From Nemertoderma westbladi (lineage: Eukaryota > Animalia > Xenacoelomorpha): a DNA stretch of 64,000 nucleotides. The DNA is taken from positions 1 to 64,000 of the forward strand of contig JAUCBJ010000021.1 of assembly GCA_032718475.1 (NCBI GenBank), written 5' to 3'. The number at the start of each line of letters is the position of its first letter. Within the stretch, counting starts at the first letter, position 1. The notes under the pieces were generated by a model that saw only the letters and a program-made list of their open reading frames with translations, was not told the origin of the DNA and did no database searches. This document shows, one piece after another, positions 1 to 64,000 of this stretch. The position numbers were made by a program, and so were the translations under genes.

Positions 1-610
1 AGGATTCAGTTATACTTGAATAAAGAATAGTGATTAAACCAAGCAGCCAAGGGATACGCGATATATGACACTGCTGTATAAGTTCATTGAATGACTGTTG
101 ATTTCGAAACATTTAATTCAAAACTATATAAATGTTAATATAATGTTGGATTTTTTTTTGTAATAATTAACAGATGAATTATATTTCATTAATTTATTTT
201 TTTTATCTAATCACATTATTAAATAACGAAGCACAGAAATAATACTAAGATTGAATATTTAATTGAAGGTACAGTACCGAATTGAATATTTGAATGGGAG
301 AATCTTTTAGGCTCGTTAAGCCAAGGAATGCCTGTTCACCACCATGGGTGATCTTTCACAGTAAACCCTTCCACTCTGTTTCCCAAGTTGCCTTGGTTCC
401 CAATCGACCACTGAAGGATGAAAGCCGGGGTTGGGCTAGGCTGCAGCATTTAAAGCACTGTGCCCAAACAGTACTGCCCCATCTAGGGATCGAACATTGA
501 ATATTTGAGATTGCATAAGATAGAGTATTGAATATTGAATATCTTCGGCCGTCATCCCGTTGGTGACTGCATTGGCAACCATTTCGACAGTTTCGATTGG
601 TTTCGGCTCT

Positions 611-941
611 TCAGTCCCCGAATAGACCGATGGTCGGCGTGGTTGCTGTCCCCATGACTGAGGCTGCATTACCAACCAAAATTGCCATCTCCAGGCGTTG
701 GAGCAGAAACTGGTGTGACCGCGGTTCGTGGGTGGCACTGTGGAGACGAGCCCCGATCTCCCGGAGGAAGGTGGATGTCTCTGGACCAGGGCGGCCAAAG
801 GTCTCAAAGGCCACGGGGTGAAATAAATGGCCCCGGTCCATTAGGTCGCGATACTTAGAGTTTTTAATGCGCTCCGCCCCCTTAGCTGAGTGCCCCTCGG
901 CAATGATGGTTTGTTGAAGGTGGCTGGGGGCCAGTGGATCT
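611..941 (-). pseudogene. 3' fragment of an RLE-type (CRE-like) non-LTR retrotransposon, restriction-like endonuclease C-terminus
   Basis: Translation KYRDL..FHPVAFETFGRPG..FLLQRLEMAILVGNAASVMGT fits the KY..L/F.P.A.ET.G/L.QR...A...GNA pattern that ends CRE-clade ORFs; 5' truncated. Confidence 0.75.
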
Positions 942-2281
942 AGTAATAATTAACGCAAAGATATGATTAGGTAGGCCTACGTGATATTACTGTATTAATT
1001 TCTCAAACCAAACCTCCATTGACGTCAAATATATCCAATTTCTCAATCCATACTAATCCGTATGTAATAATGCAGTAATGTACACTGTAATGCAATACCG
1101 GTAATGTCAATGTCCAACCAAACAATGCGTTGAGTGTTATCGGACCAGCCTCCGAGAAATGTTAGGCTAACGGCACCTCGCTCTGTCGCATCAGTTTTTG
1201 TAGTGGTCAGGTGGTCTAGTTCCAGGCTACCAGAATCCGTTAGGCCTAGTGCATGATATAGAATCAGCACATCCTGACATCTGTGCAACTCCTGAACTCA
1301 CGCGAGCATTTTACAGATGGTGGTCTAATTTATATGGTCTTGTACCGCGAAACCGTGTATTATTTACAGATGTAGGCTAAATTTCGGGTCTTGTACCGTG
1401 CACAGTACTGGTGGGCCTACACAGCTACTGCTATTTTGCCTAATACAGGTCCCAGAGGTAAATCCTTACCCCACAGGCTGTTACCTCTCTGACTGACAGC
1501 GCAACAGCCCTCTCTCAGGATGTTGGCAGATAGAAAAAAGGCTTCGATTTCCGGACATTCCCTCCCCAACCCCCCCCCCCCCCCCCCCCCCGGACAGTTC
1601 CGTTCCGTTCGAGTAGGACACTACTGTTTTATATTTCGCACGTTTATTTTTCATTTTGTAAGGTAAACGGACCGCTTGTATCCAGACAAGTTGTACATTA
1701 TCCAATTTCCCTTTCTTAGCTCAGAAATTTATATTTTGCATCCCGATTTTACATTTTGTATCCACGTTTTATTTATGGATTTCATCAATTCAATTACACT
1801 GTATTGTTTGCTAATCTTTAAACAATTAATTAGATGACCTATATATTCCATCTGTTTCTCCTGCTCAAAGCAAAATCTAATCATGAATACTTTTTCACTG
1901 TAACTATCGTAACTCAACCAATTGGTCCTTTTTCGAACAAATCCTACATGGGCATTTTGGAGTTAACCCGCCACTACTGCTTGGCTCACTGGAAGTGTAT
2001 TTAGGTAAAGCTCTATTGTAGGCTGTGGCTCTGTTTAAGCTTAGCTGAGCGGCAGGATAACGGGAAATGCCGACCTCTCTAATAATGGGCTGGTCCCACA
2101 GGTCACTTTAAGGTAGGTGGTACAGTAGGTACTACAGTTTACATGTTCAAGGGCGCCAGTCCCTAGTCGCTAGCCCATAGTCTGTACTTTCGTTTATTGT
2201 TTTGGTTCCCCAATGAAAGGATTGAGGTTGTAACTTGAGGACCTAACTAATTATGGGGTACCGGTAACAATGGTTTGTACT

Positions 2282-3438
2282 TGTTCGCGCTTTTAGACCT
2301 TTAGCAGTTTAACCTGCCAATTTTAATTGTCTTTTTTGTATATCAATTATTTAATGTACTGAAGTTACATCAGCCGAAGCCAGCCTGTGCGCGATCATTC
2401 ACCCACAGTTAAGGGAGACTGGATTCGGATGCTTTGATAGTGATTGCAGTGTAGACCTACTGTATTATTCGATTGATCGTTAATATATAATCTCTGACAA
2501 TATATTTACTTTCGGGGAAATATTAACAGTTCCTTTAGGACGTGGCGCTTTAAGTATAAAACAGAGTTATGACTTATACTAATCACAACTGGATGGCTAC
2601 TGAGTTTCGTAAAAAGCGCATTCTTTAGGAGATGCTTTATTAACCTTCACACTACTTCACACGACTTCACACTAGTTCACACTACTGCGCACTGATCTGC
2701 CGACCGTCACTGAATTTGAACATATATAAGGAGGATCGCAACTGACACATGTAGGGATTATGAAATAGCATTCAATTCACACAAAAACCACTATAATGTA
2801 AGTCGCAGTTGCTACCGGTAAACCTATTCCTCTAACCTTTAGTAATCAAAGAGATTGAGGGTTTTATGATTATTCATCGGTATTCTCCAAATATATCAGC
2901 AATATATACCAACATAACACCAAGTAATAACAGAATCAAATAATGCGGTGAACAGTCAGTATGTGTTACATGAAGTATGATTCAGCAATGATTCAGTAGT
3001 TGAATTGTTAATAGTTTTACGTTCTTTTAATCAAAGCCATCTGATGTTTCTGATGTTTAGGTCAAAGTCTGAAACTTCCACAGAAGTACAGAAGAATCCT
3101 AAGCCAGTGTTCTGGGCTTAGAAAAGATACACACTGACTGAATTGCGTGAGTTTCTGTAGACACTGTCCAACACAAAGTGAAAATCGCTCTGATTGGTCG
3201 AGCGAGCCGAACAAAGAACAAAGAAAAGCTCCACGCTGGCATTAAATCAGCTGACAGATTTCGTCAAATGAGTTACAGTCTTTAGTGTATTAAGCGAATT
3301 GCGGAAAAATGGCTAGTTATGTCCGCTAAAGCACGCATACAGACATAACGGGTAAAAATGGCTTGTTATGTCCACTAAAAGCACCTACACGGTACATTGC
3401 GGAGAAAATGACTGGTTATATCCGCAAAAGCTTTTACA
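2282..3438 (-). repeat. Element A 3' LTR (1157 bp)
   Basis: Direct repeat of 13567-14721; by eye about 13 substitutions and one 2-bp indel. Confidence 0.95.
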
Positions 3439-3446
3439 CCGCTCCC
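3439..3446 (-). other. Short purine-rich tract (GGGAGCGG) at the PPT position of element A
   Basis: Abuts the 3' LTR; same GGAGCGG in B (29142-29148) and C (36559-36565, -). Confidence 0.7.
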
Positions 3447-3590
3447 AGAAAATGGGATTTACTTCTATAAAATATAAAAAATCACAGTTTCTAAAATATA
3501 AAAATACTCTAAACAGTTAGTCTTTCTTACGCTAACGGTGTTTATGCAGTTTTTTGAGGCTAGCAAGAGTCCTTTTCTCTTTGGGGCGAG

Positions 3591-5036
3591 CTACTTTACT
3601 AGGAGGGCTATAACTCCTGGGTGAAGGGTGCAATACAATTGCATCGGAAGGTTTAGGATGATGGTCGGTGTATCCGCGGTCGAGGTACCCGGTTGATCGG
3701 TATCAACCTTAGTGGAACGAGGTCGAACAACCTTGAGAGAGCGTTTTAAGACAGCAGCTCTTACTGGTCCCTGACGGGTCATTTTTACGAAAGCGGTAGG
3801 TGGACCGTGTGTAGTGAGAAATTTCCTCGGTTTGATGATTCTTTCCAACTCGCGTTCTCGGGCTCCATCGGAATCGATATGCTTCTCCTCGAGCTGATTT
3901 TCCTCCGCTTGTCGTTGAAAGCATTCGTCCAAAACTCTTGCAGAAAGTAGAGTCGTCCAAGTTCGATATCTTCTTAGAGATTCTGGATTTCCCGATCGAA
4001 CTGAGATAAAGCTAATTCGTTTACCGCTTGGACTTGCTGCTGCAATTTACGTTTCTCTGAACAATCGTAGGTTCCTTTTCCGATCTTTTGACGAATAGTG
4101 TCCAACGTGTTTCGTACAACTCTCTCCTCCACCTCGGTGACAGGTTGTATCGGGTTTAACAGGGACAATTATATGGTTGAATGGCGATATTAGGTGTCCG
4201 CGTCCCAATCCGGCTAGGTAAGATGGGCGAATATCTAGGGAGCCCACAACCGGAGTGCCACCGACTAATTGTTCGGGTAACACTAGATCTTTGAACAGTG
4301 AGTACAGTTCGGGACGATCTGTCATACTATTAGGATCAAGAGTCTGAGGTCTCACCAAGGAACGGGGATGTCTGACTGAGTATTCCGGAACTCTGATCAT
4401 GGGTTTATTTAAGGATCGTTTGAGTCGAGCGAGCATAGGTGATACATCGAACAAGTTTCGCTCGAAACTCCCGTAAATATAGCGAGTAAAACTGTGTTTA
4501 GCTCAACGTTTCCGCAGATGTTTATGTCTTTCCGTTTGTCGGTTGGGTCTAGGACATTCATCGTGATAATACCAAAGACGCACGTCTTGTAGGGGAAACG
4601 CGGGTGATCTTTCTTCAGTTTTACAATGTTTCTCTCAAGAATTCCAAATATACGTGGGAGTCACTGCGTTTATCCGGTTCTTTAACGTCTTCTCTTTCGA
4701 GTCGATTTCGAATAGAATTTTCGCATTCGATTCTCAGTTTATCGTTCCGACTCCGCTGGGTATGATATTTAAATAGGACCATTTCCCTTTCGGTGTCGAC
4801 ATCGTCCGTATCATGTAAATCAATAGGATGACCAGTAGTTAAGAAGTCCATATACGTACCATTACGATGCGTATAGCGAGCGGTGAATTTTCTATAGTCC
4901 AATTCACGCGTGAGTTGTTCCTTTGACATTGGCGGTTCGATATGCCGCCGCCGCGTATTAAACTATCAACAAACGCTTGCAATGGTAGGGTATATCGCTC
5001 CCTGATATCAAGATCATCTTCTATCAACTCAGTCAT
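3591..5036 (-). pseudogene. Fragmented extra 3' ORF of element A, unknown product
   Basis: Chain of sense-strand ORF pieces (MTELIEDD, MSKEQLTRELDYRKF, MFDVSPML, AEENQLEEKHI) with homologous pieces in B at 27740-29045. Confidence 0.6.
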
Positions 5037-6757
5037 AGCTGCTATATGAGTTTATCGATATTATAATTAATCATAATTAGGCTAGCGGTCGTTGCTGCCT
5101 ACCCCTCAATGCCCCTGGACAGCGCAAGATCCTCAACGCTGATGTACTGTCGCCGATGTGCCTTTCACCAACGTAGTAGCTACACAACGACAACAATACC
5201 AGCGCGAGTCACTCCACTGTCCGTCCCAAGGGCTTAGATTTACTTCAGGTTCTTACTGCAGAGGTAGGGCTACTTTCACAACTGCGACTCGCTACTGTAA
5301 ACACACTTTAGTAGTAACATTCACCTATAAACGCACAAATTCCACACAACTGTCACAAATTGTACACATTCGGGCCATTTGTCCATTAGTCAAGTGCCTT
5401 CCAGAATGACACGTTATTATTATGTATCCCTGGATACTAGCAGTGTGCTATTTATTCCGGATGCTATTCAATGGGGCAAGCTTTCTATTGCTCTTTTAAC
5501 TCGCTTCTAATTCTAGCGTGGTTGTTGCCATGGTGACATTATGGAAAGCTAGCAGTAGAATTAGGGTAATTCTCATGCATACAGATCTGGGATGCTATTT
5601 AATTGTAATTCTTTAATTGTCAATATTCCCCTTTATACATGATTTTATGAATTTTATCGGCTATTGACAATATATTGGAGATTCTCGCACACTAATATAC
5701 TTAATAGGGTGAATCTCCGCTCCCATGATCTATTAATTAAGGGAATTTTGGGAATGTTATAAATTGCATAAAATGACAATTTATCAAATTCATGAGAGGA
5801 TATGAATTTAAATTTATTCCCGTAAATTTTATTATTTAATATTAAATAGACACAATTTTATTCCAGAGCATGTCTGGGGACTAGGATCCTGAATTCTGGG
5901 AAATTTGTCTTTTTAAGAGTATCGGTAAGTGCTACGATATCTTAATCGACTAGAATTTTAAAGGATCTGAATTTTAACAGATTTTAGATTTTCTTGGTTT
6001 ACAAACTCCTCAGAGTTTATTTGTCGGCATTTACTCTATTATATTTGTTTTAATAGATTTTTATAAATATTAAATAGTTAATATTTAAGATGGGCACCGA
6101 TTTATTCCAGAACTTGTCTGGGGACGTTAACCACTGATTCTAGAATTTTGTCTTTCAAGTATATCGGTGGGTGCCGCGATATCTTAATCGACTAGAATTA
6201 CAGATGGTCAAAGGGTTTAACAGATCGATTTTGCGTTTTACGCTACTGTTAAAGGGACATCACGCTACTATATGTATTATTTAATATACGGTATGAGAGC
6301 AATATTGCAAGAAGCAATGTCAGTGAGAAGAGGCAAGTCGTTTCCAAGGTCTACCCAGAGCTTGGTTTAGCTGAGACATGAGGATCTGAACTTTGCATTC
6401 CTAATACTCTACTTACCAATAATACTTGAATATAGTAGGAGCTTTATTGTACTTTAATAAGTACGGACATTTCATCTTACTGTAGTCACGTATTTATAAT
6501 ATGATACGGACAGTAAGGAAAGAGAAAAAGAATTATTTCTCGCCGTTGCACTAAATATATGATATAATATAAGTAAGTAAGTAATAAACACTAATATATA
6601 TTGCACTAATCTACTAAATAATCGCTAAAATAACATTCTACTAAATAAAATTAAAGAAAACGATTATAATAAAATTACATAATATAATACATACATAAAT
6701 ATAAAATAATAAAAACAAATATAAAATAATATAGTCACACACCCACTCCAGACGCTG

Positions 6758-9700
6758 TTACGTTGGGGAGTCCCTAGATGTTTGTTGGATTAGGGAGGTG
6801 GTCGTGGGAAGAGTATCTTGCCTTCCATAGTTTCCGGACAGTTCTCGGTCTCTTTCCAGTAAACATAAACGACCAACTGGGCGATTGAGTTGTTGTGTTT
6901 CGAATACAATTCCAGGTTTCCTCTTCGTCCTGGAATAGTGACGATAGAAACATCGCTTCAAATACACGACGGCCTTACAAAGCCGATTCCAGGAGCTATA
7001 GTGGTTTATCGCTCCCTGCAGGAGAGGTGAGAGTCCCTGCGAGACGTCTGGTGTTCCAGATTTCCAGTCTCTTTCTCTGATTTCCACAACAGAGTTATTT
7101 GTGGCGGGGGAGTTTAGACCCACAGCGTCGTCCCCTGAAATGTGTAGTACAGACAGATCAATCGCGGGTTTAAATAACTTTGATTTACTCGTCCGGGTTT
7201 TAGGTTTGACTTTCTCCGCTCCCTTGGCTTGTCTAATCTCAGCCGTGGTGAGATGAGGAGGCCATTCATCCTCTTCTTTACTTAGGAAGTCGGGTCCACC
7301 TAACCAGTCTGGAGTATCTATCAGTTCTTGAGGAGTTGCTCCTCTGGAAGCGATGTCGGCTGGATTAATCGTCCCAAGGCAATGTCTCCATTGATCTACA
7401 TTAGAGTTAATATCGTCATTATCTGAGGAGTATGGTGTTCCCTCAGTTGTGGTTGTCTCTCCCTCACTGATGTCTTCTTCCCATTCACTCACCTGATGGA
7501 CCTGATCTTTGGGTAGCCTTTCCATGAGTGTCCTACGGGAAGGTCCAGTGAAGTACCAACCTACTCTTGTTCTTCCCGCATAGGTTTGCAATGGTTGCGG
7601 TCGAGCAGGCCGTTTCTCTAATGTCTCAAGCGCCTCATGCGCATTTTGGCCGATGAGTATCTGTACCCCTGGGTAGTCGGTGTTGAATCTAGGTATCTCA
7701 TGCTGCTGGGTGAAATCGTCTTCATCCCAGTTATAAGGTTCCACTTGGCTGGTAGCGAAGTTCTTTATCGCCACCATTTTTACTGACCTTATACTGTGTT
7801 CTCCTAGTTCATCCTGGGGGGTGGACAACGCGCCTACATAGTAGTCTGTAGCTACTGTAGATTTCCAAACCTGCATAATTCCTGAAAGGTTCAACTTAGT
7901 TCGGAACTTGGGTTGTCCAGCAAAGATGTCTTCGGCTAGTTCTTTGTCGATGAATGTTCCTGTGCTGCCGGAGTCAAGGAGGGCGTTCACTATATAGCTC
8001 TTTTTTAACCCGTGGACTCTCAACTGCACTACGGGAAATTCCCGGATTCCTACATTGGAAGTTGGCGCTTTCCAAGATGGTTGTCGGTCCGGAATAGTTA
8101 GGGGGAGCTCGCTATCGGTTTCAGTCTCATACGTAAGCGCTCGATACACCGCGGTGTTTGTCATATAACAGGATTCATTTTCGTCGTGAGAATTCGTCTG
8201 TGTAGAATCCTTCCATCTCAGAGCTGTGGTCAGTGTCGTTCACATCACTGAATTGGACATGTAGTTCGGGCTCACTTACCTGACTCGTGCGGGTTCTTTC
8301 AAATTCTGTGTGCAGCAAGATATGATGTTTCGCGCCGCACTTAGCACACCTAGCATCTGAGTAACAGGTCCGCCGTTGGTGTCCTCGTCTGAGACAATTA
8401 TAACACAACCGCTTATCCCACATGACATCACGTCTATCCTTTAGGGATTTCTTTAAGAATTCATCACACCCACTCAAGCGATGGGGCCCGTCACACAATA
8501 CACATTTGGGCTTGATGTTGCTTACTTTAACCTGTGCTGTGTGGTGCACACTTGTTCTTTCCTCGGGCTTTCTTCCATGAATTCTCTTAGGAGACGTGGG
8601 AGGAGTTTTTGTTGTCTGTTCTCTCCTGTCACTGGTTCGAGACTTAAATTTACTTAAGTCTTTAGGTGCTTTGTTGACATAGTAAGATCTTTCGGTGTCT
8701 TTCCCGCTGTTATCCTCGTGGGAGGTTTGGCTTTCACCGTCGTCTGTATAACACACTGGTGTTACCTTTCTCCTAGAAATGGGTTTTTCACTTACCTCAC
8801 TTTCAGGAGTCTTCTCTCTAGACTGTTTTAGGAGTTGTAATCTTACCTCTCGGTTTAAGAATGACAGAAGGTCCGTCATGGTTGGATCTCTATGTTGTTG
8901 GTCCATCAAATAGAGAACCTTTTTGTCCCAGCGAGTACCTACTTCACCCTTTGGCAAAGCTGATGCTAAGGCTCCTACAACCATGGAATTCTGGTATTCA
9001 TGAGACTTACCCAACCAGTCTAATTGTCTACAGATCTCCTGAATCTCATCGGAAAACTCTATAATCCCGCTGCTAAGGAACTTTCGGGGCGCTACTAATT
9101 TCGCATACAAATACCTAGCTATGTTTGTCATATTACCATACCTGATGTTTAGTGTATCCCAAACTTGTCTTAATCCATCTGGATGTCCAATAAACTTTAA
9201 CGCCATTAACTTGGGAGATCCTTCCAAGCATTCGATGAGGAATCTAAGTTTCTCTCCGTTAGATAGCACAGAGTTCTGTATGTTATCTTTATAATATTCA
9301 TTAAAAGGTAACCATTTCATCTCATCTCCGTTGAACTTGACGATCTCTCCCACCTTTACCGCTTGACGGGCTTCGGTTCTAGCCATTTGACGCTTAAAAC
9401 TTTCTTGAGCCATCGTATTATTTAATATCGAGTTATCGGTATATGAATTTCTCGGATTATGATCAGGTCTATATGGAATATCATTATCAACAGGTTTATC
9501 GTTCCCTTAATGGGGTTTACTATAGGAGTTTCTACTTCACTAGCAGTATAGATGCGTGTAGGCTCCACACCTTGCGCATGAAATACTTCAGACCTAACAG
9601 GTTGACACATTGTTACAGGGGGTGGTGGTATACCCCTTTGTATATTTACTAATTTATCGCGTTCTAACGCGATACTCTGCTGCACTTCTTGCAACTCTAA

Positions 9701-11682
9701 CCTACTTTCCCTTACGGTTCCCTTGAACTGTTGAACAGTCTCCTGCATCTGCCCGAGCAGGAGATCCATCCCCCGCCGTCCCTCATCCACCCACTCAACC
9801 GCCGAAGCGGGAGCCGCCAACATAGTAGCGGGTAGACGAGGGACGACGGGCGATAAATTGTTGATGTCTCGCTCGGCGTCCAGGACAAGAATTGTCTCAG
9901 GGGCTGTTCTACTGGGCACAGGTAGTTTAGTACTGTGCAAAGGGAATTTAGAGTTAGGTTCTGGAAGTACAGGGGTCTCTATCACAGAGGGGGTGGCTTC
10001 GAGAACAGGCCTAATTATTTCAAGCTCATCTACTATAGTAGGGAGTCTTTCTACAATAATTTGGTCTGTAGGCTCAGGATTACTTAAATCTACACTAGCT
10101 AGTTGCCTTCTCACAGCTGGAGGCAAATTAGGCAATTTGTGCCGGTGCAACGCTCTTCTACGTCCGCTGGAACGAGATTTATTTCCTCTACCTTCAGGAT
10201 CTGTTGTATCGCCTTCATCAGAGGATGTAAATCCCTGTCTCTTTGGAGTAGATCGACTTAGCAGCTGCATCTGAGTAGCTGTTCTCTGTTTATTTAAGTA
10301 ATCTTGCTTCACTTGAAGATTTTCCAACTCTAGTTGGGCTGTCTCTTCAGATGCCCTCCGTTCCGCTTCTGCCACTGCCTCTGCCGCTTTTCTTTCAGCT
10401 TCTACTGCTGCCGCTTTTCTTTCAGCTTCTGCCGCTGCCGCTGCCGCTTTTCTTTCAGCTTCTGCCGCTGCCGCTGCCGCTGCCGCTGCCGCTTCTGCTT
10501 TCCTTCGGTCTTCTATTATCCTTTTCTTTAGTTGTTCTTCCTGTTGCTTAATGATGAGGAGGCGTTCATCCCATTTAGCGTTATCAGCGGCCGACATTTC
10601 CGCATCTAACGAGTCCAACACCAATTTGGCTCCCTCACTATTGGGGCGAAGTCCAGCTAGCCGTCTCCTTAACTCTTTGTCACCTATAAATCGTTGATAG
10701 TCCGACAGATAGATGTCAATAGCATCCTTCTTAGGAGGTTTCTCTGATGTGAAGTCGCTTTCCACCTGAGAAAAGGTAGCGTCTGTTGATTCTCCGTGGG
10801 TCATGCGCTCGGTTAGCTGAGCTTTCCATTGTGTAGTTTCTTGGACTTTAAGACTCACCCGTTGGAACCAAGTCTTTACGGCAACCTGCAACGACGTGTC
10901 TTGGCTTCTCTTCGAGGCTTTCTCAAAGGCTGAAAGGATCAGTCTGATCCTTAAGATTCATTCTCGAACTTGATAAAGCAGCTCTTACTGCTCTTGAGGT
11001 CTTTGACGTTGTTGAAACAGGTGTTCCTCTAAGCGCTCCAAAGAGCTGAAGAATCCCTGGACATATTCTCCTGCCGACCTCTTCCACACAGCTGGATCTT
11101 GAGTGTCTCTTACTACTCCCATCCTGTATAAGTCTTCCCAGGCAGCTTCCGATAATTTAAACGGGAGTCCGGGTCCGGGGAAGTTCCATTGCGTCTCGAC
11201 AATAGAATTCAGTTCCTCCATCGTGTATCCCACATAACTGTCCCTGGTCGATCGCTTACTTTTCGCCCAATTGATTGGATGTTCTTCCACAGCGATCATT
11301 ACTCTAGCGAGTACGGCTCCAGGAAGAATTAGAAGTGGATCTGGATAAACCGCTTCTGTCATCCTTGCTCCGATCTCGGGTGTCAACTCTACAGTATCTG
11401 AACTACTGGACTACTGAACTACTGCTGCTGTTTAACAGCTGCTTCTTGGTCCCGCTTAACTTGAGCCCGAGTGCCTATAATAGACCTATGGTGATTTACT
11501 AGCCTAGGGTCTGATACTACTACTGGAGGGATGACCCTTCTTACAGTAGGAGGGGACTTGGACTTTGGTCTGGGATGTTCTATACTTTGATCTTGGTCAC
11601 AGATCTTTTTAAGACACTGTCTAACACTCATTCTAACACTTTCTAAGAGACTATCTGACAGTGTTTGTTGTGTGTCAGACAT
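6758..11682 (-). pseudogene. gag-pro: Element A gag-protease-(deleted pol) polyprotein, broken by stops and frameshifts
   Basis: ORFs 11419-11682, 10985-11386, 9422-10891, 8175-9413, 6758-8164; KFNGDEMKWLPF (DUF1759-like), CVLCDGPHRLSGC/CYNCLRRGHQRRTC/CAKCGAKHHILLH, ALLDSGS, WRHC..NPADIASRG, RPVGRLCLLE. Confidence 0.9.
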
Positions 11683-11789
11683 GATTTAATTTACAGTTGA
11701 ATGCCTACTACTATAATGACAGTTAAAGCAAGTCTAGTAATTCAGTATCAACTATAAGCCTAGTAATTAATTACCGATACCGTTACTCA

Positions 11790-12070
11790 GTGTAACGTGA
11801 TATACAATATATTAGAATACCGGTATACACTTATAGTATATAATATAAGTATTATTACAGACTAGAATTAGTCACAGAATACCGGTATATAATTTAAGCA
11901 TAAATATTAAAATATATAATAAGCCTATCGTGAATACCGGTATACAGCATACACCTATAGTATATATAAGTATAATTATAGACTAGAATTAATTACAGAA
12001 TACCGGTATATAATTTCAGCTTAAATTTATAGAAATAAATATAATAAGCCTATCGTAAATACCGGTATGT
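11790..12070. repeat. Degenerate ~60-bp tandem array, one ATACCGGTAT palindrome per unit (5 units)
   Basis: TACCGGTA near 11818, 11880, 11935, 12001, 12060; counterpart in B at about 20720-20960. Confidence 0.8.
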
Positions 12071-13555
12071 CAATTATTTTATAATAACTGAATTTCTGAA
12101 TTTTAGGGTTACTTTACGTTACTTTATTACCGTTATTTAAGCAGTAGTCCAACTGATATTAAGGCCTAATTGATGGATGACAGGCCTACTATTTTATAAA
12201 TCGGTTTGAGTTGATTTATAATATATATATACCCTTATAATGGGTTTTTTGACAATATTTGAAATAAATGTTATTATTTCTGGTAAGGAGTCACTTCACA
12301 GAAGCTGAACGCTCTCAGTGGAGTGCTTCTTATTGGACACTAAAACAAATAATTCTAATTTACTAAGTTACTTATTACTACAAATTACGTACAATTACGG
12401 GGTGAGATTACAATCTCTAAATAAACACAAAAATTACACATACAAATTTCAGGGTAATTTTACAGGAAATCTACAAACCAGCCTAACAAAGGGTTAGAGT
12501 TTCTGGTTATTACAAACAGACAGGATACTACGGTATTTGAAAATAATAAAGCAGTAGTAAATATATTGCGTTGTCTAGATAAGAAAATACCACCGTCTGA
12601 CGACTTATAGTCTTTAGCTGTACAGCTCTATAAGTACTACGTTATGTACCTGGAATGTCCCTACCTAGAAGTCCCCTACCAGAGCTAACGTACCTATTAA
12701 CCACTTTACAACACAAATATACTGCCTACACACTAATTACCTTCGGAAAGCACTGTACACTAAACCCTAAATTAGGTACAAGTACTTATATAACAAATAA
12801 CCAGCAGTTAAAAATACTTGTACAGCTAAAAGAACCACGGTATCTGCTGGAGTGACTAGAGCATAAAATCACCAGTCTTTACCTACGCCAAACAGCCCTG
12901 ATGTAGTACCGGGGTTAATTTAACTATAACGGTATGTATAACAAGCACAATTACTGTAGGAATAAACTTGGGGTTGTGTATGTTGCGAATAATCGCATAA
13001 ACTCTGAATAATAAATATTACGCTACCCGTACAGACTACACAAACAAAATACAAACCAAATGCTGACAGACTACTATCAAGCCTAAATAAACTACGGTAT
13101 ATGCAGACTCCGAAATGGTTAGTTAGTATGCGTTCTAACCGAGTAGTACGACTTATTCTTTCGGAGGGGATTTACCTTACAACACTGGATGCCCCCACCT
13201 TCCTAACTAGTATCTTATCGGACATACACTCTACACACACTGCAATCTCTTCGGACCTGACAACAGCCAGACAACAATCCAGCCTACAAATTATTTGTAC
13301 AATCTGAGCAGGCTTACACGCCTTCGGCTCAATATCACACTTACAGATAAATAAAACTGACAGAAACAAGTAAACCATACAAAGGAAGAAGGGGTAATCA
13401 ATCCCTAATCCCCTAACAGCCTACAATATACAATATATCACAATCAAACTAATCCTGGTACCTGTAAGTACCGGTTCGGGTGTTTAGGCAGTTAGGCCTA
13501 CAGTTTACCGTCCGACCGGTACATTCGAATTTATTGCCTACGTGCAATCAAGAAG

Positions 13556-13566
13556 AAAACTATTAA
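13556..13566 (-). other. Element A non-tRNA primer-binding site (sense TTAATAGTTTT)
   Basis: Abuts the 5' LTR, has no TGG, and is 11/11 complementary to LTR 14291-14301. Confidence 0.8.
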
Positions 13567-14721
13567 TGTTCGCGCTTTTAGACCTTTAGCAGTTTAACCT
13601 GCCAATTTTAATTGTCTTTTTTGTATATCAATTATTTAATGTACTGAAGTTACATCAGCCGAAGCCAGCCTGTGCGCGATCATTCACCCACAGTTAAGGG
13701 AGACTGGATTCGGATGCTTTGATAGTGAGTGCAGTGTAGACCTACTGTATTATTCGATTGATCGTTAATATATAATCTCTGACAATATATTTACTTTTGG
13801 GGAAATATTAACAGTTCCTTTAGGACGTGGCGCTTTAAGTATAAAACAGTTATGACTTATACTAATCACAACTGGATGGCTACTGAGTTTCGTAAAAAGC
13901 GCATTCTTTAGGAGATGCTTTATTAACCTTCACACTACTTCACACGACTTCACACTAGTTCACACTACTGCGCACTGATCTGCCGACCATCACTGAATTT
14001 GATCATATATAAGGAGGATCGCAACTGACACATGTAGGGATTATGAAATAGCATTCAATTCACACAAAAACCACTATAATGTAAGTCGCAGTTGCTACCG
14101 GTAAACCTATTCCTCTAACCTTTAGTAATCAAAGAGATTGAGGGTTTTATGATTATTCATCGGTATTCTCCAAATATATCAGCAATATATACCAACATTA
14201 CACCAAGTAATAACAGAATCAAATAATGCGGTGAACAGTCAGTATGTGTTACATGAAGTATGATTCAGCAATGATTCAGTAGTTGAATTGTTAATAGTTT
14301 TACGTTCTTTTAATCAAAGCCATCTGATGTTTCTGATGTTTAGGTCAAAGTCTGAAACTTCCACAGAAGTACAGAAGAATCCTAAGCCGGTGTTCTGGGC
14401 TTAGAAAAGATACACACTGACTGAATTGCGTGAGTTTCTGTAGGCACTGTCCAACACAAAGTGAAAATCGCTCTGATTGGTCGAGCGAGCCGAACAAAGA
14501 ACAAAGAAAAGCTCCACGCTGGCATTAAATCAGCTGACAGATTTCGTCATCTGAGTTACAGTCTTTAGAGTATTAAGCGAATTGCGGCAAAATGGCTAGT
14601 TATGTCCGCTAAAGCACGCATACAGACATAACAGGTAAAAATGGCTTGTTATGTCCGCTAAAAGCACCTACACGGTACATTGCGGAGAAAATGACTGGTT
14701 ATATCCGCAAAAGCTTTTACA
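13567..14721 (-). repeat. Element A 5' LTR (1155 bp)
   Basis: Sense TGTAAAAG...GCGCGAACA; repeat of 2282-3438. Confidence 0.95.
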
Positions 14722-14898
14722 GTACTGTACCTAGTAATTAATACCTTTGAAATTGACGACTTTGTTTATTACCCAACGGGTATAAAATGGTTGGAATTAA
14801 ATATACAAATGAAATATAAATACACCGTTTTTAAATGTATGTACAGTAAAATAAAATAAGTTTACCACTATATTTAAAAATAATTGTAAGTTAATATT

Positions 14899-17480
14899 TT
14901 AGACGGTTGTTTGCGATGGAATTCTTGATTGAAGGTGGAAAGCTAAAGCCAAGGCTGTGTTGTAAGCGGGGATTGCCGGGCAAAGAAGCGCATGGCAGAT
15001 ATCCATGGCAGCCTCGCCACAGAGACTGCAAATGCATGAACTGTCTGGTCTCGAACACCGCTCGGTAGAACAGAGACGATGGTGGAAACCGTTTGAGATG
15101 TATTGCGCTGCAACTCGGCGACGCTGACCCGCTAGGTTGGCCAACGATATCGCAGCAGTTGAGGGGTGATCCACGGCAGCCAATATTTTGGTCGTGGAAG
15201 CGTACTTGCTTACGCCACTCCAGAGCTTCCAGTAAAATCCTCGTACCTTTACAACGTGCTGTAATTGGAGGAGTTGTTCATTGGAGGAGTTTCCAAAAGT
15301 CGAGCAACCGTATGTTGCCGCCGGCAGTATAACTAGTGACCATAGTTTGGTAGCTGTTGCCATGGAGACTATATTTAAATTAACCAGGTAAGCTATTCGC
15401 ATGCAAGAAGCTATACCGCGGGATTGGAGGTGCAAGTAGTGATTACCTGGCGTATTAGTGGTGAATAGTACTACCCCAAGGTAGTTAAATTTATTCACAA
15501 ATGGTAGCTAGTGTCCATTAAATGTTAATTTATCATCTCGCAATAAATGCCCCAGTTTCGGAATTTGACCACCTTTGTTTTAGATAGATTTACTGTCAGG
15601 TCATTGGTCTTAAAGTAGTCCGCTAGGTTGTTTAGTGCCGCTTGTACCGTGTCGATTGAAGTTCCGTATATTACAAGGTCGTCAGCGTAGAGCAACACAC
15701 GTATTCCTATTATGATAGTAAGAGCTGCTGGGAGGTCCGCAATGAAAAGACTGAATAGGAGTGGTGACAATTTGTCGCCCTGTACGACGCCGACCATCTG
15801 CACTATTGGGTCTAGAATGTAAGTGCCGATACATACTCGTAATAAATTTGTGGCAAATAGTGCCCATATTGCTGTGATAAACATTCGCCTGACGCCAAGT
15901 TGACCGAGTTTCTTGCAAAGTATTTCTCTGTTGACCGAGTCAAATGCCTTGGTATAGTCCACAAAAACGCAGTACAATTTACCGCCAGGGGTTCCCAACG
16001 TGTTAGATATCGCATTATATATAATCTTTATGGCCATCAATGTGGAGCGGTTTTTGCGAAAGCCGTATTGTTCCTCCGGAAAGAGTAGGTTTTTCTCCGC
16101 CCACGCATAGAGTCTGTTGAATAGAATTGTAGTCTACGTTTTGAGCAGACATGATAGCAAGGCAATACCCCGGTACGAGTCCGCCAGTAGCTTCGAAGCC
16201 TTTACCCTTGTACAGGGGGATAATGAATGATGTTAGCCAGGCTGCAGGGCATGTGGTGTTCACGAAACACATTGAGAATAAAGTCCATAGAAAAGGGAGA
16301 AGGTGACCAAAACCTGCTTTAAGTGGCTCATTCGTTATTCCATCAGGGCCTGGCGCTTTTCCAACTTTCTGACTGGCGACCGTTGCTGTAACCTCAGCAG
16401 CGGTTATGGATGCATCCAAGTCAGCGTCGCCATTGGTTGGGGTACCGGGAAGTTTTGGGGTGTCGCTTTTATTGAATAGGCCGGCAAAATGGCTCGACCA
16501 GGAGTCTGCGGACACTTGCTGAGATACAGTTATTTGTTTCTTTGTCTTTAAGATGTTCCAGAATTCTTTGTTGTCTGACTCACACCGATTTATAAGAGTA
16601 CTTTCTTTTTCTTGTAGGTATAACTTTTTCTTTGCAGAAAGCAGTGCCTTATATTTCTTCTGGAGTAGTCTGTAAGAGTTTAGATTGGCGGTGGAAGCAT
16701 CAGACTTTAGTGAGGTTCTAGAATTCTTTAACTCTCGATTCAACTTATAGCATTCACCATCAAACCAGGTCTTAGCTTTCCTTTTGGGCAATTTAACAGC
16801 TGATTTCGTAATGGCTTCGGTGATGAACGAACAGACTGAGTTTACACCGAGGTTTACAGTTTCAAGGAAGGTTACTGGGTTGAGGAAAGAGGCCAGCTTG
16901 TCCGTGTCGATTTTACGTATCATTGCTTTACGGATTTCCCTTAAATTATTCTTATCATTGGTCGGAAAGTTAATTTGAATTCGTTGGTATTTACTGTTTA
17001 TTGTTGGAACCACAGAAACCATTACATAGTCACTTTGGCTGCTACTGATAAAAGTGAGGTCTATAACGCTGGTACCATTCCAACATATATATGTTGGTAT
17101 CTCTGGGTTGGTTAAACATACAAGGTCAGAGCCTAAAAGACTGTCACTTAAAGTATCTCCCCTGGTGCTGTCGCCATCTAACCTGCAGTTAAAGTCACCA
17201 GCCAATAATATTGGGGATGTTGACATTGACTTGACTTTCTGAAATACCATATTGAGCTCCAGTAGAATGTCCGTGACGTCGGTTCGAGGTTTACAGTAAG
17301 CTAGAATTATGCTCAGACTGGGAAGTTTGACAGCAATAACTGAGTTACTCGAGTGAATATGGCTGTGAGGTGCCTTAATTTGCGAGTGAATAGCAATACA
17401 TAGACCCCGGATGGTCGGCCATGATCTCTCTTACCACATGGTACATTATAGCATTTGTACCCGTCAATGTGCGGATCATC
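14899..17480 (-). pseudogene. LINE ORF2 (AP endonuclease, reverse transcriptase, C-terminal Cys/His motif), frameshifted
   Basis: LLAGDFN, PTY..SVIDLTF, KAPGPDG, FVDYTKAFDSV, GVVQGDKLSPLLF, LYADD, FNYLG, CSLC..H...C. The 5' boundary is approximate. Confidence 0.9.
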
Positions 17481-17552
17481 TAGCTGGGTGCAAGGCGGAA
17501 TTCCTCGGACATTTCGGGGCGACGTAATCGTGTAGATCTACGGTGGAGGCCA

Positions 17553-18778
17553 TGTAAAAGCTTTTGCGTAATTAGCCGGTTATTATCCCCGTAAAGTACT
17601 CTGTGGTTGGTTTACCAGGCATAAAAAGGCCGTGTCCTTGCTGTACTGGTGTTTTGGAGGACATAAAAGCCATTTCTTCTGTATTTGTACTTTAGAGGAC
17701 ATAATCTGTAATTTCGTGACGTAAAAAGCTCGATACTCTTGAAAACAGTGTCGCTACCATGACGATGGCTAACGGCTGATATTGCCACGTTGCCCCATAG
17801 CCCTGCTTTCTGTATCTGCCAATAGGATTTGAGTTGGTTTTGATTTTGACCTATCACAGATCTACTGAACTGAATTTCCTATCTGTATGTTCATTCTCTG
17901 TGGTGGGTGAGATCTTTGTAGAATAAGGGTAGCTGGTATTCTTATAGTTATTCTTATCAGTTTTTAGTGTTGTTGGTGATTCTAAGCCAGGAAGAACGGC
18001 TTTAGCCCTACACTAGTAGGCTTAATTATAAGGACATATATCCGTTATCTGCATTTATCACAACATAACATACCATACCTAATCAAACAACCTGTGCATA
18101 CTTTATATTGTTATACTGCTATTTACTGTCAGTTCTTCATAATATGGTTGATGAATTATTATATTTGGAATAACGATAAATAACCCCGAAACCCAATATT
18201 CTTGATATACCGAAGGTAAGAGAGAAGGGTTACATATAACAATTGTGACTTATGTTACAGTGGTTTGAAGTGAATCTAATGTTATTTGATAGACCCTACA
18301 TGATTCGGTCCGTGTTCCTTTTATATGTGACTAAAATCAGTGAAGATCGGCAGATTAGTGTGCAGTATTGTGCAGCATTGTGTATGAGTGAGACTGATAA
18401 CGAAGCATTTCCTAAAGAATGCGCCATATATGTGAATTATAACTAAGCCATATCGTTGTGAGTAGTTTAAGTCATAACTCTGTTTATATAGATAGAGCGC
18501 CACGTCCTAAAGGAACTGTTAATATTTCCCGAAGGTGAATAATATTGTCAGAGATTATATAATACTGTCAGTCGAATAATACATTAGGCTTACATAGCAA
18601 TAAGATTAAGCCGTCGAACCCAATCTCCCGGGTATATCCAGCGGGTGAATGATCGCGCACAGATTGGTTTCGACTAGTGTAGTGAATTAAATACTTGTCA
18701 TAGGCTAAAGGTGATTTATTATCTAGAAGACATCCTAATTTGGCGGGTTAAACTGCCAAAGGTCTGAAAGCGCGAACA
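17553..18778 (+). repeat. Element B 5' LTR
   Basis: TGTAAAAG...GCGCGAACA; about 5 substitutions versus 29149-30374 by eye. Confidence 0.95.
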
Positions 18779-18789
18779 ATAACGGATAT
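18779..18789 (+). other. Element B non-tRNA primer-binding site (ATAACGGATAT)
   Basis: Abuts the 5' LTR; 11/11 complementary to ATATCCGTTAT at 18038-18048. Confidence 0.85.
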
Positions 18790-18925
18790 TTAGTCTGTAT
18801 TGCAGTGTAGGCATTAAATACAGTTTAATATTGTTCTGGTAAGAACATTAAAGGATATAGCTTCTTTATTGCAGTAAGCAATAAAGTTGAAAGTACCGGT
18901 CAACCGGTAAACCTGAACGGTCCAT

Positions 18926-19039
18926 CTGTAGGTCGGTAGGCCCAACTGCCAGAACCGGTACTGCTGTAGGCCCGTAGGTCCAACTGCCAGAACCGGTACT
19001 TCTGTAGGTCTGTAGGCCTAACTGTCCTAACCGGTACTT
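18926..19039 (+). repeat. 3 x 38-bp tandem repeat in the B leader
   Basis: Units resembling CTGTAGG..GTAGG...AACTG....AACCGGTACT start at 18926, 18964 and 19002. Confidence 0.9.
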
Positions 19040-19211
19040 CCGTATAAGTACAGCAGTATTATTCGATTTGATTATATATGCCGGTAGGTCTTAATAATTA
19101 ATCGGGGACGCCTGGTTTTTATTGGGATTTTACTTAGGCCTATTTCTGTCAGTTTTATTTATTTGTAGGTCAGTATTGAACAGAAGGCGTGTAAGCCTGA
19201 TCAGATTGTGC

Positions 19212-19786
19212 AGACAATTAGTAGGCTGAGCTGTTGTCTGATTGCTGTTAGGTCTGAACGGATTGCAGTGTGTGTAGATCAACTGTCCGATAAAGAACGG
19301 TTAGGAAGTAGGGGCAGCGAATGCTGTAAGGTAAACCCCCAACTAAAGAATAAGTCGTACTACTGGGTTAGAACGCATACTACCTAATTATTTCGGAGTC
19401 TGCATGTCCTGTAGTTTATTTAGGCTTGAGAGTAGTCTGCCATCGTTTAGTCTGTACTTTGTTTGTGTAAGTCTGTACGGGTAGCGTATAATATTTATTT
19501 AGATAATTTGTAGGCTGGATAGTTGTCTGGCTGTTATTGGGTCTGAATGGATTGCAGCGTGTGTAGATCACTTGTCCGATAAAGAACGGTTAGGAAGTAG
19601 GGGCAGCGAATGCTGTAAGGTAAACCCCCAACTAAAGAATAAGTCGTACTACTGGGTTAGAACGCATACTACCTAATTATTTCGGAGTCTGCATATACCG
19701 TAGTTTGTTTAGGCTTGATAGTAGTCTGTCAGTGTTCGGTCTGCATTTTGTTTGAGTAGTTTGTACACGTAGCGTAATATTTATTA
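19212..19786 (+). repeat. ~289-bp tandem duplication in the B leader
   Basis: 19212-19500 repeats at 19501-19786; A has a single copy at about 13010-13280. Confidence 0.9.
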
Positions 19787-21097
19787 TTCAGAGTTTATGC
19801 GATTATTCGCAACATTCATTCCCCAAGTTTGTTCCTACAATAATTGTGTTTGTTATACATACCGCTATAGTTAAATTAACCCTGGTTCTACACGGGCTGC
19901 TTGGCGTAGGTAAAGACTGGTGATTTTGTGCATCGGTCACTCCAGCAGATGCCGTGGTTCTTTTAGCTGTTCAAGTATATTTAACTACTGATTATATGTT
20001 ATACAAGTACTCGTACCTAATTTAGGGTTTAGTGTACAGTGCTTTCCGAAAGTAATTAGTGTAGGCATTACATTTGTGGTGTAAAGTGGTTAATAGGCAC
20101 GTTCGATTAGCTCTATTAACTTCTAGGTAGGAACACTCCGTGATACATAACGTAGTACCTATAGCGATACGGCTATAGGTCGTCAGGCGGTGGTATTTTC
20201 CTATCTGGACAACGCAGTGTATTTACTACTACTTATTATTTCAAATACCGTAGTACCCTGTCCGTTGTAATAACCAGATTTCTAACCCTTTGTTAGGCTG
20301 GTTTGTAGACTTCTTGTAAAATTACCCTAAAAATTAGTATTTTGTGTTTTTTGTAAATTTTTGTGTTTATTTAGAGATTGTAATCTCAACCCGAATTGTA
20401 CGTAATTTGTAGTATTAAGTAACTTAGGTAAATTAGAATTATTTGTTTTAGTGTCCTATAAGTAACACTTCACTGAAAGCGCACCGCTTTGTGTAGTGAT
20501 TACTCCCCAGAAATAATAACATTTATTTCAAACATTGACAAAACCCATTAAAACGGGTATATATATATTATAAATCAAATCTAACGATTTATAAATAGTA
20601 GGCCTACCATACAACCATTAGGTCTCAATATCAGTTGGATTACTGCTCAAATAACGGTAATAAAGTAAGTAAAGTAACCAAGTAACTCTAAAATTCAGAA
20701 ATTCAATTATTTAAAATAATTGATATACCGGTATTTACGATAGGCCTATTATCTTTATTTCTATAAATTTAGGCTGAAATTATACCGGTACTTGTAATTA
20801 ATTCTAGTTCAGAATTATATATACTACAAACTGTAAGCTGTATACCGGTATTCCCGATAGGCCTATTATATATTTATATATTTGTGCTAAAATTATACCG
20901 GTATTCTGTGACAAACCTAGTCTGTAATAATACTTATATATACCATAAGCATACCGGTGTTCTAATATATTATATATATATCCTACTACATTGAGTAGCA
21001 GTATCGGTAATTAATTACTAGGCTAGCAGTTAATACTGAGTTACTAGACTTGCTCAGACTGTAATACAGCAGTAGACATTCAACGGTATACGTAGAC

Positions 21098-24000
21098 ATG
21101 TCTGATACTAAGCAGAACCTGTCAGACAGTTTATTAGATGTAACTATCTGCGACTCAGATAGAGACGTAGAACCGTCTGGTCGTAAGTTCAGTTCACCTC
21201 CCACTGTGAGGAAGGTCATCCCTCCTGTAGTAATAACAGAACCTAGGCTGGTCCAACATCGTAGGTCTATCATAGGCACTCGAGCTCAGGTCAAGCGGGA
21301 CCAAGAAGCAGCAGAACAGCAACAACCCACGAGCCAAGAACTTACTTCTCAACGGCCCAACAGCTCCAGTAGTGAAGCGACTGTAGAACTGACACCCGAG
21401 CGCGGAGCAAAGATGACGGATGCGGTTTATACGGATCCCCTTCTCATCCTTCCTGCAGCCGTACTCACCAGGTTATTGATCGCTGTGGAAGAACACCAGA
21501 TCGATTGGGCGAGAAGCCAGCGTTCAACTAGAGATAGTTATGCTGGATACACAAGGGAAGAACTGAAGTCTATTGTCGAGTCGCAATGGAACTTCCCCGG
21601 ACCCGGACTCCCGTTTGATTTATCAGAAGCTGCCTGGGAAGACATACACCGGATGGGAGTAGCCAAGGAAACCATCGATCCAGCTGTGTGGAAGAGGTCC
21701 GCAGGGATTCGCACAGGGATTCTTCAGCTCTATAGAGCGATTAAAAGAACAACTGTTTCAACAACCTCAAGGACCTCAAGAGCAGGGATTGCTGCTTTAT
21801 CAAGTTAGAGAAAGAATTCTACGAATCAGGCTAATATTATCGGCCTTTGAGGAGGCTTCTAAACGAAGACAAGACACGTCGTTGCAAGTTGCCGTAAAGG
21901 CTTGGTTTCAACGGGTGAGTCTCCAGGTTCAAGGAACAGCTCAGTGGAAAGCTCAGCTGGAGGAGCGATCAACCCATGGAGAATCAACAGACGCTACTTT
22001 TTCCCAAGTGGAAAGTGAAGCGACGGCAGAGAAACCACATAAGAGGGATGCCATTGACATCTATCTGTCAGACTATCAGCGTTTTTTAGGTGATGACGAG
22101 TTGAGGAGAAGGTTAGAGGGACTTAGCCCTAATAGTGAAGGAACCAAGCTTGTGTTGGATGCCATCGATGTGGAAATGAGGGCTGCGAATCAGGCTAAAT
22201 TCGATGAACAACTCCGCATCACACGAGTCCAAGAAGAGCAAGTAAAGAAAAAACGTATAGAAGACAGAAAGAAAGCAGCAGTGGTAGCTGCAGAAGCAGA
22301 AAGAAAAGCGGCAGCGGCAGAGGCAGCAGCAGAGGCAAAAGCGGCAGCGGCAGCGGCAGAAGCAAAAGCGGCAGCGGCAGAGGCAAAGGCGGCAGAGGCA
22401 GCAGCAGAGGCAAAAGCGGCAGCGGCAGCGGCAGAGGCAAAAGCGGCAGCGGCAGCGGCAGCGGCAGCGGCAGCGGCAGAAGCAAAGGCAGCCGAGGCTG
22501 AGAGAAAGGCCGCAGAGGCAGTGGCAGAAGCCGAACGGAGAGCGACTGAAGAAACCACCCAATTAGAATTGGAAACATTCAGGAGAATCAAGACTGCATA
22601 AATAAACAGTTAACAGCTAGTAATATGCAGATGATGAATCGATCTACTCCCAAAAGACAGGGATATACATCATCTGAGGAAGGCGATACCACCGATACTG
22701 AAGGCAAGGGAAATAGATCTCGTCTAAGTAGACGTAAAAGAACATTCCACCGTCAGAAATTGCCTGATTTGCCTCCAGCTGTTAGAAGGCAACTAAATAA
22801 CACCAACTTAGGTAGTACAGAGCCCACAGACCAAACAATTAAAATAGAATGACTCCCTACGATAGTAGATGAGCCTGAAATAATTAGGCCTGTTCTTGAA
22901 ATCACCTCTTCGGTGATAGACACACCTGTGCTCCCTGAGACTACCTCTAAATTCCCTCTGCATAGCACTAAGCTACCTGTGCCCCGTAGAACTGCCCAGG
23001 AGACAGTTCAGGTCCTGGACCCCGAGCGAAATATTCATAATTTGTCGCCCGTTGTCCCTCGTCCGCCCGCTACAACGTTGGCGACTCCCGCTTCGGCGGT
23101 CGAATGGGTGGATGAGAGACGGCGGGGGATGGATCTCCTGCTCGGGCAGATGCAGGAGACTGTCCAGCAGCTCAAGGGAACAGTCAGGGAAAGTAGGTTA
23201 GAGTTGCAAAAGGTGCAGCAAGGTATCGCGTTAGAACGCGATAAATTAGTCAATTTACAAAAGGGTATACCACCACCCCCTGTAACAATGTGTCAACCTG
23301 TTAGGTCTGAAGTATTTCATGCGCAAGGTGTGGAGCCTACACGCATCTATACTGCTAGTGAAGTAGAAACTCCTATAGTAAACCCTATTCAGGGTAATTA
23401 TAAACCTGTTGATAATGATATTCCATATAGACCTGATCATAATCCGAGAAATTTATATACCGATAATTCTATATTCAATAATACGATGGTTCAAGAAAGT
23501 TTTACGCGTCAAATGGCTAGAACCGAAGTCCGTCAAGCGGTAAAGGTTGGAGAGATCGTCAAGTTCAATGGAGATGAGATGAAATGGTTACCTTTTAATG
23601 AATATTACAAAGATAACATACAGAACTCTGTACTATCTAACGGAGAGAAACTTAGATTCCTCATCGAATGTTTGGAAGGACCTCCCAAGTCAATGGCGTT
23701 AAAATTTATTGGACATCCAGATGGATTAAGACAAGTTTGGGATACACTAAACATCAGGTATGGTAATAAGACTAACATAGCTAGGTATTTATATGCGAAA
23801 TTAATGGCGCCCCGAAAGTTTCTTAGCAGCGGGATTATAGAGTTTTCCGATGAGATTCAGGAGATCTGTAGACAACTAGATTGGTTAGGTAAGTCTCATG
23901 AATACCAGAATTCTATGGTTGTAGGAGCCTTAGCATCTACTTTGCCCAAGGGTGGAGTAGGTACACGCTGGTACAAGAAGGTGTTATATATGATGGAACA

Positions 24001-26086
24001 ACAACGACGAGACCCTACCATGACTGATCTCATGTCATTCTTAGATAGAGAAGTGAAATTACAGCTCCTAAGGCAGTCCAGAGAGAAGACATTGGAAAAC
24101 AAGGTAAGTGAGAAACCCGTTTCTAGGAGAAGGGTAACACCAGTATGGTATACCGACGACGGTGAAAGCCAAACTTCTCAAGGAGAGGACAGCGGGAAAG
24201 ACACTGACAGATCTTATTATGTCAATAAAATGCCTAAAGATCAGGTAAGTATTCCGAGTCTCGACCCAATGACAGAAGGGAACCGGTACAAAAAACCCTT
24301 CCTACGTCTCCTAAAAGAATTCAGGTGAGAAAGCCCGAGGAAAGAACAAGTGTGCACCACATAGCACAGGTTAAAGTAAGTAACATCAAGCCGAAATGTG
24401 TGCTGTGCGACGGGCCCCACCGTTTAAATGCGTGTGATAAATTCCTGAGGAAATCACTAAAGGATAGACGTGAAGTCATGTGGGATAAGCGGTTGTGTTA
24501 TAATTGCCTCAGACGAGGACACCAACGGCGAACCTGTTACTCCGACGCAAGGTGTGCAAAGTGCGGCGCAAAACATCATATCTTGTTGCACACGGAATTC
24601 GAACGAAACAGCCCGACCTGATCAATCTGAGATGGAAGGATTCTATATGGACGAGTTCTCCGACGAAAACGAATCCTGTTACTTAATAAACACCACCGCA
24701 GTGTATCGAGCACTCATGTATGAGAAAGACACAGACAGCGACCTCACCCTAACTACTTCAGATCAACAACCATCTTGGAAAGCGCCAACTTCCAATATAG
24801 GAATCCGAGAATTTCCTGTAGTCCAGTTACGGGTCCACGGACCTCAGAAGAGCTATATAGTGAACGCCCTCCTGGACTCCGGTAGCACAGGAACATTCAT
24901 CGATAAAGAACTAGCCGAAGTCATCTTTGCTGGACAACCCAAGTTCCGAACCAAGCTAAACATGTCAGGGATCATACAGGTTTGGAATTCTACTGTAGCT
25001 GCCGACTATTATATAGGTGAGTTGTCCACTCCACAGGATAAACTAGGAGAATACAGTATAAGGTCAGTAAAAATGGTAGCAATAAAGAACTTCGCTACCA
25101 CCCAAGTGGAACCTTATAATTGGGACGAAGATGATCATGCCCAACAACTTAACATCCCTAGATTCGACACCGATTATCCTGGAGTACAAATATTAATCGG
25201 TCAAAACGCGCATGAGGCGCTGGAGACATTAGAGAAACGACCTACTCAACCGCAACCACTTCAGACCTATGCGGTAAGAACTAGAGTAGGTTGGTACCTT
25301 ACTGGACCTTCCCGTAGAACGCTCAGAGAAAGACTGCTTCAAGATCGCGTCTGCCAGGTGAGTGAATGGGAAGATGATACTAGTGAGGGAGACGACCCAA
25401 CTGAGGGAACACCATACTCCTCAGATAATGACGATATTAGCTCCAATGTAGATCAATGGAGATATTGCCCCAAGAAGTTTAATCCAACTGACATCGCTTC
25501 CAGAGGAGCAACTCCTCAAGAACTGACAGATACTACAGACCGGTTAGGTGAACCCGACTTCCTGAGTAAGGAGGATGAATGGCCTCCCCATCTTACTCCG
25601 ACTGAGATTAGACCAGCCAAGGGAGCGGAGAAAGTCAAACCTAAAACCCGGACGGGTGGATCGGAGTTATTTGAACCCGGGATAGATCTGTCGGTATTAC
25701 ATATTGCCAGGGACGACGCCGTGGATCTGGACCTCCCCACCGCGAGTGGATCCTTCATGAAGATCAGAGAGAGCGATTGGAGCTCTGGAACATCAGACGT
25801 CTCGCAGGGATTCTCACCTCTCCTGCAGGGAGCGACGGACCACTATAGCTCCTGGAATCGACTTTGTAAGGCCGTCGTGTACTTAGAGCGATGTTTCTAT
25901 CGTCACTATTCCAGGACGAAGAGGAAACCTGGAATTGTATTCGGGATGCAGCGACTCAATCGCCCAGCTGGTCGTTTGTGTTTACCGGAAGGGAATGGAG
26001 GACTCTCCGGAAACTGTGGAAGGCAAGATTCTCTTCCCACGACCACCTCCCTAATCCTTCAAACATCTAGGGACTCCATAACGTAA
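21098..26086 (+). pseudogene. gag-pro: Element B gag-protease-(deleted pol) polyprotein, broken by stops and frameshifts
   Basis: Same motifs and the same two deletions as A; ORFs 21098-21808, 21789-22601, 22625-22852, 22913-24328, 24325-24621, 24470-26086. Confidence 0.9.
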
Positions 26087-27739
26087 CAACATATGGAGTG
26101 GGTGTGTGACTCTATTATTTTATATTATTTTATTATTTTTATATTTATGTATGTATTACTATGTAGTTTTATTATAATCGTTTTATTTAATTTAGTAGAA
26201 TATTATTTAGCGATTATTTAGTAGAATAGTGCAATATGTTCGTGTTCATTGCGTACGTAATTACTTATATTATATTTAGTGCGACGGCGAGAAACAATTA
26301 TTTTTCTCTTTCCTTACTGTCCGTATTATATTATAAATACGTAACTACAGTAAGATGACATGTCCGTACTTATTAAAGTACAATAAAGCCACTACTATAT
26401 TTAAGTATTATTGGTAGGCAGAGTATTAGGAATGCAACGTTCAGATCCTCGTGTCTCGGCTAAACCAAGCTCTGGGTAGACCTTGGAAACGACTTGCCTC
26501 TTCACACTGACATTGCTTCGTGCGATATTGCTCTCATACCGTATATTAAATAATACATATAGTAGCGTGATGTCCCTTTAACAGTAGCGTATAACGCAAA
26601 ATAAATCTGTTAAACCCTTTGACCATCTGTAATTCTAGTCGATTAAGATATCGCGGCACCCACCGATATACTTGAAAGACAAATTCTAGAATCAGTGGTT
26701 AACGTCCCCAGACAAGTTCTGGAATAAATCGGTGCCCATCTCAAATATTAATCATTTAATATTTGCAAATCTAATAAATCAAAATCTGTAAAATTCAGAT
26801 CCTTCAACAATTCTAGTCAATTAAGATATCGTAGCATTTACCGATATTCTTAAAAGGACAATTGTCATAGAATTAAGGATCTTGTGTCCCCAGACATGTT
26901 CTAGAATCAAAATATGTCAATTTAATTATCAAATAATAAAGTTTCAGGGAATAAATTTAAATTCATGCCTTTTAATGAATTTAATAAATTGCCATTTTTA
27001 CGCAATTTATAACATTCCCAAAATTCCATTAATTAATAGATCAAGGGAGCGGAGATTTATCTTATTATGCGTATGAGTGTGCGAAAGTCTCCCAAACATA
27101 GTCAATAGCCGATAAAATTCATAAAGTCATGTATAAAACAGGACATTGACTATTAAAGAATTACTATTAAATAACATCCCAGATCTGTATGTATTGGAAT
27201 TACCCTAATTCTACCGCTAGCTTTACATAATGTCACCATAGCAACAACCACGCTAGAATTAGAATTGAGTTAAAAGAATAATAGAAAGCTTGTCCCCTTG
27301 AATAGCATAGGGAATAAATAGTGCACTGATAGTATCCAAGGATACATAATAATACAGTGACATTCTGGAAGGCATTGACTAACGGACAAGTGACCCGAGT
27401 GTGTGTAATTTGTGACAAGTTGTGTGTGTGGTATTTGTGAGTTTATAGGCGAATGTTACTACTAAGGTGTGTTTACAGTAGCGAGTCGCAATTGTGAAAG
27501 TAACCCTAACTCTCCAGTAAGAACCTGAGGTGTATCTAAGCCTTTGGGACGGACAGTCGAGTGACTTGTGCCGGTTGTCGTTGTCGTTGTGCGGCTACGT
27601 CGTTGGCGAAAGTACAGCGGCGATGACACATCGGCGCTGAGGATCTCGTACTGTCCGGGGGTTGATTGGGGTAGGCAGCGACGCCCGCTCGCCTAAATAT
27701 AAACTCATTATAATATGGATAAACTCATATATAGCAGAT

Positions 27740-29045
27740 ATGACGGAGTTGATAGAAGATGGTCTTAGTATCGGGGAGCGATATACTCTACTTTTACAAG
27801 CGTTTGTTAATAGCTTAATACGCGGCGACGTTAGTCCAACTGCTGCGGAGGACGATGGTTGTTATATCGAACCGCCAATGTCCCAAGAGCAGCTCGCGCG
27901 AGTTGGACTATAGAAAATTCGCTGCTCGATATACGCAGCGTAATGGTACGTATATGGTCTTCTTAACTACTGGTCATCCTATCGATTTACATAATACGGA
28001 CTATGTCGACTATATATCCTGCCCAGCGGAGTCGGAACCATAAACTGAAATTCGAATGCGAAAATTCTATACGAAATCGACTCGAAAGAAAAGACACTAA
28101 AGAAACAAATAAACGCGGTAACTCCAACGTATATTTGGAATTCTTGATAGAAGCATTGTAACAACAAATAAATATCACCCGCGTTTCCCCCTACCAGACG
28201 TGCGTCTTTGGTATTATTACGATAAATGCCCTAAACCCAACTAATAAACGGAAAGACATAAACATCCACGGAAACGTTGTGTTAAACACAGTTGTGCTCG
28301 TTATATTTACTGGAGTTTCGAGCGAAACTTGTTTGACGTATCACCTATGCTCACTCGGCTCGAACGATCCTGGAGTAAACCTACGATCAGAGTCCCGGAA
28401 TACTCGGTCAAACCTCCTCATTCCTTAGTTGGACCTCAGACCTGCGATCCTGGTGGTGTCGCGGATCCTCGCGGACTGTATTCACTGTTCAAAGATCTAG
28501 TGCTACCCTAACAATTAATCGGTAACACTCCGACAGTGATTTCTAGCTAGCCGCCCATCTTACCTAGCCGGATTGTGACGCGGACACCTAATATCACTAT
28601 TCAACCGTATGGTCGTTCCCGTTTAACGCGATACAACCCTTCATCAAGGTGAAGGAGAGCGTTGTACGAAACGAGTTAAACGCTATTCTATAAAGATCAA
28701 AAAAGAAACCTGCGTTTGTTCAGATAAACGTAAGTTATAACAGTAAGTCCAATCGATAAACGAATTGGCCTTATCTCAGTTCGATTGGGAAATCTCGAAT
28801 CTCTAAGAAGATATCAAGCTTAGAAAACCCTATTCTTTGCGAGAGTTTTGGATGAACGTATCCAGCTACGAGCGGAGGAAAATCAGCTCGAGGAGAAGCA
28901 TATCGAAACGGCGTATACCCCGACCATAATCCTACACCTTCTGATGCAATCATATTGCACCCTTCACCCAGGATTTATAGCCCTCCTAGTAAAGTGGCTC
29001 GCCCCAAAGAGAAAAGGACTCTTGCTAGCCTCAAAAACTGCGTAA
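27740..29045 (+). pseudogene. Fragmented extra 3' ORF of element B
   Basis: Homologous to A 3591-5036 (MTELIED, RELDYRKF.ARYT.RNGTYM, MFDVSPML, AEENQLEEKHI). Confidence 0.6.
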
Positions 29046-29148
29046 ACGCCGTCTGCGTAAAAAAGACTAACTGTTTAGAGTATCTTTATATTTTAGAAAC
29101 TGTGATTTGTTATATTTTATAGACTTAAATCCCATTTTCTGGGAGCGG

Positions 29149-30374
29149 TGTAAAAGCTTTTGCGTAATTAGCCGGTTATTATCCCCGTAAAGTACTCTGT
29201 GGTTGGTTTACCAGGCATAAAAAGGCCGTGTCCTTGCTGTACTGGTGTTTTGGAGGACATAAAAGCCATTTCTTCTGTATTTGTACTTTAGAGGACATAA
29301 TCTGTAATTTCGTGACGTAAAAAGCTCGATACTCTTGAAAACAGTGTCGCTACCATGACGACGGCTAACGGCTGATATTGCCACGTTGCCCCATAGCCCT
29401 GCTTTCTGTATCTGCCAATAGGATTTGAGTTGGTTTTGATTTTGACCTATCACAGATCTACTGAACTGAATTTCCTATCTGTATGCTCATTCTCTGTGGT
29501 GGGTGAGATCTTTGTAGAATAAGGGTAGCTGGTATTCTTATAGTTATTCTTATCAGTTTTTAGTGTTGTTGGTGATTCTAAGCCAGGAAGAACGGCTTTA
29601 GCCCTACACTAGTAGGCTTAATTATAAGGACATATATCCGTTATCTGCATTTATCACAACATAACATACCATACCTAATCAAACAACCTGTGCATACTTT
29701 ATATTGTTATACTGCTATTTACTGTCAGTTCTTCATAATATGGTTGATGAATTATTATATTTGGAATAACGATAAATAACCCCGAAACCCAATATTCTTG
29801 ATATACCGAAGGTAAGAGAGAAGGGTTACATATAACAATTGTGACTTATGTTAAAGTGGTTTGAAGTGAATCTAATGTTATTTGATAGACCCTACATGAT
29901 TCGGTCCGTGTTCCTTTTATATGTGACTAAAATCAGTGAAGATCTGCAGATTAGTGTGCAGTATTGTGCAGCATTGTGTATGAGTGAGACTGATAACGAA
30001 GCATTTCCTAAAGAATGCGCCATATATGTGAATTATAACTAAGCCATATCGTTGTGAGTAGTTTAAGTCATAACTCTGTTTATATAGATAGAGCGCCACG
30101 TCCTAAAGGAACTGTTAATATTTCCCGAAGGTGAATAATATTGTCAGAGATTATATAATACTGTCAGTCGAATAATACATTAGGCTTACATAGCAATAAG
30201 ATTAAGCCATCGAACCCAATCTCCCGGGTATATCCAGCGGGTGAATGATCGCGCACAGATTGGTTTCGACTAGTGTAGTGAATTAAATACTTGTCATAGG
30301 CTAAAGGTGATTTATTATCTAGAAGACATCCTAATTTGGCGGGTTAAACTGCCAAAGGTCTGAAAGCGCGAACA
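29149..30374 (+). repeat. Element B 3' LTR
   Basis: Repeat of 17553-18778; preceded by GGGAGCGG. Confidence 0.95.
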
Positions 30375-30379
30375 GGCCA

Positions 30380-31154
30380 AACGACTCGCGTTCATCATTA
30401 GAGAGGCGATAATTCCGTACAGTTACCCCCTCTTTCCCACAGCATCGGGTCCATTAATGAATCTCGGTCTGTCTGGTTAGCAACTAAATGAAATCTCTGA
30501 TAAGGAGCGTTGGGATGGTGTGGCGATGGTGATCACTTCGTCGAAGTTAACGTTCTCTGTCTTAAGGAAGTCGCTGATCTCAGTACTAGTGACATCAGGA
30601 AGAAGTCGGCCGATATGTATGTGGGTCTTCCGTACTACCGGAGACTTCACCGCACGTGGGGCCGACCTCGGTGGAGCAACGCGAACACGCAGTGAGCTCT
30701 CTTGTTGCCTGGAACCTCGAATAACGGGGCGGCTGACAGCGTTAGGCTGTGGAGCCCTGGTAGCAGCGCGTGGGGCTTTGCCAGAGGGCGCGGGCGTGTC
30801 TCGTGAAGTGGAGTGGGAGTGTGCCGCTTCACGATAGCTCTGCACCATCGCGGTTCTGGTTGGCGTAGCTTGGGTGGCGGTTCGGGTTCCGTCGATCAGG
30901 GTTTCCTTTCTTGATTTTAAAGTGATTGAGATCACCTCATTTTTAGCAGAGATTGTGTCAGCTCGGGCCTCAGCAAGGCTGGCGAGCGATTCCGCCAGTT
31001 TACCATCTACGGCATTGTACAGGGAGTTCATCTTCACGATGCCATCCATCGGTTGGCGTTCCTCGTCAAGAGAGATCTTTTTCTTTGTTTTTATATCTCG
31101 TATTAGTGCAATCGTTTCTGTTTGAAGCTTAGCAGTGACTTCATAATCCGCCAT
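30380..31154 (-). pseudogene. LINE ORF1 (coiled coil and RRM-like domain)
   Basis: KTHIHIGRLLPDVTSTEISDFLK followed by a frameshifted W.EGVTVRNY, typical of CR1-group ORF1 RRM-like domains; lies inside the LINE TSDs. Confidence 0.75.
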
Positions 31155-31777
31155 AGTGGCATAAAATATATATTAATAAAATTCAGATTTATACTGATTT
31201 ATATAATTAATAATCAGCCTTCAATAATATACAGTACTATGTGTCTCATTCAGTTTCAGAGTTTTAAATTAATACCTTTGGGGGGATCTAAGTGCGCGTT
31301 CACATATACATGTCTGATGTCTGGATAAGTACTGAAGTACCGGTAGGGATATGAATAATATAATACTGATTGTGATGACTGAAACCTGTTGTTACCCTGT
31401 GTTATCGTGTTCGACTTGCTGAACTGCTGAACCGTCTGGGAGTCTTCGATTAGGCCTGTGAACTCTAAGGCAGTTTGGAGCCTGTCAGTCAGCGGTGGGA
31501 TACGGTCCACCCCGCCAGCCCGCTACCCTAATTAAACTGAGTGCGTTATTTGCACATTTATGTATCATCAGTGAGTTCTGACATTCGTACCCAGGTAAAT
31601 CAGATAATGGCTGAATGGGAATTACCCAATTGTGAACTGTTGGAAGGAACCGGTAGGCCTACTGTTCTACCAGTACTGCAGTAGGAAGTGGATAGACTGT
31701 AACTGTACTGCGGCTGGTATTCGGTACCGGACCGGAAGTTAAAGTGTGGCATTTAAGTGTAAATATAGGCCTAAAGT

Positions 31778-32436
31778 ATGGGTGACACAGAGGAAGATGT
31801 TGAGGCCGGGGCCACCGGTCTGAGGTCCCGTAAAATCGGCGAGGTTGGTCGACTGAAATTTGATAGGAAGAAACCACGGAAATTCTTTTCAAATTTAGGG
31901 CGTATGGGGCGATTAAACAGATGGTCAAGTGAGGATGTTGTATTAGCTGGAATCATGCAAATTGGTGACACTGAGAATGGTTAGCTGACTACCATGAGGA
32001 TTTGTCATTAGACACATTGGAGGAACTGGAGAAGAGTGCGATTGATAAATTAGAACCACCAGAGCAACGGACGATGTTCTAGAAGGAATTCCATGATGCA
32101 CGACTAAAAACTTCCGAAACACCACTCGTCTTGGCAGAGCGCCTCAAGTCATTGATCCAGTCAGCAATTCCTGAGGCTGATGTAGGCACCAGCAACATGA
32201 TGGTACGTTCTCAGCTCATTGAAGCAGCCCCCAGGGCATGGAAAACTAAGTTATATGAGTCACCGCTGGATAAATTAGACCAGCTTATCGCTAAGATGGA
32301 TGTTATTAAGGCAACTGAAGGTGCTGTCGGTGGATTTGGCCCTGACACTGTAAGGCGGCAGAAGTTTAGTGGGTCCCCATCTAGCTCCAGTTCCGGACTT
32401 GGAGGCAGTTTCAAAATTAATTGGTTTTGGCTATAA
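31778..32436 (+). pseudogene. Degenerate Ty3/Gypsy-like gag fragment
   Basis: KFD..KPRKFF..L..MGRLNRWS and KEFHDARLKTSETPLVLAERLKSLIQSAIPE..VRSQLIEAAP resemble retrotransposon capsid; weak tRNA-Leu-like CAGCGGTGGGAT at 31490-31501. Confidence 0.6.
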
Positions 32437-32933
32437 TTTGGAATTTAAGTAATTAAGATGCTATTCTACATGATTTGCAAAAATTTTATTTCTTGCTTAG
32501 TATTAGTATTATTATTAATATTAGTTAATACTAGTTAACATTAAAAAAAACTTGGTTGCGCTTAAAACCCTAAGGCTTTTACAGTATTCAATTTAATCAC
32601 ATGAAAGCTTTTTTATATGATAGATCAAAGATGTGGGCAACATAACTATCAGACGAAATTTTGTGAAAATTCACCTGCACTGCTAGGTGGCGCTGAAAAT
32701 TTATGCAAATTATTGGGTTTGTTATAAGTAGTATTACATGTTATTAACTAAAAATTTCAAAAAATTGTCTGATACTTTTATGCAGGGTTGCTATGTAGAC
32801 TCTCACACAATTTTTTAGAAAGTTGCTCAAAAATTGTAGAAGTAGTATAGGTTTTGAAGTTGACAATTTCCCGAAAAAAATATTTGGAGATAATATTAAT
32901 TATGTGAATAGTATTATATATTATATATATATA

Positions 32934-33282
32934 TATGTGAATAGTTAAATATAAGTTAATTATGTGAATAATATTGTTAAATATAAGTTAATTATGTGAA
33001 TAGTTAAATATAAGTTAATTATGTGAATAGTTAAATATAAGTTAATTATGTGAATAGTTAAATATAAGTTAATTATGTGAATAGTTAAATATAAGTTAAT
33101 TATGTGAATAGTTAAATATAAGTTAATTATGTGAATAGTTAAATATAAGTTAATTATGTGAATAGTTAAATATAAGTTAATTATGTGAATAGTTAAATAT
33201 AAGTTAATTATGTGAATAGTTAAATATAAGTTAATTATGTGAATAGTTAAATATAAGTTAATTATGTGAATAGTTAAATATA
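32934..33282. repeat. 27-bp minisatellite, about 13 copies
   Basis: Unit TATGTGAATAGTTAAATATAAGTTAAT repeated with no spacers. Confidence 0.95.
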
Positions 33283-33818
33283 ATGTTTCTACACTACGTG
33301 AATACCGAATAATACGTGAAAGTTGAATAGTTATTTTGGGATTGTTGGATAATATTATATTCTTATCATGAGCTCATCACATTTTATTTATTCCATTGAG
33401 TAGGCCCTTTTTTCGTTTTTTTTTTTTTCATCTTTCGTCGGCTATAATGGGAATATTCGCTCAACGGAGCAACACCAGTGTGCAGAATAATGTAACGGGA
33501 CAATATATTTTAAAGTTTGAAGGCTCGTAGTGAGATAATAATGGCCTTTTGGATCAATGGAAAGCCTTATTGTCTATACAGACAGGCGCCACATCGTCTG
33601 GTATAAAGGAACATGATGATCTTCCCCATATACCAAATGATATATCGGTCTCAAGAATATTTTATTTTCTTATATATATCTATTTGACTTAATAAATTTA
33701 AGGACTAAACATTTCTGTTTAAATTTCTGTCGATAATTTAAATTACGGTTTTCGAAAAAGAGAATATGAATGAAACGAATGCGAATTAACTTTTAGGAAA
33801 CAAAGGAAACAGAAGAAC

Positions 33819-34000
33819 AGTTAGATGGTTGCCAGGAGATGGTTCACTCTATAATTAAGTTAGATGGTTGCCAGGAGATGGTTCACTCTATAAATAAGTT
33901 AGATGGTTGCCAGGAGATGGTTCACTCTATAATTAAGTTAGATGGTTGCCAGGAGATGGTTCACTCTATAATTAAGTCAGATGGTTCACTCTATAATTAA
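33819..34000. repeat. 39-bp minisatellite, 4 copies plus a partial
   Basis: Unit AGTTAGATGGTTGCCAGGAGATGGTTCACTCTATAATTA. Confidence 0.95.
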
Positions 34001-34651
34001 GAAGCCCAATTTTAACTGATCAACTTTCACGAATCATTTAACTGCTCTGCTGTTGCATAAAGCACACCGAAATGTTACTAGACAGTTATTATAGTTTATT
34101 TATCTCCTTCTGAAATACACAGCCAGAGCGATTGCCATCGATCCAAGGCCAAGCAACAGAGCTATAATGGGGAACAGCAAGCTGAAAAATAAATGTTAAA
34201 TTACTAGTGATTACATGATAATAATAAAAATAATAATTTATTATTATTATTTATATTGTAAGCGGATTCAATTCCCTTCATTCTCCAGCCTAAAATGGGA
34301 CCAGTGGCATTTTACCAATATAGTTGGGGATACGAGATTACCAATAATAATCTCGCCTCATAACCAACTCGGTGGGGGGGGGGGGGGGGGGGGGGATACA
34401 GGCCCCAAAGCCACAGAGAGAGGGGAGAGGTCAAACCACCTCGGAGGGTAGAACACAGCTAGTCAAGGCTAGCGGCAGGGGGTAACACTCACACTCACAG
34501 GGAGTGCCAAAGTGACAATTAGTACATAAACCAATAGCAGGCAGGGGAGCACGTGGATAGAGATAGGAAAGCATCCATTGGGTACAGAAGGCCAAGAAGA
34601 GTAAGAGGTGAAACCAATATCTATGTGTATCAATCATATAGTTATTCTGTA

Positions 34652-36558
34652 TATTCGAAGAGACAGTAACAATACCTGCAATATCCTACTGTAAAGTTTG
34701 TGAATCAAATCATAAATCCGACCTTCTCACCAAAACAGTAAACTCTAAGTAAGCGAATATATTGCAGTATCGATCTCTTATAACCGGTGAGGCAGAAAAC
34801 AGTCTACGAGCAGACAAACTTCGATAAAACAAAATCCCGCGCAGCGAATCCTAAAATCAGGCTGACTCACTGACGGACTAAGGGGCTCGTATACCTTGCC
34901 GCGGTGTGATTTATATGGTTGGGCGAAAGGGACGCTAGCTAGGTACAGAGGCAGAGATTTGGAGATGTCTAACTAGCGGGCAAAGCACAGTAAGGACAAA
35001 GTTAATTTTATATATTTTGAGGTGTAAATAATTTCTAACGCGCGCGTGTGTTAATTCTAAACAGTCAAAAGCAGTTTTGCTCCTTCACATATATAATTAC
35101 TGGGTACGGTGTGCATTTTACAAATATTCTAATTTTGTAACTTGTAGGTCCAATACTCACGAATGATAAGGTTCCTTCCCCTCTTGCGTATTTCCAGGAC
35201 TCAAATTCAGGCATAAGGTTAATGCTACGCCCAGAATTCGGCAATTTTAATTTACCAGGTCCCTAATACTAAGAAGAAATATGTTAGTTTACTACTGTAG
35301 GCGTACAGTTACAAATAGCTATCCTGGCTCTTATCTAGAATTTTAGTCACCTAGGTAGGCTGGGTAACTTCCTATCAAGACGTTGGCGGGGACACGGTAG
35401 ATGTTAGTATATCCCTAATAGCCTCAATTTATTTTGCGCCTAGTTGTAAACTGCCCTACCGCCTGAACGGTACAATCCTAATTCAGGTGAAACACAGCAA
35501 CCCTCCTAGCCTACAAGTTCTAGTGCAATGGACACCGTTGTACTACAAATAGTCGCAGACGCACCTGCACTTAGCAAGAGTTAGGCGTACAGTTTGCTGC
35601 ACCCTACCAATGTGTATGCTTCGTACCGGTGTGCCTACGTCCTATCTGCGTACTAGTATCTGCCTGCTCTCTCTCTCCCCCCGTAGGAATGTGAAGGTCT
35701 ACTGTGGTTTTTTCCTGAATCAAGACAGTACGGTCCCTAAGATGTAATTTTAGGCTCACAGCGTGTCACTACTTCTACCCTTTTATCTTTGGTCTTACGC
35801 TTAGGTAGCAAGGCGTCGAACGCTGTCTAACCTTTCAGGCGATGGGCGAATAACTAAGGTGGTATTGCGGGTTGTCTCCTGTCTACATTCCCTTGATGTT
35901 CCCGTTCATCGCTGCGGCCCGATCTCTAGCCGGCCATCCTGATCCTAAGAGTGTTCACCGTAGTGAATCATGGTGAAAAGAAAAGCAGGTAGCGGTATTT
36001 CTGAATTTATTGCAGATAATAATACAAAATGTAATCTGAAAACTAATGACAGAATAAACAAATATCAGATAACTCAGAAGAGATAGAACATTGATAGATA
36101 GGATTGATAACTAATGAACAAATCGCACCTTTATATACCAAATTTGTGCCGCAATCAATCGAGAAAATTCTCGATTGTTCTATAGGTTCTAACAGGTTTT
36201 TAAAGATAACTATTGGTCCAGCTAATATATAACTTGCACGACATTGGTTACAATCAAATAACTACAGTCTCATTGGTTAATCTAGGTACAAACAAATGCA
36301 ATTTAATTTGTAGCGGTCAATTTAAATGAGTTGAAATTCTGCACAAAAAATAATTCGCACTTACTAGGATTCGAACTCAATACCTACTACACATATAATT
36401 TCCAACGCTCTACCGACTGAGCTACTGAACCACTTGACTAATAGGCGTACAATAGATATAGTAAATACAAATGAGGACTCAATGCAATCTTTTACAAAGT
36501 TAATTCGAATAAAATAAAATTTTGAAAATCCACGGCATTTAGGGAATATAATTCTATA
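34652..36558 (-). repeat. Element C 3' LTR
   Basis: Repeat of 49293-51199; preceded on the sense strand by GGAGCGG. Confidence 0.95.
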
Positions 36559-36689
36559 CCGCTCCATGAAAACAGGATATTATCGTGCATAAAATATACG
36601 GTTTTCACCAATAATCAATCAAACTATAGAATACTTAGGGCGTACTTACATATTTACAAATTAAATTTCAAACAATACTTCCTTTCTAC

Positions 36690-37445
36690 ATAATGATTCG
36701 ATACAAAATAATTACAAATTCAAACTTTACGTAGTTAATGCTTTACTAAGTAAGTACAATATAAATCTAAATTAAATTCACCAATATAAATCTATTGCAT
36801 CTCAATATTGCATAAATTCAAGCAATTACAAATACAAATAAATGAAAATCATAAGAAAGGCTCGCGAGTCTTCCATCTACTATTGCATCTCAAATATTGC
36901 ATAAATTCAAATAATTACAAATACTTTCGTGCCTAAATGTAGATTGCATAAGTTCGGAATAATTACAAATATGAGTCTTTCTAAGCACAAAACTTTCTAA
37001 CTATAAAACTTTCTAAATACAAAATATAACACTTTACAAATGAAACTATAAGAAAGGCCCACGAGTCTTCCATCTACTCATACTTTCTATTTCACTGTAA
37101 ATACAAATACTGCTTATAAGATATAAATTGCATAGTATTCGGAACAATATAAATTGCATAAGTTCGGAATAATTACAAATATAAAATATAAATTCTTACA
37201 AATATAAATTCTTACTAAATATAAGTCTTACTAAATATAGATATAAACTGCATAAGTTTAGAATAATATAAACTCCTTTGCATCTCAAATATGAAACATA
37301 CGCTTTCAAATATAAGTTCCTTCTAAATATAAACTTTCTAAATTTCATAAATTCGGAACAATACAAATTGTATAAGTTCGGATAAATATAAAATATATAA
37401 CTCAAATAAATCACAAATTCACAAGAAAGGCTCACGAGTCTTCCG
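36690..37445. repeat. AT-rich degenerate repeats in the C 3' UTR
   Basis: Recurrent TTGCATAAGTTCGGAATAATTACAAATA-like units and three AGAAAGGCYCRCGAGTCTTCC hairpin copies. Confidence 0.7.
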
Positions 37446-37464
37446 TCCACCCTTGCCCTCCCTT

Positions 37465-39068
37465 TTATCGCTTAGTTGATCGAGCCCTGCCGCGTCCTCG
37501 AAAACTGCGCACAGGTGACTTTGCTCGCGATATGGGACTTGTGGGGCGAGTCACTGGTTTCGTTTGGACGTTGAGAGACGGTGCGACTATTTCCTCGCAA
37601 ATTCGTCTATTTGGCATCCCAAAACCTCGACCGATTCCTCGTGACCGATCAGTTGTCACTACAGTTGGTAGAACGTCTGGGAACGCGCGAGAAACGGACG
37701 ACGCAGACCCAAGAGTAGCTTGCGCCCCCTTTTGATCAGCTGGTGTATGTCCCGATCCTCCTGTTGGTTCTCTAGGAAGCGATACCGTATCCCGAGTAAT
37801 TCGAATAGTCGTCTCAACTCCCTTGCGTTCTTCTATATTGATAGACTTCTTTAACTGTTGGCCCACTTTCTGGACCCGTATGATCCTACCCTGTCCGTCC
37901 TCCCGAGGGTGACGTGCAGACGGCGCAACCGGAGTGGCTGGTATATTTGTCGCCTCTAGGACCTCCTCTTCCTCGAATACGCTCGCTCGTATACGTTTAT
38001 GGTAAAACGCGGCTCGGTACGCCCATGCGACGGTTAACCAAGCTCCTTTATTCCGCCTTTCAGTTCGGAAACGATCGAATTCACCATACGTGATGCGATT
38101 AACGACTTTCTGAAAATTCCACGTGTTTTTGTTATCCGGGTGAATCTGTAATAGATACTCGCGCACTACTCGGAATCCACTGTCGTGGGGCAAAATATCG
38201 ACTACCTCGATAAGTTCGTCATATTGGGGCATAGCGGAGATGTATCCTTCCGACATCATCGTTTGGGGATTTACCGCCCAAAATCCAAGATGCGCTCTCA
38301 TCGGAAACCGTCTTCTTTGTGCCGATACATGTTCGTCGGCTAAATCTTCCCACTCATCGAATAATTTTCTCACGAGTTTTACAGATTCGTGTTCATAGGG
38401 TATGTCTCTTAGTTGGCATTCAGATGCTCGATGTCCTTTTATATTGCAATAAGTACATTGAGCCATAAATCTCCAGCAAGTATAAAAGGTATGAGACCCT
38501 TGATCTCCACACCATCCACAGATTAGCTGAGTCGTAGTAATGTGCTTTCCACTGCACTTGGTCGAATGATGTCCAGCGACGCCACATTTACCACACATCG
38601 TATTGGCAGGGTACCACACTCGTTCGTATATAAGATCTCCAATCGGTCGAGCGCTTCCTCCCACACTATAATCGTAATCATCTGGATCTATGGGTTGGTA
38701 GGTTTCTGAAGGTTGTATACAAACTATAGCATCTGTTGCTTCAAGTTGTCGAATCTCCGTCTGAGATTTCTTCGGGAGGTTCCTTTCTATCTCAAGAAGT
38801 TCCTCTAAAGGATCGTCAGCGATCGTAGTAGTTACTTCGAAATCATCACCAAGGTGACCGATAGGCGCACGCGTCTGCCGTGATTCGTTCGTAACCTCCA
38901 CGATACCGTCGTGTCATATTTAGTGTTTGCGAGTTTCGCTGTACTTTCTGATAATTCCTTTATACCAAATATAGTGTAGTCCTTGGCTCCAAATCTTTCG
39001 AATGGCGCTGCTGCCTCCTCTTGGATATCATATCCCCATCTCGGCTCTCCTTGTATCCCTTTCTCCAT
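37465..39068 (-). CDS. Extra 3' ORF of element C: triple CCHC-type zinc-knuckle protein with a basic RG tail (one frameshift near 38905)
   Basis: 478-aa ORF with CGKCGVAGHHSTKC, CGWCGDQGSHTFYTC, CTYCNIKGHRASEC and RGRGRAR; an overlapping ATG-initiated 78-aa ORF joins by a one-base shift. Confidence 0.75.
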
Positions 39069-39732
39069 AATTAGAGGTGTAGTTACATAATCATTACTAC
39101 TAGAGGGAATACAACAGAGTTTGTAGTTAGTTGTGAGGAGACGTGAGAGTTTCGTCTGCCCTTTGGGCTCGACAACGCTCTAACCTCCTACCCATAGCCT
39201 AAGATCTAGGGTTTCTTTAATGACACGCTGCTTCTTATCTAAAATTTTTTTTTTGCCGAAATAAAAACGAATTTGGGCTAAACTGGCTGTGAGTCTAAAA
39301 TACTCACTTTTTGATCCCAAACTATTATCAGAAAATAAGCAATCAAGAATTAGTAATAAATATAGGGGAGTCTATTTATTGACGTAACTTATTGAAACAA
39401 GACCGTGTAAAATTTAATTAAAATTTTAAGAAAGGCTCGCAAGTCTTCCTCTCTTGTTTCTCTAATTTTAAGTTCCACCCGACTGTACCCTGAAATCTAT
39501 TCACTGGAGAAAATTTTAAAATTTTTCAAATCCAAATGGATTGTCTAAAATTTCGAAAATGTCTCAATATTGTGAGTTCCAAGTAGAATTCCATTTCTTA
39601 TACCTACAAATCCCGCTCCTATGTGATACATAAGGGTACTACCCTCAATGTTCACATATAAAGACAATGGAATTCTACCGCTGTCCTTACTACAGTGTAC
39701 AGGTACGTGGAAATCTATTTTTAAACTCCTAA

Positions 39733-41826
39733 TTATTTACTAGTATTAGGTGGAGATTTGTAGTCTCCAGACTCGTTACGAGTCTCTTCAAGAAGTACGA
39801 GACGTTGAGTCGGTCTGTCTACTGTACGACCGTCAATTGTCCGTACCGTCACAGTTCTTGTCACTCCATCCATAGATGGATGTGTGGCTAAAATTACACC
39901 TGTTATCCAGAAGCGTCTTTTTAGATTCACTTCTGCTAACAGCACGTGATCTCCCGGCTTTAATGCGCGGGTGTTATTATACCAAGTTGTTCTGGCAGAA
40001 ATAGAGGGCAAATAATGGTTTTGCCATATTTCCCAGAATTTGTTAGCTAGTAGTTGCGTGATTTTCCACGCTTTTCTACCGTAGCTATCGCCTTCCATTG
40101 GAATAGAAATAGGCGTCAATGTGGTCGGTGCCTGCATTAGCAGGTGTGCCGGTGTCAAAGCAAACTGAGATTGTTTGTCATCGGGTACTAATACTATTGG
40201 TCTAGTATTTAGTATTGCCTCGATTTCAACAAACAGTGTTGTCAGTTGGTCGTCTGTCAATATGTGGTTTACTGGAATGACCTTTGCCATTGCCGTTTTT
40301 ATAGATCTAATCAATCTCTCCCAGACTCCGCCTCTCCATGGACTATCTGGAGGATTAAACTTCCAAACAATCTTGTGAGGTTGTAGTTCGTTCGAGATTT
40401 GATCATGATCTAATTTCTTAAAGGCTCTAGCAATCTCATTCCGAGCACCAACAAAGTTTGTCCCTTGGTCTGAGTACAAGCATTTCACTAGTCCGCGTCT
40501 AGCGATAAATCGCCGCAATGCTAGTATAAACGCGTTGGTGGAAAGATCCATCACACGTTCAATATGAACTGCCCTACTGGACATACATGTGAAAATCAGT
40601 CCCCAGCGTTTTACTAGTATACGTCCACGTTTCGTATGTATGGGACCAAAGCAATCAATTCCAGTCTCTGTAAAAGGTGGTCTGAATGCTTGAAGTCGTG
40701 CTTGTGGAAGTTCACTCATTTCTTGGGTACCTATTCTAGAATGTACCTTTTTACAAATAATACACGTACGTGTCACTGAACTTAATGCTTTACTGGGTCT
40801 AATTAATACAAATCTTGTACGTAAGTAGGAAAGACAGTGGTGTCTTCCAGCGTGTTTCAGATGTAAATGTGCGTCCAGTATCATTGCACGTTGTAGTTCG
40901 TGATGTTGTGGTATTATTATTGGGTATCTAAAGTTTGTGTTAAAGTCAATGTTTTGAAGCCGAGATTTATGACAAATTAAGCCATTATAAATAATCGGAC
41001 TCCAACTCAGTATTGGTGACGACTTGATTGGTTGACCTTGATTTATAGATGTGAATTCGCGCGCGAAATATCGCAGTTGGTAATGGCGAATTAATTTAAT
41101 CTCACACCTGTCAATCTCAGCCAATGTAAGTCGACGTGTAAAGTCGCGTTTGCCTTTAACGTATTGTACAAAACGTACAATCCACGCTAATTTTCGGCAA
41201 GCGTTCGTCCAAGAATCTGTTAAGTTTACAATACGGTCGACGTAAGTATTTGTGACGTCATCAGGTAAGTCAATGGAGAATTTGGAAGGTTTTGATTTAC
41301 TAGAAGGGCCCACGGGTCCGCCGGTAAGTATTCCCTTGTTGATTGTTGATCCGTCCGGGTCTACAAGTAATTTGTCCTTCTTCGTCTTCTTACCTTGGTT
41401 GTCAGTACTTTGTAAGTCGATCGTTAATGGTGGTTTGAACTCTATGGGGTCAGTGGGTTTCGGTAAACTTATTTTTCTGCCGATATTAATCCCAGGTCTC
41501 ACCATAGGTTGCAAGTTTGGTATGTCTCTTGAGCGCAAAGTAACACCTGTATTTACATTAGCGTAGGTACTACCCACATCTGTAATACATGAGGTTTCAC
41601 CGTGCTTATGGTCGCTCAAGTGTGTCAAAATTGGTAGTTTGTCAATACAAGGCCGCTCCAATAGGGAAACTGCGGCTTTTCTATTTGTCAATATGTTACT
41701 AGTGTCTGGTAGAACATTTTGTGACATGTCTGGTGAAATGTTTCGCGGAACATCCGGCGAAATATCTAATGACGTGTCTAGCAAAACGTCTGGTTGACTC
41801 TGGTAACGTATCTGGTTGTTTGTCAA
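39733..41826 (-). CDS. pol: Element C integrase (HHCC, DDE core, BEL C-terminal domain); separated from RT-RH by a 2-nt deletion near 41800
   Basis: HLHLKH..CIIC, GIDCFGP, YSDQGTNF, GGVWERLIRSIK, EIEAILNTRP, DGVTRTVTV, RPTQRLVLLE. Confidence 0.92.
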   Translation of the reverse strand: MTNNQIRYQSQPDVLLDTSLDISPDVPRNISPDMSQNVLPDTSNILTNRKAAVSLLERPCIDKLPILTHLSDHKHGETSCITDVGSTYANVNTGVTLRSRDIPNLQPMVRPGINIGRKISLPKPTDPIEFKPPLTIDLQSTDNQGKKTKKDKLLVDPDGSTINKGILTGGPVGPSSKSKPSKFSIDLPDDVTNTYVDRIVNLTDSWTNACRKLAWIVRFVQYVKGKRDFTRRLTLAEIDRCEIKLIRHYQLRYFAREFTSINQGQPIKSSPILSWSPIIYNGLICHKSRLQNIDFNTNFRYPIIIPQHHELQRAMILDAHLHLKHAGRHHCLSYLRTRFVLIRPSKALSSVTRTCIICKKVHSRIGTQEMSELPQARLQAFRPPFTETGIDCFGPIHTKRGRILVKRWGLIFTCMSSRAVHIERVMDLSTNAFILALRRFIARRGLVKCLYSDQGTNFVGARNEIARAFKKLDHDQISNELQPHKIVWKFNPPDSPWRGGVWERLIRSIKTAMAKVIPVNHILTDDQLTTLFVEIEAILNTRPIVLVPDDKQSQFALTPAHLLMQAPTTLTPISIPMEGDSYGRKAWKITQLLANKFWEIWQNHYLPSISARTTWYNNTRALKPGDHVLLAEVNLKRRFWITGVILATHPSMDGVTRTVTVRTIDGRTVDRPTQRLVLLEETRNESGDYKSPPNTSK

Positions 41827-44800
41827 TAGAAGGCCGCTCCAATAGAGAAACTGCGGCTTTACTATTTGTCAGTATGTTACTAGTGTCTGGTAGAACATTT
41901 TGTGATATGTCTGGCAAAATGTCTGGTTGGCTGTCTAGTAACGTGTCTGTTTGACCGTCTGGCGATATGTCTGGTGTAGAAAGGCTCGCAAGTCTTCCTC
42001 TCTTGACCTTTGAAGTTATATCTTTCCATTTCGCCTTCGGTTTTTTCTTGAGTTTAGCCGCCGTCCTTTTCTTTGCCTTCCCCTTTTTTGGTTTCTTGAT
42101 TTCGGCGTCCTTAGGGATGGTGTTAGACTTGTTGTCGTATAACGGTGGCCAATCTTGCGTCGATTTCTGCAAGAATTGGGGTCCGTGTTGCCAAAATTCT
42201 TTGTTCTCCGGTTTACAGAATTCCTCAGGCATCATTCCTCGCGACGCAATATCGGCTGGGTTTTGTGGTCCGGGACAATGTCGCCAATCTTCTTTTATTG
42301 AACGGTCTAGAATCTCTGCGCGACGGTTAGCTACGAATGTCTTGAATTCAAGTGTGTCGTTGTTTATGTAAAATAAAACCAACGTCGCGTTAGTCCAATA
42401 AAATATCTGTAAACTTGACTGTAGTTCTGTCTGTATAAGGTTCACGATGGTGGTTGACAGGGTTGCGGCTTGTAGCTCAGCTCGTGGTGTCGTCATATAC
42501 TTAGTAGGCATTGTTTTTGCCTTAGAAGTAATGAGCGAAACATCGAATTCTTCTGAGTCTACTTGTCTGCGCAAGTACGCTACCACACCAAAACCGTTGT
42601 CACTGGCGTCAGAAAAACAATGTAATTCCAAGTTGTCAGGAAACGTTGTTTGTAATGGAAAGTAGACTCTGGGTATGGAATAATCCTCTAGCGAAGATAA
42701 TTCTGCCTCCCAGGTCTTCCATAAGTCCACTTGGTCTGATGAGATCGGCTCGTCCCATGTCAGTCCATCTTTCCAAATACTGCGCATATAAATGCGGGCT
42801 TGCAGTATTATTGGACTGATGAATCCTAATGGATCGAACAATCGGCTCAATTTTGACAAGCATGATCTCTTTGTCAGTGTGTTTTCTTGACTGTCCAGTC
42901 TTACCTTCACTCGAAAGTTGTCCGTGTTTGGGTCCCAAAAGAGCCCCAACACCTTGGTCGTCGGTAGTGGTTCGAACTCTAGGTCTATGTCACCACCTCC
43001 ACGCTCAGTCGTTCCGAATGAGTCTACTAATTCGGCACTGTTTGAGGCGAATTTGGTGAGGTTAAAACCTCCGCCCGCTAAGCAGTCCCGTAATTGATGT
43101 GCTACTGTTGTAGCACGTTCTACTGTGTCGCAACTCTGTAAACCGTCGTCGACGTAAAAGTCACGTTCCACAATCCTAATTATCTCTGGGTCATACAAAT
43201 GTTTCTGATCCCTAGCGGCTTGCTTTAGGGCATACATCGTACAGTTTGGGCTGTCCCTGGCACCGAAAACGCGAACTTGCATTTGGTAAGTCGCCGGTGG
43301 TAGACTTAAGTCTCCTTCCGGATACCAGAGGAACCTCAAACTGTCTCTGTCTTGCTCTAACGCTCTCACTTGGTGAAACATAGCTTCAACGTCGCAAGTA
43401 AAAGCTACTTGACGCTGACGGAAGCGCATAATCACCCCCATAAGATAATTATTCATGTTTGGTCCATCCATCAACTTGCTATTGAGGGACATTCCCTCAA
43501 ACAGAGCAGCACAGTCATTGACTACACGTACTTTGTCTGGTTTGTCGGGGTGTCTCACAAAGTGATGTGGCAAATAGTATGTCTGGTTAGTCACTATCTC
43601 TGGGTTAGTCATTCGGATAGCGTATCCCTTGGTCAAATACGTCTCCATCTGAGTGTTGTACTGCAGATGGGCTTTCTCGTCCTTTAATAGACGTTGTCGT
43701 ATTGAGTGTAGACGTCTTAAAGCTAGTGGGTAGTTATTTATGAGTTTAGGACTTTGGCTACGCCATAACATCCCTACCTCATAATGTCCGTCTTTCGTCT
43801 GGCGGATAGTATCTTCCATGATCTTCAAAGATTGTTTCTCTTGTTCCGACATACATGGTTCGTAGCTACCAGGTTCAGCTGTATCTTGTTCTAACCACCT
43901 GATAGTCTTCTCCGTTAATTCTTTGTCCAATACAGCTTGTTCCACTTGATGATTTCTCAACTCGTCATCATCGATATCGACGGGCATTGTTGAGGTTGTT
44001 GGGGTAGGTAGACTCGCAAGCCTTCCGGCGTTATCATCTGTCTTCGATGGAATCTCTAGCTGACTCGTCTTCTCCCCAAGTTCTAAACTCACCTGGTGGA
44101 TTAGCTGCTCCTTGTGACTTATCATACTAGTTACACGTCTGTCATGTTTTGTATGTAAGGTAGTATGGTCCACGTCGTGTGAAAAGGAATGAATTGAATT
44201 TGTAGTTAATAAACTACATGTACTTTGTACATCGTCTTCCTCGTCACTTATGTCCAGTGTGCGCACAGGCGCTCGAGTATACCACCCTATCGGCGTCCTA
44301 CAGGCGTATGCGTTTCCCGCTACGACTGCCGATGGTCTGGTTTCCCACACTTGATGTAGGTTGAATTGGTCTGTCCCGATCAGCATTGCTACCGATCTAT
44401 AATTGACAGGACATTCAGGTACACCAAGGTGTCTGAAATACTTACGGTCCTCCAAGGATTGCTCTGGGACAGGACCTAGTAGGTTACTAAAGTCTTTGGT
44501 GGCCGCAAAAGTCAAATCCTTGAAGGGTAACAAAGACCTCTCCTTTTCGCTGTGTTGCGATTTTGGAAGAAGAGTGTCTAAGTCCAACTTAACTCGTGTC
44601 ACTGGTATTGCACGTTGTCCGTGCATACTACTTACGGTGTAACTGACGCGCTTACCTTGTCTGAGATCCGTTACTACATCAGCTATCTGTTCATCCACGT
44701 AGCTGTGAGATGAGGCTGAATCCAAGATAGCGTAGATTCTCTTGCTCCCCTTTATGCCAGTAATCTTAATCGGAATTACACTGAATCCCTTTAATTGGTC

Positions 44801-45550
44801 AGTCGTCAGAAGCGCGATCGATGGTTGTTCGTCTCCATCAGAATATACGTCGTCGTCTTCTGACTCTTCGTCCGACGATCCGGATTGTTCTGAGAAGCAA
44901 TCCTTGATATGTGTCACAAAGGTTGGAGTCGTTTTCGATTCTCGATTTTTGTAGGCCGCATTACATTTCGCTGCTGCTTCCGGGTATTCCCTGGCGAAGC
45001 GTTTTGTCGGCGTGTGGCTGTCTGTATGGAGCAGACCGTCGTGGTTGCGTCCACAGGATGGACAAGTGTCGGTATTTGGGCAATCCTTGCGAACGTGTCC
45101 GTGTCGCGTACACCGCCAACAAGAGTCCAATGGCCGTATCTGCAGCCGTCGTTCTTCCGAGTTTAACTCGCGAAACTGTCGACAACCTCTCAACTTGTGA
45201 CCGATATACCGCTTGCCTAGATGCTCGCAGTATTGGCAGCCGCTGAAGTTGGTACTGAGTTGCTGTCTCGTCTGTTTTGTCCCAATGGGCGCAGATACCC
45301 TACTACCGTCCGAGAATTGTCGTGATTCCGTCGGTGTGGCGTAAGTGGCCGTCTTAGTGGATGTTGTCTGGGGTTTTTGTCGGTTTGAGGATGGCAAGGT
45401 GATTCCTTCTGCCACGATGTGCTGGTCAGTGTAGTTGGATCGAGTTTCTACCACTGCCTCCCTGGATATCAAAAGGTACACATCCTCCAGTTTTAAGAAT
45501 CCACCCCGCTCTTCTCGCTGGTATTCGATCTTCCTCCACTCCCGACGAAG
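41699..45550 (-). CDS. pol: Element C Gag zinc knuckles, protease, RT and RNase H
   Basis: CWRCTRHGHVRKDC, AILDSAS, YYLPHH..KVRVVND, DVEAMFHQV, FGARDSP, FYVDD, FDPLG, FSDAS, TPRAELQAA, NPADIASRG. Confidence 0.95.
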   Translation of the reverse strand, partial: LRREWRKIEYQREERGGFLKLEDVYLLISREAVVETRSNYTDQHIVAEGITLPSSNRQKPQTTSTKTATYATPTESRQFSDGSRVSAPIGTKQTRQQLSTNFSGCQYCEHLGKRYIGHKLRGCRQFRELNSEERRLQIRPLDSCWRCTRHGHVRKDCPNTDTCPSCGRNHDGLLHTDSHTPTKRFAREYPEAAAKCNAAYKNRESKTTPTFVTHIKDCFSEQSGSSDEESEDDDVYSDGDEQPSIALLTTDQLKGFSVIPIKITGIKGSKRIYAILDSASSHSYVDEQIADVVTDLRQGKRVSYTVSSMHGQRAIPVTRVKLDLDTLLPKSQHSEKERSLLPFKDLTFAATKDFSNLLGPVPEQSLEDRKYFRHLGVPECPVNYRSVAMLIGTDQFNLHQVWETRPSAVVAGNAYACRTPIGWYTRAPVRTLDISDEEDDVQSTCSLLTTNSIHSFSHDVDHTTLHTKHDRRVTSMISHKEQLIHQVSLELGEKTSQLEIPSKTDDNAGRLASLPTPTTSTMPVDIDDDELRNHQVEQAVLDKELTEKTIRWLEQDTAEPGSYEPCMSEQEKQSLKIMEDTIRQTKDGHYEVGMLWRSQSPKLINNYPLALRRLHSIRQRLLKDEKAHLQYNTQMETYLTKGYAIRMTNPEIVTNQTYYLPHHFVRHPDKPDKVRVVNDCAALFEGMSLNSKLMDGPNMNNYLMGVIMRFRQRQVAFTCDVEAMFHQVRALEQDRDSLRFLWYPEGDLSLPPATYQMQVRVFGARDSPNCTMYALKQAARDQKHLYDPEIIRIVERDFYVDDGLQSCDTVERATTVAHQLRDCLAGGGFNLTKFASNSAELVDSFGTTERGGGDIDLEFEPLPTTKVLGLFWDPNTDNFRVKVRLDSQENTLTKRSCLSKLSRLFDPLGFISPIILQARIYMRSIWKDGLTWDEPISSDQVDLWKTWEAELSSLEDYSIPRVYFPLQTTFPDNLELHCFSDASDNGFGVVAYLRRQVDSEEFDVSLITSKAKTMPTKYMTTPRAELQAATLSTTIVNLIQTELQSSLQIFYWTNATLVLFYINNDTLEFKTFVANRRAEILDRSIKEDWRHCPGPQNPADIASRGMMPEEFCKPENKEFWQHGPQFLQKSTQDWPPLYDNKSNTIPKDAEIKKPKKGKAKKRTAAKLKKKPKAKWKDITSKVKRGRLASLSTPDISPDGQTDTLLDSQPDILPDISQNVLPDTSNILTNSKAAVSLLERPSIDKQPDTLPESTRRFARHVIRYFAGCSAKHFTRHVTKCSTRH

Positions 45551-48484
45551 TCAATGGTGGAGTCGTCCTATGATCTTTAATAGGACTGTAGGGGTATTCC
45601 CGTAGTCAAGTTGTCCAATGGATCTCAAAGTAGTGATAGCGTTCTTTATCTCGTCAGCCAGTTTCAATAAGTCTACGGGTTTAGTAATAGCCCCTCCCTT
45701 ACAGAGTTCCTCTATCACTGACCTGGCCATGCTGACTGTACCTCCGTAGATCGAAGTTAAACGATCGTACGCTAGTTCGAAAGCGTCCGGTACACCAACG
45801 AAGGTCTCCGCCAAACGTTTAGGTTCTCCTGACAACGTTTGAAGCAGGTAATTAAACTTCTCCCGTGATGTAAAGGCGCACACGGCGATCTGAGATTCGA
45901 TATAGTCTACGAAAGTATGCCAGTGTTTTGAGCTACCGGAAAACTTCGGTGGTTGTTGTACCGGCAATCCCTGTCTGGCTGCGAATTTCGCTATCTCCTC
46001 AGCAACGTTCAGAGTTTCGCGTCCTTGGTTGGTAATCTGGTTGATATCCCTTCTTGGCGCTTTTCCCTGATACGAAGTATGTTTTGAAGGTACCGGTCTT
46101 TGTGGTTCCTTCGGGTGTCTATTGTGTTCGAATTCAGTGTTCCTCGAACTATCGGTTTGAACTTCCTCCAGACGTTCCTCAATCTGAGCCAACTTGTTAA
46201 CAACTGGTCGCAGGATGTCGGCGAACTGTTGTGTACTGATTGCGTCCGTTGGTTGTAACGTCTTCTGTGTTGGTGTATTTTGTGGAGGATTGTCTACAAA
46301 GGAGTTGTCTGAACGCTCGCGTTTATATTCATCGGCCGCCCCTGTTCTAAATACCTCGCGTTTCGGGTAATCCGATTCGCTCGAAGTACTACTATCATCT
46401 GGATATGGTGGTCGACGTGTTCGCGTCCGTTGCGTCGTACGAATTCTAACGTTTCGTTTCGGAACATCGTCCACTGATCTCCGTTGTTCGGTAGGCTCAC
46501 AAGTCTTCCTCGAAGTCGTAGATTGCGATGTAAACTGGTTGAACGGTCGCGTATCCACTGGTCTCCGTTGTTCGGTAGGCTCACAAGTCTTCCTCGAAGT
46601 CGTAGATTGCGATGTAAACTGAACCGGTGGTCGGACGACAGCGTTTGAATCCAAAGGCTTTGTAGGCCTAAACGTCATTGGGTACGTGTAGTGCATAACG
46701 AGTTTTGGTGTCGAAGGTGGACTCACCTGTTTAGTCGTCAGTAGTGCAGGTCTGGTCAACAAACTACTACGATCTGTAATCGGTGGGTTACTTACCTTGA
46801 CTTTTAGAATAGGCGACGACGTTGCTCTTGGCGGTGTAAACTTGTCCGGAATAACAAACCTGTGTTCCGTCGCACCACGGATAGGAGAAATGTTACTACT
46901 ACCCGCAATCGAAACAGGTTCCTTAGTCGTAACTGGTGCAAACATAGGAGTTACTTGAGGGAATCTTTGACATAAGTCTTTAACTAATTGTCGTTCCCGT
47001 CCAGGTGCTCCTATCGAACCTTCCTTCATTCGTTCCTGGATTTGGCGGTGCCTTACCTCCATCTGGTCTAAATCATGTCCATCTCGAGATCTCATCGATC
47101 GATCGCGGGCTTGTAGATCCAGGTCTTCCTTGGCGTTGGCTAATTCTCTCGCCTTCTTCTCGAGTTCGAAACGAAGTTTAACTTCTTTCTCGCGTTGTTC
47201 CGTTTGTTGTTGTTGCGCCTCGAACTCCGCTTGTCGTATAGCTGATTGAGCCTTTATTTGCCGTTTTTTCATTTCGGTTCTCGCTTCTGAAGCTAACCTT
47301 TGTCGCTCTAACTCGGACGCTGCCGCTGCCGCTGCCGCTGCTGCTTGTCGCTCTAACTCGGCCGCTGCCGCTTGTCGCTCTAACTCGGCCGCTGCCGCTT
47401 GTCGCTCTAACTCGGCCGCTGCCGCTTGTCGCTCTAACTCGGCCGCTGCCGTTCGTTGCGCTAACTCGGCCACTGCTGCTTGTTGTGCAATGTCCAACTC
47501 TAACCTTTCCATTTCGGCTACTTCCAACTCAGCTTGTTCTTGCAGATGAGAGATTCTCGCAACATTCGCAACGCGTAGTTTCTCTTCTTCTGCTGCTACT
47601 TGTGCCATTAAGAATTGAGTTTGTTCCTCCCACTCTTGTTGTTGTCTGTAGATCTGCTGTTGTCGAGCAATTTCTGACGTAGCCATACTCACCTCGCCAA
47701 TTTCGCTGCGAATACTCACCAGTGATTGATCTAGTGTTCCCGGTACCGGTTCGATTTGTGCGAGTGAAGTTTCCCTCGTAGCCTCCGGCACGGTTTCCCA
47801 ATCTCCGACGTCCTCGCCGCACATACGTAAGTGATCCGTCAGGTGTTTCAATTGTCCATCCAGCCTATACAGTTCCTGTTCTTCCTCGGGCTGCAATAAT
47901 TCGTCCGAAACTGACTCACCTAACAACTGGTCCGCTTGTTCCTGTTGTATCTGCCTAATCGTCGACTTAAACTGAATCAGTTTCTCTCTAGCGATCATTA
48001 GTTTCTCGAGGATTCTAAGTTGAGTATCCATGTCCTGTCTCTGTCTAGCTAGATCTTGTAGACCAATTAGGTTATCTACGGACTTATATACTTTACTCTG
48101 TACTCTAACCTGGAGGGTGTAGAACTCGAATCGAGACATCGGAGCGGTCAACTCGTCTAATATGCGTTGGCCTTCTCCAATACTCCTGGTTATATGCGCC
48201 ATGTATCCTCCGACGCTTCTAACCACACTTTCTGTGCTTCCTGCTGAACTTACCATCTCCGTTTCCCTGTATCTAGGTTGCGGGACCGTTAGGAAATCCT
48301 CAGTCCTGCCGTCGCCTCGTACTACGGCATCCGGTACTCCCGTTGGATGTACTGGTGACGCGCACGGTGTAGGTTCGGTAGGCTCACGAGTCTTCCCCTG
48401 TGGTTCTTCCGCTTCTGACTTATCTCCGTCACATGAGTCATAGTCGGTTTGTGTATTTTTCGTATAGTCTTGTTTGTCACTCAT
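45551..48484 (-). CDS. gag: Element C Gag N-terminal part (coiled coil, AAAELERQ repeats, DUF1759-like); in-frame TGA at 45551-45553
   Basis: PPKFSGSSKHWHTF..KFNYLLQTLSGEPK; the frame continues after the stop into LRREWRK and the downstream ORF. Confidence 0.9.
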   Translation of the reverse strand: MSDKQDYTKNTQTDYDSCDGDKSEAEEPQGKTREPTEPTPCASPVHPTGVPDAVVRGDGRTEDFLTVPQPRYRETEMVSSAGSTESVVRSVGGYMAHITRSIGEGQRILDELTAPMSRFEFYTLQVRVQSKVYKSVDNLIGLQDLARQRQDMDTQLRILEKLMIAREKLIQFKSTIRQIQQEQADQLLGESVSDELLQPEEEQELYRLDGQLKHLTDHLRMCGEDVGDWETVPEATRETSLAQIEPVPGTLDQSLVSIRSEIGEVSMATSEIARQQQIYRQQQEWEEQTQFLMAQVAAEEEKLRVANVARISHLQEQAELEVAEMERLELDIAQQAAVAELAQRTAAAELERQAAAAELERQAAAAELERQAAAAELERQAAAAAAAAASELERQRLASEARTEMKKRQIKAQSAIRQAEFEAQQQQTEQREKEVKLRFELEKKARELANAKEDLDLQARDRSMRSRDGHDLDQMEVRHRQIQERMKEGSIGAPGRERQLVKDLCQRFPQVTPMFAPVTTKEPVSIAGSSNISPIRGATEHRFVIPDKFTPPRATSSPILKVKVSNPPITDRSSLLTRPALLTTKQVSPPSTPKLVMHYTYPMTFRPTKPLDSNAVVRPPVQFTSQSTTSRKTCEPTEQRRPVDTRPFNQFTSQSTTSRKTCEPTEQRRSVDDVPKRNVRIRTTQRTRTRRPPYPDDSSTSSESDYPKREVFRTGAADEYKRERSDNSFVDNPPQNTPTQKTLQPTDAISTQQFADILRPVVNKLAQIEERLEEVQTDSSRNTEFEHNRHPKEPQRPVPSKHTSYQGKAPRRDINQITNQGRETLNVAEEIAKFAARQGLPVQQPPKFSGSSKHWHTFVDYIESQIAVCAFTSREKFNYLLQTLSGEPKRLAETFVGVPDAFELAYDRLTSIYGGTVSMARSVIEELCKGGAITKPVDLLKLADEIKNAITTLRSIGQLDYGNTPTVLLKIIGRLHH

Positions 48485-49281
48485 TTCGGTAGTTGTAAGT
48501 CAAGTAAAGTGAGTGTCAAGGTATCAAATTTACCGTATTTTATCTAAACGGTACTAATTACAGTCATATAAAATTAGCCTACCGGCCGATTTTATAGCAG
48601 ATGGATAAAATTAGCCTAGACGGCCAATTTTACAGCAAATAAATGTCACGGAATAAGTATATAATAAAATTAGCCTAGCGGCCAATTTTATAACAAATAA
48701 ATCGGATAACGATATGCGTTATCAAAAGGTAAATTAAATACAATAATACGGACTAATTCAGCAATGAACAAAGAAATCATACGGAATGCATAAATACTTG
48801 AGACAGTGGAACCCACAATAATTTTAACTAATACGGTAATGCCTAACTTATTTATGCAACTTTTCGAACTCACCCACTCCAATAATTCTCCAGAAAAACA
48901 GATTCCCAGATACAAACCGGACGTGAACCTTTCCGTTTTCAGCGTTGCGGACGAAGCGCGATTTTCCCAACCAAAGTTGTTGAGTTATCTATCTCCCAAA
49001 CTTGCTAAACACGGTCTTGCTCCCGTTACAGTCTAGAAATGAGTTCTGAATCCTGAAAAACAAAAGAGTTAGGTTTTACTTTTACGAAAAATTTTGTACC
49101 GGTACAATATGGTATTTAAACCCTTTTAAACACCGGTATTCAATTCCAAAATATTTTACACGCGGTTCAAATCAAATTTTATTTCAAAAAATTAGCACTT
49201 AGCTAATCAAATATAAATTTTTACCTCAAAATACAAAATTTTCAAATAACTTTAGTCCTACCGAACCGTAGTTCAGTAAAA

Positions 49282-49292
49282 CACATTCCTAC
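49282..49292 (-). other. Element C non-tRNA primer-binding site (sense GTAGGAATGTG)
   Basis: Abuts the 5' LTR; 11/11 complementary to LTR 50324-50334 (sense CACATTCCTAC). Confidence 0.85.
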
Positions 49293-50770
49293 TATTCGAA
49301 GAGACAGTAACAATACCTGCAATATCCTACTGTAAAGTTTGTGAATCAAATCATAAATCCGACCTTCTCACCAAAACAGTAAACTCTAAGTAAGCGAATA
49401 TATTGCAGTATCGATCTCTTATAACCGGTGAGGCAGAAAACAGTCTACGAGCAGACAAACTTCGATAAAACAAAATCCCGCGCAGCGAATCCTAAAATCA
49501 GGCTGACTCACTGACGGACTAAGGGGCTCGTATACCTTGCCGCGGTGTGATTTATATGGTTGGGCGAAAGGGACGCTAGCTAGGTACAGAGGCAGAGATT
49601 TGGAGATGTCTAACTAGCGGGCAAAGCACAGTAAGGACAAAGTTAATTTTATATATTTTGAGGTGTAAATAATTTCTAACGCGCGCGTGTGTTAATTCTA
49701 AACAGTCAAAAGCAGTTTTGCTCCTTCACATATATAATTACTGGGTACGGTGTGCATTTTACAAATATTCTAATTTTGTAACTTGTAGGTCCAATACTCA
49801 CGAATGATAAGGTTCCTTCCCCTCTTGCGTATTTCCAGGACTCAAATTCAGGCATAAGGTTAATGCTACGCCCAGAATTCGGCAATTTTAATTTACCAGG
49901 TCCCTAATACTAAGAAGAAATGTGTTAGTTTACTACTGTAGGCGTACAGTTACAAATAGCTATCCTGGCTCTTATCTAGAATTTTAATCACCTAGGTAGG
50001 CTGGGTAACTTCCTATCAAGACGTTGGCGGGGACACGGTAGATGTTAGTATATCCCTAATAGCCTCAATTTATTTTGCGCCTAGTTGTAAACTGCCCTAC
50101 CGCCTGAACGGTACAATCCTAATTCAGGTGAAACACAGCAACCCTCCTAGCCTACAAGTTCTAGTGCAATGGACACCGTTGTACTACAAATAGTCGCAGA
50201 CGCACCTGCACTTAGCAAGAGTTAGGCGTACAGTTTGCTGCACCCTACCAATGTGTATGCTTCGTACCGGTGTGCCTACGTCCTATCTGCGTACTAGTAT
50301 CTGCCTGCTCTCTCTCTCCCCCCGTAGGAATGTGAAGGTCTACTGTGGTTTTTTCCTGAATCAAGACAGTACGGTCCCTAAGATGTAATTTTAGGCTCAC
50401 AGCGTGTCACTACTTCTACCCTTTTATCTTTGGTCTTACGCTTAGGTAGCAAGGCGTCGAACGCTGTCTAACCTTTCAGGCGATGGGCGAATAACTAAGG
50501 TGGTATTGCGGGTTGTCTCCTGTCTACATTCCCTTGATGTTCCCGTTCATCGCTGCGGCCCGATCTCTAGCCGGCCATCCTGTTCCTAAGAGTGTTCACC
50601 GTAGTGAATCATGGTGAAAAGAAAAGCAGGTAGCGGTATTTCTGAATTTATTGCAGATAATAATACAAAATGTAATCTGAAAACTAATGACAGAATAAAC
50701 AAATATCAGATAACTCAGAAGAGATAGAACATTGATAGATAGGATTGATAACTAATGAACAAATCGCACC

Positions 50771-50917
50771 TTTATATACCAAATTTGTGCCGCAATCAAT
50801 CGAGAAAATTCTCGATTGTTCTATAGGTTCTAACAGGTTTTTAAAGATAACTATTGGTCCAGCTAATATATAACTTGCACGACATTGGTTACAATCAAAT
50901 AACTACAGTCTCATTGG
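50771..50917 (-). promoter_or_regulatory. Putative Pol II promoter: three CCAAT boxes about 30 bp apart and TATATAAA
   Basis: ATTGG on + at 50853, 50884 and 50913; TTTATATA at 50771-50778. Motif match only. Confidence 0.55.
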
Positions 50918-51003
50918 TTAATCTAGGTACAAACAAATGCAATTTAATTTGTAGCGGTCAATTTAAATGAGTTGAAATTCTGCACAAAAAATAATTCGCA
51001 CTT

Positions 51004-51072
51004 ACTAGGATTCGAACTCAATACCTACTACACATATAATTTCCAACGCTCTACCGACTGAGCTACTGAACC
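51004..51072 (-). other. tRNA-derived A-box/B-box cassette in the C LTR (copy at 36363-36431)
   Basis: Sense GGTTCAGTAGCTCAGTCGGTAGAGCG...GAGTTCGAATCCT; intact D-stem GCTC/GAGC, degenerate anticodon and acceptor arms. Confidence 0.7.
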
Positions 51073-51851
51073 ACTTGACTAATAGGCGTACAATAGATAT
51101 AGTAAATACAAATGAGGACTCAATGCAATCTTTTACAAAGTTAATTCGAATAAAATAAAATTTTGAAAATCCACGGCATTTAGGGAATATAATTCTATAC
51201 TGTATTACTGATTTACTGGTCAGTTCATTAATCACAGAGTTGCAGACCGGTTATAGTTTTTGACCGTTATCTAGTATCAATTACATATTTGCTGTTATTC
51301 TGTATTGCGATACGGATGACGGATTGCGGATGACGAGACATTAGACGGATCCCATTTCTCAAGTACCTGATCAAGCACTGACGAAAATGTGGGAGCCCGA
51401 CAGGAGGGGACGGAGAACAAAACAAACATCGGTTGAGTATAGGAGAACGGGGGGAAGTATGGAGAGGAGGTGTTGACATGCGTAGAAGTGAGAGGAGTGC
51501 AATTCAAGCGTGGGGAGCGAGCAGTGAGAGAGGAAGAGTCCCAAGGGACCAGAGAGAGAATAAGGGACAACAGGGTCCGTGAGAGAGTTTTTGAGTAGAG
51601 TTAAAGAAAATTGTGTGGAGAGAGAGCACAATTGTCTCAAACAGAGACACCAGATACCTTGGTGCAACATAGCTCACGATTGCACCAAGGAGGGCTAGTA
51701 ATAACCCACCCAGGGGGGGTGGTCAGGAAAGCCGACCCCGAGAAAAGAACTCCACCCCACACCCAATACTAGATTGGGTTCCAGCGGAATTGAAGCGCAC
51801 TTAAGAGAGATGCTATCTTCTTACCGGGAAGATAGCATGGGGGGAGGGGAG

Positions 51852-52494
51852 TGTAAGCGGATTCAATTCCCTTCATTCTCCAGCCTAAAATGGGACCAGT
51901 GGCATTTTACCAATATAGTTGGCGATACGAGATTACCAATAATAATCTCGCCTCATAACCAACTCGGAGGGGAGGGGGGGGGGGGGGCAATACAGGCCCC
52001 AAAGCCACAGAGAGAGGGAGAACACAGCTAGTCAAGGCTAGCGGCAGGGGGACTCACAGGGAGTGCCAAAGTGACAATTAGTACATAAGCCAATAGCAGG
52101 CAGGGGAGCACGTGGATAGAGATAGGAAAGCATCCATTGGGTAGAAAAAGGCCAAGTAGAGTAAGAGGTGAAACTAATATCTATGTGTATCAATCATATA
52201 TTTATTCTGTTTTACATGATTTACTGGTCAGTTCATTAATCACAGAGTTGCAGACCGGTTATAGTTTTTGACCGTCATCTATTATCAATTACATATCTGC
52301 TGTTATTCTGTATTGCGATATCAATCACATACTAATTCTGTGATATTATCATTTGGAACATTAACATTGAGAAACACATTAAACTCTGTTATTTTCCCCA
52401 ACGGCCTTCGGCCAAAAGGACACTAGCTCAGCAGCCCAGCAGTTAGGTGACGCGTACCAAACCTTACCCGGTCGGGATCTACGATCCCGTCACA
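51852..52494 (+). repeat. Element D 3' LTR (643 bp)
   Basis: TG...CA; homologous to 34257-34651 plus 51205-51312. Confidence 0.85.
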
Positions 52495-53206
52495 TATATT
52501 ATTTAGATAATTCAATATTTTGTCGGTCGAACTCTGGATTTGTTTAACCAACTACCGTACAATATCAGTACAGTATGATCGAAGTTGCAATAAACAGATT
52601 TTCGGTTTTAATAAAACCACGAATATTTCTCCTTTGGATTTTGGTTTAAAAAATCTCCCAGCCATTTTGTAAAACTAGTTAGTATACAGTTGTGAAACTT
52701 TACAAATCAATGTTGAATTAAATTACCTATCCAAATGTGTTAAACTTAGTCGTAGTTGTTACAAATATTGATGGGCCGACGAAAAAACATTACGGGTTGA
52801 GTTTTTTTGGTAACCATATGAAGATATGTCAAATCATAATCATATGGTAGTATTATTTTGTTTTTGTTTTTAATGTTTTAAAGGATACATTTTTTTTAAA
52901 TTTTTAATGTTTTAGTTAACATGTTGTAAAGTATTGGGCAATGTTACATAAATAAATGAAATAGTATTAATAGAAATAAAAAATGTAAATAAAAATAAAG
53001 TAGATATACCATTCCTCTAATAATAATTGATGCATTGTCATGTGATCTGATTATTTAAACCAATAAGATGAAATATTATTGTTTATAATGAGATTTACCT
53101 CCCATTCCTGTGCCATCCGTCTTCAACACTATATTCATCTAAAAAATAAGTACAAATAATTCTATACAATAGTGCTAAGTTATATTTTAAATTGACAGGA
53201 TGATAT

Positions 53207-53277
53207 AAGCCGGCATAGCATTCTTAAAAATGCAGCTGCAATGCAGCATGCCGATCCTAGAAGTAGTCCTAGTAGTA
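53207..53277 (+). mobile_element. Very short 3' tail of the RTE-like LINE family
   Basis: Reverse complement of about 57575-57645 (AATGCAGCTGCAATGCAGCATGCCGATCCTAG plus AGT repeats). Confidence 0.75.
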
Positions 53278-54551
53278 TGCTACGAAAAAATAGTAAGACT
53301 ATGCATGATCTACTAGATAGACCTATCTATTATTGTAGGTCATGCAATGATTGAAAATATTAAGTGCACAATAACATAAAGCGAATCTATTTAGCAGATG
53401 TCACATATTGGATACAAAAATAAGTAATATGCTATAATTATTGTCTGTTCGAGAATGGAATATACGGATACAATACTTGAAGCAAATTAATCTGAAACTA
53501 CAGAGGCCGTATAATCCGAAGTAGTTATATCAAAATTATAAAAATTAAGATTATATACGAATATAATACTGGTTTGTTGCCCCAGCAACGTGTAAATAAA
53601 AAGCGAGAATTAATGAGAAACTGTTATAAAAAAATATGTCACTTACTTATAGGGCAACAGAATCTCACTTTGTAGTTTTTACACCTCTTTCCATTATTAT
53701 CTTGTTTGCGACAGAGGAAGCCATCGGCTGCGTTATAGAAAGCGAATGTTTGTCCGGTGCTGGCAGCTGGTCTGTTATTAGAACGAACTTGAGCCTCTAT
53801 GGAACTAAATGGAATTGGATAGCAAATTTACAAATAATAAGTATAAATAAACTATAATAATGATTTAATGGATTTGGTAATATATTATACTTAAGTATAA
53901 TATAATATTGTTGTCAAAAAGTCAAGTTAACCGGGAGCAAATTTCCAACTTTTTTCGTCTGTAATTAAAGACAATGAAAGTCTCTGAGGTTTTGGTAGTT
54001 TAGTAAAATCGATTATTAGAAAGTCTATTAAAATATTTGATAAATGTGAGTTTTAGAAAACCCTTGCCAATGTGTTGATGATAATGAAAAACTAAAGTTA
54101 TTATTGGTTACCTATTCTATAAAATGTGATAAATACTGTCCAATCAGAGATTAGGATTTATGTAAATTGTTTGCACATTCCAAAATCTCAATGATTATGC
54201 CATGTATTTTTTTTTGGTTATTATAACTGTCATTTAACCCTAACCCTATGTTATAAACTTTGAAATACATTAATTCATACAATACAATACAATTCATTAA
54301 CGGCCTTTCGTGCCTATAGCATCATTTTCCATATTCCAGTGAATTTCATAAATTATGTCTTTAGTATAGTGTACTGTATTTTGATTGAATAGTAAAAAAA
54401 TACTTTTTATTATTGAAGATGTAATAACAATTACCGGTACTGAATATGCCGTAAGAATAACTAATTGATAGCTTATAAATATTAAAGTTTATTATTATAA
54501 TAAATTGTATTTTATATTTGATAAATATTGATAATTACTCAACATTATATA

Positions 54552-54566
54552 TGGTGACCCGGACGT
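54552..54566 (+). other. tRNA-Trp-like PBS of a CsRn1-like Gypsy remnant
   Basis: TGGTGACCCGGACGT versus the tRNA-Trp complement TGGTGACCCCGACGT; CsRn1-type gag lies downstream on the same strand. Confidence 0.6.
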
Positions 54567-54971
54567 CGAACTACTGAATATATAAAAAACTTACTACAGA
54601 ACTGTGTACCTAATTGATAATTGGAATATCGGCACCGGCTGACTGGTACCGCGAAACCATAATGCCCGATTTGCACAACCAACCCACTGCTATATTAGAA
54701 GCTGAACTCTCTACCTCATTAGGTTTGTTTTAAATTGGTTCGAAGGAATAATTATAAGTGAAACATTTTAATAAACGTTTGTTTTGTATAGACCGACAGA
54801 CCGACAGATAATTATGTATCAACGTATTTAATGAATAGTAATAAATATAAGTCGTTCAACAGATGTGTGCCCTAACAGCAATGAACACCCACCACCTATC
54901 ATAGGAAAGCAATAAAGGCACGAACTACTACATGCCCCAAAATGGAACTCGCTTAACATAAGATTGACATT

Positions 54972-55965
54972 TTACATATATCTCTGAGGAACAAGCTTTT
55001 CTCTCGTACTCCTTCTTGTCTCCACAGTTTTTTGATCCAAATTGTCCTTGTTTATTACCACTGATGGGATAAACTTTTTCAAGTATCTCCGGTTGCGCCA
55101 GTATAATCGTCCTGTTTCCGACTTCACTAGATAACTTCTACCACGAGGTTTGATCTCCATAACCTCGGCGATCAGATCCCAAGTTTTCTTTTTCGTGTGT
55201 TGAACTCTAACAAATCACCAAATGAGAGTTGCACCAACTCACGAGAACCTTGATCCTACATTTCTTTGGCATTCTGTCGCAGAACTGTTGCTTTCCGATC
55301 AGCCTTTTGTACAGTATTCCTGTCAACCACATTGTACACTACAGGATGCGCAGGCAATGGTGTTCTTGTTGGTCTGCCAAATAACTTCATTGCTGGACTC
55401 ATCCCATCATTTCTTGGAGTGTTCCTATACTTTTCCCTTCTGGATATCTCTTGATGGAAAAGTTTTCTTTACCAATAGCTTCATGCTCTTCACTGCTGCT
55501 TCAGCATAACCATTGGCGATATGGCGATGAATGGTCGTGTTTGATACCCCACTTTTTGCAGAATTCACTAAACTTCCTACTTTTAAACTGTGGACCACCG
55601 TCGAAGACATCAACCATTTTCATCTCTGCGCCTGCCCTCCAAATTGTAATGTACACATAGCCATACAATTTCTCCTTTAATCTCAAGATCCTCGGCGTTT
55701 CGATTTCTTCCAGTTGCTTGTGATTCAGAATTGATACAAGTGGTTTATGATTGACCACAAGCTCAAACTGATCACCACAAAGATATCTCTGCAGTTTCTT
55801 GACAGCCCAGACCACTGCCAACAATTCTATAGCGAGTATCGTGTTTATGTTGGGGTCGCAGTTCTTGAATTCGCTCTCAACAACTTCCAAACTTGACCTG
55901 ACTCTTCTCGCCACAATGCATAACCCAACCCTGTCTTCTGGGCAGCATCCGTTTCCAATCTGAGT
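54972..55965 (-). pseudogene. Gypsy (Mag-like) pol remnant: RNase H fused by deletion to integrase C-terminal half
   Basis: LETDAA..GLGY, IELLAVVWAVKK..NHKPL, DGGPQF..FCKKWGIKH, NGYAEAAVKSMK, RNRRYL..RRSTR. Confidence 0.8.
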
Positions 55966-56001
55966 TTTGCAATTACAATTACAATTACGATTACAATTAC
56001 G

Positions 56002-56376
56002 ATGACATTACCAAACTTCTATGAAAAAGATTCAAGGATCTGGTTTGATCAAATCAAACAAATCCTCTCTAACTCATCCAAAGAAGTTATGAAATACAGT
56101 CTGCTAAGAGTCCTACCAACAAATTTAATCTTTGACAGCAGCATACATGTTTCTGATGATTTTGAAACTATAAAAACAAGTGTAATTAATTTCTTTGACG
56201 ACAGTGGGGAGCGAAGACTAAAGAAGCTGGTCCAGGATCAAGCCCTTGGCGACCACAAACCCTCCATTACCCTGAGACAACTGTTACGTTTAGCTCCGCA
56301 TAACGAAAACATATTTGAACTACGATTTTTGGAGATTTCACCCGAACCTGTTCGTTTAGCACTAATATCAATATAG
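56002..56376 (+). pseudogene. CsRn1/Kabuki-like Gypsy gag remnant
   Basis: LPNFYEKDSRIWFDQI and RLKKLVQDQALGDHKPSITLRQL match the LP.F...WF.Q and LGD.KPS motifs. Confidence 0.75.
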
Positions 56377-56724
56377 AATGATATGATAGAATCAATATGG
56401 AATTTCAACCAAACCCAAACCAGTCATACCAACCAACATACCAACCAACATACTCATACCAACCCAGTCAATGTAAACAGTGTTACAGTTCCAATCAACC
56501 ACACCTCTACCTCAAGGCCTAATCCGAACAACACAACTACAACTGGAGGCACCACTGCAGCCAATGGATACACCATGGAACTCTGGTGCAGTAATATCAC
56601 ACAGCAAATGACCAAGTTAACCCATGCCATCAATCAAGATCTTATCTACTCAAGACAAGATCACTCACAAGAATGGAGTCATAATGGTGGGAACAATCGA
56701 GAAAGATATTCTGCCTCGAGATCT

Positions 56725-57510
56725 CTACTACTACAATCAGCATGCTGCATTGCAGCTGCATTATATATATATATATATATTACATATATATAAAGAATGC
56801 TGTGCCGGCTTGTCGACAAAGTTGCACCTCCACAACTCCCTATCACCCATGAAATTTGCTAGATCATCCGCATCTTCAAGGCCAGTGTCCTTTAAGTTGC
56901 GTCTCAAGAAAGTCATGGGCTGTCCACCATGCTTATTCACTCCATGAGGCCAACAAAGCACAAGATTATACACTGGCTGGTCCTCACGGCGAAAGCAATG
57001 TGCTGCAAAGCAGAGGCTGCTTTGTTCTAGTGTCAAGCTTGGGGGAACCAATGAGACACCTCCAATGTTATATAGTGTCTGTTTGGAGATGGTTGTACTG
57101 TACTTGACACACTGAACCTGGCGAAGCATTCATGTGAATGTGCCATCTAGAGATTTTGTGTCCTCAGCAGTTAGAGCCCAGGATGAACTCCCATAGAGGA
57201 GTACTGGAACTACTGCTACTCTAAATAATCGGACCTTAAGTTTCCAATGAATTCTATGTGACTTCCAAATCCTGGAAAGCCCATTTAAGGCTGCCCATGC
57301 CTTTCCCTTACGTTTTCAGAGGTCCTCATCTGACTTCTGGATCCATGATCCCAGTTAACAGAAGTCATCCACTTTCTCAAGCATACCATCCTTTGAGCTT
57401 ATGCTCATCCAGTCAGAGACTTGCTGAAGCAGCCTGTTCTAATGAGATGAGGAGCCATTGGGTTCCCTCAAGTGATTCTGAGAGTACTCCTAAATCATCA
57501 GCAAGTCTAG
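56725..57510 (-). mobile_element. RTE-clade LINE 3' fragment, degenerate
   Basis: ADDL, VLLYG, FAAHCFR..W.P..KDTGL..M.DRELW; (TAG)n tail. Confidence 0.8.
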
Positions 57511-57570
57511 ATCGGGTAGGTACTTGGCAGGATTTCCTCAACTTCTGGTGCCAGTAGGAGAAGTCAACAA

Positions 57571-57808
57571 ACTACTACTACTACTACTACTACTAGGATC
57601 GGCATGCTGCATTGCAGCTGCATTTTTAGAATGCTGTGCCGGCTTGTCGACAAAATTGCTCCGCCACAACTCCCTATCACCCATGACATTTGCTAGATCA
57701 TCCGCATCTTCAAGGCCTTGACCTTTAAGATGCGTCTCAAGAAAGTCATGGGCTGTCCACCATGAGGCTACCAAAGCACAAGATTATGCACTGGCTGGTC
57801 CTCACGGC
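57571..57808 (-). mobile_element. Second, shorter 3' fragment of the same RTE family
   Basis: Near-copy of about 56725-56990 with a (TAG)n tail. Confidence 0.85.
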
Positions 57809-58268
57809 AAAAGACAACAAACGTCGACAAAGATAACAGCCAGATTTTTTGATAACTCTTCAATTATCCTTCTCCAAAATGGGCTCCATGGTCCCACGAC
57901 TTTTATAGAACCCATTCTGATTTCCACGGAGCAGTTTCTCAAGACTTCAAAGATCCTCTTCAGATCTTCTTTAACAGAGATGGAGATCTCGAGTTTTAGT
58001 ACTCGAGATCTCCATCAGCTCCAAGAGATTACTACCAAGCTCGTTCCAAATCACGTTCCTCCAACCCTGATGGGAAATTTTGTTGGTATCATTGGAAATT
58101 CGGTAAGAATGCTACTAAGTGTATGGTAGAAAACTGCCAGTGGGACCCAGAGATCATATATATATATATATCACACTTTTACATAGAATAACATTAATTA
58201 AACCCACTAAATTCTGAGACTAATGCTTTACCACTACACCGAAATAATCATTACTTGTACAAATTGCT

Positions 58269-59307
58269 TTATCGCTGTTTCCACAATTTAGATAACATTT
58301 TTGATGTTCTCAGTTGATGCTTTTCAGATATCAGATCCTTAATATCCATGTCTCCTAAATGACCAGTAATAGCCCAAGATCTATCATATGTTGTACATGA
58401 AAATAGAAAGTGCTCCTCAGTTTCAACACATTCTCTGGAGAGTCTGCAGATTCGATTCTCCAGCTTTTCTCCTCGATACCTTCCAACCTCTATCTCTATA
58501 GGAAGTACTCCACATCTAAACTGAACCATGCGGGATTTTTCTGATCTCTTCAAGTTTGCCTTGACATAAGTTTCTACTTTGTGGTTTTCTTTGAAAGTTT
58601 TGTAGGTTCTTAGCTTCGGTTTCATCTCAATGGCTTCTTTCCAAACATTGATATGATATTCTTCAAGGTTATTTTCCGTAACAATTTAGAGGTTTTCTTG
58701 TCTTAAAAAGTCTCAATCATGTTTATAGCCAGAAATATCACCTTGACTTTACTGATCCAGTTTGAGGCTTGATTTCCATTGTATAACAGCTGAAACACTT
58801 GGTTTGGTAGCCTATCATGCGGCACCATAATTAACTTATTCCACCACCATATAACATTCAGCACTTGGTGGTGAGAAGATGGAAGCCATCCGATCTCTCC
58901 TTCTACAGCAGGTAGTGCGGTGAAGCGGTGTAAACCAAGAAAGGTGTGTGCGTGCTGGTTTGTTCTGGACACTCAACCTTTTTGGGCTCTATAGCACCCC
59001 ACACAGCTGAACCATAGTTAATTACTGATGCCATGCGTGACTCATAGAGCTTAGTAAATGTCTCGTAGGCAAACCCACCAATCAATTTAGATTTTGAGGT
59101 CAAGGATCCCAAAGCTCTGAGTCCAGGCTTTTCTAATATTTCATGATTGTCAATGAAAGACAAGTCTTCATCGAAAATCAGGTTGAGATATCGATACGAC
59201 TCAACCACTTTAAAATGTATAGACCCAACCATGAAGTCATTGGACATCTGTTGAATTGACTTGTGATGTCTGAAGTGAACAATTTGAGATTTGTCTTTAT
59301 TGAGCAA
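58269..59307 (-). pseudogene. 5'-truncated LINE ORF2 C-terminus (RTE-X/Daphne-like)
   Basis: NKDKSQIVHF, YRYL, NYGSAVWG, KLRTYKTFK, LPIEIEVGRY..RIC..ETEEHFLFSC. Confidence 0.8.
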
Positions 59308-59681
59308 TAAAGTAAAAAATAGTACAGCAAGGTCTCAAGTTCGATCCAACCTGGACATCATTGCTGACTTGAATAATTGTTCCCAACAAAAGTTATAATA
59401 TGAAACCACTCATTCACTCAAGACACCAATAATAATTTATAAAAATACACCGGTCATATTTCTCTATGGGTGTAGCTGTCCTTCCTAAATCAGTGGTTAG
59501 AGTGTATAATTAAGCATAGTGACCATGAGGTTAATGTTAAATATACATACACTACCCTTTCATTGTAGCGTGTAGTTAAAGACGGCCAAGTTCTGTAGGG
59601 TTGAGCACAGTGGCAGCAGATTATGCAATTATGGATCAGGTATCAGTATCAGGTAGTATTTCCAGGTCCACCTTTTAACCT

Positions 59682-59790
59682 GAGCTGCTGGCTGAATGGT
59701 TGAGCGTGAGACTTCCAACCCGGAGGTCACCAAATCGATCCCACCTGGATGTCATTGCCGACTTTCAAGGCTGTGCCCAACAAAGTTATA
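59682..59790 (+). mobile_element. tRNA-derived SINE-like fragment (partial second copy at 59329-59400)
   Basis: A-box TGGCTGAATGG, degenerate B-box TCGATCC, shared CACCTGGAYRTCATTGCYGAC...CCCAACAAA body. Confidence 0.55.
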
Positions 59791-59819
59791 AATATTTTAA
59801 AATATTATATTAATTAGCC

Positions 59820-59994
59820 ACCAGAACTACTAACAATGGGTAGGGGCAATTAGTCATGTTTGTTGCAGGATCACCTAATGAACGAATATATGCCAATGTC
59901 TCATCATCATCACCAGTAATGGCACCATTAGTTGCATCAATCCAGTAGGTCCAAGCAGTACCTTCACCGTCGCAAGGTGCTGGAGGCACAGGTG
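59820..59994 (-). CDS. Probable host exon encoding a mucin/CILP-type WxxW domain
   Basis: Acceptor ttacag then PCDGEGTAWTYWIDATNGAITGDDDETLAYIRSL..NCPYP, fitting C..WT.W.D...GD.ET...IR..C..P; donor not clear. Confidence 0.6.
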
Positions 59995-60122
59995 CTGTAA
60001 ATATTAATACATTGTACATCAGAAGGCATTATATGTTTTTGTACCTTTCTTACAAAAATGTATGACAGTTGCATTCATATGGAGAAGGGGACCATATATT
60101 GCACATCACAATAACCAATAAG

Positions 60123-60443
60123 TCAATATGATAATGCTCTCCATAGCGAAAAATATCAACCGGCCCTATTGGGGCTCGAACCCGGTACCTAGGTTTCAAA
60201 CTTCTGGTTATCATCAGCCGGGTGAGTGTACTGAGCTACCAGACCGTTCAGATCCGGTCTGGTAGCTCAGTACACTCACCCGGCTGATGATAACCAGAAG
60301 TTTGAAACCTAGGTACCGGGTTCGAGCCCCAATAGGGCCGGTTGATATTTTTCGCTATGGAGAGCATTATCATATTGTCCTATTTACATTGTATATTTAA
60401 TACACCGCGTCCCTCGCCCCACAACAATTCACTTATTATTATT
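60123..60443 (+). mobile_element. Palindromic Penelope-like/SINE-like insertion
   Basis: Perfect 123-bp inverted arms 60124-60246 and 60255-60377; (TTA)n tail; 13-bp flanking direct repeat AATAACCAATAAG at 60110-60122 and 60444-60456. Confidence 0.8.
60278..60321 (+). ncRNA. Minimal type I hammerhead ribozyme motif (mirror copy at 60180-60223, -)
   Basis: ACCCGG-CTGATGA-TAACCAGAAGTTT-GAAA-CCTAGG-TA-CCGGGT: helix I, both core boxes, palindromic helix III, GUA triplet; helix II has a U-U first pair. Confidence 0.75.
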
Positions 60444-60936
60444 AATAACCAATAAGGGACTAAAATAAGTATATACCGTCCAACCCATATACTAGAAAAG
60501 CCAGCCAGCTGGCTGTAAACGAAACTGCCTAAATTTAAAATCCACATTATAGAGATTAAATAATAAAATCTGAACTGGGATCGAACAGAGTTCTTTCACA
60601 TCTTAAGTCTGGAGCTTTACTGAGTGTGCTGGTAGAGTGTAACTCACCAGAACAACAACAATAATTACATTCTTTTTGAGGGTCCCAACACACAACAACA
60701 ACTACCTTCCTCTATGAAGAGACAGTTTCGTTATCAAATTATAATCATGTAATCAATAAAAGAGCAATCTGCAATATGCTTCATTTTCCATCCTTATAGT
60801 GATGACATTTTTTTTGTTTTATAACACTATCACATCGCAATAGTTTGGTGAACAACATTAACATGTTATATGTCTACCAACACTGTCTGCATAATCCATG
60901 TCACAAGGTGGGGTAGGGACAGTTGCAGTTGTGAAG

Positions 60937-62029
60937 TGTTAAACCATTTGCGGCAAAAATGTGTCGTTTTTGTGCAATGCGCGAACTACTCTAAGACTGG
61001 CATTATCTCGAGGGATTGGAGAATGTGTAAAACTTACACCATCTAGCGTTTATTTTGGTACAGAGCTGTAGTGACGAAATCACCAGCCATTGGCCAGCAT
61101 TTCTCTTTGTCCTGTATCCTCTGTGTTATTTTCCGGCAAATCAGCACAATTTTCACTTTGCCAATTCTTGAGGCTTTGTTAACATATGAATAGGCCGCAG
61201 TGCGACAAAATCATTCATTCTGACTTCTGCCCGGACTGTCAGAGGGTTATCAACCACAATATATTATCTCTTGTATTTCACTACTGCTGTACTGGATCAC
61301 TTTCTGCACTTACAGCGAACATCGGACTGCTGATTGAATGCAGGCACCGTATATTTATACTGTTTTTATACTGTTATTCATTGTTATTTGGTAACATATT
61401 TAATATGAATACTTATAAATATATAAATACTTATATTTGGAGAATACTTAGGAATAATCGATAATTTCCCTTAACTTTCTTTATTGTTGAGGTAAGCAGA
61501 AGGGAACATGAGTAATAATTGCTTGGCTCAAATTACAGTTGTCTGTATGAATATTATGCTACTTCATAACTCCAACATAAGAGAGCTAAATTTATCCTTA
61601 TATATGACTAAAATTGGTAACAGTCGGCAAATTAACGTGTTTCAGTACTATTGTCAGTAAAGTGAGTGCGAGCGAATACTTCTACATTCCTAAAGAATGT
61701 AAAAACCATGATGTTCCATAACCCTCCGTTGTAATTAGTATAAGTCATATCTCTGTCTGATATTTAAAGTGCAGCATCTAGAGGAACTCTTGGTATTGCC
61801 CTGAAAATAAGCAGAGTTTTTGGGGATTATATAGTAGAGATCAATCGAATAATACAAAGTAGACTACCCCATTCTCGGCCATAGAATTCAGTCTCCCACA
61901 CACAGTGGGTCATACTCCGCGCTAGACTGTCTTCTACTCCTACTGTGGTCATATTTTGTGCGGGCTGTCAGACAATATAAGACACGTAAATTAACAGGTT
62001 AAACTGATAAAGGTCTAAAAGCGCGAACA
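60937..62029 (+). mobile_element. Solo LTR of a third A/B-related BEL subfamily (1093 bp)
   Basis: TGTTAAACCATTTGCGG...AAAGGTCTAAAAGCGCGAACA; TSD TGAAG at 60932-60936 and 62030-62034. Confidence 0.9.
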
Positions 62030-62257
62030 TGAAGGGATCGAGTTACGTGATCTGTGTACAATGGTAATAGTATATATATTGAATAGAGGTTTATTAAATG
62101 AGTTATAATTGGCTATATTCCGGTTTAAATAGTTGAAAAGTTCAAAATTAACATGGCAATATAATTATGATTTATATTAAACATTAAATTATTATAAGTA
62201 ATTAAAAACAAATAAATAAGTAAACCAGATATTAAAAATGTTAATGCATTTCAAAAT

Positions 62258-62448
62258 GTGTACTGAGCTATCAGACCGGATGAATATTAAGTACCTTTTA
62301 TTAGGAATCCTAGGAACCTGGTTCGAGCCCCAATAGGGCTGGTTGATATTTTTCGGTATGGAGAGCTTTATCATATTGTCTTATTTACATTGTATATTTA
62401 ATACACCGCGTCACTCACCCCACAACAATTCACTTATTATTAATAACC
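62258..62448 (+). mobile_element. Degenerate second copy of the 60123-60443 family, hammerhead core lost
   Basis: Shares GGTTCGAGCCCCAATAGGGC through CACTTATTATTAATAACC, preceded by an inverted-arm remnant GTGTACTGAGCTATCAGACCG. Confidence 0.8.
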
Positions 62449-64000
62449 TATATTGAGTATCTACAGCTATTTTACTCATGGCTATTATTATCATCACCTT
62501 TCATCTGATTGGTCCAGGATGCAGGGCCGGGTGGAACCACTTAGCAAAATCAATGTTTCTTATTAAATTAGCTCTATTTCCTTGTACTTTCAGTGACCTA
62601 TGGCTTTCTAATTCCCTCCCAATATTGTAAATTTGTGCTTCGTTATGCGGTGAGTGCAAAACAAAGACCAAAGACCCACTGTACAAAACAACGAGGTAAA
62701 GTCGCGTCTCAAAGAGCGTTAGGTCCCAAAGATCGTTAGGTCCCATTGCAATTTAAAGGAGCAGGTTAATAAAAGAGCAGGTTAAAGAGGCGTGTTGGGG
62801 GAACCAAAACAATTAATTTTATTCTATGTTGGTTTTAGTTTTAGCATATTGAACAGTCTTGTGGTAGCTTGTTTATCATCAACTTGTAAAATCTTAGGGA
62901 GTTATGAAAATAGACCAATAATTCAGAATATGAATCTAACTTGAGTAATAATTCCGCCCGTGTTTAACTGCCTATATTTATTGAATTGGAGTTGAGATGT
63001 TAATGCAACTGCAATAAAATATGTAATATTATGGGTTTTGTTACGAAATTGAAAAATCAAGGAAGCATGTCACCACGGAGGGGATGAACCAGCGCTTGAT
63101 ATATTGGAATGTTTTATTAATGTTTTCTTTTATACCTATCAGCTAGGTATACCAGATGGACTTTCATCAGATCTCTTTTCATAGGATTTAGACAAACTGA
63201 AACTGACAAACTAAATAACAGAAACCCTAGAGTTATTTACGAATCACAGGTTTTGCAAAGAAAGCCTTTACAGAAAGCTCAATTCCACAGAAAGCGGGTA
63301 TCATGTATACCCAACATCTACCCAACTTAAACCATGTAAAAAATGACCTAGTGTAAACCCTCTTCTTGCCATTTCATTCCTGTTGTATAGTAGTAGCCTA
63401 CATCAATCACTATGTGTTTTATTATGTTTCTAATTAATATTCATTAGTTAATATATTGCATTTAGTTAATAGTCAATATGTTTGTAACAACTTGGATAAT
63501 TTGATATCATTTGAAGAATTCCGCTCAGAAAAAAAAATGGGCCACTGCCAGCCTTTGTCTTGAAGTTCAATGAGTCTTGTACCAGTAGCAGTGATTCGAA
63601 GCAACGTAAATCTGGTTAGGGTGGTGGTACTACCCTCATGGTCTATTAACTTTGGGATAATCATATTTCAGCCAATAAAAGAGTGTGTTATATAATGATA
63701 TAGCAAACAGCTTCTGGGTTGTTGTATTTCTCGACATGCTCGCTATGAGATTTTGAATAGAGCTGTTCCTAAGATTTATACTTTCTTCGGTGATGTTTAT
63801 AGGGATGACAGTATGACAATTAACATGGGCAGTGATTTTTTATGTCCTTTTATTTGGCTTTTTTTGTCCCTTTTTTTTTTACGAATTATGCATAATGACT
63901 TTTGTTGTCCTTTTAATGATTTTTATTGTCCTTTTAATGACTTTTTATGTATGTATTTCTTCAAACTGTCAGACTGCTGATTTCTGGACTGTCAGACAGT

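Follow-up and report, generated by a model that had tools for sequence, protein, structure and literature searches.

Candidate tRNA-independent self-priming of BEL/Pao elements in Nemertoderma westbladi and in related families from other hosts

Members of the Belpaoviridae are described as carrying an 18-nt primer-binding site (PBS) for host tRNA-Arg or tRNA-Gly, long terminal repeats (LTRs) of 0.2–1.2 kb and genomes of 4.2–10 kb (PMC8742986). Three elements (A, B and C) lying in a 64,000-nt window of the genome of Nemertoderma westbladi (the whole stretch analysed, positions 1 to 64,000 of contig JAUCBJ010000021.1) raise the question of what primes their reverse transcription. No TGG, the mark by which a tRNA-type PBS was judged, follows the LTR in A, B or C. 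Like the Belpaoviridae, these elements show a DUF1759 gag, a protease and, in C, a YVDD reverse transcriptase (RT), Peptidase_A17 and an integrase with DUF5641, together with polypurine tracts (PPTs), all ending GGAGCGG, and 5-bp target-site duplications (TSDs) at each of the three. Unlike that profile, they lack a TGG-type tRNA PBS, their LTRs reach 1.9 kb and the elements span 12–16.5 kb. On the same DNA, ARAGORN reported no tRNA, and an Rfam search to E 1 gave five weak matches, with no ribozyme close to the sites described below (Table 1).

Table 1. Positions of the features of elements A, B and C and of solo LTR D in the window
Element	Feature	Positions	Strand	Remarks
A	5' LTR, TG..CA	13567..14721	-	paired with 3438-2282, 15 differences
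A	candidate self-primer 11-mer	14291..14301	-	LTR position 421
A	candidate PBS	13556..13566	-	adjoins LTR
A	gag (DUF1759) and protease ORFs	6758..10957	-	protease runs into RNase H C-terminal remnant
A	polypurine tract region	3439..3452	-	
A	3' LTR	2282..3438	-	second 11-mer copy 3018-3008
B	5' LTR, TG..CA	17553..18778	+	paired with 29149-30374, 5 differences
B	candidate self-primer 11-mer	18038..18048	+	LTR position 486
B	candidate PBS	18779..18789	+	
B	gag (DUF1759) and protease ORFs	21663..26086	+	
B	polypurine tract region	29135..29148	+	
B	3' LTR	29149..30374	+	11-mer copy 29634-29644
C	5' LTR, TA..TA termini	49293..51199	-	paired with 36558-34652, 3 differences
C	TATA box with upstream CCAAT boxes	50770..50777	-	candidate promoter, ~440 nt upstream of 11-mer
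C	upstream arm	50339..50345	-	predicted second helix
C	candidate self-primer 11-mer	50324..50334	-	LTR position 866; 3' end AC as in relatives
C	candidate PBS	49282..49292	-	starts GT
C	downstream arm	49274..49280	-	predicted second helix; overlaps competing local hairpin
C	gag-pol	39733..48499	-	DUF1759, protease, YVDD RT, Peptidase_A17/RNase H, integrase with DUF5641
C	extra 3' open frame	37465..38913	-	482 aa, CCHC-like repeats, no Pfam match
C	3' LTR	34652..36558	-	11-mer copy 35693-35683
D	solo LTR, A/B lineage	60947..62029	+	third sequence at aligned primer site

Element C is a BEL/Pao element with an RT. Its domains follow the order PR-RT-RH-IN (Peptidase_A17 at 2e-42 and DUF5641 at 3e-21, plus DUF1759 and YVDD), and its RT-RH region stands at 42–44% to BEL polyproteins. 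In an RT tree of 88 rows, built without named clade references, it occupies a long and weakly placed branch. The gag-pol reading frame is interrupted by an in-frame stop near 45551 and shifts near 41700–41870, changes that may be programmed or inactivating. The LTR termini of C are corrected here to TA..TA rather than TG..CA. The original prediction counted all three as BEL/Pao elements; as a correction to it, A and B hold neither RT nor integrase, the same loss in each, and show DUF1759 and protease only. A and B are thus non-autonomous, and among the three only C could supply RT. Read cover in four sequencing runs is very deep on both A/B LTRs, against about 30–150 on the spacer. A TATA-like box lies 290 nt downstream of the 11-mer of A, within a stretch that is conserved between A, B and D.

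In all three elements, an 11-mer inside the 5' LTR is the exact complement of the 11 nt abutting the same LTR, forming an 11-bp duplex at offset 0 with no better shifted register. Throughout the window, copies of each 11-mer are confined to the two LTRs of its own element, plus the complement at its PBS. Recomputation returned the same six primer and PBS coordinates as the original prediction, and confirmed its exact duplexes with neither spacer nor TGG. Its claim that the A and B pairs have covaried was also borne out: the two sites align and differ at 5 of 11 positions, all five compensated so that full pairing is kept, while swapped sites form only 5 pairs. The first base of the 11-mer lies at a pyrimidine-purine step in A and B, and the PBS starts with GT in C, but not in A or B.

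Such pairing might in principle arise by chance: at the base composition of these LTRs, which are 1.2–1.9 kb long, its probability ranges from 4e-4 to 1.5e-3 (1.5e-3 for A, 7e-4 for B and 3.6e-4 for C). A chance look-alike with 8 of 11 pairs is found next to solo LTR D; it was dropped as a degenerate PBS, the flank of D being the TSD. Dinucleotide shuffles with offsets 0–5 allowed gave p values of 0.007 (A), 0.001 (B) and 0.004 (C). Chance is effectively refuted by the three of three elements found here together with related BEL entries from other hosts, of which 13 of 18 form 10–14 perfect pairs between the PBS and their own LTR, against a cross-family control where 3 of 410 pairs reach 10 and none goes higher. 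Among the other five relatives, three fit under relaxed rules, and two hold a tRNA-type TGG site and score 4 and 5 in own-LTR pairing.

These 18 are the related entries with a fixed LTR end. Scanning without fixed ends gave many false matches, and 11 further scan-labelled loci stay outside the count, as do entries whose LTR ends are cut or ambiguous (e.g., L001, L056, L062, L074, L079, L083 and L087) and family duplicates (L004, L009, L010, L023, L024, L064, L068, L069 and L090). The LTR end of L060 was placed at a CA 4 nt inside the repeat end, L077 is without a terminal CA, and F034 and F037 represent one family. GT begins the PBS in 15 of 15 self-type relatives, with the register for some of them picked by the analyst among offsets 0–4.

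The pairing could also represent a structural or regulatory helix, involved in packaging, translation or splicing control, while priming would rely on a fragment of a tRNA or some other host RNA, as in the half-tRNA priming known for Copia elements (PMC6317226). This seems improbable, as in every self-type entry the helix starts 0–4 nt past the LTR end, precisely where the end of a primer has to lie; moreover, at least 12 different PBS sequences each match their own LTR alone, and the TGG-type relatives have no helix. tRNA-independent self-priming, as originally predicted, is supported by these comparisons, which would extend it to most of the related BEL families sampled.

In nine of the 13 pairing relatives, the complement exists solely when two parts of the LTR are joined at a canonical splice junction, a form that only RNA can present and thus a pointer to RNA. 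The LTR introns of these nine relatives follow the pattern GTRAG..YAG, measure 71–451 nt and have pyrimidine-rich acceptors; a previous reading of the TCAG/TTAG sites of the relatives as initiators was replaced by that of splice acceptors. No splice junction was found inside the 11-mers of A, B or C, where the best spliced score was 8. In 12 of 15 self-type relatives the primer is followed, 2–125 nt further downstream, by a poly(A) signal, so that a repeat is left for strand transfer. The primer 3' end was also considered as a poly(A) site and rejected, as there is no T-rich spacer and a signal lies 10–30 nt upstream in A only.

Both LTRs of each element hold the 11-mer. Another reading is that the primer acts in trans or stems from the 3' LTR copy, its donor being a sister RNA, a short transcript of the LTR or the U3 copy. 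The conserved TATA-like box downstream of the A 11-mer would suit such a donor, and spliced donors acting on unspliced templates would explain why introns are kept in many lineages of relatives. On the other hand, F081 and F082 have just 45–49 nt of LTR after the primer and a poly(A) signal at a distance of 2 nt, so that a promoter could not fit downstream, and this origin of the primer is considered improbable.

In Tf1, the primer comprises the first 11 nt of the RNA, accompanied by the side helices of a pretzel-like fold, and the Tf1/sushi group belongs to the Ty3/gypsy chromoviruses. This geometry was implicit in the original prediction and is the part of it that found no support. In its strict form, the RNA would begin, at its capped 5' end, with the 11-mer, which a single RNase H cut would free. 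It would account for a duplex of exactly 11 bp in A, B and C, for the pyrimidine-purine step in A and B, and for the predicted folds, where a start at the 11-mer lets the core duplex form at about 0.8 in A and 1.0 in C (about 0.1 in B), while 60 nt of added upstream sequence abolishes it in all three; these folds favour an RNA start close to the 11-mer and speak against an internal primer. F082 also has a TATAAG 26 nt upstream. However, a strict TATA at -20 to -40 is present in only 1 of 18 elements, and a 5'-terminal primer would leave the spliced relatives a first exon of only 3–8 nt. The pretzel-type side helix, between the bases after the primer and the U5 end, is missing in A and B, which rank last (199/199 and 213/214, respectively), and is weak in C, where 37 of 350 windows are as good and a U5-side helix appears in the long fold. 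Furthermore, bases upstream of the primer show family-specific pairing with bases downstream of the PBS: in the 15 relatives alone, the shuffle p is ≤0.0005 and the permutation value 0.0008, and the signal persists with a single entry for each related pair and with three window sizes, fading with distance. In A, B and C alone this second helix gives a weak signal (p 0.04), A standing at 0.53 and B at 0.22 in the ranking of own-LTR windows. The continued pairing in the relatives suggests that the primer is probably not the RNA 5' end, unlike in Tf1, and strict Tf1 geometry is regarded as unlikely.

According to the proposed mechanism, A, B and C, all of them young BEL/Pao elements, are likely to be primed by an internal 11-mer of their own RNA rather than by a tRNA. 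The RNA would start at some distance upstream of the 11-mer rather than at the 11-mer itself; the PBS would pair with the own-LTR 11-mer, while a second, looser helix would join the upstream bases to those after the PBS. Reverse transcription would then start after a predicted RNase H cut at the 3' edge of the 11-mer, a step carried over from Tf1 (PMC5341516). The internal loop between both helices would set the 10–14 nt primer boundary, through a second cut or a stop of plus-strand copying. Copied into the plus strand, the primer would rewrite the PBS in every cycle, which would account for a separate matched pair in every family. For A and B, RT and integrase would come from an autonomous helper.

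Similar arrangements have been described in other superfamilies. Tf1, Tf2 and Tj1, of the Tf1/sushi group, lack a tRNA PBS, and a short LTR segment complements a PBS abutting the 5' LTR (PMC10085805, PMC4600332 and PMC5341516). A, B and C resemble them in a PBS that abuts the LTR and complements it, but differ in their BEL/Pao domains, with no chromodomain match in the Pfam scan, in their very long LTRs, in a primer that is apparently not 5'-terminal, in a second helix located upstream instead of the downstream pretzel helices, and, in many BEL relatives, in a primer built across a splice junction. For the Copia TAR lineage (Houba, Osr-1) and Tcn1, self-priming has been predicted from LTR complementarity of at least 10 bp, 0–5 nt after the LTR (excerpts of PMC6317226), and the duplexes of A, B and C fall within these limits; those elements represent other superfamilies and plant hosts, and the excerpts mention no splice-junction form. 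The fungal GalEa Copia elements, also without a tRNA PBS, hold a conserved palindrome in the leader and no LTR complement (PMC5445492), unlike the LTR partner found here, which varies by family. No published self-priming BEL/Pao element was found in a literature search that left aside Repbase reports, subscription journals and supplements.

On balance, we lean towards a broad animal BEL/Pao branch having independently exchanged the tRNA for an internal self-primer, with a second upstream helix and an AC end, spliced by the host in many lineages and intron-less in A, B and C, the RT-less A and B reaching high copy through their own pair and a borrowed RT. The ICTV profile states that Belpaoviridae are primed by host tRNA (PMC8742986); self-priming here would explain the failure of PBS searches on these elements. 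The 10–14 nt duplex would provide a precise predicted RNA start and cut site. It also bears on the hypothesis that, in the evolution of LTR elements, tRNA priming came after hairpin or self-priming (PMC3601003). Self-priming here would bring tRNA-independent initiation to a third superfamily of LTR elements, where its geometry would depart from that of Tf1, and, in the relatives, reverse transcription would be tied to host splicing.

The 11 nt abutting the 5' LTR (PBS) of A, B, and C, the three BEL/Pao elements of the window, are the exact reverse complement of an 11-mer of the element's own LTR (3/3), located at LTR positions 421, 486, and 866, respectively, and none of them starts with TGG, as the original prediction held. 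The duplex comprises 11 pairs in each element, and other registers score no better. The chance of such pairing from LTR composition is 1.5e-3 (A), 7e-4 (B), and 3.6e-4 (C), and dinucleotide shuffles with offsets 0–5 allowed gave p = 0.007, 0.001, and 0.004. The sites of A and B are alignable and differ at 5 of 11 positions, yet pairing is complete in each and swapping the sites leaves just five pairs, which agrees with the proposed covariation of this pair. The LTR/PBS pairing is a real feature, and the probability that the complementarity arose by chance is negligible.

Features of the window
Feature	Coordinates	Strand	Remarks
Element A	14721-2282	minus	near-identical LTRs; 5-bp target-site duplication (TSD)
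Element B	17553-30374	plus	near-identical LTRs; 5-bp TSD
Element C	51199-34652	minus	near-identical LTRs; 5-bp TSD
Solo LTR D	60947-62029		A/B lineage; TSD; third sequence at aligned primer site
tRNA-like segment	51072-50985 (and 3' LTR copy)		U3 of C; A box, B box, T run
LINE-type endonuclease fragment	16015-17430		between A and B
Near-perfect 268-bp palindrome	60117-60384		two tRNA/SINE-like halves in head-to-head orientation, carrying A and B boxes
Piece related to the palindrome	62305-62446

Related BEL loci from other hosts, which we infer to be animal host DNA, were gathered via RT alignment (80 of 561 metagenome loci and 12 genome-contig loci). Animal-type BEL retrotransposons with LTR pairs occur in contigs filed under bacterial MAGs (L081, L082, L086, L087, L088, and L090), likely as host contamination. 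Eighteen entries from 17 families had a 5' LTR end that could be located from the direct repeat or from a sister locus. Under a strict score that counts perfect pairs at offsets 0–4, either contiguous or spanning a GTRAG..YAG intron, 13 of the 18 reach 10–14 pairs with their own LTR, while across families 10 pairs are reached in 3/410 combinations and 11 in none. The complement is contiguous in four of these 13, as in A, B, and C, and in the other nine it exists solely across an intron of 71–451 nt, with GTAAG/GTGAG donors and pyrimidine-rich acceptors. Relaxed rules add T030 (14 pairs, GTAGG donor) and, judged by eye from the LTRs, F086 (one mismatch) and T020 (weak donor). Since the complement arises only after splicing in such entries, their sequences point to RNA as the pairing partner.

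The expectation that relatives retain the complementarity and lack a TGG PBS stands for most entries, but not for two of the 18, which have a tRNA-type TGG site and own-LTR pairing scores of 4 and 5; their site may resemble a tRNA-Tyr PBS. On a FastTree of 88 RT rows (L086, L089, L090, and L091 being too short), the TGG-type rows form one subclade (support 0.99), spliced and contiguous forms are interspersed, and C sits on a long, poorly resolved branch. That a tRNA fragment serves as primer, or that the pairing has a role other than priming, is improbable. In L030/L050/L069 and L020/L024, TGG follows the LTR and a tRNA-primed annotation would be expected; the site nonetheless pairs with their own spliced LTR.

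Most likely, the element's own RNA is the primer. Once an LTR segment had annealed to the PBS, the RNase H of an RT from the element itself or from a helper would cut this core duplex at its 3' edge, by analogy with Tf1/Tf2 (PMC5341516), and minus-strand synthesis would begin at the cut. The primer would then be copied into the plus strand, so that the PBS would be rewritten every cycle, giving each family a matched pair. Self-priming in some form is highly probable, and a primer internal to the RNA is the rather likely form of it; priming in trans or from the 3' copy is improbable.

The position of the primer within the RNA is addressed by a second helix, seen first in A and C, where the bases immediately upstream of the 11-mer pair with those after the PBS. 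The small internal loop between both helices would fix the 5' boundary of the primer. When tested on the relatives alone (15 entries), this pairing gave p<=0.0005 in composition-keeping shuffles and 0.0008 by permutation, and was stable at 10, 14, and 18 nt and when each related pair was reduced to a single entry; the signal declines with distance, with a single weaker peak at 21 nt. In A, B, and C alone, p = 0.04, carried by C. This pairing suggests that the RNA has additional sequence 5' of the core duplex. The strict Tf1 form, with the primer at the RNA 5' end plus pretzel helices, draws on long-range folds, in which the core duplex is predicted in A and C only if the RNA starts at the 11-mer (in B it hardly forms), and which count against the upstream extension. 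A and B lack the Tf1 pretzel helix that joins post-primer bases to the U5 end, and in C it is weak; a strict TATA lies 20–40 nt upstream of the primer in 1/18, and the clearest candidate promoter of C is ~440 nt upstream; the strict form is considered unlikely.

In C and 15/15 self-type relatives (PBS pairing with the own LTR), in registers chosen by the analyst, the PBS begins with GT, and the candidate primer would thus end in AC; A and B do not share this start. A poly(A) signal lies 2–125 nt past the primer in 12/15 self-type relatives, and A and B have one in common, 74 and 93 nt from the LTR end. All three elements have an AG placed exactly 5 nt ahead of the 11-mer (14306-14302, 18033-18037, and 50339-50335), without a pyrimidine tract, and TTATAAGGACA is immediately 5' of the primer in B and in the distant L060 family.

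According to the ICTV, Belpaoviridae use a host tRNA primer and an 18-nt PBS (PMC8742986). Published work describes self-priming in Tf1/sushi and predicts it in Tcn1 and in the Copia TAR lineage (PMC6317226, PMC10085805, PMC4600332, PMC5341516). Term look-up in the two main BEL/Pao surveys returned no passage on PBS, priming, or tRNA (PMC554778, PMC3118150), and the portions consulted of PMC3601003, PMC5445492, PMC6934838, PMC13524379, and PMC3286476 contain no BEL self-priming. Nor did listings and abstract openings, a search with Repbase reports and subscription journals outside it, yield a report of a self-primed BEL/Pao element. The feature of A, B, and C resembles Tf1 self-priming in its working; these elements are not members of that group, and their geometry appears to be different.

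C encodes DUF1759, protease, YVDD RT, Peptidase_A17, and integrase with DUF5641, with an in-frame stop separating gag from pol and a change of frame ahead of the integrase. Its RT-RNase H shares 42–44% identity with BEL polyproteins, and the named best matches are mainly from marine invertebrates. Its termini are TA..TA, not TG..CA (51199-49293, 36558-34652), with a clean 5-bp TSD and a PPT end as in A and B. The 3' region (37465-38913) holds an extra 482-aa open frame with CCHC-like repeats, whose atlas matches to zinc-knuckle proteins (<0.9) are a lead only. The tRNA-like segment in U3 gave no ARAGORN call, no PBS match, and no further copy in the window.

A and B have both lost RT and integrase, the protease continuing into an RNase H remnant (40 full-length homologues). 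One common deletion fused the protease frame to this C-terminal remnant (6758-8239 in A, 24461-26086 in B), and the lineage has diverged by ~15% since, though both insertions are young. The depth of the A/B LTR family in host DNA contigs is thousands of times that of the spacer (as summed depth, not copy number); A and B are therefore a non-autonomous lineage that has spread. The third primer-site sequence of D, a solo LTR of this lineage, predicts that full-length members of its family carry yet another PBS variant.

Follow-up and report, generated by a model that had tools for sequence, protein, structure and literature searches.

LTR retrotransposons end almost universally in TG...CA, and the CA end is always kept in the LTRs of fission-yeast Tf elements. 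For Belpaoviridae, the ICTV describes an 18-nt tRNA-Arg/Gly PBS, LTRs of 0.2–1.2 kb and genomes of 4.2–10 kb (PMC8742986), and the terminal repeats of Bel/Pao elements are stated to be conserved in the available part of PMC3601003. Other ends have been reported for plant Copia elements, namely TA...TA in AtRE1, TG...TA in AcCOPIA1, TA...CA in TARE1 and TG...GA in Tos17 (available parts of bioRxiv 10.1101/137141 and PMC5659011). The view of a preliminary description of the present locus that non-TG/CA ends are rare but known is therefore correct, AtRE1 being a TA...TA element in the accessible text of bioRxiv 10.1101/137141.

Element C and its neighbours

In a 64,000-nt stretch of Nemertoderma westbladi DNA, which was analysed as a whole and is called the window below, element C is an LTR retrotransposon of 16,548 nt (34652–51199, minus strand) with 1,907-nt LTRs, which differ from each other by 3 mismatches (99.84% identity). 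The TA...TA termini first noticed in the preliminary description are confirmed, because the ends are the same in both LTRs and no register of the repeats gives TG...CA. The features of C and of two neighbouring comparators, A and B, are as follows:

2282–14721, minus strand: comparator A, TG...CA ends, own 11-nt self-primer/PBS pair, Gag and protease-like region
17553–30374, plus strand: comparator B, TG...CA ends, own 11-nt self-primer/PBS pair
34647–34651, no strand: left copy of the TSD CTGTA
34652–36558, minus strand: 3' LTR of C, 1,907 nt, sense ends TATAGAAT...TTCGAATA
35683–35693, minus strand: 11-nt self-primer copy in the 3' LTR
36368–36440 (3' LTR) and 51009–51081 (5' LTR), minus strand: tRNA-like A-box/B-box stretch in U3, a pattern match
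36559–36565, minus strand: PPT-type tract GGAGCGG, adjoining the 3' LTR and shared unchanged with A and B
37465–38913, minus strand: extra ORF downstream of pol, 482 aa from stop to stop, with Cys/His knuckle-like motifs
39733–41868, minus strand: ORF3, integrase with HHCC zinc domain PF17921, DDE core and DUF5641 (PF18701)
41699–45550, minus strand: ORF2, zinc-knuckle end of Gag, regions resembling protease, RT and RNase H, Pao domain PF05380
45551–48499, minus strand: ORF1, Gag with DUF1759 (PF03564)
49282–49292, minus strand: 11-nt PBS GTAGGAATGTG, adjoining the 5' LTR
49293–51199, minus strand: 5' LTR of C, 1,907 nt, sense ends TATAGAAT...TTCGAATA
50324–50334, minus strand: putative self-primer site CACATTCCTAC, LTR nt 866–876, exact complement of the PBS, at the predicted transcript start
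51200–51204, no strand: right copy of the TSD CTGTA

C has the organization of a Bel/Pao element: two LTRs surround gag-pol and are flanked by a TSD, and the pol order is PR-RT-RH-IN with Bel/Pao-type domains (PF03564 and PF05380, then PF17921 and PF18701), which its best homologs also possess. The RT was identified by motif, as Pfam RVT_1 did not score. ORF1 is closed by a stop codon and is in frame with ORF2, and ORF3 lies in another frame than ORF2. No Pfam family matched the extra ORF, and neither ARAGORN nor Rfam reported a hit in C, including the tRNA-like stretch of U3. The integrase is 33–45% identical to animal Bel/Pao proteins, no relative above 45% identity was found in the homolog searches, and in a quick integrase tree, built from C and 80 metagenomic Bel/Pao-like loci only and having neither outgroup nor named references, C forms a long branch of 1.51. 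Data on the family beyond the window come from short Logan unitigs, with 5,167, 3,468, 2,189 and 186 contigs matching C; these counts are taken as a sign of abundance and not as copy number, for which summed contig depth is not usable either. No relative was found among viral contigs. It may be concluded that C is a recent insertion from an abundant and divergent Bel/Pao family. In-place RIP or methyl-C decay as the source of TA was rejected, the CpA/TpG and TpA ratios being close to 1 in the LTR and in the window.

Neither an RT core nor an integrase was found in A or B. The preliminary suggestion that C may not be their helper is likely to be right, judging from the absence of similarity between the LTRs of C and those of A/B and from a Gag identity of 26–27%; the different ends, on which the suggestion had been based, are indecisive by themselves.

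Primer-binding sites complementary to the LTR

In all three elements an 11-nt PBS follows the LTR without a gap and is exactly complementary to a site in the element's own LTR, its sequence being different in each of them. Among the other internal 11-mers, an exact LTR complement occurs in 7 of 10,106, 3 of 10,348 and 10 of 12,712 in the three elements. Each PBS matches its own LTR alone, with at least 3 mismatches against the LTRs of the other elements. The primer sites of A and B occupy the same place in the alignment; 5 of their 11 positions differ, and each change is matched in the PBS. This complementarity of PBS and LTR, in which the two sides have changed in concert between A and B, is, at the level of sequence, the signature of Tf1 self-priming, and in A, B and C the element's own RNA, not a tRNA, likely primes reverse transcription. 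The PBS of C does not start with TGG and, as judged by this start and by the complement in its own LTR, is not an 18-nt tRNA-Arg/tRNA-Gly PBS.

In the predicted fold of C, 10 of the 11 pairs of the primer/PBS duplex have pairing probabilities of 0.93–1.0, nt 14–23 pair with the U5 end, and the last 5 nt of the LTR stay unpaired. These two predicted duplexes resemble two of the three in the Tf1 'pretzel'; the fold shows no third one at the U5 end. The predicted folds of A and B do not favour the primer/PBS duplex (probability 0.04 and 0.01). Of 8 metagenomic Bel/Pao loci whose LTR end could be fixed, 4 have the same signature, and scans of 12 and 15 loci with an undefined U5 end gave chance-level candidates only. 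A, B, L033, L050 and L067 have the signature yet keep CA, so self-priming alone does not yield TA, a point against the mechanism discussed in the next section.

A Cer7-type Bel element of C. elegans reportedly encodes a tRNA-like primer of its own, which is a different mechanism. No report of self-priming or of TA ends in Bel/Pao was found in the literature searched, Repbase/GyDB entries and most subscription papers being outside it.

Origin and register of the TA ends

A and B terminate in TGTAAAAG...CGCGAACA and have the 5-bp TSDs GTACT and GGCCA. The in-register alignment bears out the earlier observation that C is changed symmetrically at both ends: at its termini, it differs from A/B in the second and the penultimate base only. 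Such a two-end change across a family is better explained by preference than by drift, which also speaks against the mechanism considered here.

We think it fairly probable that C was inserted recently and represents an abundant, divergent Bel/Pao family with TA...TA ends, which is likely self-primed, likely forms blunt cDNA and likely has a TA-tolerant integrase. Self-priming, blunt ends and tolerance of C are properties that we infer from sequence. Transcription would begin at LTR nt 866 (position 50334), the counterparts being LTR nt 421 in A and 486 in B; RNA nt 1–11 would anneal to the PBS and then be cleaved off as a primer in the manner of Tf1. With PBS and PPT flush with the LTR and no spacer between them, the cDNA would not need 3' processing. 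In retroviruses, 3' processing is the step that reads CA most strictly. The terminal A-3'OH would be retained, and the penultimate base alone would be altered; at both ends the joined strand would carry T in place of C, a change also known from AtRE1, AcCOPIA1 and TARE1. Both changes are found in both LTRs because each end is copied into the two of them during reverse transcription. Integration with a 5-bp stagger would then produce the TSD.

The preliminary description had proposed that the integrase which inserted C accepts TA-3'. The joining of such ends is supported for the C copy by the clean 5-bp TSD that flanks the two TA ends, and contigs from three studies agree with it; a special TA-adapted integrase is unsupported. 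Because of the stop between ORF1 and ORF2 and the frame change between ORF2 and ORF3, C may owe its insertion to an integrase other than the one that it encodes. An unrelated metagenomic Bel/Pao element, L028, has TG...TA in both LTRs and an ordinary loop before the catalytic Glu; it is a short-read contig with an LTR identity of 74% and no TSD, and it does not group with C in the integrase tree. As L028 combines TA with an ordinary loop, tolerance of TA-3' by the C integrase is likelier than switched specificity.

An integrase that has co-evolved with its ends and prefers TA-3', i.e., a true switch isolating C from TG...CA families such as A/B, appears unlikely, although it would agree with the symmetric change, the preserved TAT...ATA inverted repeat and the U5 variants in contigs, which vary sub-terminally but have T-A as their first two bases past the PBS. 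The catalytic helix contains a GG-WE motif, and each of the five residues preceding it is also rare, being shared by 0–17% of 120 homologs. By motif spacing, we take this part of the C integrase to correspond to the HIV-1 region with Q148, K156 and K159. In HIV-1 that region contacts the viral DNA ends (PMC2615046). The residue comparison proposed earlier turned out unfavourably, however: C departs from its relatives throughout the integrase and not just near the DNA end, and the loop difference is not specific, given dozens of departures from majority residues and the long branch. Moreover, a similar P-W loop is present in L059, whose termini are undefined. Assigning TA use to particular residues was dropped, as the PDB alignments end short of the catalytic helix.

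Quite improbable, in comparison with the TA...TA reading, are real ends of C shifted by one base (GT...AT, GT...TA or TA...AT), also non-canonical and with PBS/PPT overlapping or spaced by 1 base. By themselves, the repeats of C fit four registers:

4-bp TSD: GT...TA
5-bp TSD CTGTA: TA...TA
5-bp TSD TGTAT: GT...AT
6-bp TSD: TA...AT

None of the four has TG...CA or a canonical CA-3' on both joined strands. The TSD is thus not the independent marker of the boundaries that it was first taken for, but the PPT, the U5 end and the abutting PBS do choose TA...TA, and both ends align with those of A/B at shift 0 only. The PPT/U3 junction of C is identical to those of A and B at 12 of 15 positions at shift 0 and at 4–6 at shifts 1–3, and the last 8 nt of U5 agree with A at 5 positions at shift 0 and at 1–3 at other shifts. 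A paralogous empty site at ~52200 confirms a clean insertion of C and has differences of its own, so the 1-nt register is not settled by it. A shift would be compatible with one contig of run X3 which, among the contigs displayed, attaches unrelated sequence to the U5 end at 49294, one base inside the TA register, and with the 1-base PBS/LTR overlap known in the gypsy lineage (available part of PMC3286476). Against it, 5-bp TSDs go together with zero spacers in both A and B, the primer complement of C begins right after TA, and the terminal inverted repeat is lost in the other registers.

The PBS/U5 junction of C is bridged by contigs from runs X1, X3 and X4, which belong to three studies; among the 16 of 21 loose ends listed, contigs running beyond the PBS match or read T-A, with T-G in none, and two X4 contigs run from the U3 end into the PPT exactly as in the window. 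Run X5 gave no contig on the 71-nt junction. A tally of letter differences, in which no other letters are recorded, was left out of account, as it covers only differences lying away from the ends of contigs. A restriction of TA...TA to the C copy or a small sub-lineage by mutation or assembly error, the family being mostly TG...CA, is highly improbable: reading-frame breaks in C and the unspecified mismatch positions inside the bridging contigs would leave room for it, but 4 of 4 LTR ends agree, the three-study contigs match T-A at both the PBS and U3/PPT junctions, and deamination or RIP-like bias is absent.

Significance and comparison with known systems

TATA is among the default motifs of LTR_retriever. 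The expectation that LTR finders will miss the C family holds under strict TGCA settings, where the practical cost is the loss of an abundant family, but not for LTR_retriever, which has a non-TGCA module according to the available text of bioRxiv 10.1101/137141. The TA...TA ends by themselves are a modest extension of the plant precedent to animal Bel/Pao. In our opinion, they are outweighed by the self-priming signature, as tRNA priming is the described mode for Belpaoviridae and elements of the A/B/C type would be labelled PBS-less by PBS-based annotation. A, B and C offer natural comparisons in matched pairs (ends in CA or in TA, three self-primers, a common PPT), which make testable the role of the penultimate C without 3' processing and the frequency of self-priming origins. 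It is a tentative and rather doubtful idea that Bel/Pao contains widespread tRNA-independent self-priming lineages, as a third superfamily with the Tf1 mechanism, and that unspaced ends enabled a switch from CA-3' to TA-3' in C; if true, C would be a natural animal model of a change in integrase end specificity and of the end of cross-mobilisation between families.

As far as the available parts of the sources describe these elements, C shares with AtRE1, AcCOPIA1 and TARE1 a penultimate C-to-T change, which affects one joined end or both, but AtRE1 (Arabidopsis), AcCOPIA1, TARE1 and Tos17 belong to plant Copia and their LTRs are mostly short, whereas C comes from an animal, belongs to Bel/Pao and has long LTRs. 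Zam and other errantiviruses, with AG...YT in the available part of PMC3601003, are likewise animal LTR elements lacking TG...CA; they belong to another superfamily and have another terminal motif, while C retains the terminal T...A.

An abutting PBS complementary to an internal LTR site is shared by C with Tf1/sushi chromoviruses, Tcn1 and the Copia elements TAR/Houba, and a second duplex of the post-primer sequence with the U5 end with Tf1-type self-primers, within the accessible descriptions. Tf1/sushi and Tcn1 are Ty3/gypsy chromoviruses and TAR/Houba are Copia, whereas C has Bel/Pao domains; no chromodomain match was found in C, which places it outside the Tf1/sushi chromoviruses, and its predicted R-U5 of ~1,040 nt is unlike that of Tf1-type self-primers.

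With Belpaoviridae (PMC8742986), C has in common the LTR-gag-pol layout, the PR-RT-RH-IN order, PF03564/PF05380/PF18701, a short PPT and a 5-bp TSD, and it differs from them in the 11-nt self-complementary PBS, 1.9-kb LTRs, the length of 16.5 kb, the extra 3' ORF and TA...TA. Because the ICTV size ranges, which C exceeds, are descriptive, it is classified as an atypical element of the Bel/Pao lineage.

Termini of element C

Three LTR elements (A, B and C) are present in the 64-kb window, and the LTRs of the Bel/Pao element C carry the following features:

34652-36558 and 49293-51199, minus strand: C LTRs, 1,907 nt each, 3 mismatches
51009-51081 and 36368-36440, minus strand: tRNA-like A-box/B-box stretch in the U3 of C

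In sense orientation, both C LTRs run TATAGAAT...TTCGAATA, and those of A and B run TGTAAAAG...CGCGAACA with 5-bp TSDs. The insertion site of C is one unit of a host repeat, the uninterrupted site being seen in a paralog near 52200. The preliminary description used the TSD as an independent boundary marker; CTGTA is indeed found on both sides of C, but it is not independent, as chance matches permit four end registers (GT...TA, TA...TA, GT...AT and TA...AT). None of these is canonical (0/4), and the choice of TA...TA is settled by alignment with A and B: the PPT/U3 junction of C is identical to theirs at 12/15 positions at shift 0 and at 4-6 at shifts 1-3, and the last 8 nt of U5 agree with A at 5/8 positions at shift 0 and at 1-3 at other shifts. 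C ends with TAT...ATA where A and B have TGT...ACA, so the TA...TA termini described earlier are borne out. Decay in place was rejected as their origin, since dinucleotide ratios display neither CpA/TpG loss nor TpA excess.

C was found in four sequencing runs (X1, X3, X4 and X5) from three studies, and one of these runs may be the source of the window itself. The family is abundant, because 186 to 5,167 contigs per run, mostly 90-100% alike, match 2.6 kb around the 5' LTR. The 71-nt PBS/U5 junction lies on 136 (X1), 84 (X3), 8 (X4) and 0 (X5) contigs, and the listed pieces spanning it differ from the window by 1-8 letters, at places not given. Among the 16 of 21 loose-end rows listed, contigs running past the PBS match the window or read T-A, including variants with changed sub-terminal sequence or with a duplicated U5 end and PBS remnant, and none reads T-G directly past the PBS. 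The sole listed row joining unrelated sequence to the U5 end counts against this: the join falls at 49294, a single base inward of the TA register. From the U3 end, two X4 contigs run on into the PPT, in agreement with the window. These contigs, which are not a census of copies, support TA ends as a trait of the C family.

Around 49258-49328, contigs of runs X1-X4 suggest C variants with a duplicated U5 end and a PBS remnant between the ends, which look as if unremoved primer-side sequence became fixed in the LTR. The summed X4 contig depth over 50727-51074 is about tenfold that of the rest of the C LTR, which suggests a captured tRNA-derived repeat in U3; LTR segments resembling tRNA are described in Helenus TRIMs (PMC10886601). 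An inverted repeat at 60117-60384 (130 nt, 98%, 8-nt spacer), composed of tRNA-like A/B-box sequence, looks like SINE-like copies placed head-to-head. Tandem arrays with units of 27 nt and 39 nt lie left of C (32892-33364 and 33780-34013).

Self-priming signature and metagenomic relatives

The PBS of C is unlike a tRNA 3' end and has its exact complement at nt 866-876 of the LTR; the PBSs of A and B likewise complement their own LTRs (sites at nt 421 and nt 486). The complement is exactly 11 nt in each element, from the first base after the LTR, the control internal 11-mers with this property being 7/10,106, 3/10,348 and 10/12,712. Each PBS fits the LTRs of the other elements only with 3 mismatches, and the self-primer sites of A and B, located in the same alignment column, differ at 5/11 positions with matching changes in the PBS. 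In the predicted leader fold of C, primer-PBS pairing has a probability of 0.93-1.0 at 10/11 pairs, and nt 14-23 would pair with the U5 end except for its terminal GAATA, which would stay unpaired; a third duplex was sought at the U5 end of C and not found. The primer/PBS duplex is predicted not to be favoured in the global fold for A (0.04) and B (0.01). We infer from these complementarities that C probably primes like Tf1, a mode known in Tf1/sushi, Tcn1 and plant TAR Copia elements (PMC4600332, PMC6317226, bioRxiv 2022.12.06.519325). Literature searches of partial coverage gave no report of a self-priming Bel/Pao element.

A metagenome scan gave 548 confirmed Bel/Pao-like loci, of which the best 80 were retained; a long-range repeat was found in 28 of the retained loci of at least 4 kb. 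The U3 start, where readable beside the PPT, was TG in all 14 clear cases (L008 and L009 counted as one element, L055 as TG once a short chance extension was trimmed). LTR-LTR alignment fixed the U5 end in eight loci, with CA in seven (in L067 re-read from the terminal inverted repeat) and TA in one:

566-911 and 7075-7401 of L028: metagenomic Bel/Pao locus, TG...TA, abutting self-complementary PBS

Both L028 LTRs, 74% identical and without TSD, end with TGTAGC...GCTATA. An abutting self-complementary PBS occurs in four of the eight loci (L033 11/11, L028 10/11, L050 and L067 9 exact), a tRNA-type TGG PBS in two and neither type in two. In a quick integrase tree L028 does not cluster with C, itself a long branch of unsure placement, and L028 has an ordinary loop ahead of its catalytic Glu. 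L009:1-15884 is a tandem Bel/Pao array with identical units and a 6,138-nt period, possibly produced by the assembly of a circular graph.

Integrase and possible route to TA ends

The cDNA ends of Tf1 are blunt and require no processing. In each of A, B and C the two primers sit directly against the LTR, so their cDNA ends would also be blunt and ready without processing. Self-priming is insufficient for TA ends: CA is kept in A and B, in three metagenomic loci and in Tf elements. In HIV-1, 3' processing beside CA is the highly specific step, and Q148, K156 and K159 bind the DNA end (PMC2615046). The joining A of the C ends would be retained, the change being limited to the penultimate pyrimidine, and most simply the integrase would be tolerant, with C-to-T fixed at one end and then at the other. 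L028 is one-sided in this way, and one-sided ends are described in the plant elements AcCOPIA1 and TARE1 (PMC5659011). The C integrase may instead have switched its end specificity: compared with 120 homologs, five positions of its loop before the catalytic helix are unusual, but dozens of positions elsewhere are unusual too, so the loop does not decide for or against a switch. The earlier interpretation, namely that the integrase accepts TA-3' and that C is perhaps not the helper of A and B, is supported in part.

Coding content and comparison with known systems

ORF1-3 of C contain DUF1759, the Pao domain PF05380, an integrase zinc domain and DUF5641. Its integrase is 32-45% identical to animal Bel/Pao proteins, with no closer relative among 7,994 scored candidates or 1.84 billion representatives, and matched foamy-virus and Ty3 integrases in a PDB profile search. 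In this copy a stop separates ORF1 from ORF2, and the ORF2/ORF3 frame change sits in a repeated linker; these may be lesions, assembly errors or programmed. An extra ORF (37465-38913, minus strand, 482 aa) follows pol and precedes the 3' LTR; it has three knuckle-like Cys/His motifs and matches no Pfam family.

A and B (2282-14721 and 17553-30374) are young, related, Bel/Pao-derived elements in opposite orientations, both self-priming by sequence. They carry Gag and a protease-like region, and no match to an RT core or integrase was found in them, so a helper is required. Gag identity between C and A/B is 26-27%, and blastn found no similarity between their LTRs. A broken non-LTR retrotransposon (endonuclease PF14529 and RT PF00078) lies between A and B at 14899-17430 (minus strand), and a further A/B-like LTR fragment with the end CGCGAACA at about 61430-62030 (plus strand), where its 5' end and TSD were looked for and not found.

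In plants, seven non-TGCA motif types are reported, with 89% in Copia, and TA...TA is by itself a known exception, AtRE1 (bioRxiv 10.1101/137141), here encountered in the Bel/Pao lineage. Bel/Pao elements are said to keep conserved terminal repeats (PMC3601003), and no exception was found in literature searches of partial coverage. In our opinion, the self-priming signature in Bel/Pao adds weight beyond TA...TA and also fixes the C ends. Belpaoviridae are tRNA-primed with an 18-nt PBS according to ICTV (PMC8742986), whereas the PBS of C is an 11-nt complement of its own LTR. C is filed as an atypical Bel/Pao-lineage element, which agrees in domain content and departs from the ICTV descriptions in PBS and size; its priming would be Tf1-like, yet C is not a chromovirus.

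Follow-up and report, generated by a model that had tools for sequence, protein, structure and literature searches.

A palindromic motif repeated eleven times in a BEL/Pao retrotransposon of Nemertoderma westbladi as a candidate stem-loop tag on the sense RNA

In a window of 64,000 nucleotides from Nemertoderma westbladi (contig JAUCBJ010000021.1, positions 1 to 64,000), a single BEL/Pao LTR retrotransposon of 16.5 kb, element C (34652..51199, minus strand), was found to contain eleven copies of a 20-nucleotide motif, all in one orientation. At a probability of roughly 45%, we read the copies as stem-loops of the sense RNA which are bound by a zinc-knuckle protein of the element, most likely the product of an extra 3′ ORF (ORF3), and which tag the full-length family RNA for particle assembly. 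This reading is favoured by the enrichment of the motif, the kept pairing, the invariant loop guanines, the presence of a knuckle ORF and the lack of the array in the neighbouring elements A and B, and is weakened by a hairpin that is weak in context, a stem that does not fix the strand and a covariation that was assessed post hoc.

Element C is young and high-copy, and is flanked by a 5-bp target-site duplication at 34647-34651 and 51200-51204. The 5′ LTR (49293..51199, minus strand) is 1907 bp long with TA...TA termini, and was found to differ from the 3′ LTR (34652..36558, minus strand) at 3 of 1908 compared sites. The N-terminal part of gag with DUF1759 (45551..48499, minus strand) ends at an in-frame stop that precedes the knuckles, followed by an ORF (41699..45550, minus strand) with the Gag knuckles (45026-45238), protease, reverse transcriptase and RNase H (Peptidase_A17). 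The integrase (39733..41868, minus strand; Integrase_H2C2, DUF5641) lies in a frame different from that of the upstream ORF and is preceded by a 181-nt duplication at 41632-41922. The BEL/Pao domain set, with DUF1759 gag, triple knuckle, Peptidase_A17 and terminal DUF5641 integrase, was thus present, and the best relatives showed 41-43% identity with an identical Pfam set. TG...CA ends and a tRNA primer-binding site are usual for LTR elements and do not decide the superfamily; TG...CA termini were not found in element C, and no TGG follows the LTR, so the usual tRNA primer-binding site is missing. The 11 nt at the primer-binding position (49282..49292, minus strand) are the exact complement of LTR positions 50324-50334.

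All motif copies lie on the minus strand. Copy 1 (48377..48396) was found to contain a CGUG loop at the gag N-terminus in phase 1, followed by copy 2 (46574..46593) with a UGUG loop in gag, phase 1, within an 84-nt duplication, and by copy 3 (46490..46509) of identical sequence. Copy 4 (44007..44026) contained a UGCG loop with G6-U15 in place of A6-C15 and lies in the protease-reverse transcriptase linker in phase 0, followed by copy 5 (41979..41998; UGCG) in the RNase H-integrase linker, also in phase 0. Copy 6 (41303..41322; CGUG), newly found, lies just before the integrase core in phase 0 and was changed on both sides of the pairs 4/17 and 8/13. Copy 7 (39430..39449; UGCG) is non-coding, between integrase and ORF3, and the second new copy, copy 8 (38860..38879; CGUG), lies in the N-terminal part of ORF3 in phase 1 with a double change at pair 8/13. 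Copy 9 (37425..37444; CGUG) has the ORF3 stop 20 nt upstream, followed in the 3′ UTR by copy 10 (37052..37071; CGUG, closing pair U-G) and copy 11 (36855..36874; CGCG). A doubtful twelfth site (40829..40848, minus strand) in the zinc-binding region of the integrase, with the outer stem unchanged, all positions paired and a CCAC loop, was left out of the count (profile score 7.6; covariance model E 0.21). Neither LTR contained a copy, nor did the 5′ leader, the profile, descriptor and covariance-model scans giving none between 48500 and 51199.

The original prediction had described nine copies of a 17-nt hairpin. Its nine coordinates were correct, AGGCTCRCRAGTCTTCC being exact at seven of them with one mismatch at 37055 and two at 44010; the count was incomplete by the two diverged copies, and the length had to be extended to 20 nt by three further paired positions. 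The four loops, the G-U pair at 44010, the U-G closing pair at 37055, the 28 bases common to 39429 and 41978 (7+20+1) and the two reading phases (KTREP/KTCEP versus GRLASL) were all confirmed. Seven of the eleven copies are coding, in those two phases, and four are non-coding; the predicted placement in UTRs holds for three copies of the 3′ UTR and for none of the 5′ leader, the fourth non-coding copy being that between integrase and ORF3.

The motif was found to be strongly enriched, with 12 matches at three mismatches or fewer against 0.21 expected, a number reached by none of 100 shuffles. A descriptor of the 20-nt form gave 11 matches on the sense strand of element C and none in 200 Markov simulations, and the best dispersed 14-mer formed 8 clusters in element C, compared with 3 in each of A and B and 4 in a single shuffle. 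The nucleotides G1, G2, G5, C7, G10, G12, G14, C16 and C20 were invariant in the eleven copies (9 of 20 letters), among them both loop guanines. A covariance model recovered its training copies and their reverse strands, and otherwise only the doubtful site mentioned above; the Rfam models gave no match in 34600-51300 at E up to 1. Two further candidates were rejected: a splice-donor reading of the loop, as a G precedes GY in none of the copies and the match is lost in the diverged ones, and a 'goes back 85' joint taken for an extra copy, which is a natural upstream repeat.

Such an array might arise without function, if a palindrome prone to template switching were copied into tolerant linkers and homogenised there. 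Some copies do derive from local duplication, as had been proposed (46490 and 46574 are identical, the latter inside its 84-nt duplication), neighbouring copies have motif ends in common (a TACC group towards the 5′ end, a TTTC group towards the 3′ end), and switches that correct palindromes can yield symmetric changes. Against this, the flanks of the copies have decayed and the motif has not, the copies are evenly spaced over 11.5 kb with a largest gap of 2483 nt, none of the 15 joints listed starts or stops inside a copy, and palindrome correction would have erased the A-C mismatch as well. Neutral spread was considered the least probable of the explanations.

In the 3′ UTR, where three copies make up 60 of 621 nt, none of 20 variant sites and none of 12 listed indels in family contigs fell within a copy (joint P about 0.04), a weak test in which one contig cluster gives 5 of the 20 sites, the indels are those listed and contigs break at repeats. 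The contigs also include a subfamily of roughly 80% identity. For the coding copies, the 40 variant rows listed, out of 802, placed no change in a motif, where 0.75 would be expected. One deletion of 9 nt, common in the family, at 44023 keeps the five core pairs and the loop, as worked out by hand; it alters positions 2 and 3, and G2 is therefore dispensable. Against the motif peptides, 120 distant relatives gave no more than 11 five-residue matches, scattered and attributable to chance, and the three pol/integrase copies sit where 0 to 9 of these relatives align. A scan for the motif in metagenome contigs yielded 81 loci, three with two loose matches and none with a tblastn match to the proteins of element C; viral contigs gave 2 single matches, and scans of viral and genome contigs with the proteins as guide revealed no relative with DNA.

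A constraint on nucleotides, which had been predicted, and in addition on base pairing is supported, and better so because the two diverged copies keep their pairing by double changes. Three cells were changed on both sides of a pair, and the resulting covariation score of 0.240 was reached by none of 500 shuffles; this shuffle ignores the relatedness of the copies, and the score depends on two copies chosen post hoc by a profile trained on the remaining ones. Other measures were less clear, the observed values being reached by 152 of 500 shuffles for double-change pairs, 27 of 500 for double-change cells and 120 of 500 for further pair types. Among 763 random matches scoring at least 12, the full structure was kept in 1, and kept with a double change in 0. 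Pair 6/15 was A-C in ten copies, G-U in one and Watson-Crick in none; A-C and G-U wobbles are described as isosteric in the available part of PMC5769748.

The same palindrome might instead be a dyad site in double-stranded DNA for a dimeric protein, either ORF3 as an anti-silencing factor like VANC or a host reader of CpG/TpG on one strand. The motif is a 20-bp near-palindrome, and its single orientation, its expansion through local duplicates in the 3′ UTR and the extra ORF resemble the targets of VANC21, as far as these are set out in the portion of PMC5735166 available. This alternative, already named in the original prediction, has been weakened. Independent half-sites are not expected to co-change, and a hand estimate puts the chance that both diverged copies match at positions 4 and 8 at about 1 in 64; the loop varies on one strand only (9 versus 0 among nine distinct copies, which are not independent), most copies are coding and none lies in an LTR. 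CCHC knuckles, moreover, bind single strands as a rule. Although ranked above neutral spread, a DNA site appears improbable.

The predicted sense hairpin was recovered in part. As isolated 20-mers, nine copies were predicted to form it at -0.4 to -4.9 kcal/mol; once flanked by 15 or 40 nt the pair probability was at most 0.2, and forcing the core pairs in context costs 0.2 to 8.4 kcal/mol. The hairpin is weak and, within its flanks, for the most part unfavourable. For the copies at 41303-41322 and 38860-38879, a different structure was predicted to have the lowest energy even for the isolated sequence. The motif is self-complementary, and homodimers of the sense RNA were predicted at -8.2 to -25.3 kcal/mol, two copies pairing with each other better than either folds alone.

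These energies suit an RNA-RNA zipper, in which palindromic copies would pair two genomic RNAs in register about every 2 kb with the nucleocapsid (NC) as a chaperone only. On the sense strand the loop was self-complementary in all 18 cells, versus 9 of 18 on the antisense strand, the diverged copies were predicted to prefer themselves by far (-19.0 and -22.7) over most other copies, and the double changes fit a duplex equally well; Ty1, too, dimerises via palindromes, according to the accessible part of PMC8396678. Yet any palindrome would serve for such pairing, and here nine positions are invariant and 10 of 11 copies retain a destabilising A-C. Copies so nearly identical would, moreover, join out of register, as illustrated by copy 44007, which pairs best with other typical copies (-26 to -32, predicted). 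The zipper was considered unlikely, although the strongest of the four competing explanations.

Stem pairing leaves the strand unfixed, with 59 of 72 pairs on the sense and 60 of 72 on the antisense strand. A hairpin of the opposite strand, in antisense RNA or minus-strand cDNA, would combine an uninterrupted 5-bp core with a CRCR loop: its five core pairs were formed in 43 of 45 cases (sense 37 of 45), its isolated RNA folds were more stable than the sense folds in 8 of 9 copies, and the CRCR class gave 12 hairpins versus 9 for YGYG on the sense strand. Its outer pairs, however, were formed in 17 of 27 cases versus 22 of 27 on the sense strand, its closing pair breaks at 37052 and its wobble at 44007, its DNA folds reach only 0 to -1.7 kcal/mol and an antisense transcript is not known here. 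The one-strand C/T variation of the loop is not explained by general CpG decay, since element C is not depleted in CpG (observed/expected 1.14). The opposite-strand hairpin was rated quite improbable, below the DNA site; under the preferred reading, the sense strand would be the working strand.

Under the preferred reading of a sense-RNA tag, each copy would fold as a small stem-loop stabilised by protein and would be recognised by two exposed loop guanines and the wobble, A-C or G-U. The ligand would be a zinc-knuckle protein of the element (within this reading, a share of about 55 for ORF3 and about 45 for the Gag NC), and many weak sites over the 11.5 kb would jointly favour complete RNAs over deleted ones, giving the motif its proposed role in packaging. 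ORF3 (37465..38913, minus strand) is an orphan, an additional ORF at the 3′ end whose three CCHC knuckles lie at 38416-38595, and is probably frameshifted in the present copy. Elements A and B were found to contain the Gag knuckles and to lack both the second knuckle cluster and the motif array, a link between array and ORF3 that compares one family with one related pair.

Searches placed ORF3 with no known family. No match was found among proteins of near or shorter length, and the two matches in the full library, a coffee protein and a copia-type polyprotein, were driven by the knuckles. None of the Atlas leads reached 0.9, the PDB gave no match under E 0.09 and the 3′ regions of A and B gave no homology (best E 0.28); the single-sequence fold prediction was unusable (mean pLDDT 36). 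A bolder and rather doubtful version is a private two-part system evolved by the family, in which an accessory protein with three knuckles and its matching hairpin, placed about every 2 kb, would count RNA length and identity. If true, it would package complete family RNA and shut out deleted parasites.

The selection of their own RNA by LTR retrotransposons is poorly defined; in the part of PMC8396678 available, the packaging sequence even of Ty1 is mapped merely to a region. No such motif in a BEL/Pao element was found in the literature searched by titles and abstract openings, a scope with subscription papers mostly and supplements wholly outside it. With a length of 20 nt, naturally occurring versions that covary and two candidate knuckle domains, the site lends itself to direct tests with short RNAs.

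The motif resembles stem-loop C of the Rous sarcoma virus Psi in its UGCG loop (3 of 11 copies) and in a CCHC knuckle protein from the same element, and the NC of that virus binds the guanines of the UGCG loop (PMC5035970, in the part available). This precedent, raised by the original prediction, holds for the binding and is otherwise weaker, as a change of UGCG to GAGA left the specific recognition by Gag, and a 2-nt loop change the packaging in vivo, undiminished in the same portion of that source. Unlike Psi, a single structured region of the 5′ leader, element C contains eleven separate sites, none of them in the leader. Like PAL1/PAL2 of Ty1 and the retroviral dimer-initiation palindromes, the motif permits RNA-RNA pairing by self-complementarity; those palindromes occur at one or two places close to the 5′ end in what PMC8396678 makes available, whereas the motif is repeated over 11.5 kb with fixed letters and a fixed mismatch. 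The VANDAL21/VANC21 target is likewise a short family-specific motif of one orientation with growth by local repeats and an extra element gene, but that target is a site of 9 bases in the double-stranded DNA of a plant DNA transposon, for the most part non-coding (PMC5735166, same portion), and the present motif is a 20-nt covarying palindrome with 7 of 11 copies in coding frames, mostly linkers. Also comparable are the dispersed packaging signals known from ssRNA viruses and from the pregenome of hepatitis B virus, where numerous small stem-loops have a recognition motif in common and occur in coding parts as well, as far as the available part of PMC6281560 describes them. From these, element C differs as a BEL/Pao retrotransposon, in the far greater similarity among its copies, with 9 invariant letters of 20, and in a candidate ligand that is a zinc-knuckle protein instead of a coat protein. 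If our reading is true, the BEL/Pao superfamily and a candidate ligand would be added to this principle of repeated RNA sites.

Element C (34652-51199, minus strand), an LTR element that by its domain set and domain order (DUF1759, triple knuckle, Peptidase_A17, Integrase_H2C2, DUF5641) is of the BEL/Pao type, was found to contain eleven same-orientation copies of a self-pairing motif. All nine copies of the original prediction were found in place; the predicted length of 17 nt fell short, the motif reaching 20 nt (in the nine, read in sense orientation, GGAAGRCTYGYGAGYCTWYC). Matches at ≤3 mismatches numbered 12 against 0.21 expected, and in an unbiased search for dispersed 14-mers the motif ranked first in C with 8 clusters, the maximum for any 14-mer being 3 in each of the neighbouring LTR elements A and B and 4 in one shuffle. 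A scan with a weight matrix built from eight of the nine copies (one duplicate was omitted) revealed new copies at 38860-38879 (score 19.5) and 41303-41322 (13.1), and one match outside C (13.1), in which the pairing was not kept. The observation was thus confirmed and extended, while its interpretation was borne out in part only.

Pairs 1/20, 2/19, 4/17, 5/16, 7/14 and 8/13 were retained in both new copies, as were the A6-C15 mismatch and a loop of sequence CGUG. At pair 8/13, U-A was replaced by G-C in one of them and by C-G in the other; at pair 4/17, A-U gave way to G-C. A random sequence of 200 million bases yielded 763 matches scoring ≥12, of which 1 had the full structure and 0 combined it with a double change. 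A structure descriptor picked out exactly these 11 sites in the sense orientation, together with one of them read in reverse; 200 simulations yielded 0. The covariation score of 0.240 (9 distinct sequences) was equalled in 0 of 500 shuffles, and the weaker measures were reached in 152/500 (double-change pairs), 27/500 (double-change cells) and 120/500 (further pair types). The main support for pairing comes from two copies picked post hoc.

The proposed hairpin was recovered as the fold of the nine isolated 20-mers; it was weak (-0.4 to -4.9 kcal/mol) and formed poorly with flanks, where its pair probability was ≤0.2 and forcing the core pairs in context cost 0.2 to 8.4 kcal/mol. Our preferred but tentative reading, at a probability of roughly 0.45, is that the sense RNA would form a weak stem-loop at each copy, to be stabilised and read by a knuckle protein, and that many such sites together would tag the complete RNA of the family. 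Homodimers of the motif RNA were predicted at -8.2 to -25.3 kcal/mol, and the loop was self-complementary in 18/18 cells on the sense strand and in 9/18 on the antisense strand. An RNA-RNA zipper between copies was considered unlikely, and a dyad acting in double-stranded DNA was ranked lower still. Paired stem cells were nearly equal (sense 59/72, antisense 60/72), the antisense strand being better in the core pairs (43/45 vs 37/45) and the sense strand in the outer pairs (22/27 vs 17/27), and a hairpin working on the opposite strand was held to be improbable. The sense strand was favoured as the working strand because it is the packaged one, because its invariant loop letters are guanines, described as bound by zinc knuckles (PMC5035970), and because the swap from A-C to G-U wobbles is described as isosteric (PMC5769748).

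Seven copies were coding, in two phases, and four were non-coding. The predicted placement in UTRs and two coding frames held for the frames and failed for the 5′ leader; neither the leader nor the LTRs of C contained a copy. The three pol/integrase copies were situated in blocks aligned by 0 to 9 of 120 relatives, while ~69% of pol/integrase residues were each covered by at least 30 of them; the three gag copies were in a stretch covered by no relative, hence little informative. The first nine copies formed six clusters spaced 1.8-2.6 kb (evenness P 0.0006) and the largest gap between copies was 2483 nt (uniform placement P 0.03); both are post hoc values, with domain sizes as a confounder. 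Flank identity was mostly decayed (≤11 exact flanking bases common to copies, an 84-nt duplication excepted), and neutral copying was given the least weight as the source of the spread.

Variant copies of C were plentiful in public DNA runs of one organism (14,818 contigs in run X1, 6,494 in X3). Around the three 3′ UTR copies, where the motif makes up 60 of 621 nt, none of the 20 variant sites (P 0.13) and none of the 12 indels listed (P 0.30) fell inside it; the combined P was ~0.04. Copy 37052 was spanned by contigs of X3 and of run X4, with a single difference elsewhere, and its U-G closing pair therefore also occurs outside this element copy. In two X3 contigs the match stopped at 36874, followed by sequence resembling the stop region of the extra 3′ ORF (ORF3) at about two-thirds identity by eye, which hints that a diverged subfamily may retain a stop-proximal copy. 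At 44023 a deletion of 9 nt was seen (depth 9,194 of 34,875 in X3, present in the sole X4 contig, rare in X1); checked by hand, it altered copy 44007 at positions 2 and 3 and left core and loop intact. Since C was not CpG-depleted (observed/expected 1.14, against 0.59 in 52401-64000) and C>T and G>A changes in the family were even (115 and 111 in X1), the one-strand C/T variation of the loop would be selected or inherited.

Two knuckle clusters were found in C, in Gag (45026-45238) and in ORF3 (38416-38595), whereas A and B contained the Gag cluster only and, compared by sequence and by loop class, no motif array comparable to that of C. As second cluster and array occur in C only, and five of the eleven copies lie in or near ORF3, this comparison of one family with one related pair points to ORF3 as a candidate ligand. 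Homologue searches with ORF3 returned nothing beyond knuckle likeness to retrotransposon-type proteins.

The best relatives of C showed 41-43% identity, and the named ones among 120 listed of 406 were nearly all marine invertebrates and fish. Only 3 differences between the two 1907-bp LTRs, together with a flanking 5-bp duplication, mark the insertion as young. This copy is broken by an in-frame stop codon (45551-45553) and by a 181-nt duplication (41632-41922) shifting the frame upstream of integrase, and its ORF3 is probably frameshifted. The LTRs of C (34652-36558, 49293-51199) ended in TA...TA (TAT...ATA) and those of A (2282-14721, minus strand) and B (17553-30374, plus strand) in TG...CA; GGAGCGG directly before the 3′ LTR was the same in all three despite these differing ends. 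A and B, related and young (LTR identity 98.7% and 99.6%), retained gag and a protease-like part, whereas neither gave a match to RT, RNase H or integrase. Each also had an additional 3′ ORF, broken and not related to ORF3 of C. Local repeats in their 5′ leaders contained the palindrome TACCGGTA (five copies in A, 11818-12067; four in B, 20726-20903). An expanded alanine-rich coiled-coil repeat was present in Gag of A (10350-10512), B (22245-22550) and C (47307-47510). C is inserted in a small outer element (34257-34651, 51200-51330, 51852-52340), within one of its two terminal repeats, which are ~520 nt apart. Non-LTR element fragments with endonuclease and RT matches were found between A and B (14899-17430), and an inverted repeat of 130 nt (8-nt spacer, 98% complementary) at 60117-60384.

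A, B and C, all of the BEL/Pao type, lacked a TGG primer site. In each, the first 11 nt downstream of the 5′ LTR were exactly complementary to a site in its own LTR (C, 49282-49292 with 50324-50334; A, 13556-13566 with LTR position 420; B, 18779-18789 with LTR position 485), against a chance expectation of 0.0004 to 0.0015 per element; of eight start offsets examined, the first gave the match in all three elements. A and B differed in 5 of the 11 letters at the same LTR position, and the pairing was preserved. The three elements likely use self-priming of the Tf1 type, described for Tf1/sushi, Tcn1 and TAR elements (PMC6317226); a search of literature listings returned no paper on it for BEL/Pao. 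In C, 11 leader nucleotides (49257-49267) were complementary to motif copy 48377 at its end and 3′ flank, but were also predicted to be part of a local 12-bp hairpin directly behind the primer site.

No Rfam family matched the motif region of C, and the titles and abstract starts returned by literature searches contained no report of such a motif in BEL/Pao. The motif differs from the Psi of Rous sarcoma type in having no copy in the leader, from PAL/DIS palindromes by position and from the VANC target by location. As a putative signal recognised from sequence, it would be similar in its mode of working to the dispersed packaging signals described for RNA viruses (PMC6281560).

Follow-up and report, generated by a model that had tools for sequence, protein, structure and literature searches.

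The open reading frame that follows pol in a BEL/Pao element of Nemertoderma westbladi, referred to here as ORF3, is a real, spliced and constrained accessory gene of a new type, and it is accompanied by a candidate cis-acting partner, a short motif dispersed through the same element. The analysis covered a window of 64,000 nucleotides, the whole stretch of DNA studied, together with contigs from the sequencing runs X1, X3, X4 and X5, of which X1 and X3 are runs of the same organism. All features of the ORF3-bearing element lie on the minus strand.

The BEL/Pao element and its priming

The element occupies positions 51199 to 34652 (16.5 kb). The 5′ LTR (49293–51199, 1907 bp) and the 3′ LTR (34652–36558) differ at 3/1907 positions, and identical flanks at 51200–51204 and 34647–34651 form a clean 5-bp target-site duplication; because of these two features, the insertion is regarded as young. 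The LTR termini (51199 and 34652) read TAT..ATA. In BEL/Pao elements, TG..CA termini and a tRNA primer site are usual, not universal; TG..CA termini and a TGG after the 5′ LTR were looked for in this element and neither is present. The gag frame (DUF1759, 45551–48484) closes at an in-frame TAA (45551–45553), which separates it from the frame encoding the Gag knuckles, protease, reverse transcriptase (RT) and RNase H (Peptidase_A17; 41699–45550). The integrase frame (Integrase_H2C2, DUF5641) is found at 39733–41868, and the linker upstream of it carries a frame break at 41699–41922, inside a duplicated stretch of 110 bp that lies between the RNase H and integrase domains. The Pfam matches stand in BEL/Pao order (DUF1759, 7e-10; Peptidase_A17, 2e-42; Integrase_H2C2; DUF5641, 3e-21); RVT_1 gave no Pfam match in the element, though YVDD is visible in the RT translation. 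The integrase has 511 relatives at E ≤ 1e-20; those listed share 34–45% identity with it, the named sources being fish, molluscs, amphioxus, a hemichordate, cnidarians and a mosquito. Judged by its predicted gag-PR-RT-RH-IN order, Pao-type domains, paired LTRs and 5-bp duplication, the element is assigned to BEL/Pao (Belpaoviridae). A tRNA-like stretch with A-box- and B-box-like words is visible in the LTR at 51075–51000 (and 36434–36359); ARAGORN reported 0 tRNAs, this stretch included, and Rfam gave no match inside the element at E ≤ 1.

The primer-site position, 11 nt adjoining the 5′ LTR (49282–49292), is the exact complement of a candidate self-primer within the LTR (50324–50334). On this first element, only 11 of 12,694 internal positions (0.09%) reach an LTR complement of at least 11 nt, and the duplex is predicted to form unaided, with pair probabilities of 0.96–1.0. 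Two related, non-autonomous BEL elements are present in the window at 2282–14721 (minus strand) and 17553–30374 (plus strand), with LTR pairs 98.7% and 99.6% identical; gag and protease are present in both, and neither RT nor integrase was found in them. An exact 11-nt complement of the element's own LTR directly after the 5′ LTR is shared by all three BEL elements. The pairs of the two related elements (13556–13566 with 14291–14301, and 18779–18789 with 18038–18048) differ from each other at 5/11 positions, each difference being compensated. Tf1-like self-priming is therefore a candidate mechanism for all three elements; background on LTR termini and self-priming is available in PMC12440569, PMC6317226 and PMC3601003. 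Broken 3′ ORF remnants in both non-autonomous elements are unrelated to ORF3 (no tblastn match at E ≤ 10) and contain neither knuckles nor the motif. A broken LINE with endonuclease and RT (14899–17430, minus strand) and an ORF1-like frame (30477–31172, minus strand) flank the element at 17553–30374, which may have inserted into that LINE.

ORF3, a conserved accessory gene read from a spliced RNA

Beyond the end of pol (39733), ORF3 extends from an ATG at 39068, with A at −3 and G at +4, to a TAA at 37467–37465. It spans 1601 nt, or about 534 codons, in two frames (39179–38832 and 38913–37465), which bears out the extra ORF with one frameshift described in an earlier note on this DNA. The first frame, counted from the ATG (38832–39068), encodes an acidic N-terminus, and the long frame (37465–38913) encodes 482 aa. 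The frame break of the window copy lies at 38906–38926. Loose contig ends occur at 38906 in X1, X3, X4 and X5 and at 38926 in X3 and X4, and the loose parts reach 63–77 letters, compared with the 19 letters between these two positions; other copies thus carry a different, longer stretch at the break.

Three CCHC knuckles, the number given in the earlier note, are recognizable in the translation at 38416–38595, with the patterns CX2CX4HX4C (38595–38554), CX2CX5HX4C (38520–38476) and CX2CX4HX4C (38457–38416); Pfam zf-CCHC matches at E = 0.0023, short of its curated cut-off. The same note had called them unlike the Gag knuckles, which agrees with the best BLASTP match of ORF3 to the element's own Gag/Pol (E = 1.5 for the whole protein, E = 3.5 for the knuckles), and on these values the ORF3 knuckles were not copied from Gag. 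The region upstream of the knuckles is acidic (22 of the 100 most N-terminal residues of the long frame are D/E). The knuckles are followed by the aromatic core (37966–38410), about 150 residues long and the most constrained part of ORF3; 15 F/W/Y within residues 201–300 of the long frame confirm the aromatic-rich domain noticed earlier. The tail (37468–37965) is P/S/T- and R-rich and weakly constrained; its description as an RG tail holds only in part, since it contains a modest four RG dipeptides and no RGG. Basic runs comprise RRR, KRIR and the R-rich end, and the long frame contains two weak leucine-rich export-like patterns, neither of them convincing. As the earlier note had concluded, ORF3 is not an envelope. 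Neither a transmembrane helix nor a signal peptide was detected in it (the highest 19-residue Kyte-Doolittle means are 0.81 and 0.07 in the two frames), the N-terminus is acidic, and the long frame has a single N-glycosylation sequon; the signal peptide and C-terminal membrane anchor that would mark an envelope or fusion protein are thus lacking. The AlphaFold2 model of the single ORF3 sequence (mean pLDDT 38.9, pTM 0.30) was unusable.

ORF3 is shared by the copies of the family. In X1 and X3, the summed contig depth of the ORF3 bins is 39,000–52,000, within the gag/pol range over the mapped interval 34600–52400, contig depth not being copy number. None of the 15 listed joints (of 60) removes ORF3. 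Within 37440–39160, the only listed indel at a frequency of at least 5% is placed at 39075, upstream of the ATG, and no listed frame-shifting indel of at least 5% falls inside ORF3. Contigs of X1 and X3 (three each) cease to match at 37464, immediately past the stop codon. Moreover, contigs about 80% identical to the window copy cover the knuckles and the core in both runs (38227–38680; 20/129 and 41/198 letters differ); these represent related families of greater age that carry this ORF as well.

For the selection test, 40 of the 117 variant places were used, picked by their support; 39 of them could be classed and one fell outside the ORF. In the long frame without the tail, 12/19 variants are synonymous, more than the 5.7 that identical base changes would give by chance (p = 0.003), corresponding to a rough dN/dS of 0.25; read in the two other frames, the same variants give 4 and 3 synonymous changes, and the per-codon count is 11/17. 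The excess is strongest in the aromatic core (7/8 against 2.8 expected, p = 0.004). In the knuckle region, 3/7 variants are synonymous (p = 0.22), and none of the 40 listed variants hits a Cys/His ligand codon. The tail has 8/19 synonymous variants against 5.7 expected (p = 0.18), and in the first frame one variant is listed, a synonymous one. The data reject neutrality in the core but not in the tail. These results establish ORF3 as a conserved accessory gene of this BEL/Pao family.

The RNA from which ORF3 is read is spliced in the manner of an env message, skipping gag and pol, as observed in one X4 contig. A consensus splice donor, G/GTGAGT, lies at 48868–48874, 390 nt upstream of the gag ATG. 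At the other end, a CTAAC branch site (39130), a pyrimidine tract and the acceptor AG (39101–39100) occupy 39100–39130; this acceptor is one of six sense-strand YAG sites in the element with at least 12/15 pyrimidines. The X4 contig (n = 1, depth 210.9, short side 30 letters) joins 48874 to 39099, so that 9774 nt are skipped, bordered by GT..AG on the element strand. A loose end at 39100, at the same acceptor, is also seen in X4; the joint is absent from X1, X3 and X5. The acceptor that the earlier note had predicted at about 39120–39100 is consequently used at exactly 39100 in this contig, and the spliced subgenomic RNA for which it had called is represented by the joint to a donor upstream of gag. 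The library type of X4 was labelled 'DNA?' by guess, and no run is on record as RNA; splicing is implied either way, because the contig is a transcript if the library is RNA and most simply a reverse-transcribed spliced RNA if it is DNA. The uneven depth profile of X4 hints at transcripts, although contig depth cannot rank genes. A three-codon upstream ORF (39083–39094) is located between the acceptor and the ORF3 ATG. A strong acceptor (CTAAC, T-tract, CAG) at 49053, with donor-like sites upstream of it within 49053–49225, suggests a possible second leader intron followed by a 178-nt ATG-free exon that ends at the ORF3 donor; this intron is absent among the joints listed.

The searches returned no relatives of ORF3 beyond generic knuckle matches among the protein, contig, PDB and Atlas sets covered. 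Among 6248 candidate proteins (lengths 265–844), none matched at E ≤ 0.01, and none of the 163 metagenome and 16 viral contig candidates is a relative. Searching 1.84 billion representatives with phmmer gave one knuckle-only match, P0001, which was rejected as a relative, being a Gag-like knuckle protein similar (34%) over the knuckles only. The whole long frame has four PDB matches, the best at E = 0.69; among the knuckle matches, 7C42 also spans residues 8–69. In the Atlas, the best score is 0.89 (fungal DUF8363/CCHC clusters; recognition 2021), under the lead level of 0.9. Homology to Air2/ZCCHC7, CNBP or LINE ORF1, the comparisons proposed in the earlier note, was not established in these searches.

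A dispersed 20-nt motif in the same element

A near-palindromic 20-nt motif (GGAAGACTYGYGRGCCT..) occurs nine times in the element, always on the sense strand and in one orientation, as eight exact matches and one copy with two mismatches, compared with 0.36 copies expected at up to three mismatches. Copy 1 (48377–48396) is placed in the gag N-terminus, and copies 2 (46574–46593) and 3 (46490–46509), a tandem duplicate, are also in gag. In pol, copy 4 (44007–44026), which has the two mismatches, is situated between protease and RT, and copy 5 (41979–41998) after RNase H. Copy 6 (39430–39449) falls between pol and the acceptor, and copies 7 (37425–37444), 8 (37052–37071) and 9 (36855–36874) are in the 3′ UTR. 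Five of the nine are thus carried by coding linkers and six by the intron, the spliced RNA also carrying three, and the LTR contains no copy. In an unbiased repeat scan, the motif was the top-ranked dispersed repeat, with 9 clusters compared with 3–4 for unrelated words. Nothing motif-like is present in the two other BEL elements of the window, both of which are devoid of a knuckle ORF.

The flanks of the copies are mostly unrelated, apart from the tandem duplicate and some flank shared by the UTR copies. The reading phase of the motif differs between gag and pol; therefore, the constraint acts on the nucleic acid, not on protein coding. In the central YGYG both G are invariant, both Y vary, and no G-to-A change is seen. 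This asymmetry between the strands would fit reading as a single strand, the number of independent events being small since copies were duplicated. A stable RNA hairpin was considered and is not supported: sense-strand hairpins have energies of −0.4 to −4.9 kcal/mol and none beats its shuffles, most are more stable on the opposite strand, one of the nine (copy 6) is predicted in its local context, and the motif pairs display no covariation. Of the hairpin motifs at 39433 and 37428 said to bracket the ORF, the motifs themselves exist; they are two of nine copies, are not specific to these positions and fold no more stably than shuffled sequences.

Possible function of ORF3 and comparison with known systems

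The reading preferred here, at a probability of about 0.4, is that ORF3 encodes a Rev/CERV-like regulator, putatively motif-binding, which lets the unspliced RNA of its own element avoid nuclear retention or decay. The strong donor upstream of gag would yield the spliced RNA from which the ORF3 protein is made; its knuckles would then bind the 20-nt motif on the element's own RNA, and the unspliced genomic RNA would thereby escape retention or decay. Single-stranded nucleic acid is the usual ligand of CCHC knuckles, and from this class of domain an RNA-binding accessory protein, as the earlier note had proposed, would follow. Among the roles suggested there (primer-annealing chaperone, export factor, silencing suppressor), the export or shielding of unspliced RNA agrees best with the evidence. 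Splicing from a strong donor ahead of gag leaves such an element with the need to bring its unspliced RNA out of the nucleus (PMC10309623). Four steps are inferred: the protein is translated, the motif is recognized by it and not by Gag or a host protein, the target is the RNA form of the motif and not the DNA, and recognition leads to export or protection. Several observations count against the regulator: the weakness of the sense-strand hairpins, the weakness of the two leucine-rich export-like patterns of the long frame, a near-palindrome that would also fit a dimeric DNA binder, and the three copies retained on the spliced RNA. Slightly less probable is the idea of self-recognition, by which a knuckle protein in the env slot and a 20-nt address repeated nine times, even within gag and pol linkers, would allow only the unspliced RNA (or the DNA) of the own family to be exported or shielded.

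The retroviral proteins Rex, Rem and Rec combine arginine-rich motifs with a CRM1 export signal and a single response element that is long and structured. As in these systems, ORF3 would be a regulator made from spliced RNA, with a cis-element on the genomic RNA of its own element as the proposed target. The same likeness extends to Rev, which is described with an arginine-rich motif, a CRM1 export signal and an RNA element that is likewise single, long and structured (PMC10309623). In contrast to all four, ORF3 has knuckles, no clear export signal and nine short weak hairpins. CERV of Cer1, a Gypsy/Ty3 element of C. elegans, is a Cys-loop protein made from spliced RNA and required for the export of unspliced RNA (PMC10309623). 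It resembles ORF3 in its length of about 500 aa, its spliced RNA, its Cys-rich putative zinc site and its lack, in that account, of homologues outside close relatives. However, CERV has exons in common with Gag, its loop is of the C4 type, a candidate export signal is present in it, and it belongs to a Gypsy element, whereas ORF3 is placed in the env position of a BEL element and has three CCHC knuckles and a dispersed motif; CERV was not among the matches of either protein search with ORF3. The LTR elements of bdelloids similarly carry family-specific third ORFs after pol that are not envelopes and are typically expressed from spliced messages, but these encode DEDDy exonucleases, GDSL esterases and coiled-coil or transmembrane proteins, and neither a knuckle ORF3 nor a BEL element is named in the part of the source available (PMC5408684). 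In type I LINE ORF1, three CCHC knuckles are immediately preceded by an RRM (PMC4120745); in ORF3, Pfam finds no RRM at E ≤ 1, and the region upstream of the knuckles is acidic. In the accessible part of a BEL/Pao survey, env is the only extra gene mentioned (PMC3118150), and searches of open-access main text listed neither a knuckle ORF3 nor a motif of this kind for any BEL/Pao element.

An unlikely but serious alternative is that ORF3 acts on DNA, like a transactivator or the VANC-like anti-silencing systems (PMC5735166 and PMC6719617, both seen in part), and binds the palindromic motif in integrated copies to keep only its own family open. VANC21 and VANC6 of the Arabidopsis VANDAL elements likewise pair an accessory gene with a family-specific motif in one orientation within the element, whose arrays are described as spreading by tandem duplication; they differ in belonging to DNA transposons and in having a non-palindromic DNA motif of 8–9 bp, mainly non-coding, according to the available text (PMC5735166), whereas here an LTR element carries a 20-nt motif, partly in coding linkers. 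A near-perfect 20-bp palindrome with a variable 4-bp centre, with all copies oriented alike and some of them multiplied by tandem duplication, would suit such a system, as would the acidic N-terminus of ORF3 and a CpG o/e of 1.0–1.3 in the internal region of the element versus 0.59–0.81 in its flanks. However, the LTR is free of the motif, the knuckle class speaks for single-strand binding, the two motif-less BEL elements also reach a CpG o/e of 0.89–0.94, and the central CpGs of the motif show no G-to-A change. Rather improbable is a second nucleocapsid-like chaperone, packaged and aiding self-priming, strand transfer or packaging. The knuckles and basic tail do resemble nucleocapsid, retroviral nucleocapsid knuckles are the best PDB matches to the ORF3 knuckles (E = 0.035–3), and the element has no tRNA primer site; yet Gag knuckles are already encoded by the element, and chaperoning of this kind needs no constrained core of 150 residues. 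The primer-annealing role in particular is less likely because, on prediction, the self-primer duplex needs no help to form, and both BEL elements that lack a knuckle ORF3 have it too.

Less probable again is a captured Air1/2-ZCCHC7-like module, which would act, independently of the motif, as a decoy for TRAMP and the nuclear exosome or as a shield from their decay activity. Among the 5 of 17 PDB matches listed, Air2 (2LLI) is the one whose alignment pairs all three consecutive knuckles, including the middle CX2CX5HX4C knuckle common to both; an Atlas cluster with AIR2-like knuckles scores 0.78, and the DEDDy exonucleases among the bdelloid ORF3s (PMC5408684, in part) would suit the idea. At E = 0.96, the Air2 alignment is not significant and constitutes a lead only, the likeness does not extend beyond the knuckles, and an Air-like protein appeared neither in the phmmer search nor among the 6248 candidate proteins. 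Air1/Air2-ZCCHC7 proteins have five knuckles, against three in ORF3. We give still less credit to the proposal that Gag or a host factor reads the motif and that ORF3 has an unrelated role, such as interference with small-RNA silencing. In its favour, the link between ORF3 and the motif consists of co-occurrence in one element and co-absence in two related ones, and the centre of the motif presumably resembles the N-box and TCTCGCGAGA-type host sites; host sites, however, need not be 20 nt long, nor lie in one orientation within coding linkers. Hardly credible, finally, is that ORF3 is a nested insertion absent from other copies or a neutral relic, the outcomes that the earlier note had named as speaking against its claim. 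The ORF3 of the window copy is broken, and gag-pol also contains an in-frame stop and a frame break, but in X1 and X3 the ORF has the coverage seen for gag and pol, and it is spliced from the element's own donor, displays the synonymous excess outside the tail and is free of listed frame-shifting indels of at least 5%.

Summarizing, an ORF in the env slot that is spliced like env need not encode an envelope. The way in which the unspliced RNA of LTR elements with strong splice sites leaves the nucleus is known for few elements, and the element described here offers a matched candidate pair for this step, a protein and a short cis-motif.

Follow-up and report, generated by a model that had tools for sequence, protein, structure and literature searches.

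Three LTR elements in the window

The window, by which we mean the whole 64-kb stretch of Nemertoderma westbladi DNA analyzed here, contains three LTR elements, A (minus strand), B (plus strand) and C (minus strand), each flanked by a 5-bp TSD. Element C has a 5′ LTR of 1907 nt with termini TAT...ATA (49293-51199, minus) and a 3′ LTR (34652-36558, minus), which shows three differences from the 5′ copy and is preceded by a purine-rich tract; its TSD is TACAG. The coding region of C (39733-48499, minus) matches gag (DUF1759, E=7e-10), protease-RT-RNase H (Peptidase_A17, E=2e-42) and integrase (DUF5641, E=3e-21), and in the present copy it is split across three reading frames. Because all three of these protein families are present, C is assigned to the BEL/Pao type. 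The protein-family search gives no chromodomain match in C, whose families are those of BEL/Pao and not of the Ty3/gypsy chromoviruses that include Tf1/sushi. The nearest named proteins come from molluscs, echinoderms, cnidarians, a tunicate and a fish, at ~40% identity.

Elements B (5′ LTR 17553-18778, plus; 3′ LTR 29149-30374; TSD GGCCA) and A (5′ LTR 13567-14721, minus; 3′ LTR 2282-3438; TSD AGTAC) are non-autonomous. B has a DUF1759 match, and both share gag and protease with C without RT or integrase, so they would depend on enzymes supplied in trans. A solo LTR of the A/B family, D (60937-62029, plus; TSD TGAAG), has no PBS. ARAGORN and Rfam return no matches.

According to the ICTV profile, Belpaoviridae have LTRs of 0.2-1.2 kb, and their 18-nt PBS pairs with the 3′ end of tRNA-Arg or tRNA-Gly from the host (PMC8742986). 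The present elements resemble this family in DUF1759 Gag, Peptidase_A17, DUF5641, the gag-PR-RT-RH-IN order (seen in C), paired LTRs, the short TSD and the polypurine tract. They depart from the profile in an 11-nt self-complementary PBS and, for C, in the LTR length of 1.9 kb and the LTR termini. Judged by their predicted proteins, A, B and C are BEL/Pao-type elements, but not typical semotiviruses.

The PBS is complementary to an 11-mer of the same LTR

In A, B and C, the 11 nt that follow the 5′ LTR without a gap (offset 0) are the exact complement of an 11-mer within the element's own LTR, starting at LTR position 421, 486 and 866, respectively. The three sequences are unrelated, and in each case the perfect complementary run ends at exactly 11. 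The PBS of C (49282-49292, minus), which adjoins the LTR and is not of TGG type, faces an intron-free 11-mer at 50324-50334 (minus; LTR position 866-876). The corresponding pairs are 18038-18048 (plus) with the PBS at 18779-18789 in B, and 14291-14301 (minus) with the PBS at 13566-13556 in A. When PBS sequences are swapped between elements, none of 410 combinations reaches 11 nt. None of the three PBS starts with TGG, and none is an 18-nt PBS of the tRNA-Arg or tRNA-Gly type.

Four sequencing runs of the C family show no variant at 2% or more in the 11-mer and no splice joint there; the primers of A, B and C are all contiguous. A candidate C intron upstream of the 11-mer (50439-50356) was considered and left unsupported.

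A similar arrangement is described for Tf1, Tf2 and Tj1 (Tf1/sushi), in which the LTR-adjoining PBS is complementary to an 11-nt LTR sequence, priming is tRNA-free and RNase H likely cuts after the 11th base (available text of PMC7175516 and PMC4600332). The present elements share with Tf1/sushi the 11-nt LTR complement of an LTR-adjoining PBS and, as their sequences suggest, priming from their own RNA. Their primer is often split by an intron, as described below, and their proteins are BEL/Pao rather than Ty3/gypsy, in both of which they differ from Tf1/sushi.

Most relatives carry the putative primer across a GT-AG intron

An RT/RNase H alignment yielded relatives at 32-44% identity, 79 of them metagenome loci and 13 of them loci on genome contigs; a search of viral contigs gave none. 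Both LTR 3′ ends are present in 20 loci, of which 18 are usable, since L024 (same family as L026) and L063 (LTR start not found) were left out before the scripted search. In most relatives the PBS is not tRNA-like and has no contiguous LTR complement, and the complement emerges across a GT-AG intron. The scripted search finds a complement of at least 11 nt in 14 of 21 elements, nine spliced and five contiguous (A, B, C, L067 and L027). By script alone, a GT-AG intron splits the PBS complement in 9 of the 18 relatives, and splice sites set by hand add four: L005 and L087 (11 nt each), L035 (10 nt) and L081 (one mismatch). An LTR complement of ~11 nt to an LTR-adjoining PBS, one mark of the Tf1 type, is found beyond the window as well. 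No LTR complement was found in L079, which alone among the relatives has a TGG-type PBS.

A second batch of 50 loci without a second LTR end yields 11 new intron-split cases, 7 repeats of families already in the set and 2 credible contiguous cases. Excluded from it were the seven duplicate-family matches, weak or in-gene matches (L008, L013, L050, L084 and L085) and loci without a match; the LTR ends of 11 loci in this batch were set by the core match plus a terminal ACA, not by a TSD.

Exon 1 supplies 3-10 nt of the primer in the intron-split relatives, which is too short for a first exon. Between L082 and L083, three exon-1 bases differ, and so do all three of their PBS partners. In L067, one LTR copy bears the acceptor and the other copy is precisely joined. 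Over all elements the primer ends 3′ in AC in 23/29 and the core is 11 nt in 17/29, with a range of 10-15. A quick tree nests the intron-less L067 and L027 among intron-bearing loci. The same tree cannot place C, which sits on a long branch and is ~40% identical to the relatives, so evidence from the relatives reaches C by extrapolation. A, B and C are intron-less forms, and most relatives would need an LTR intron removed to build the 11-mer.

A predicted proximal outer helix exceeds chance among the relatives

The original prediction held that the primer duplex extends upstream of the 11-mer through extra outer helices. All the motifs and arms that it named in A, B and C were located, with one G-U pair in each C helix. 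Only the proximal helix is borne out by the relatives. In C, the LTR arm CAGTAGA (50339-50345, minus) follows a 4-nt bulge and pairs with TTTACTG of the leader (49274-49280, minus), giving 7 bp with one G-U and a 4x1 loop. In B, 18032-18035 (plus) pairs with 18793-18796 (4 bp, 2x3 loop), and in A, 14305-14309 (minus) pairs with 13554-13550 (5 bp, 3x1 loop). The general form is a bulge of 2-5 nt followed by 3-8 bp; the 4x1 geometry of C occurs in 3/27 elements, and an outer helix of at least 3 bp is absent in 4/27.

Single elements give weak evidence. When the duplex energy of whole flanks is compared with shuffles, a blunt measure for single elements, C gives p=0.75 at 30 nt and 0.48 at 60 nt, A gives p=0.47 and 0.12, and B gives p=0.064 and 0.003, better than shuffles at 60 nt only. 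The C family shows no variant at 2% or more in 50317-50345 over the four runs, which alone is not significant at ~15 variant places per 151 nt. Relatives were therefore needed. Over 15 dereplicated elements, the outer flank has z of -2.3 to -3.2 and the inner flank +0.8 to +2.3.

The helix arms cannot be aligned from one family to the next, so a swap test took the place of alignment-based covariation. The arm sequences vary, as with GGAT/ATCC (L020), GTGG/CCAC (L087), AGGA/TCCT (L022) and CAGTAGA/TTTACTG (C). Leaders were exchanged among 27 dereplicated elements, and the best helix was taken whose start, counted from the core, lies no more than 5 nt upstream on the primer strand and 3 nt downstream on the PBS strand. 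L079 was excluded from the helix tests for its TGG-type PBS, and the near-duplicates L035, L065, L017 and L083 were dropped from the swap test.

The observed mean over the 27 elements is -6.29 kcal/mol vs -3.24 kcal/mol in swaps (p=1e-5), a value to be read with related elements not being independent and the geometry having been picked post hoc. A helix of at least 4 bp is found in 17/27 elements vs 27% in swaps. The excess persists in the nine second-batch loci (p=6e-5), without A, B and C (p=1e-5), in A, B and C jointly (p=0.0014 and 0.0012) and in the seven intron-less elements (p=0.002). The 7-bp helix of C outdoes 26/26 foreign upstream arms and 25/26 foreign leaders. When both sides are searched symmetrically, the primer side has the longer loop in 20/27 helices and the PBS side in 4/27, compared with 222/542 and 247/542 in swaps. 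The proximal helix, as a set of predicted pairs, is a real feature of the clade beyond chance.

Distal helices are doubtful

The second outer helix predicted in C would join GGACCGTA of the LTR (50370-50377, minus) to TACGGTTC of the leader (49263-49270, minus) with one G-U, and that in B would join 18007-18014 (plus) to 18804-18811, which also folds in a local leader hairpin. Both are doubtful. An 8-bp helix arises in a field of 60 x 40 nt in 158/1000 shuffles for C and 46/1000 for B, A has no distal helix, and among the relatives no excess of pairing beyond the proximal helix is found (p=0.084). At 50373, moreover, ~99% of the C-family depth in the four runs reads A on the plus strand, so the distal C-G of the present copy would be U-G in most copies, if the leader arm is unchanged there.

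A predicted leader hairpin and inner helix in C

A hairpin that was absent from the original prediction lies directly 3′ of the PBS of C (49256-49281, minus; 11 bp, C(UACG)G loop, z=-3.0) and contests the leader arms of both the proximal and the distal helix: TTTACTG doubles as its 5′ arm, and the distal leader arm overlaps its UACG loop. Its pair probability is 0.90-0.99 in three of four ensembles and 0.74 in the fourth. When the core duplex is imposed and the RNA extends 70 nt upstream, the hairpin has 0.90 vs 0.05 for each outer helix, and in a trimmed C construct the proximal helix and the hairpin differ by at most 0.2 kcal/mol.

In Tf1, the RNA begins with its 11-nt primer, and LTR sequence downstream of the primer takes part in two flanking duplexes (available text of 10.1101/2022.12.06.519325). 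An inner helix of this kind is predicted in C, where the arm 3′ of the 11-mer (50313-50319, minus) pairs with 49304-49298. It is the strongest among the 27 elements, with shuffle p=0.015 at 20 nt and 0.055 at 30 nt and an ensemble probability of 0.3; A and B have none. Over the clade, duplexes of the Tf1 pretzel show no excess (inner p=0.57; third duplex p=0.79 and 0.93), and the U5-leader duplex of C has probability 0.0, so that C is not predicted to form the pretzel. Unlike in Tf1, the conserved extra duplex here uses sequence upstream of the primer, and downstream duplexes are not enriched.

Transcript start and folding of the leader

A Pol II promoter is predicted in C by motif match only (50742-50917, minus), with three CCAAT boxes (50917, 50888 and 50857; 29-31 nt spacing) and a TATA box, TATATAAAG, at 50778. 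The TATA box lies 444 nt upstream of the 11-mer, in agreement with the ~440 nt given in the original prediction. An initiator-like motif would place +1 near 50746 (TATA+32) and give a predicted leader of 412 nt; another such motif occurs at the start of the C 11-mer itself. Strict TATA boxes are found in 11/30 elements; counted upstream from the primer, they lie at 32 nt (L021), 44 nt and, in nine elements, 92-459 nt. None of A, B and C has a TATA box ~30 nt upstream of the 11-mer.

The outer helix requires at least ~8-12 nt of RNA upstream of the primer. When the RNA starts at the 11-mer, the core duplex has a probability of 0.92 in C and 0.85 in B. In equilibrium folding of C it stays at 0.91-0.92 with up to 20 nt upstream and is 0.0 at 30-45 nt, which speaks against the 412-nt leader unless that RNA is refolded by a chaperone. 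In A the core duplex is predicted with 12 nt upstream only, and in B with 0-12 nt. Among 23 relatives, those with the core above 0.5 fall slowly from 16 at 0 nt to 10 at 120 nt. Predictions of long-range folding at a distance of 1 kb are unreliable.

A proposed priming mechanism

A PBS that complements the element's own LTR, together with a helix upstream of the 11-mer, makes priming from the cut end of a longer own RNA likely. The primer is probably internal in the clade, because the proximal helix is conserved, exon 1 gives only 3-10 nt of it and TATA boxes mostly lie 90-460 nt upstream. The most probable reading, which we hold to be somewhat more likely than not, is that a longer 5′ leader is cut after the 11-mer and provides its 3′ end as primer, so that the elements self-prime with no host tRNA. 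The suggestion in the original prediction that the 11-mer ends a cleaved leader thus fares well for the clade (by the proximal helix, the introns and the TATA positions). For C alone the evidence is mixed, and C could be Tf1-like, given its inner helix and a folding that favors a leader of 20 nt or less.

Five steps may be envisaged. First, transcription by Pol II would begin upstream of the 11-mer; for C the TATA/initiator near 50746 is the probable site, though a leader of only 10-20 nt would be enough. Second, removal of an LTR intron would build the 11-mer in most relatives, as their GT-AG sites suggest. Third, the 11-mer is predicted to anneal to the PBS, with a bulge of 2-5 nt on the primer strand and then 3-8 bp formed with bases 3′ of the PBS. 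Fourth, by analogy with Tf1, the element's RNase H would cut 3′ of the 11-mer, typically after AC, and RT would extend the 3′-OH through U5 and R, the strand-transfer R running from the cut to the downstream poly(A) site. Fifth, and speculatively, the bulge and the outer helix might stabilize the duplex in place of the Tf1 pretzel, and may also halt plus-strand copying of the primer at ~11 nt. The Tf1 primer is reportedly not removed, so a primer attached to a leader would need such a plus-strand stop. Where the intron is retained, an unspliced template must serve for the upstream part of the LTR, and either the LTR copy at the 3′ end or another RNA would have to provide it.

More tentatively, and with more doubt than belief, a wide animal lineage of BEL/Pao may have swapped the tRNA for a self-made RNA module, in which an 11-bp duplex, a bulge and an outer helix set the RNase H cut and the plus-strand stop. 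Host splicing would license the module in most families; in intron-less forms with long LTRs, such as C, switching between the outer helix and the UACG hairpin may take its place.

Self-priming is reported for Tf1/sushi, Tcn1 and TAR/Houba (available text of PMC6317226 and PMC4600332). For the copia elements TAR/Houba/Osr-1 and for Tcn1, it was predicted from LTR sequence complementary to the PBS; these belong to other superfamilies, and the available text of PMC6317226 contains no intron, outer helix or start mapping for them. Of three BEL/Pao surveys, the main text mentions no tRNA or priming in PMC554778, no primer, tRNA, intron or priming in PMC3118150 and no PBS or tRNA in PMC6238403. The available text of PMC3601003, PMC5341516, PMC12440569, PMC13524379 and PMC8220671 holds nothing on BEL/Pao priming. 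In the literature covered, which does not extend to Repbase reports and subscription journals, our search found no self-priming, intron-split primer or upstream helix in BEL/Pao.

The present elements resemble Tf1 in using their own RNA, but are not members of Tf1/sushi and lack the pretzel. Descriptions of BEL/Pao elements have them primed by tRNA, and the only cases of self-priming that have been worked out use the RNA's capped 5′ end as primer. If the proposal is true, reverse transcription would have a further way to begin, from an internal primer built by splicing and freed by a cut, with a conserved helix on its upstream side. Such a primer would also tie mobility to host splicing and account for PBS finders missing these elements.

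Alternative sources of the primer

For the intron-less A, B and C, and above all for C, a pure Tf1 course can be conceived, in which the productive transcript starts at or within 1-2 bases of the 11-mer. The UACG hairpin and the inner helix would then support the duplex, and the outer helices would be mere remnants or chance pairings. The high core-duplex probabilities of C and B for an RNA beginning at the 11-mer agree with it, as do the perfect run ending at exactly 11 in all three elements, the rank of the C inner helix as the strongest of 27 and the initiator-like motif at the C 11-mer. Neither need the upstream TATA box drive the productive RNA, because Tf2 uses alternative starts (available text of PMC5341516). 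Against these points, A, B and C jointly keep the proximal helix (p~0.001), none of them has a TATA box ~30 nt upstream, A and B have no inner helix, C has a full CCAAT-TATA-initiator set 412 nt upstream, and a start at the 11-mer is hard to fit to the intron-split relatives. On balance we regard such a start as unlikely, although it deserves to be kept in mind for C.

Less likely still is a primer from another LTR copy. It could be a short spliced RNA of LTR sequence alone that anneals in trans, much as a tRNA would, or it could come from the 3′ LTR, cut after the 11-mer. The template could then keep its intron, which would suit the persistence of introns in most lineages, though a spliced template would lose them. 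There is also no cis inner helix clade-wide, and the acceptor with a hexamer close by (0-133 nt in relatives) resembles a terminal exon. Spliced LTR transcripts are described in maize, where LTR-only RNAs are abundant; PBS and self-priming do not occur in the available text of that report (10.64898/2026.05.08.723830). However, PBS and primer vary together from element to element, which a cis arrangement explains most simply, and cutting the 3′ copy would remove the R region downstream.

That a host RNA, a half-tRNA or other, reads the PBS and the LTR complementarity is incidental seems very improbable. Half-tRNA priming is known in some copia lineages (available text of PMC6317226), but each PBS here fits its own LTR and not others (0/410), PBS sequences vary between families, and it is L079, with its TGG-type PBS, that has no LTR complement.

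The least credible reading, for which we see next to no chance, is the other suggestion of the original prediction, that the genomic RNA ends at the 11-mer through an upstream ATTAAA/ATTATA poly(A) signal and folds its 3′ end back on the PBS, where a poly(A) tail would block that end. The two words do lie where they were described, ATTAAA of A at 14314-14309 and ATTATA of B at 18025-18030, each ending 18 nt before the 3′ end of the 11-mer, and they overlap or abut the proximal-helix arm. As a shared poly(A) signal they were rejected: the B word is non-canonical, solo LTR D lacks a hexamer at the aligned place and C has none there, and A(A/T)TAAA occurs within 30 nt upstream of the primer in 1/26 elements only. 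In 22/26 the hexamer lies downstream of the primer, and A and B share one, an ATTAAA, at an aligned place close to the end of the LTR. This leaves an R region after the cut and speaks against the RNA ending at the 11-mer.

Footprint of intron loss and predicted distal helices in related loci

The two LTR copies of the related BEL/Pao locus L067 (1-326 and 6694-7103) differ: an intron-type acceptor is present in one and the precise exon junction in the other, and downstream they are 88% alike. Judged by its sequence, this LTR pair is a DNA footprint of intron loss, and the contig may join two copies. A second strong donor lies upstream of the primer in two other relatives, L026 (at about LTR position 139) and L055 (about 146), and alternative splicing from it could produce a primer-less mRNA.

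Long distal helices, in which LTR sequence upstream of the primer pairs with the leader 3′ of the PBS beyond the proximal outer helix, are predicted for L021 and L066, and in leader swaps they were better than those with 26 of 26 foreign leaders. These two loci notwithstanding, no excess of distal helices was found across the clade as a whole.

Features of element C

The LTR (49293-51199) of the minus-strand element C has the termini TAT...ATA instead of TG...CA, and the LTRs of relatives L020 and L027 likewise end in TATA. Within U3 of C, a tRNA-like stretch on the minus strand (about 51073-50986) has an A-box, a B-box and a T6 end, and a second copy lies in the 3′ LTR. Its predicted fold is weak, and neither ARAGORN nor Rfam returned a match for it; it may be a Pol III unit or the head of a SINE that was captured.

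An extra sense ORF of 482 aa (37465-38913, minus strand), located 3′ of the integrase, has three CCHC-like knuckles, for which the zf-CCHC match is weak (E=0.018). C is inserted in one copy of a host repeat with a spacing of roughly 1 kb (34257-34651, 51196-51312 and 51852-52320), and an intact copy adjoins the interrupted one.

Other elements and repeats

A (2282-14721) and B (17553-30374) are oppositely oriented, have internal regions 80-86% alike, and have both lost RT, integrase and most of RNase H. Even so, their primer/PBS pairs differ, and identity between an element's own two LTRs is 98.7% for A and 99.6% for B. In the LTRs of A, B and the solo LTR D, the 3′ 600 nt (13567-14200, 18160-18778 and 61400-62029) is much more conserved than the promoter-side half.

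Between A and B lies a minus-strand LINE fragment with endonuclease and RT (14899-17430), and an RNase H/integrase fragment from another LTR element is found at 55501-56007, also on the minus strand. Two tRNA-like SINE heads, inverted head-to-head (about 60117-60385 and 62305-62452), form a large palindrome, near which there is a third copy. Animal BEL/Pao contigs (L080-L092) were also found within 13 records labelled as bacterial MAGs, likely as host contamination.
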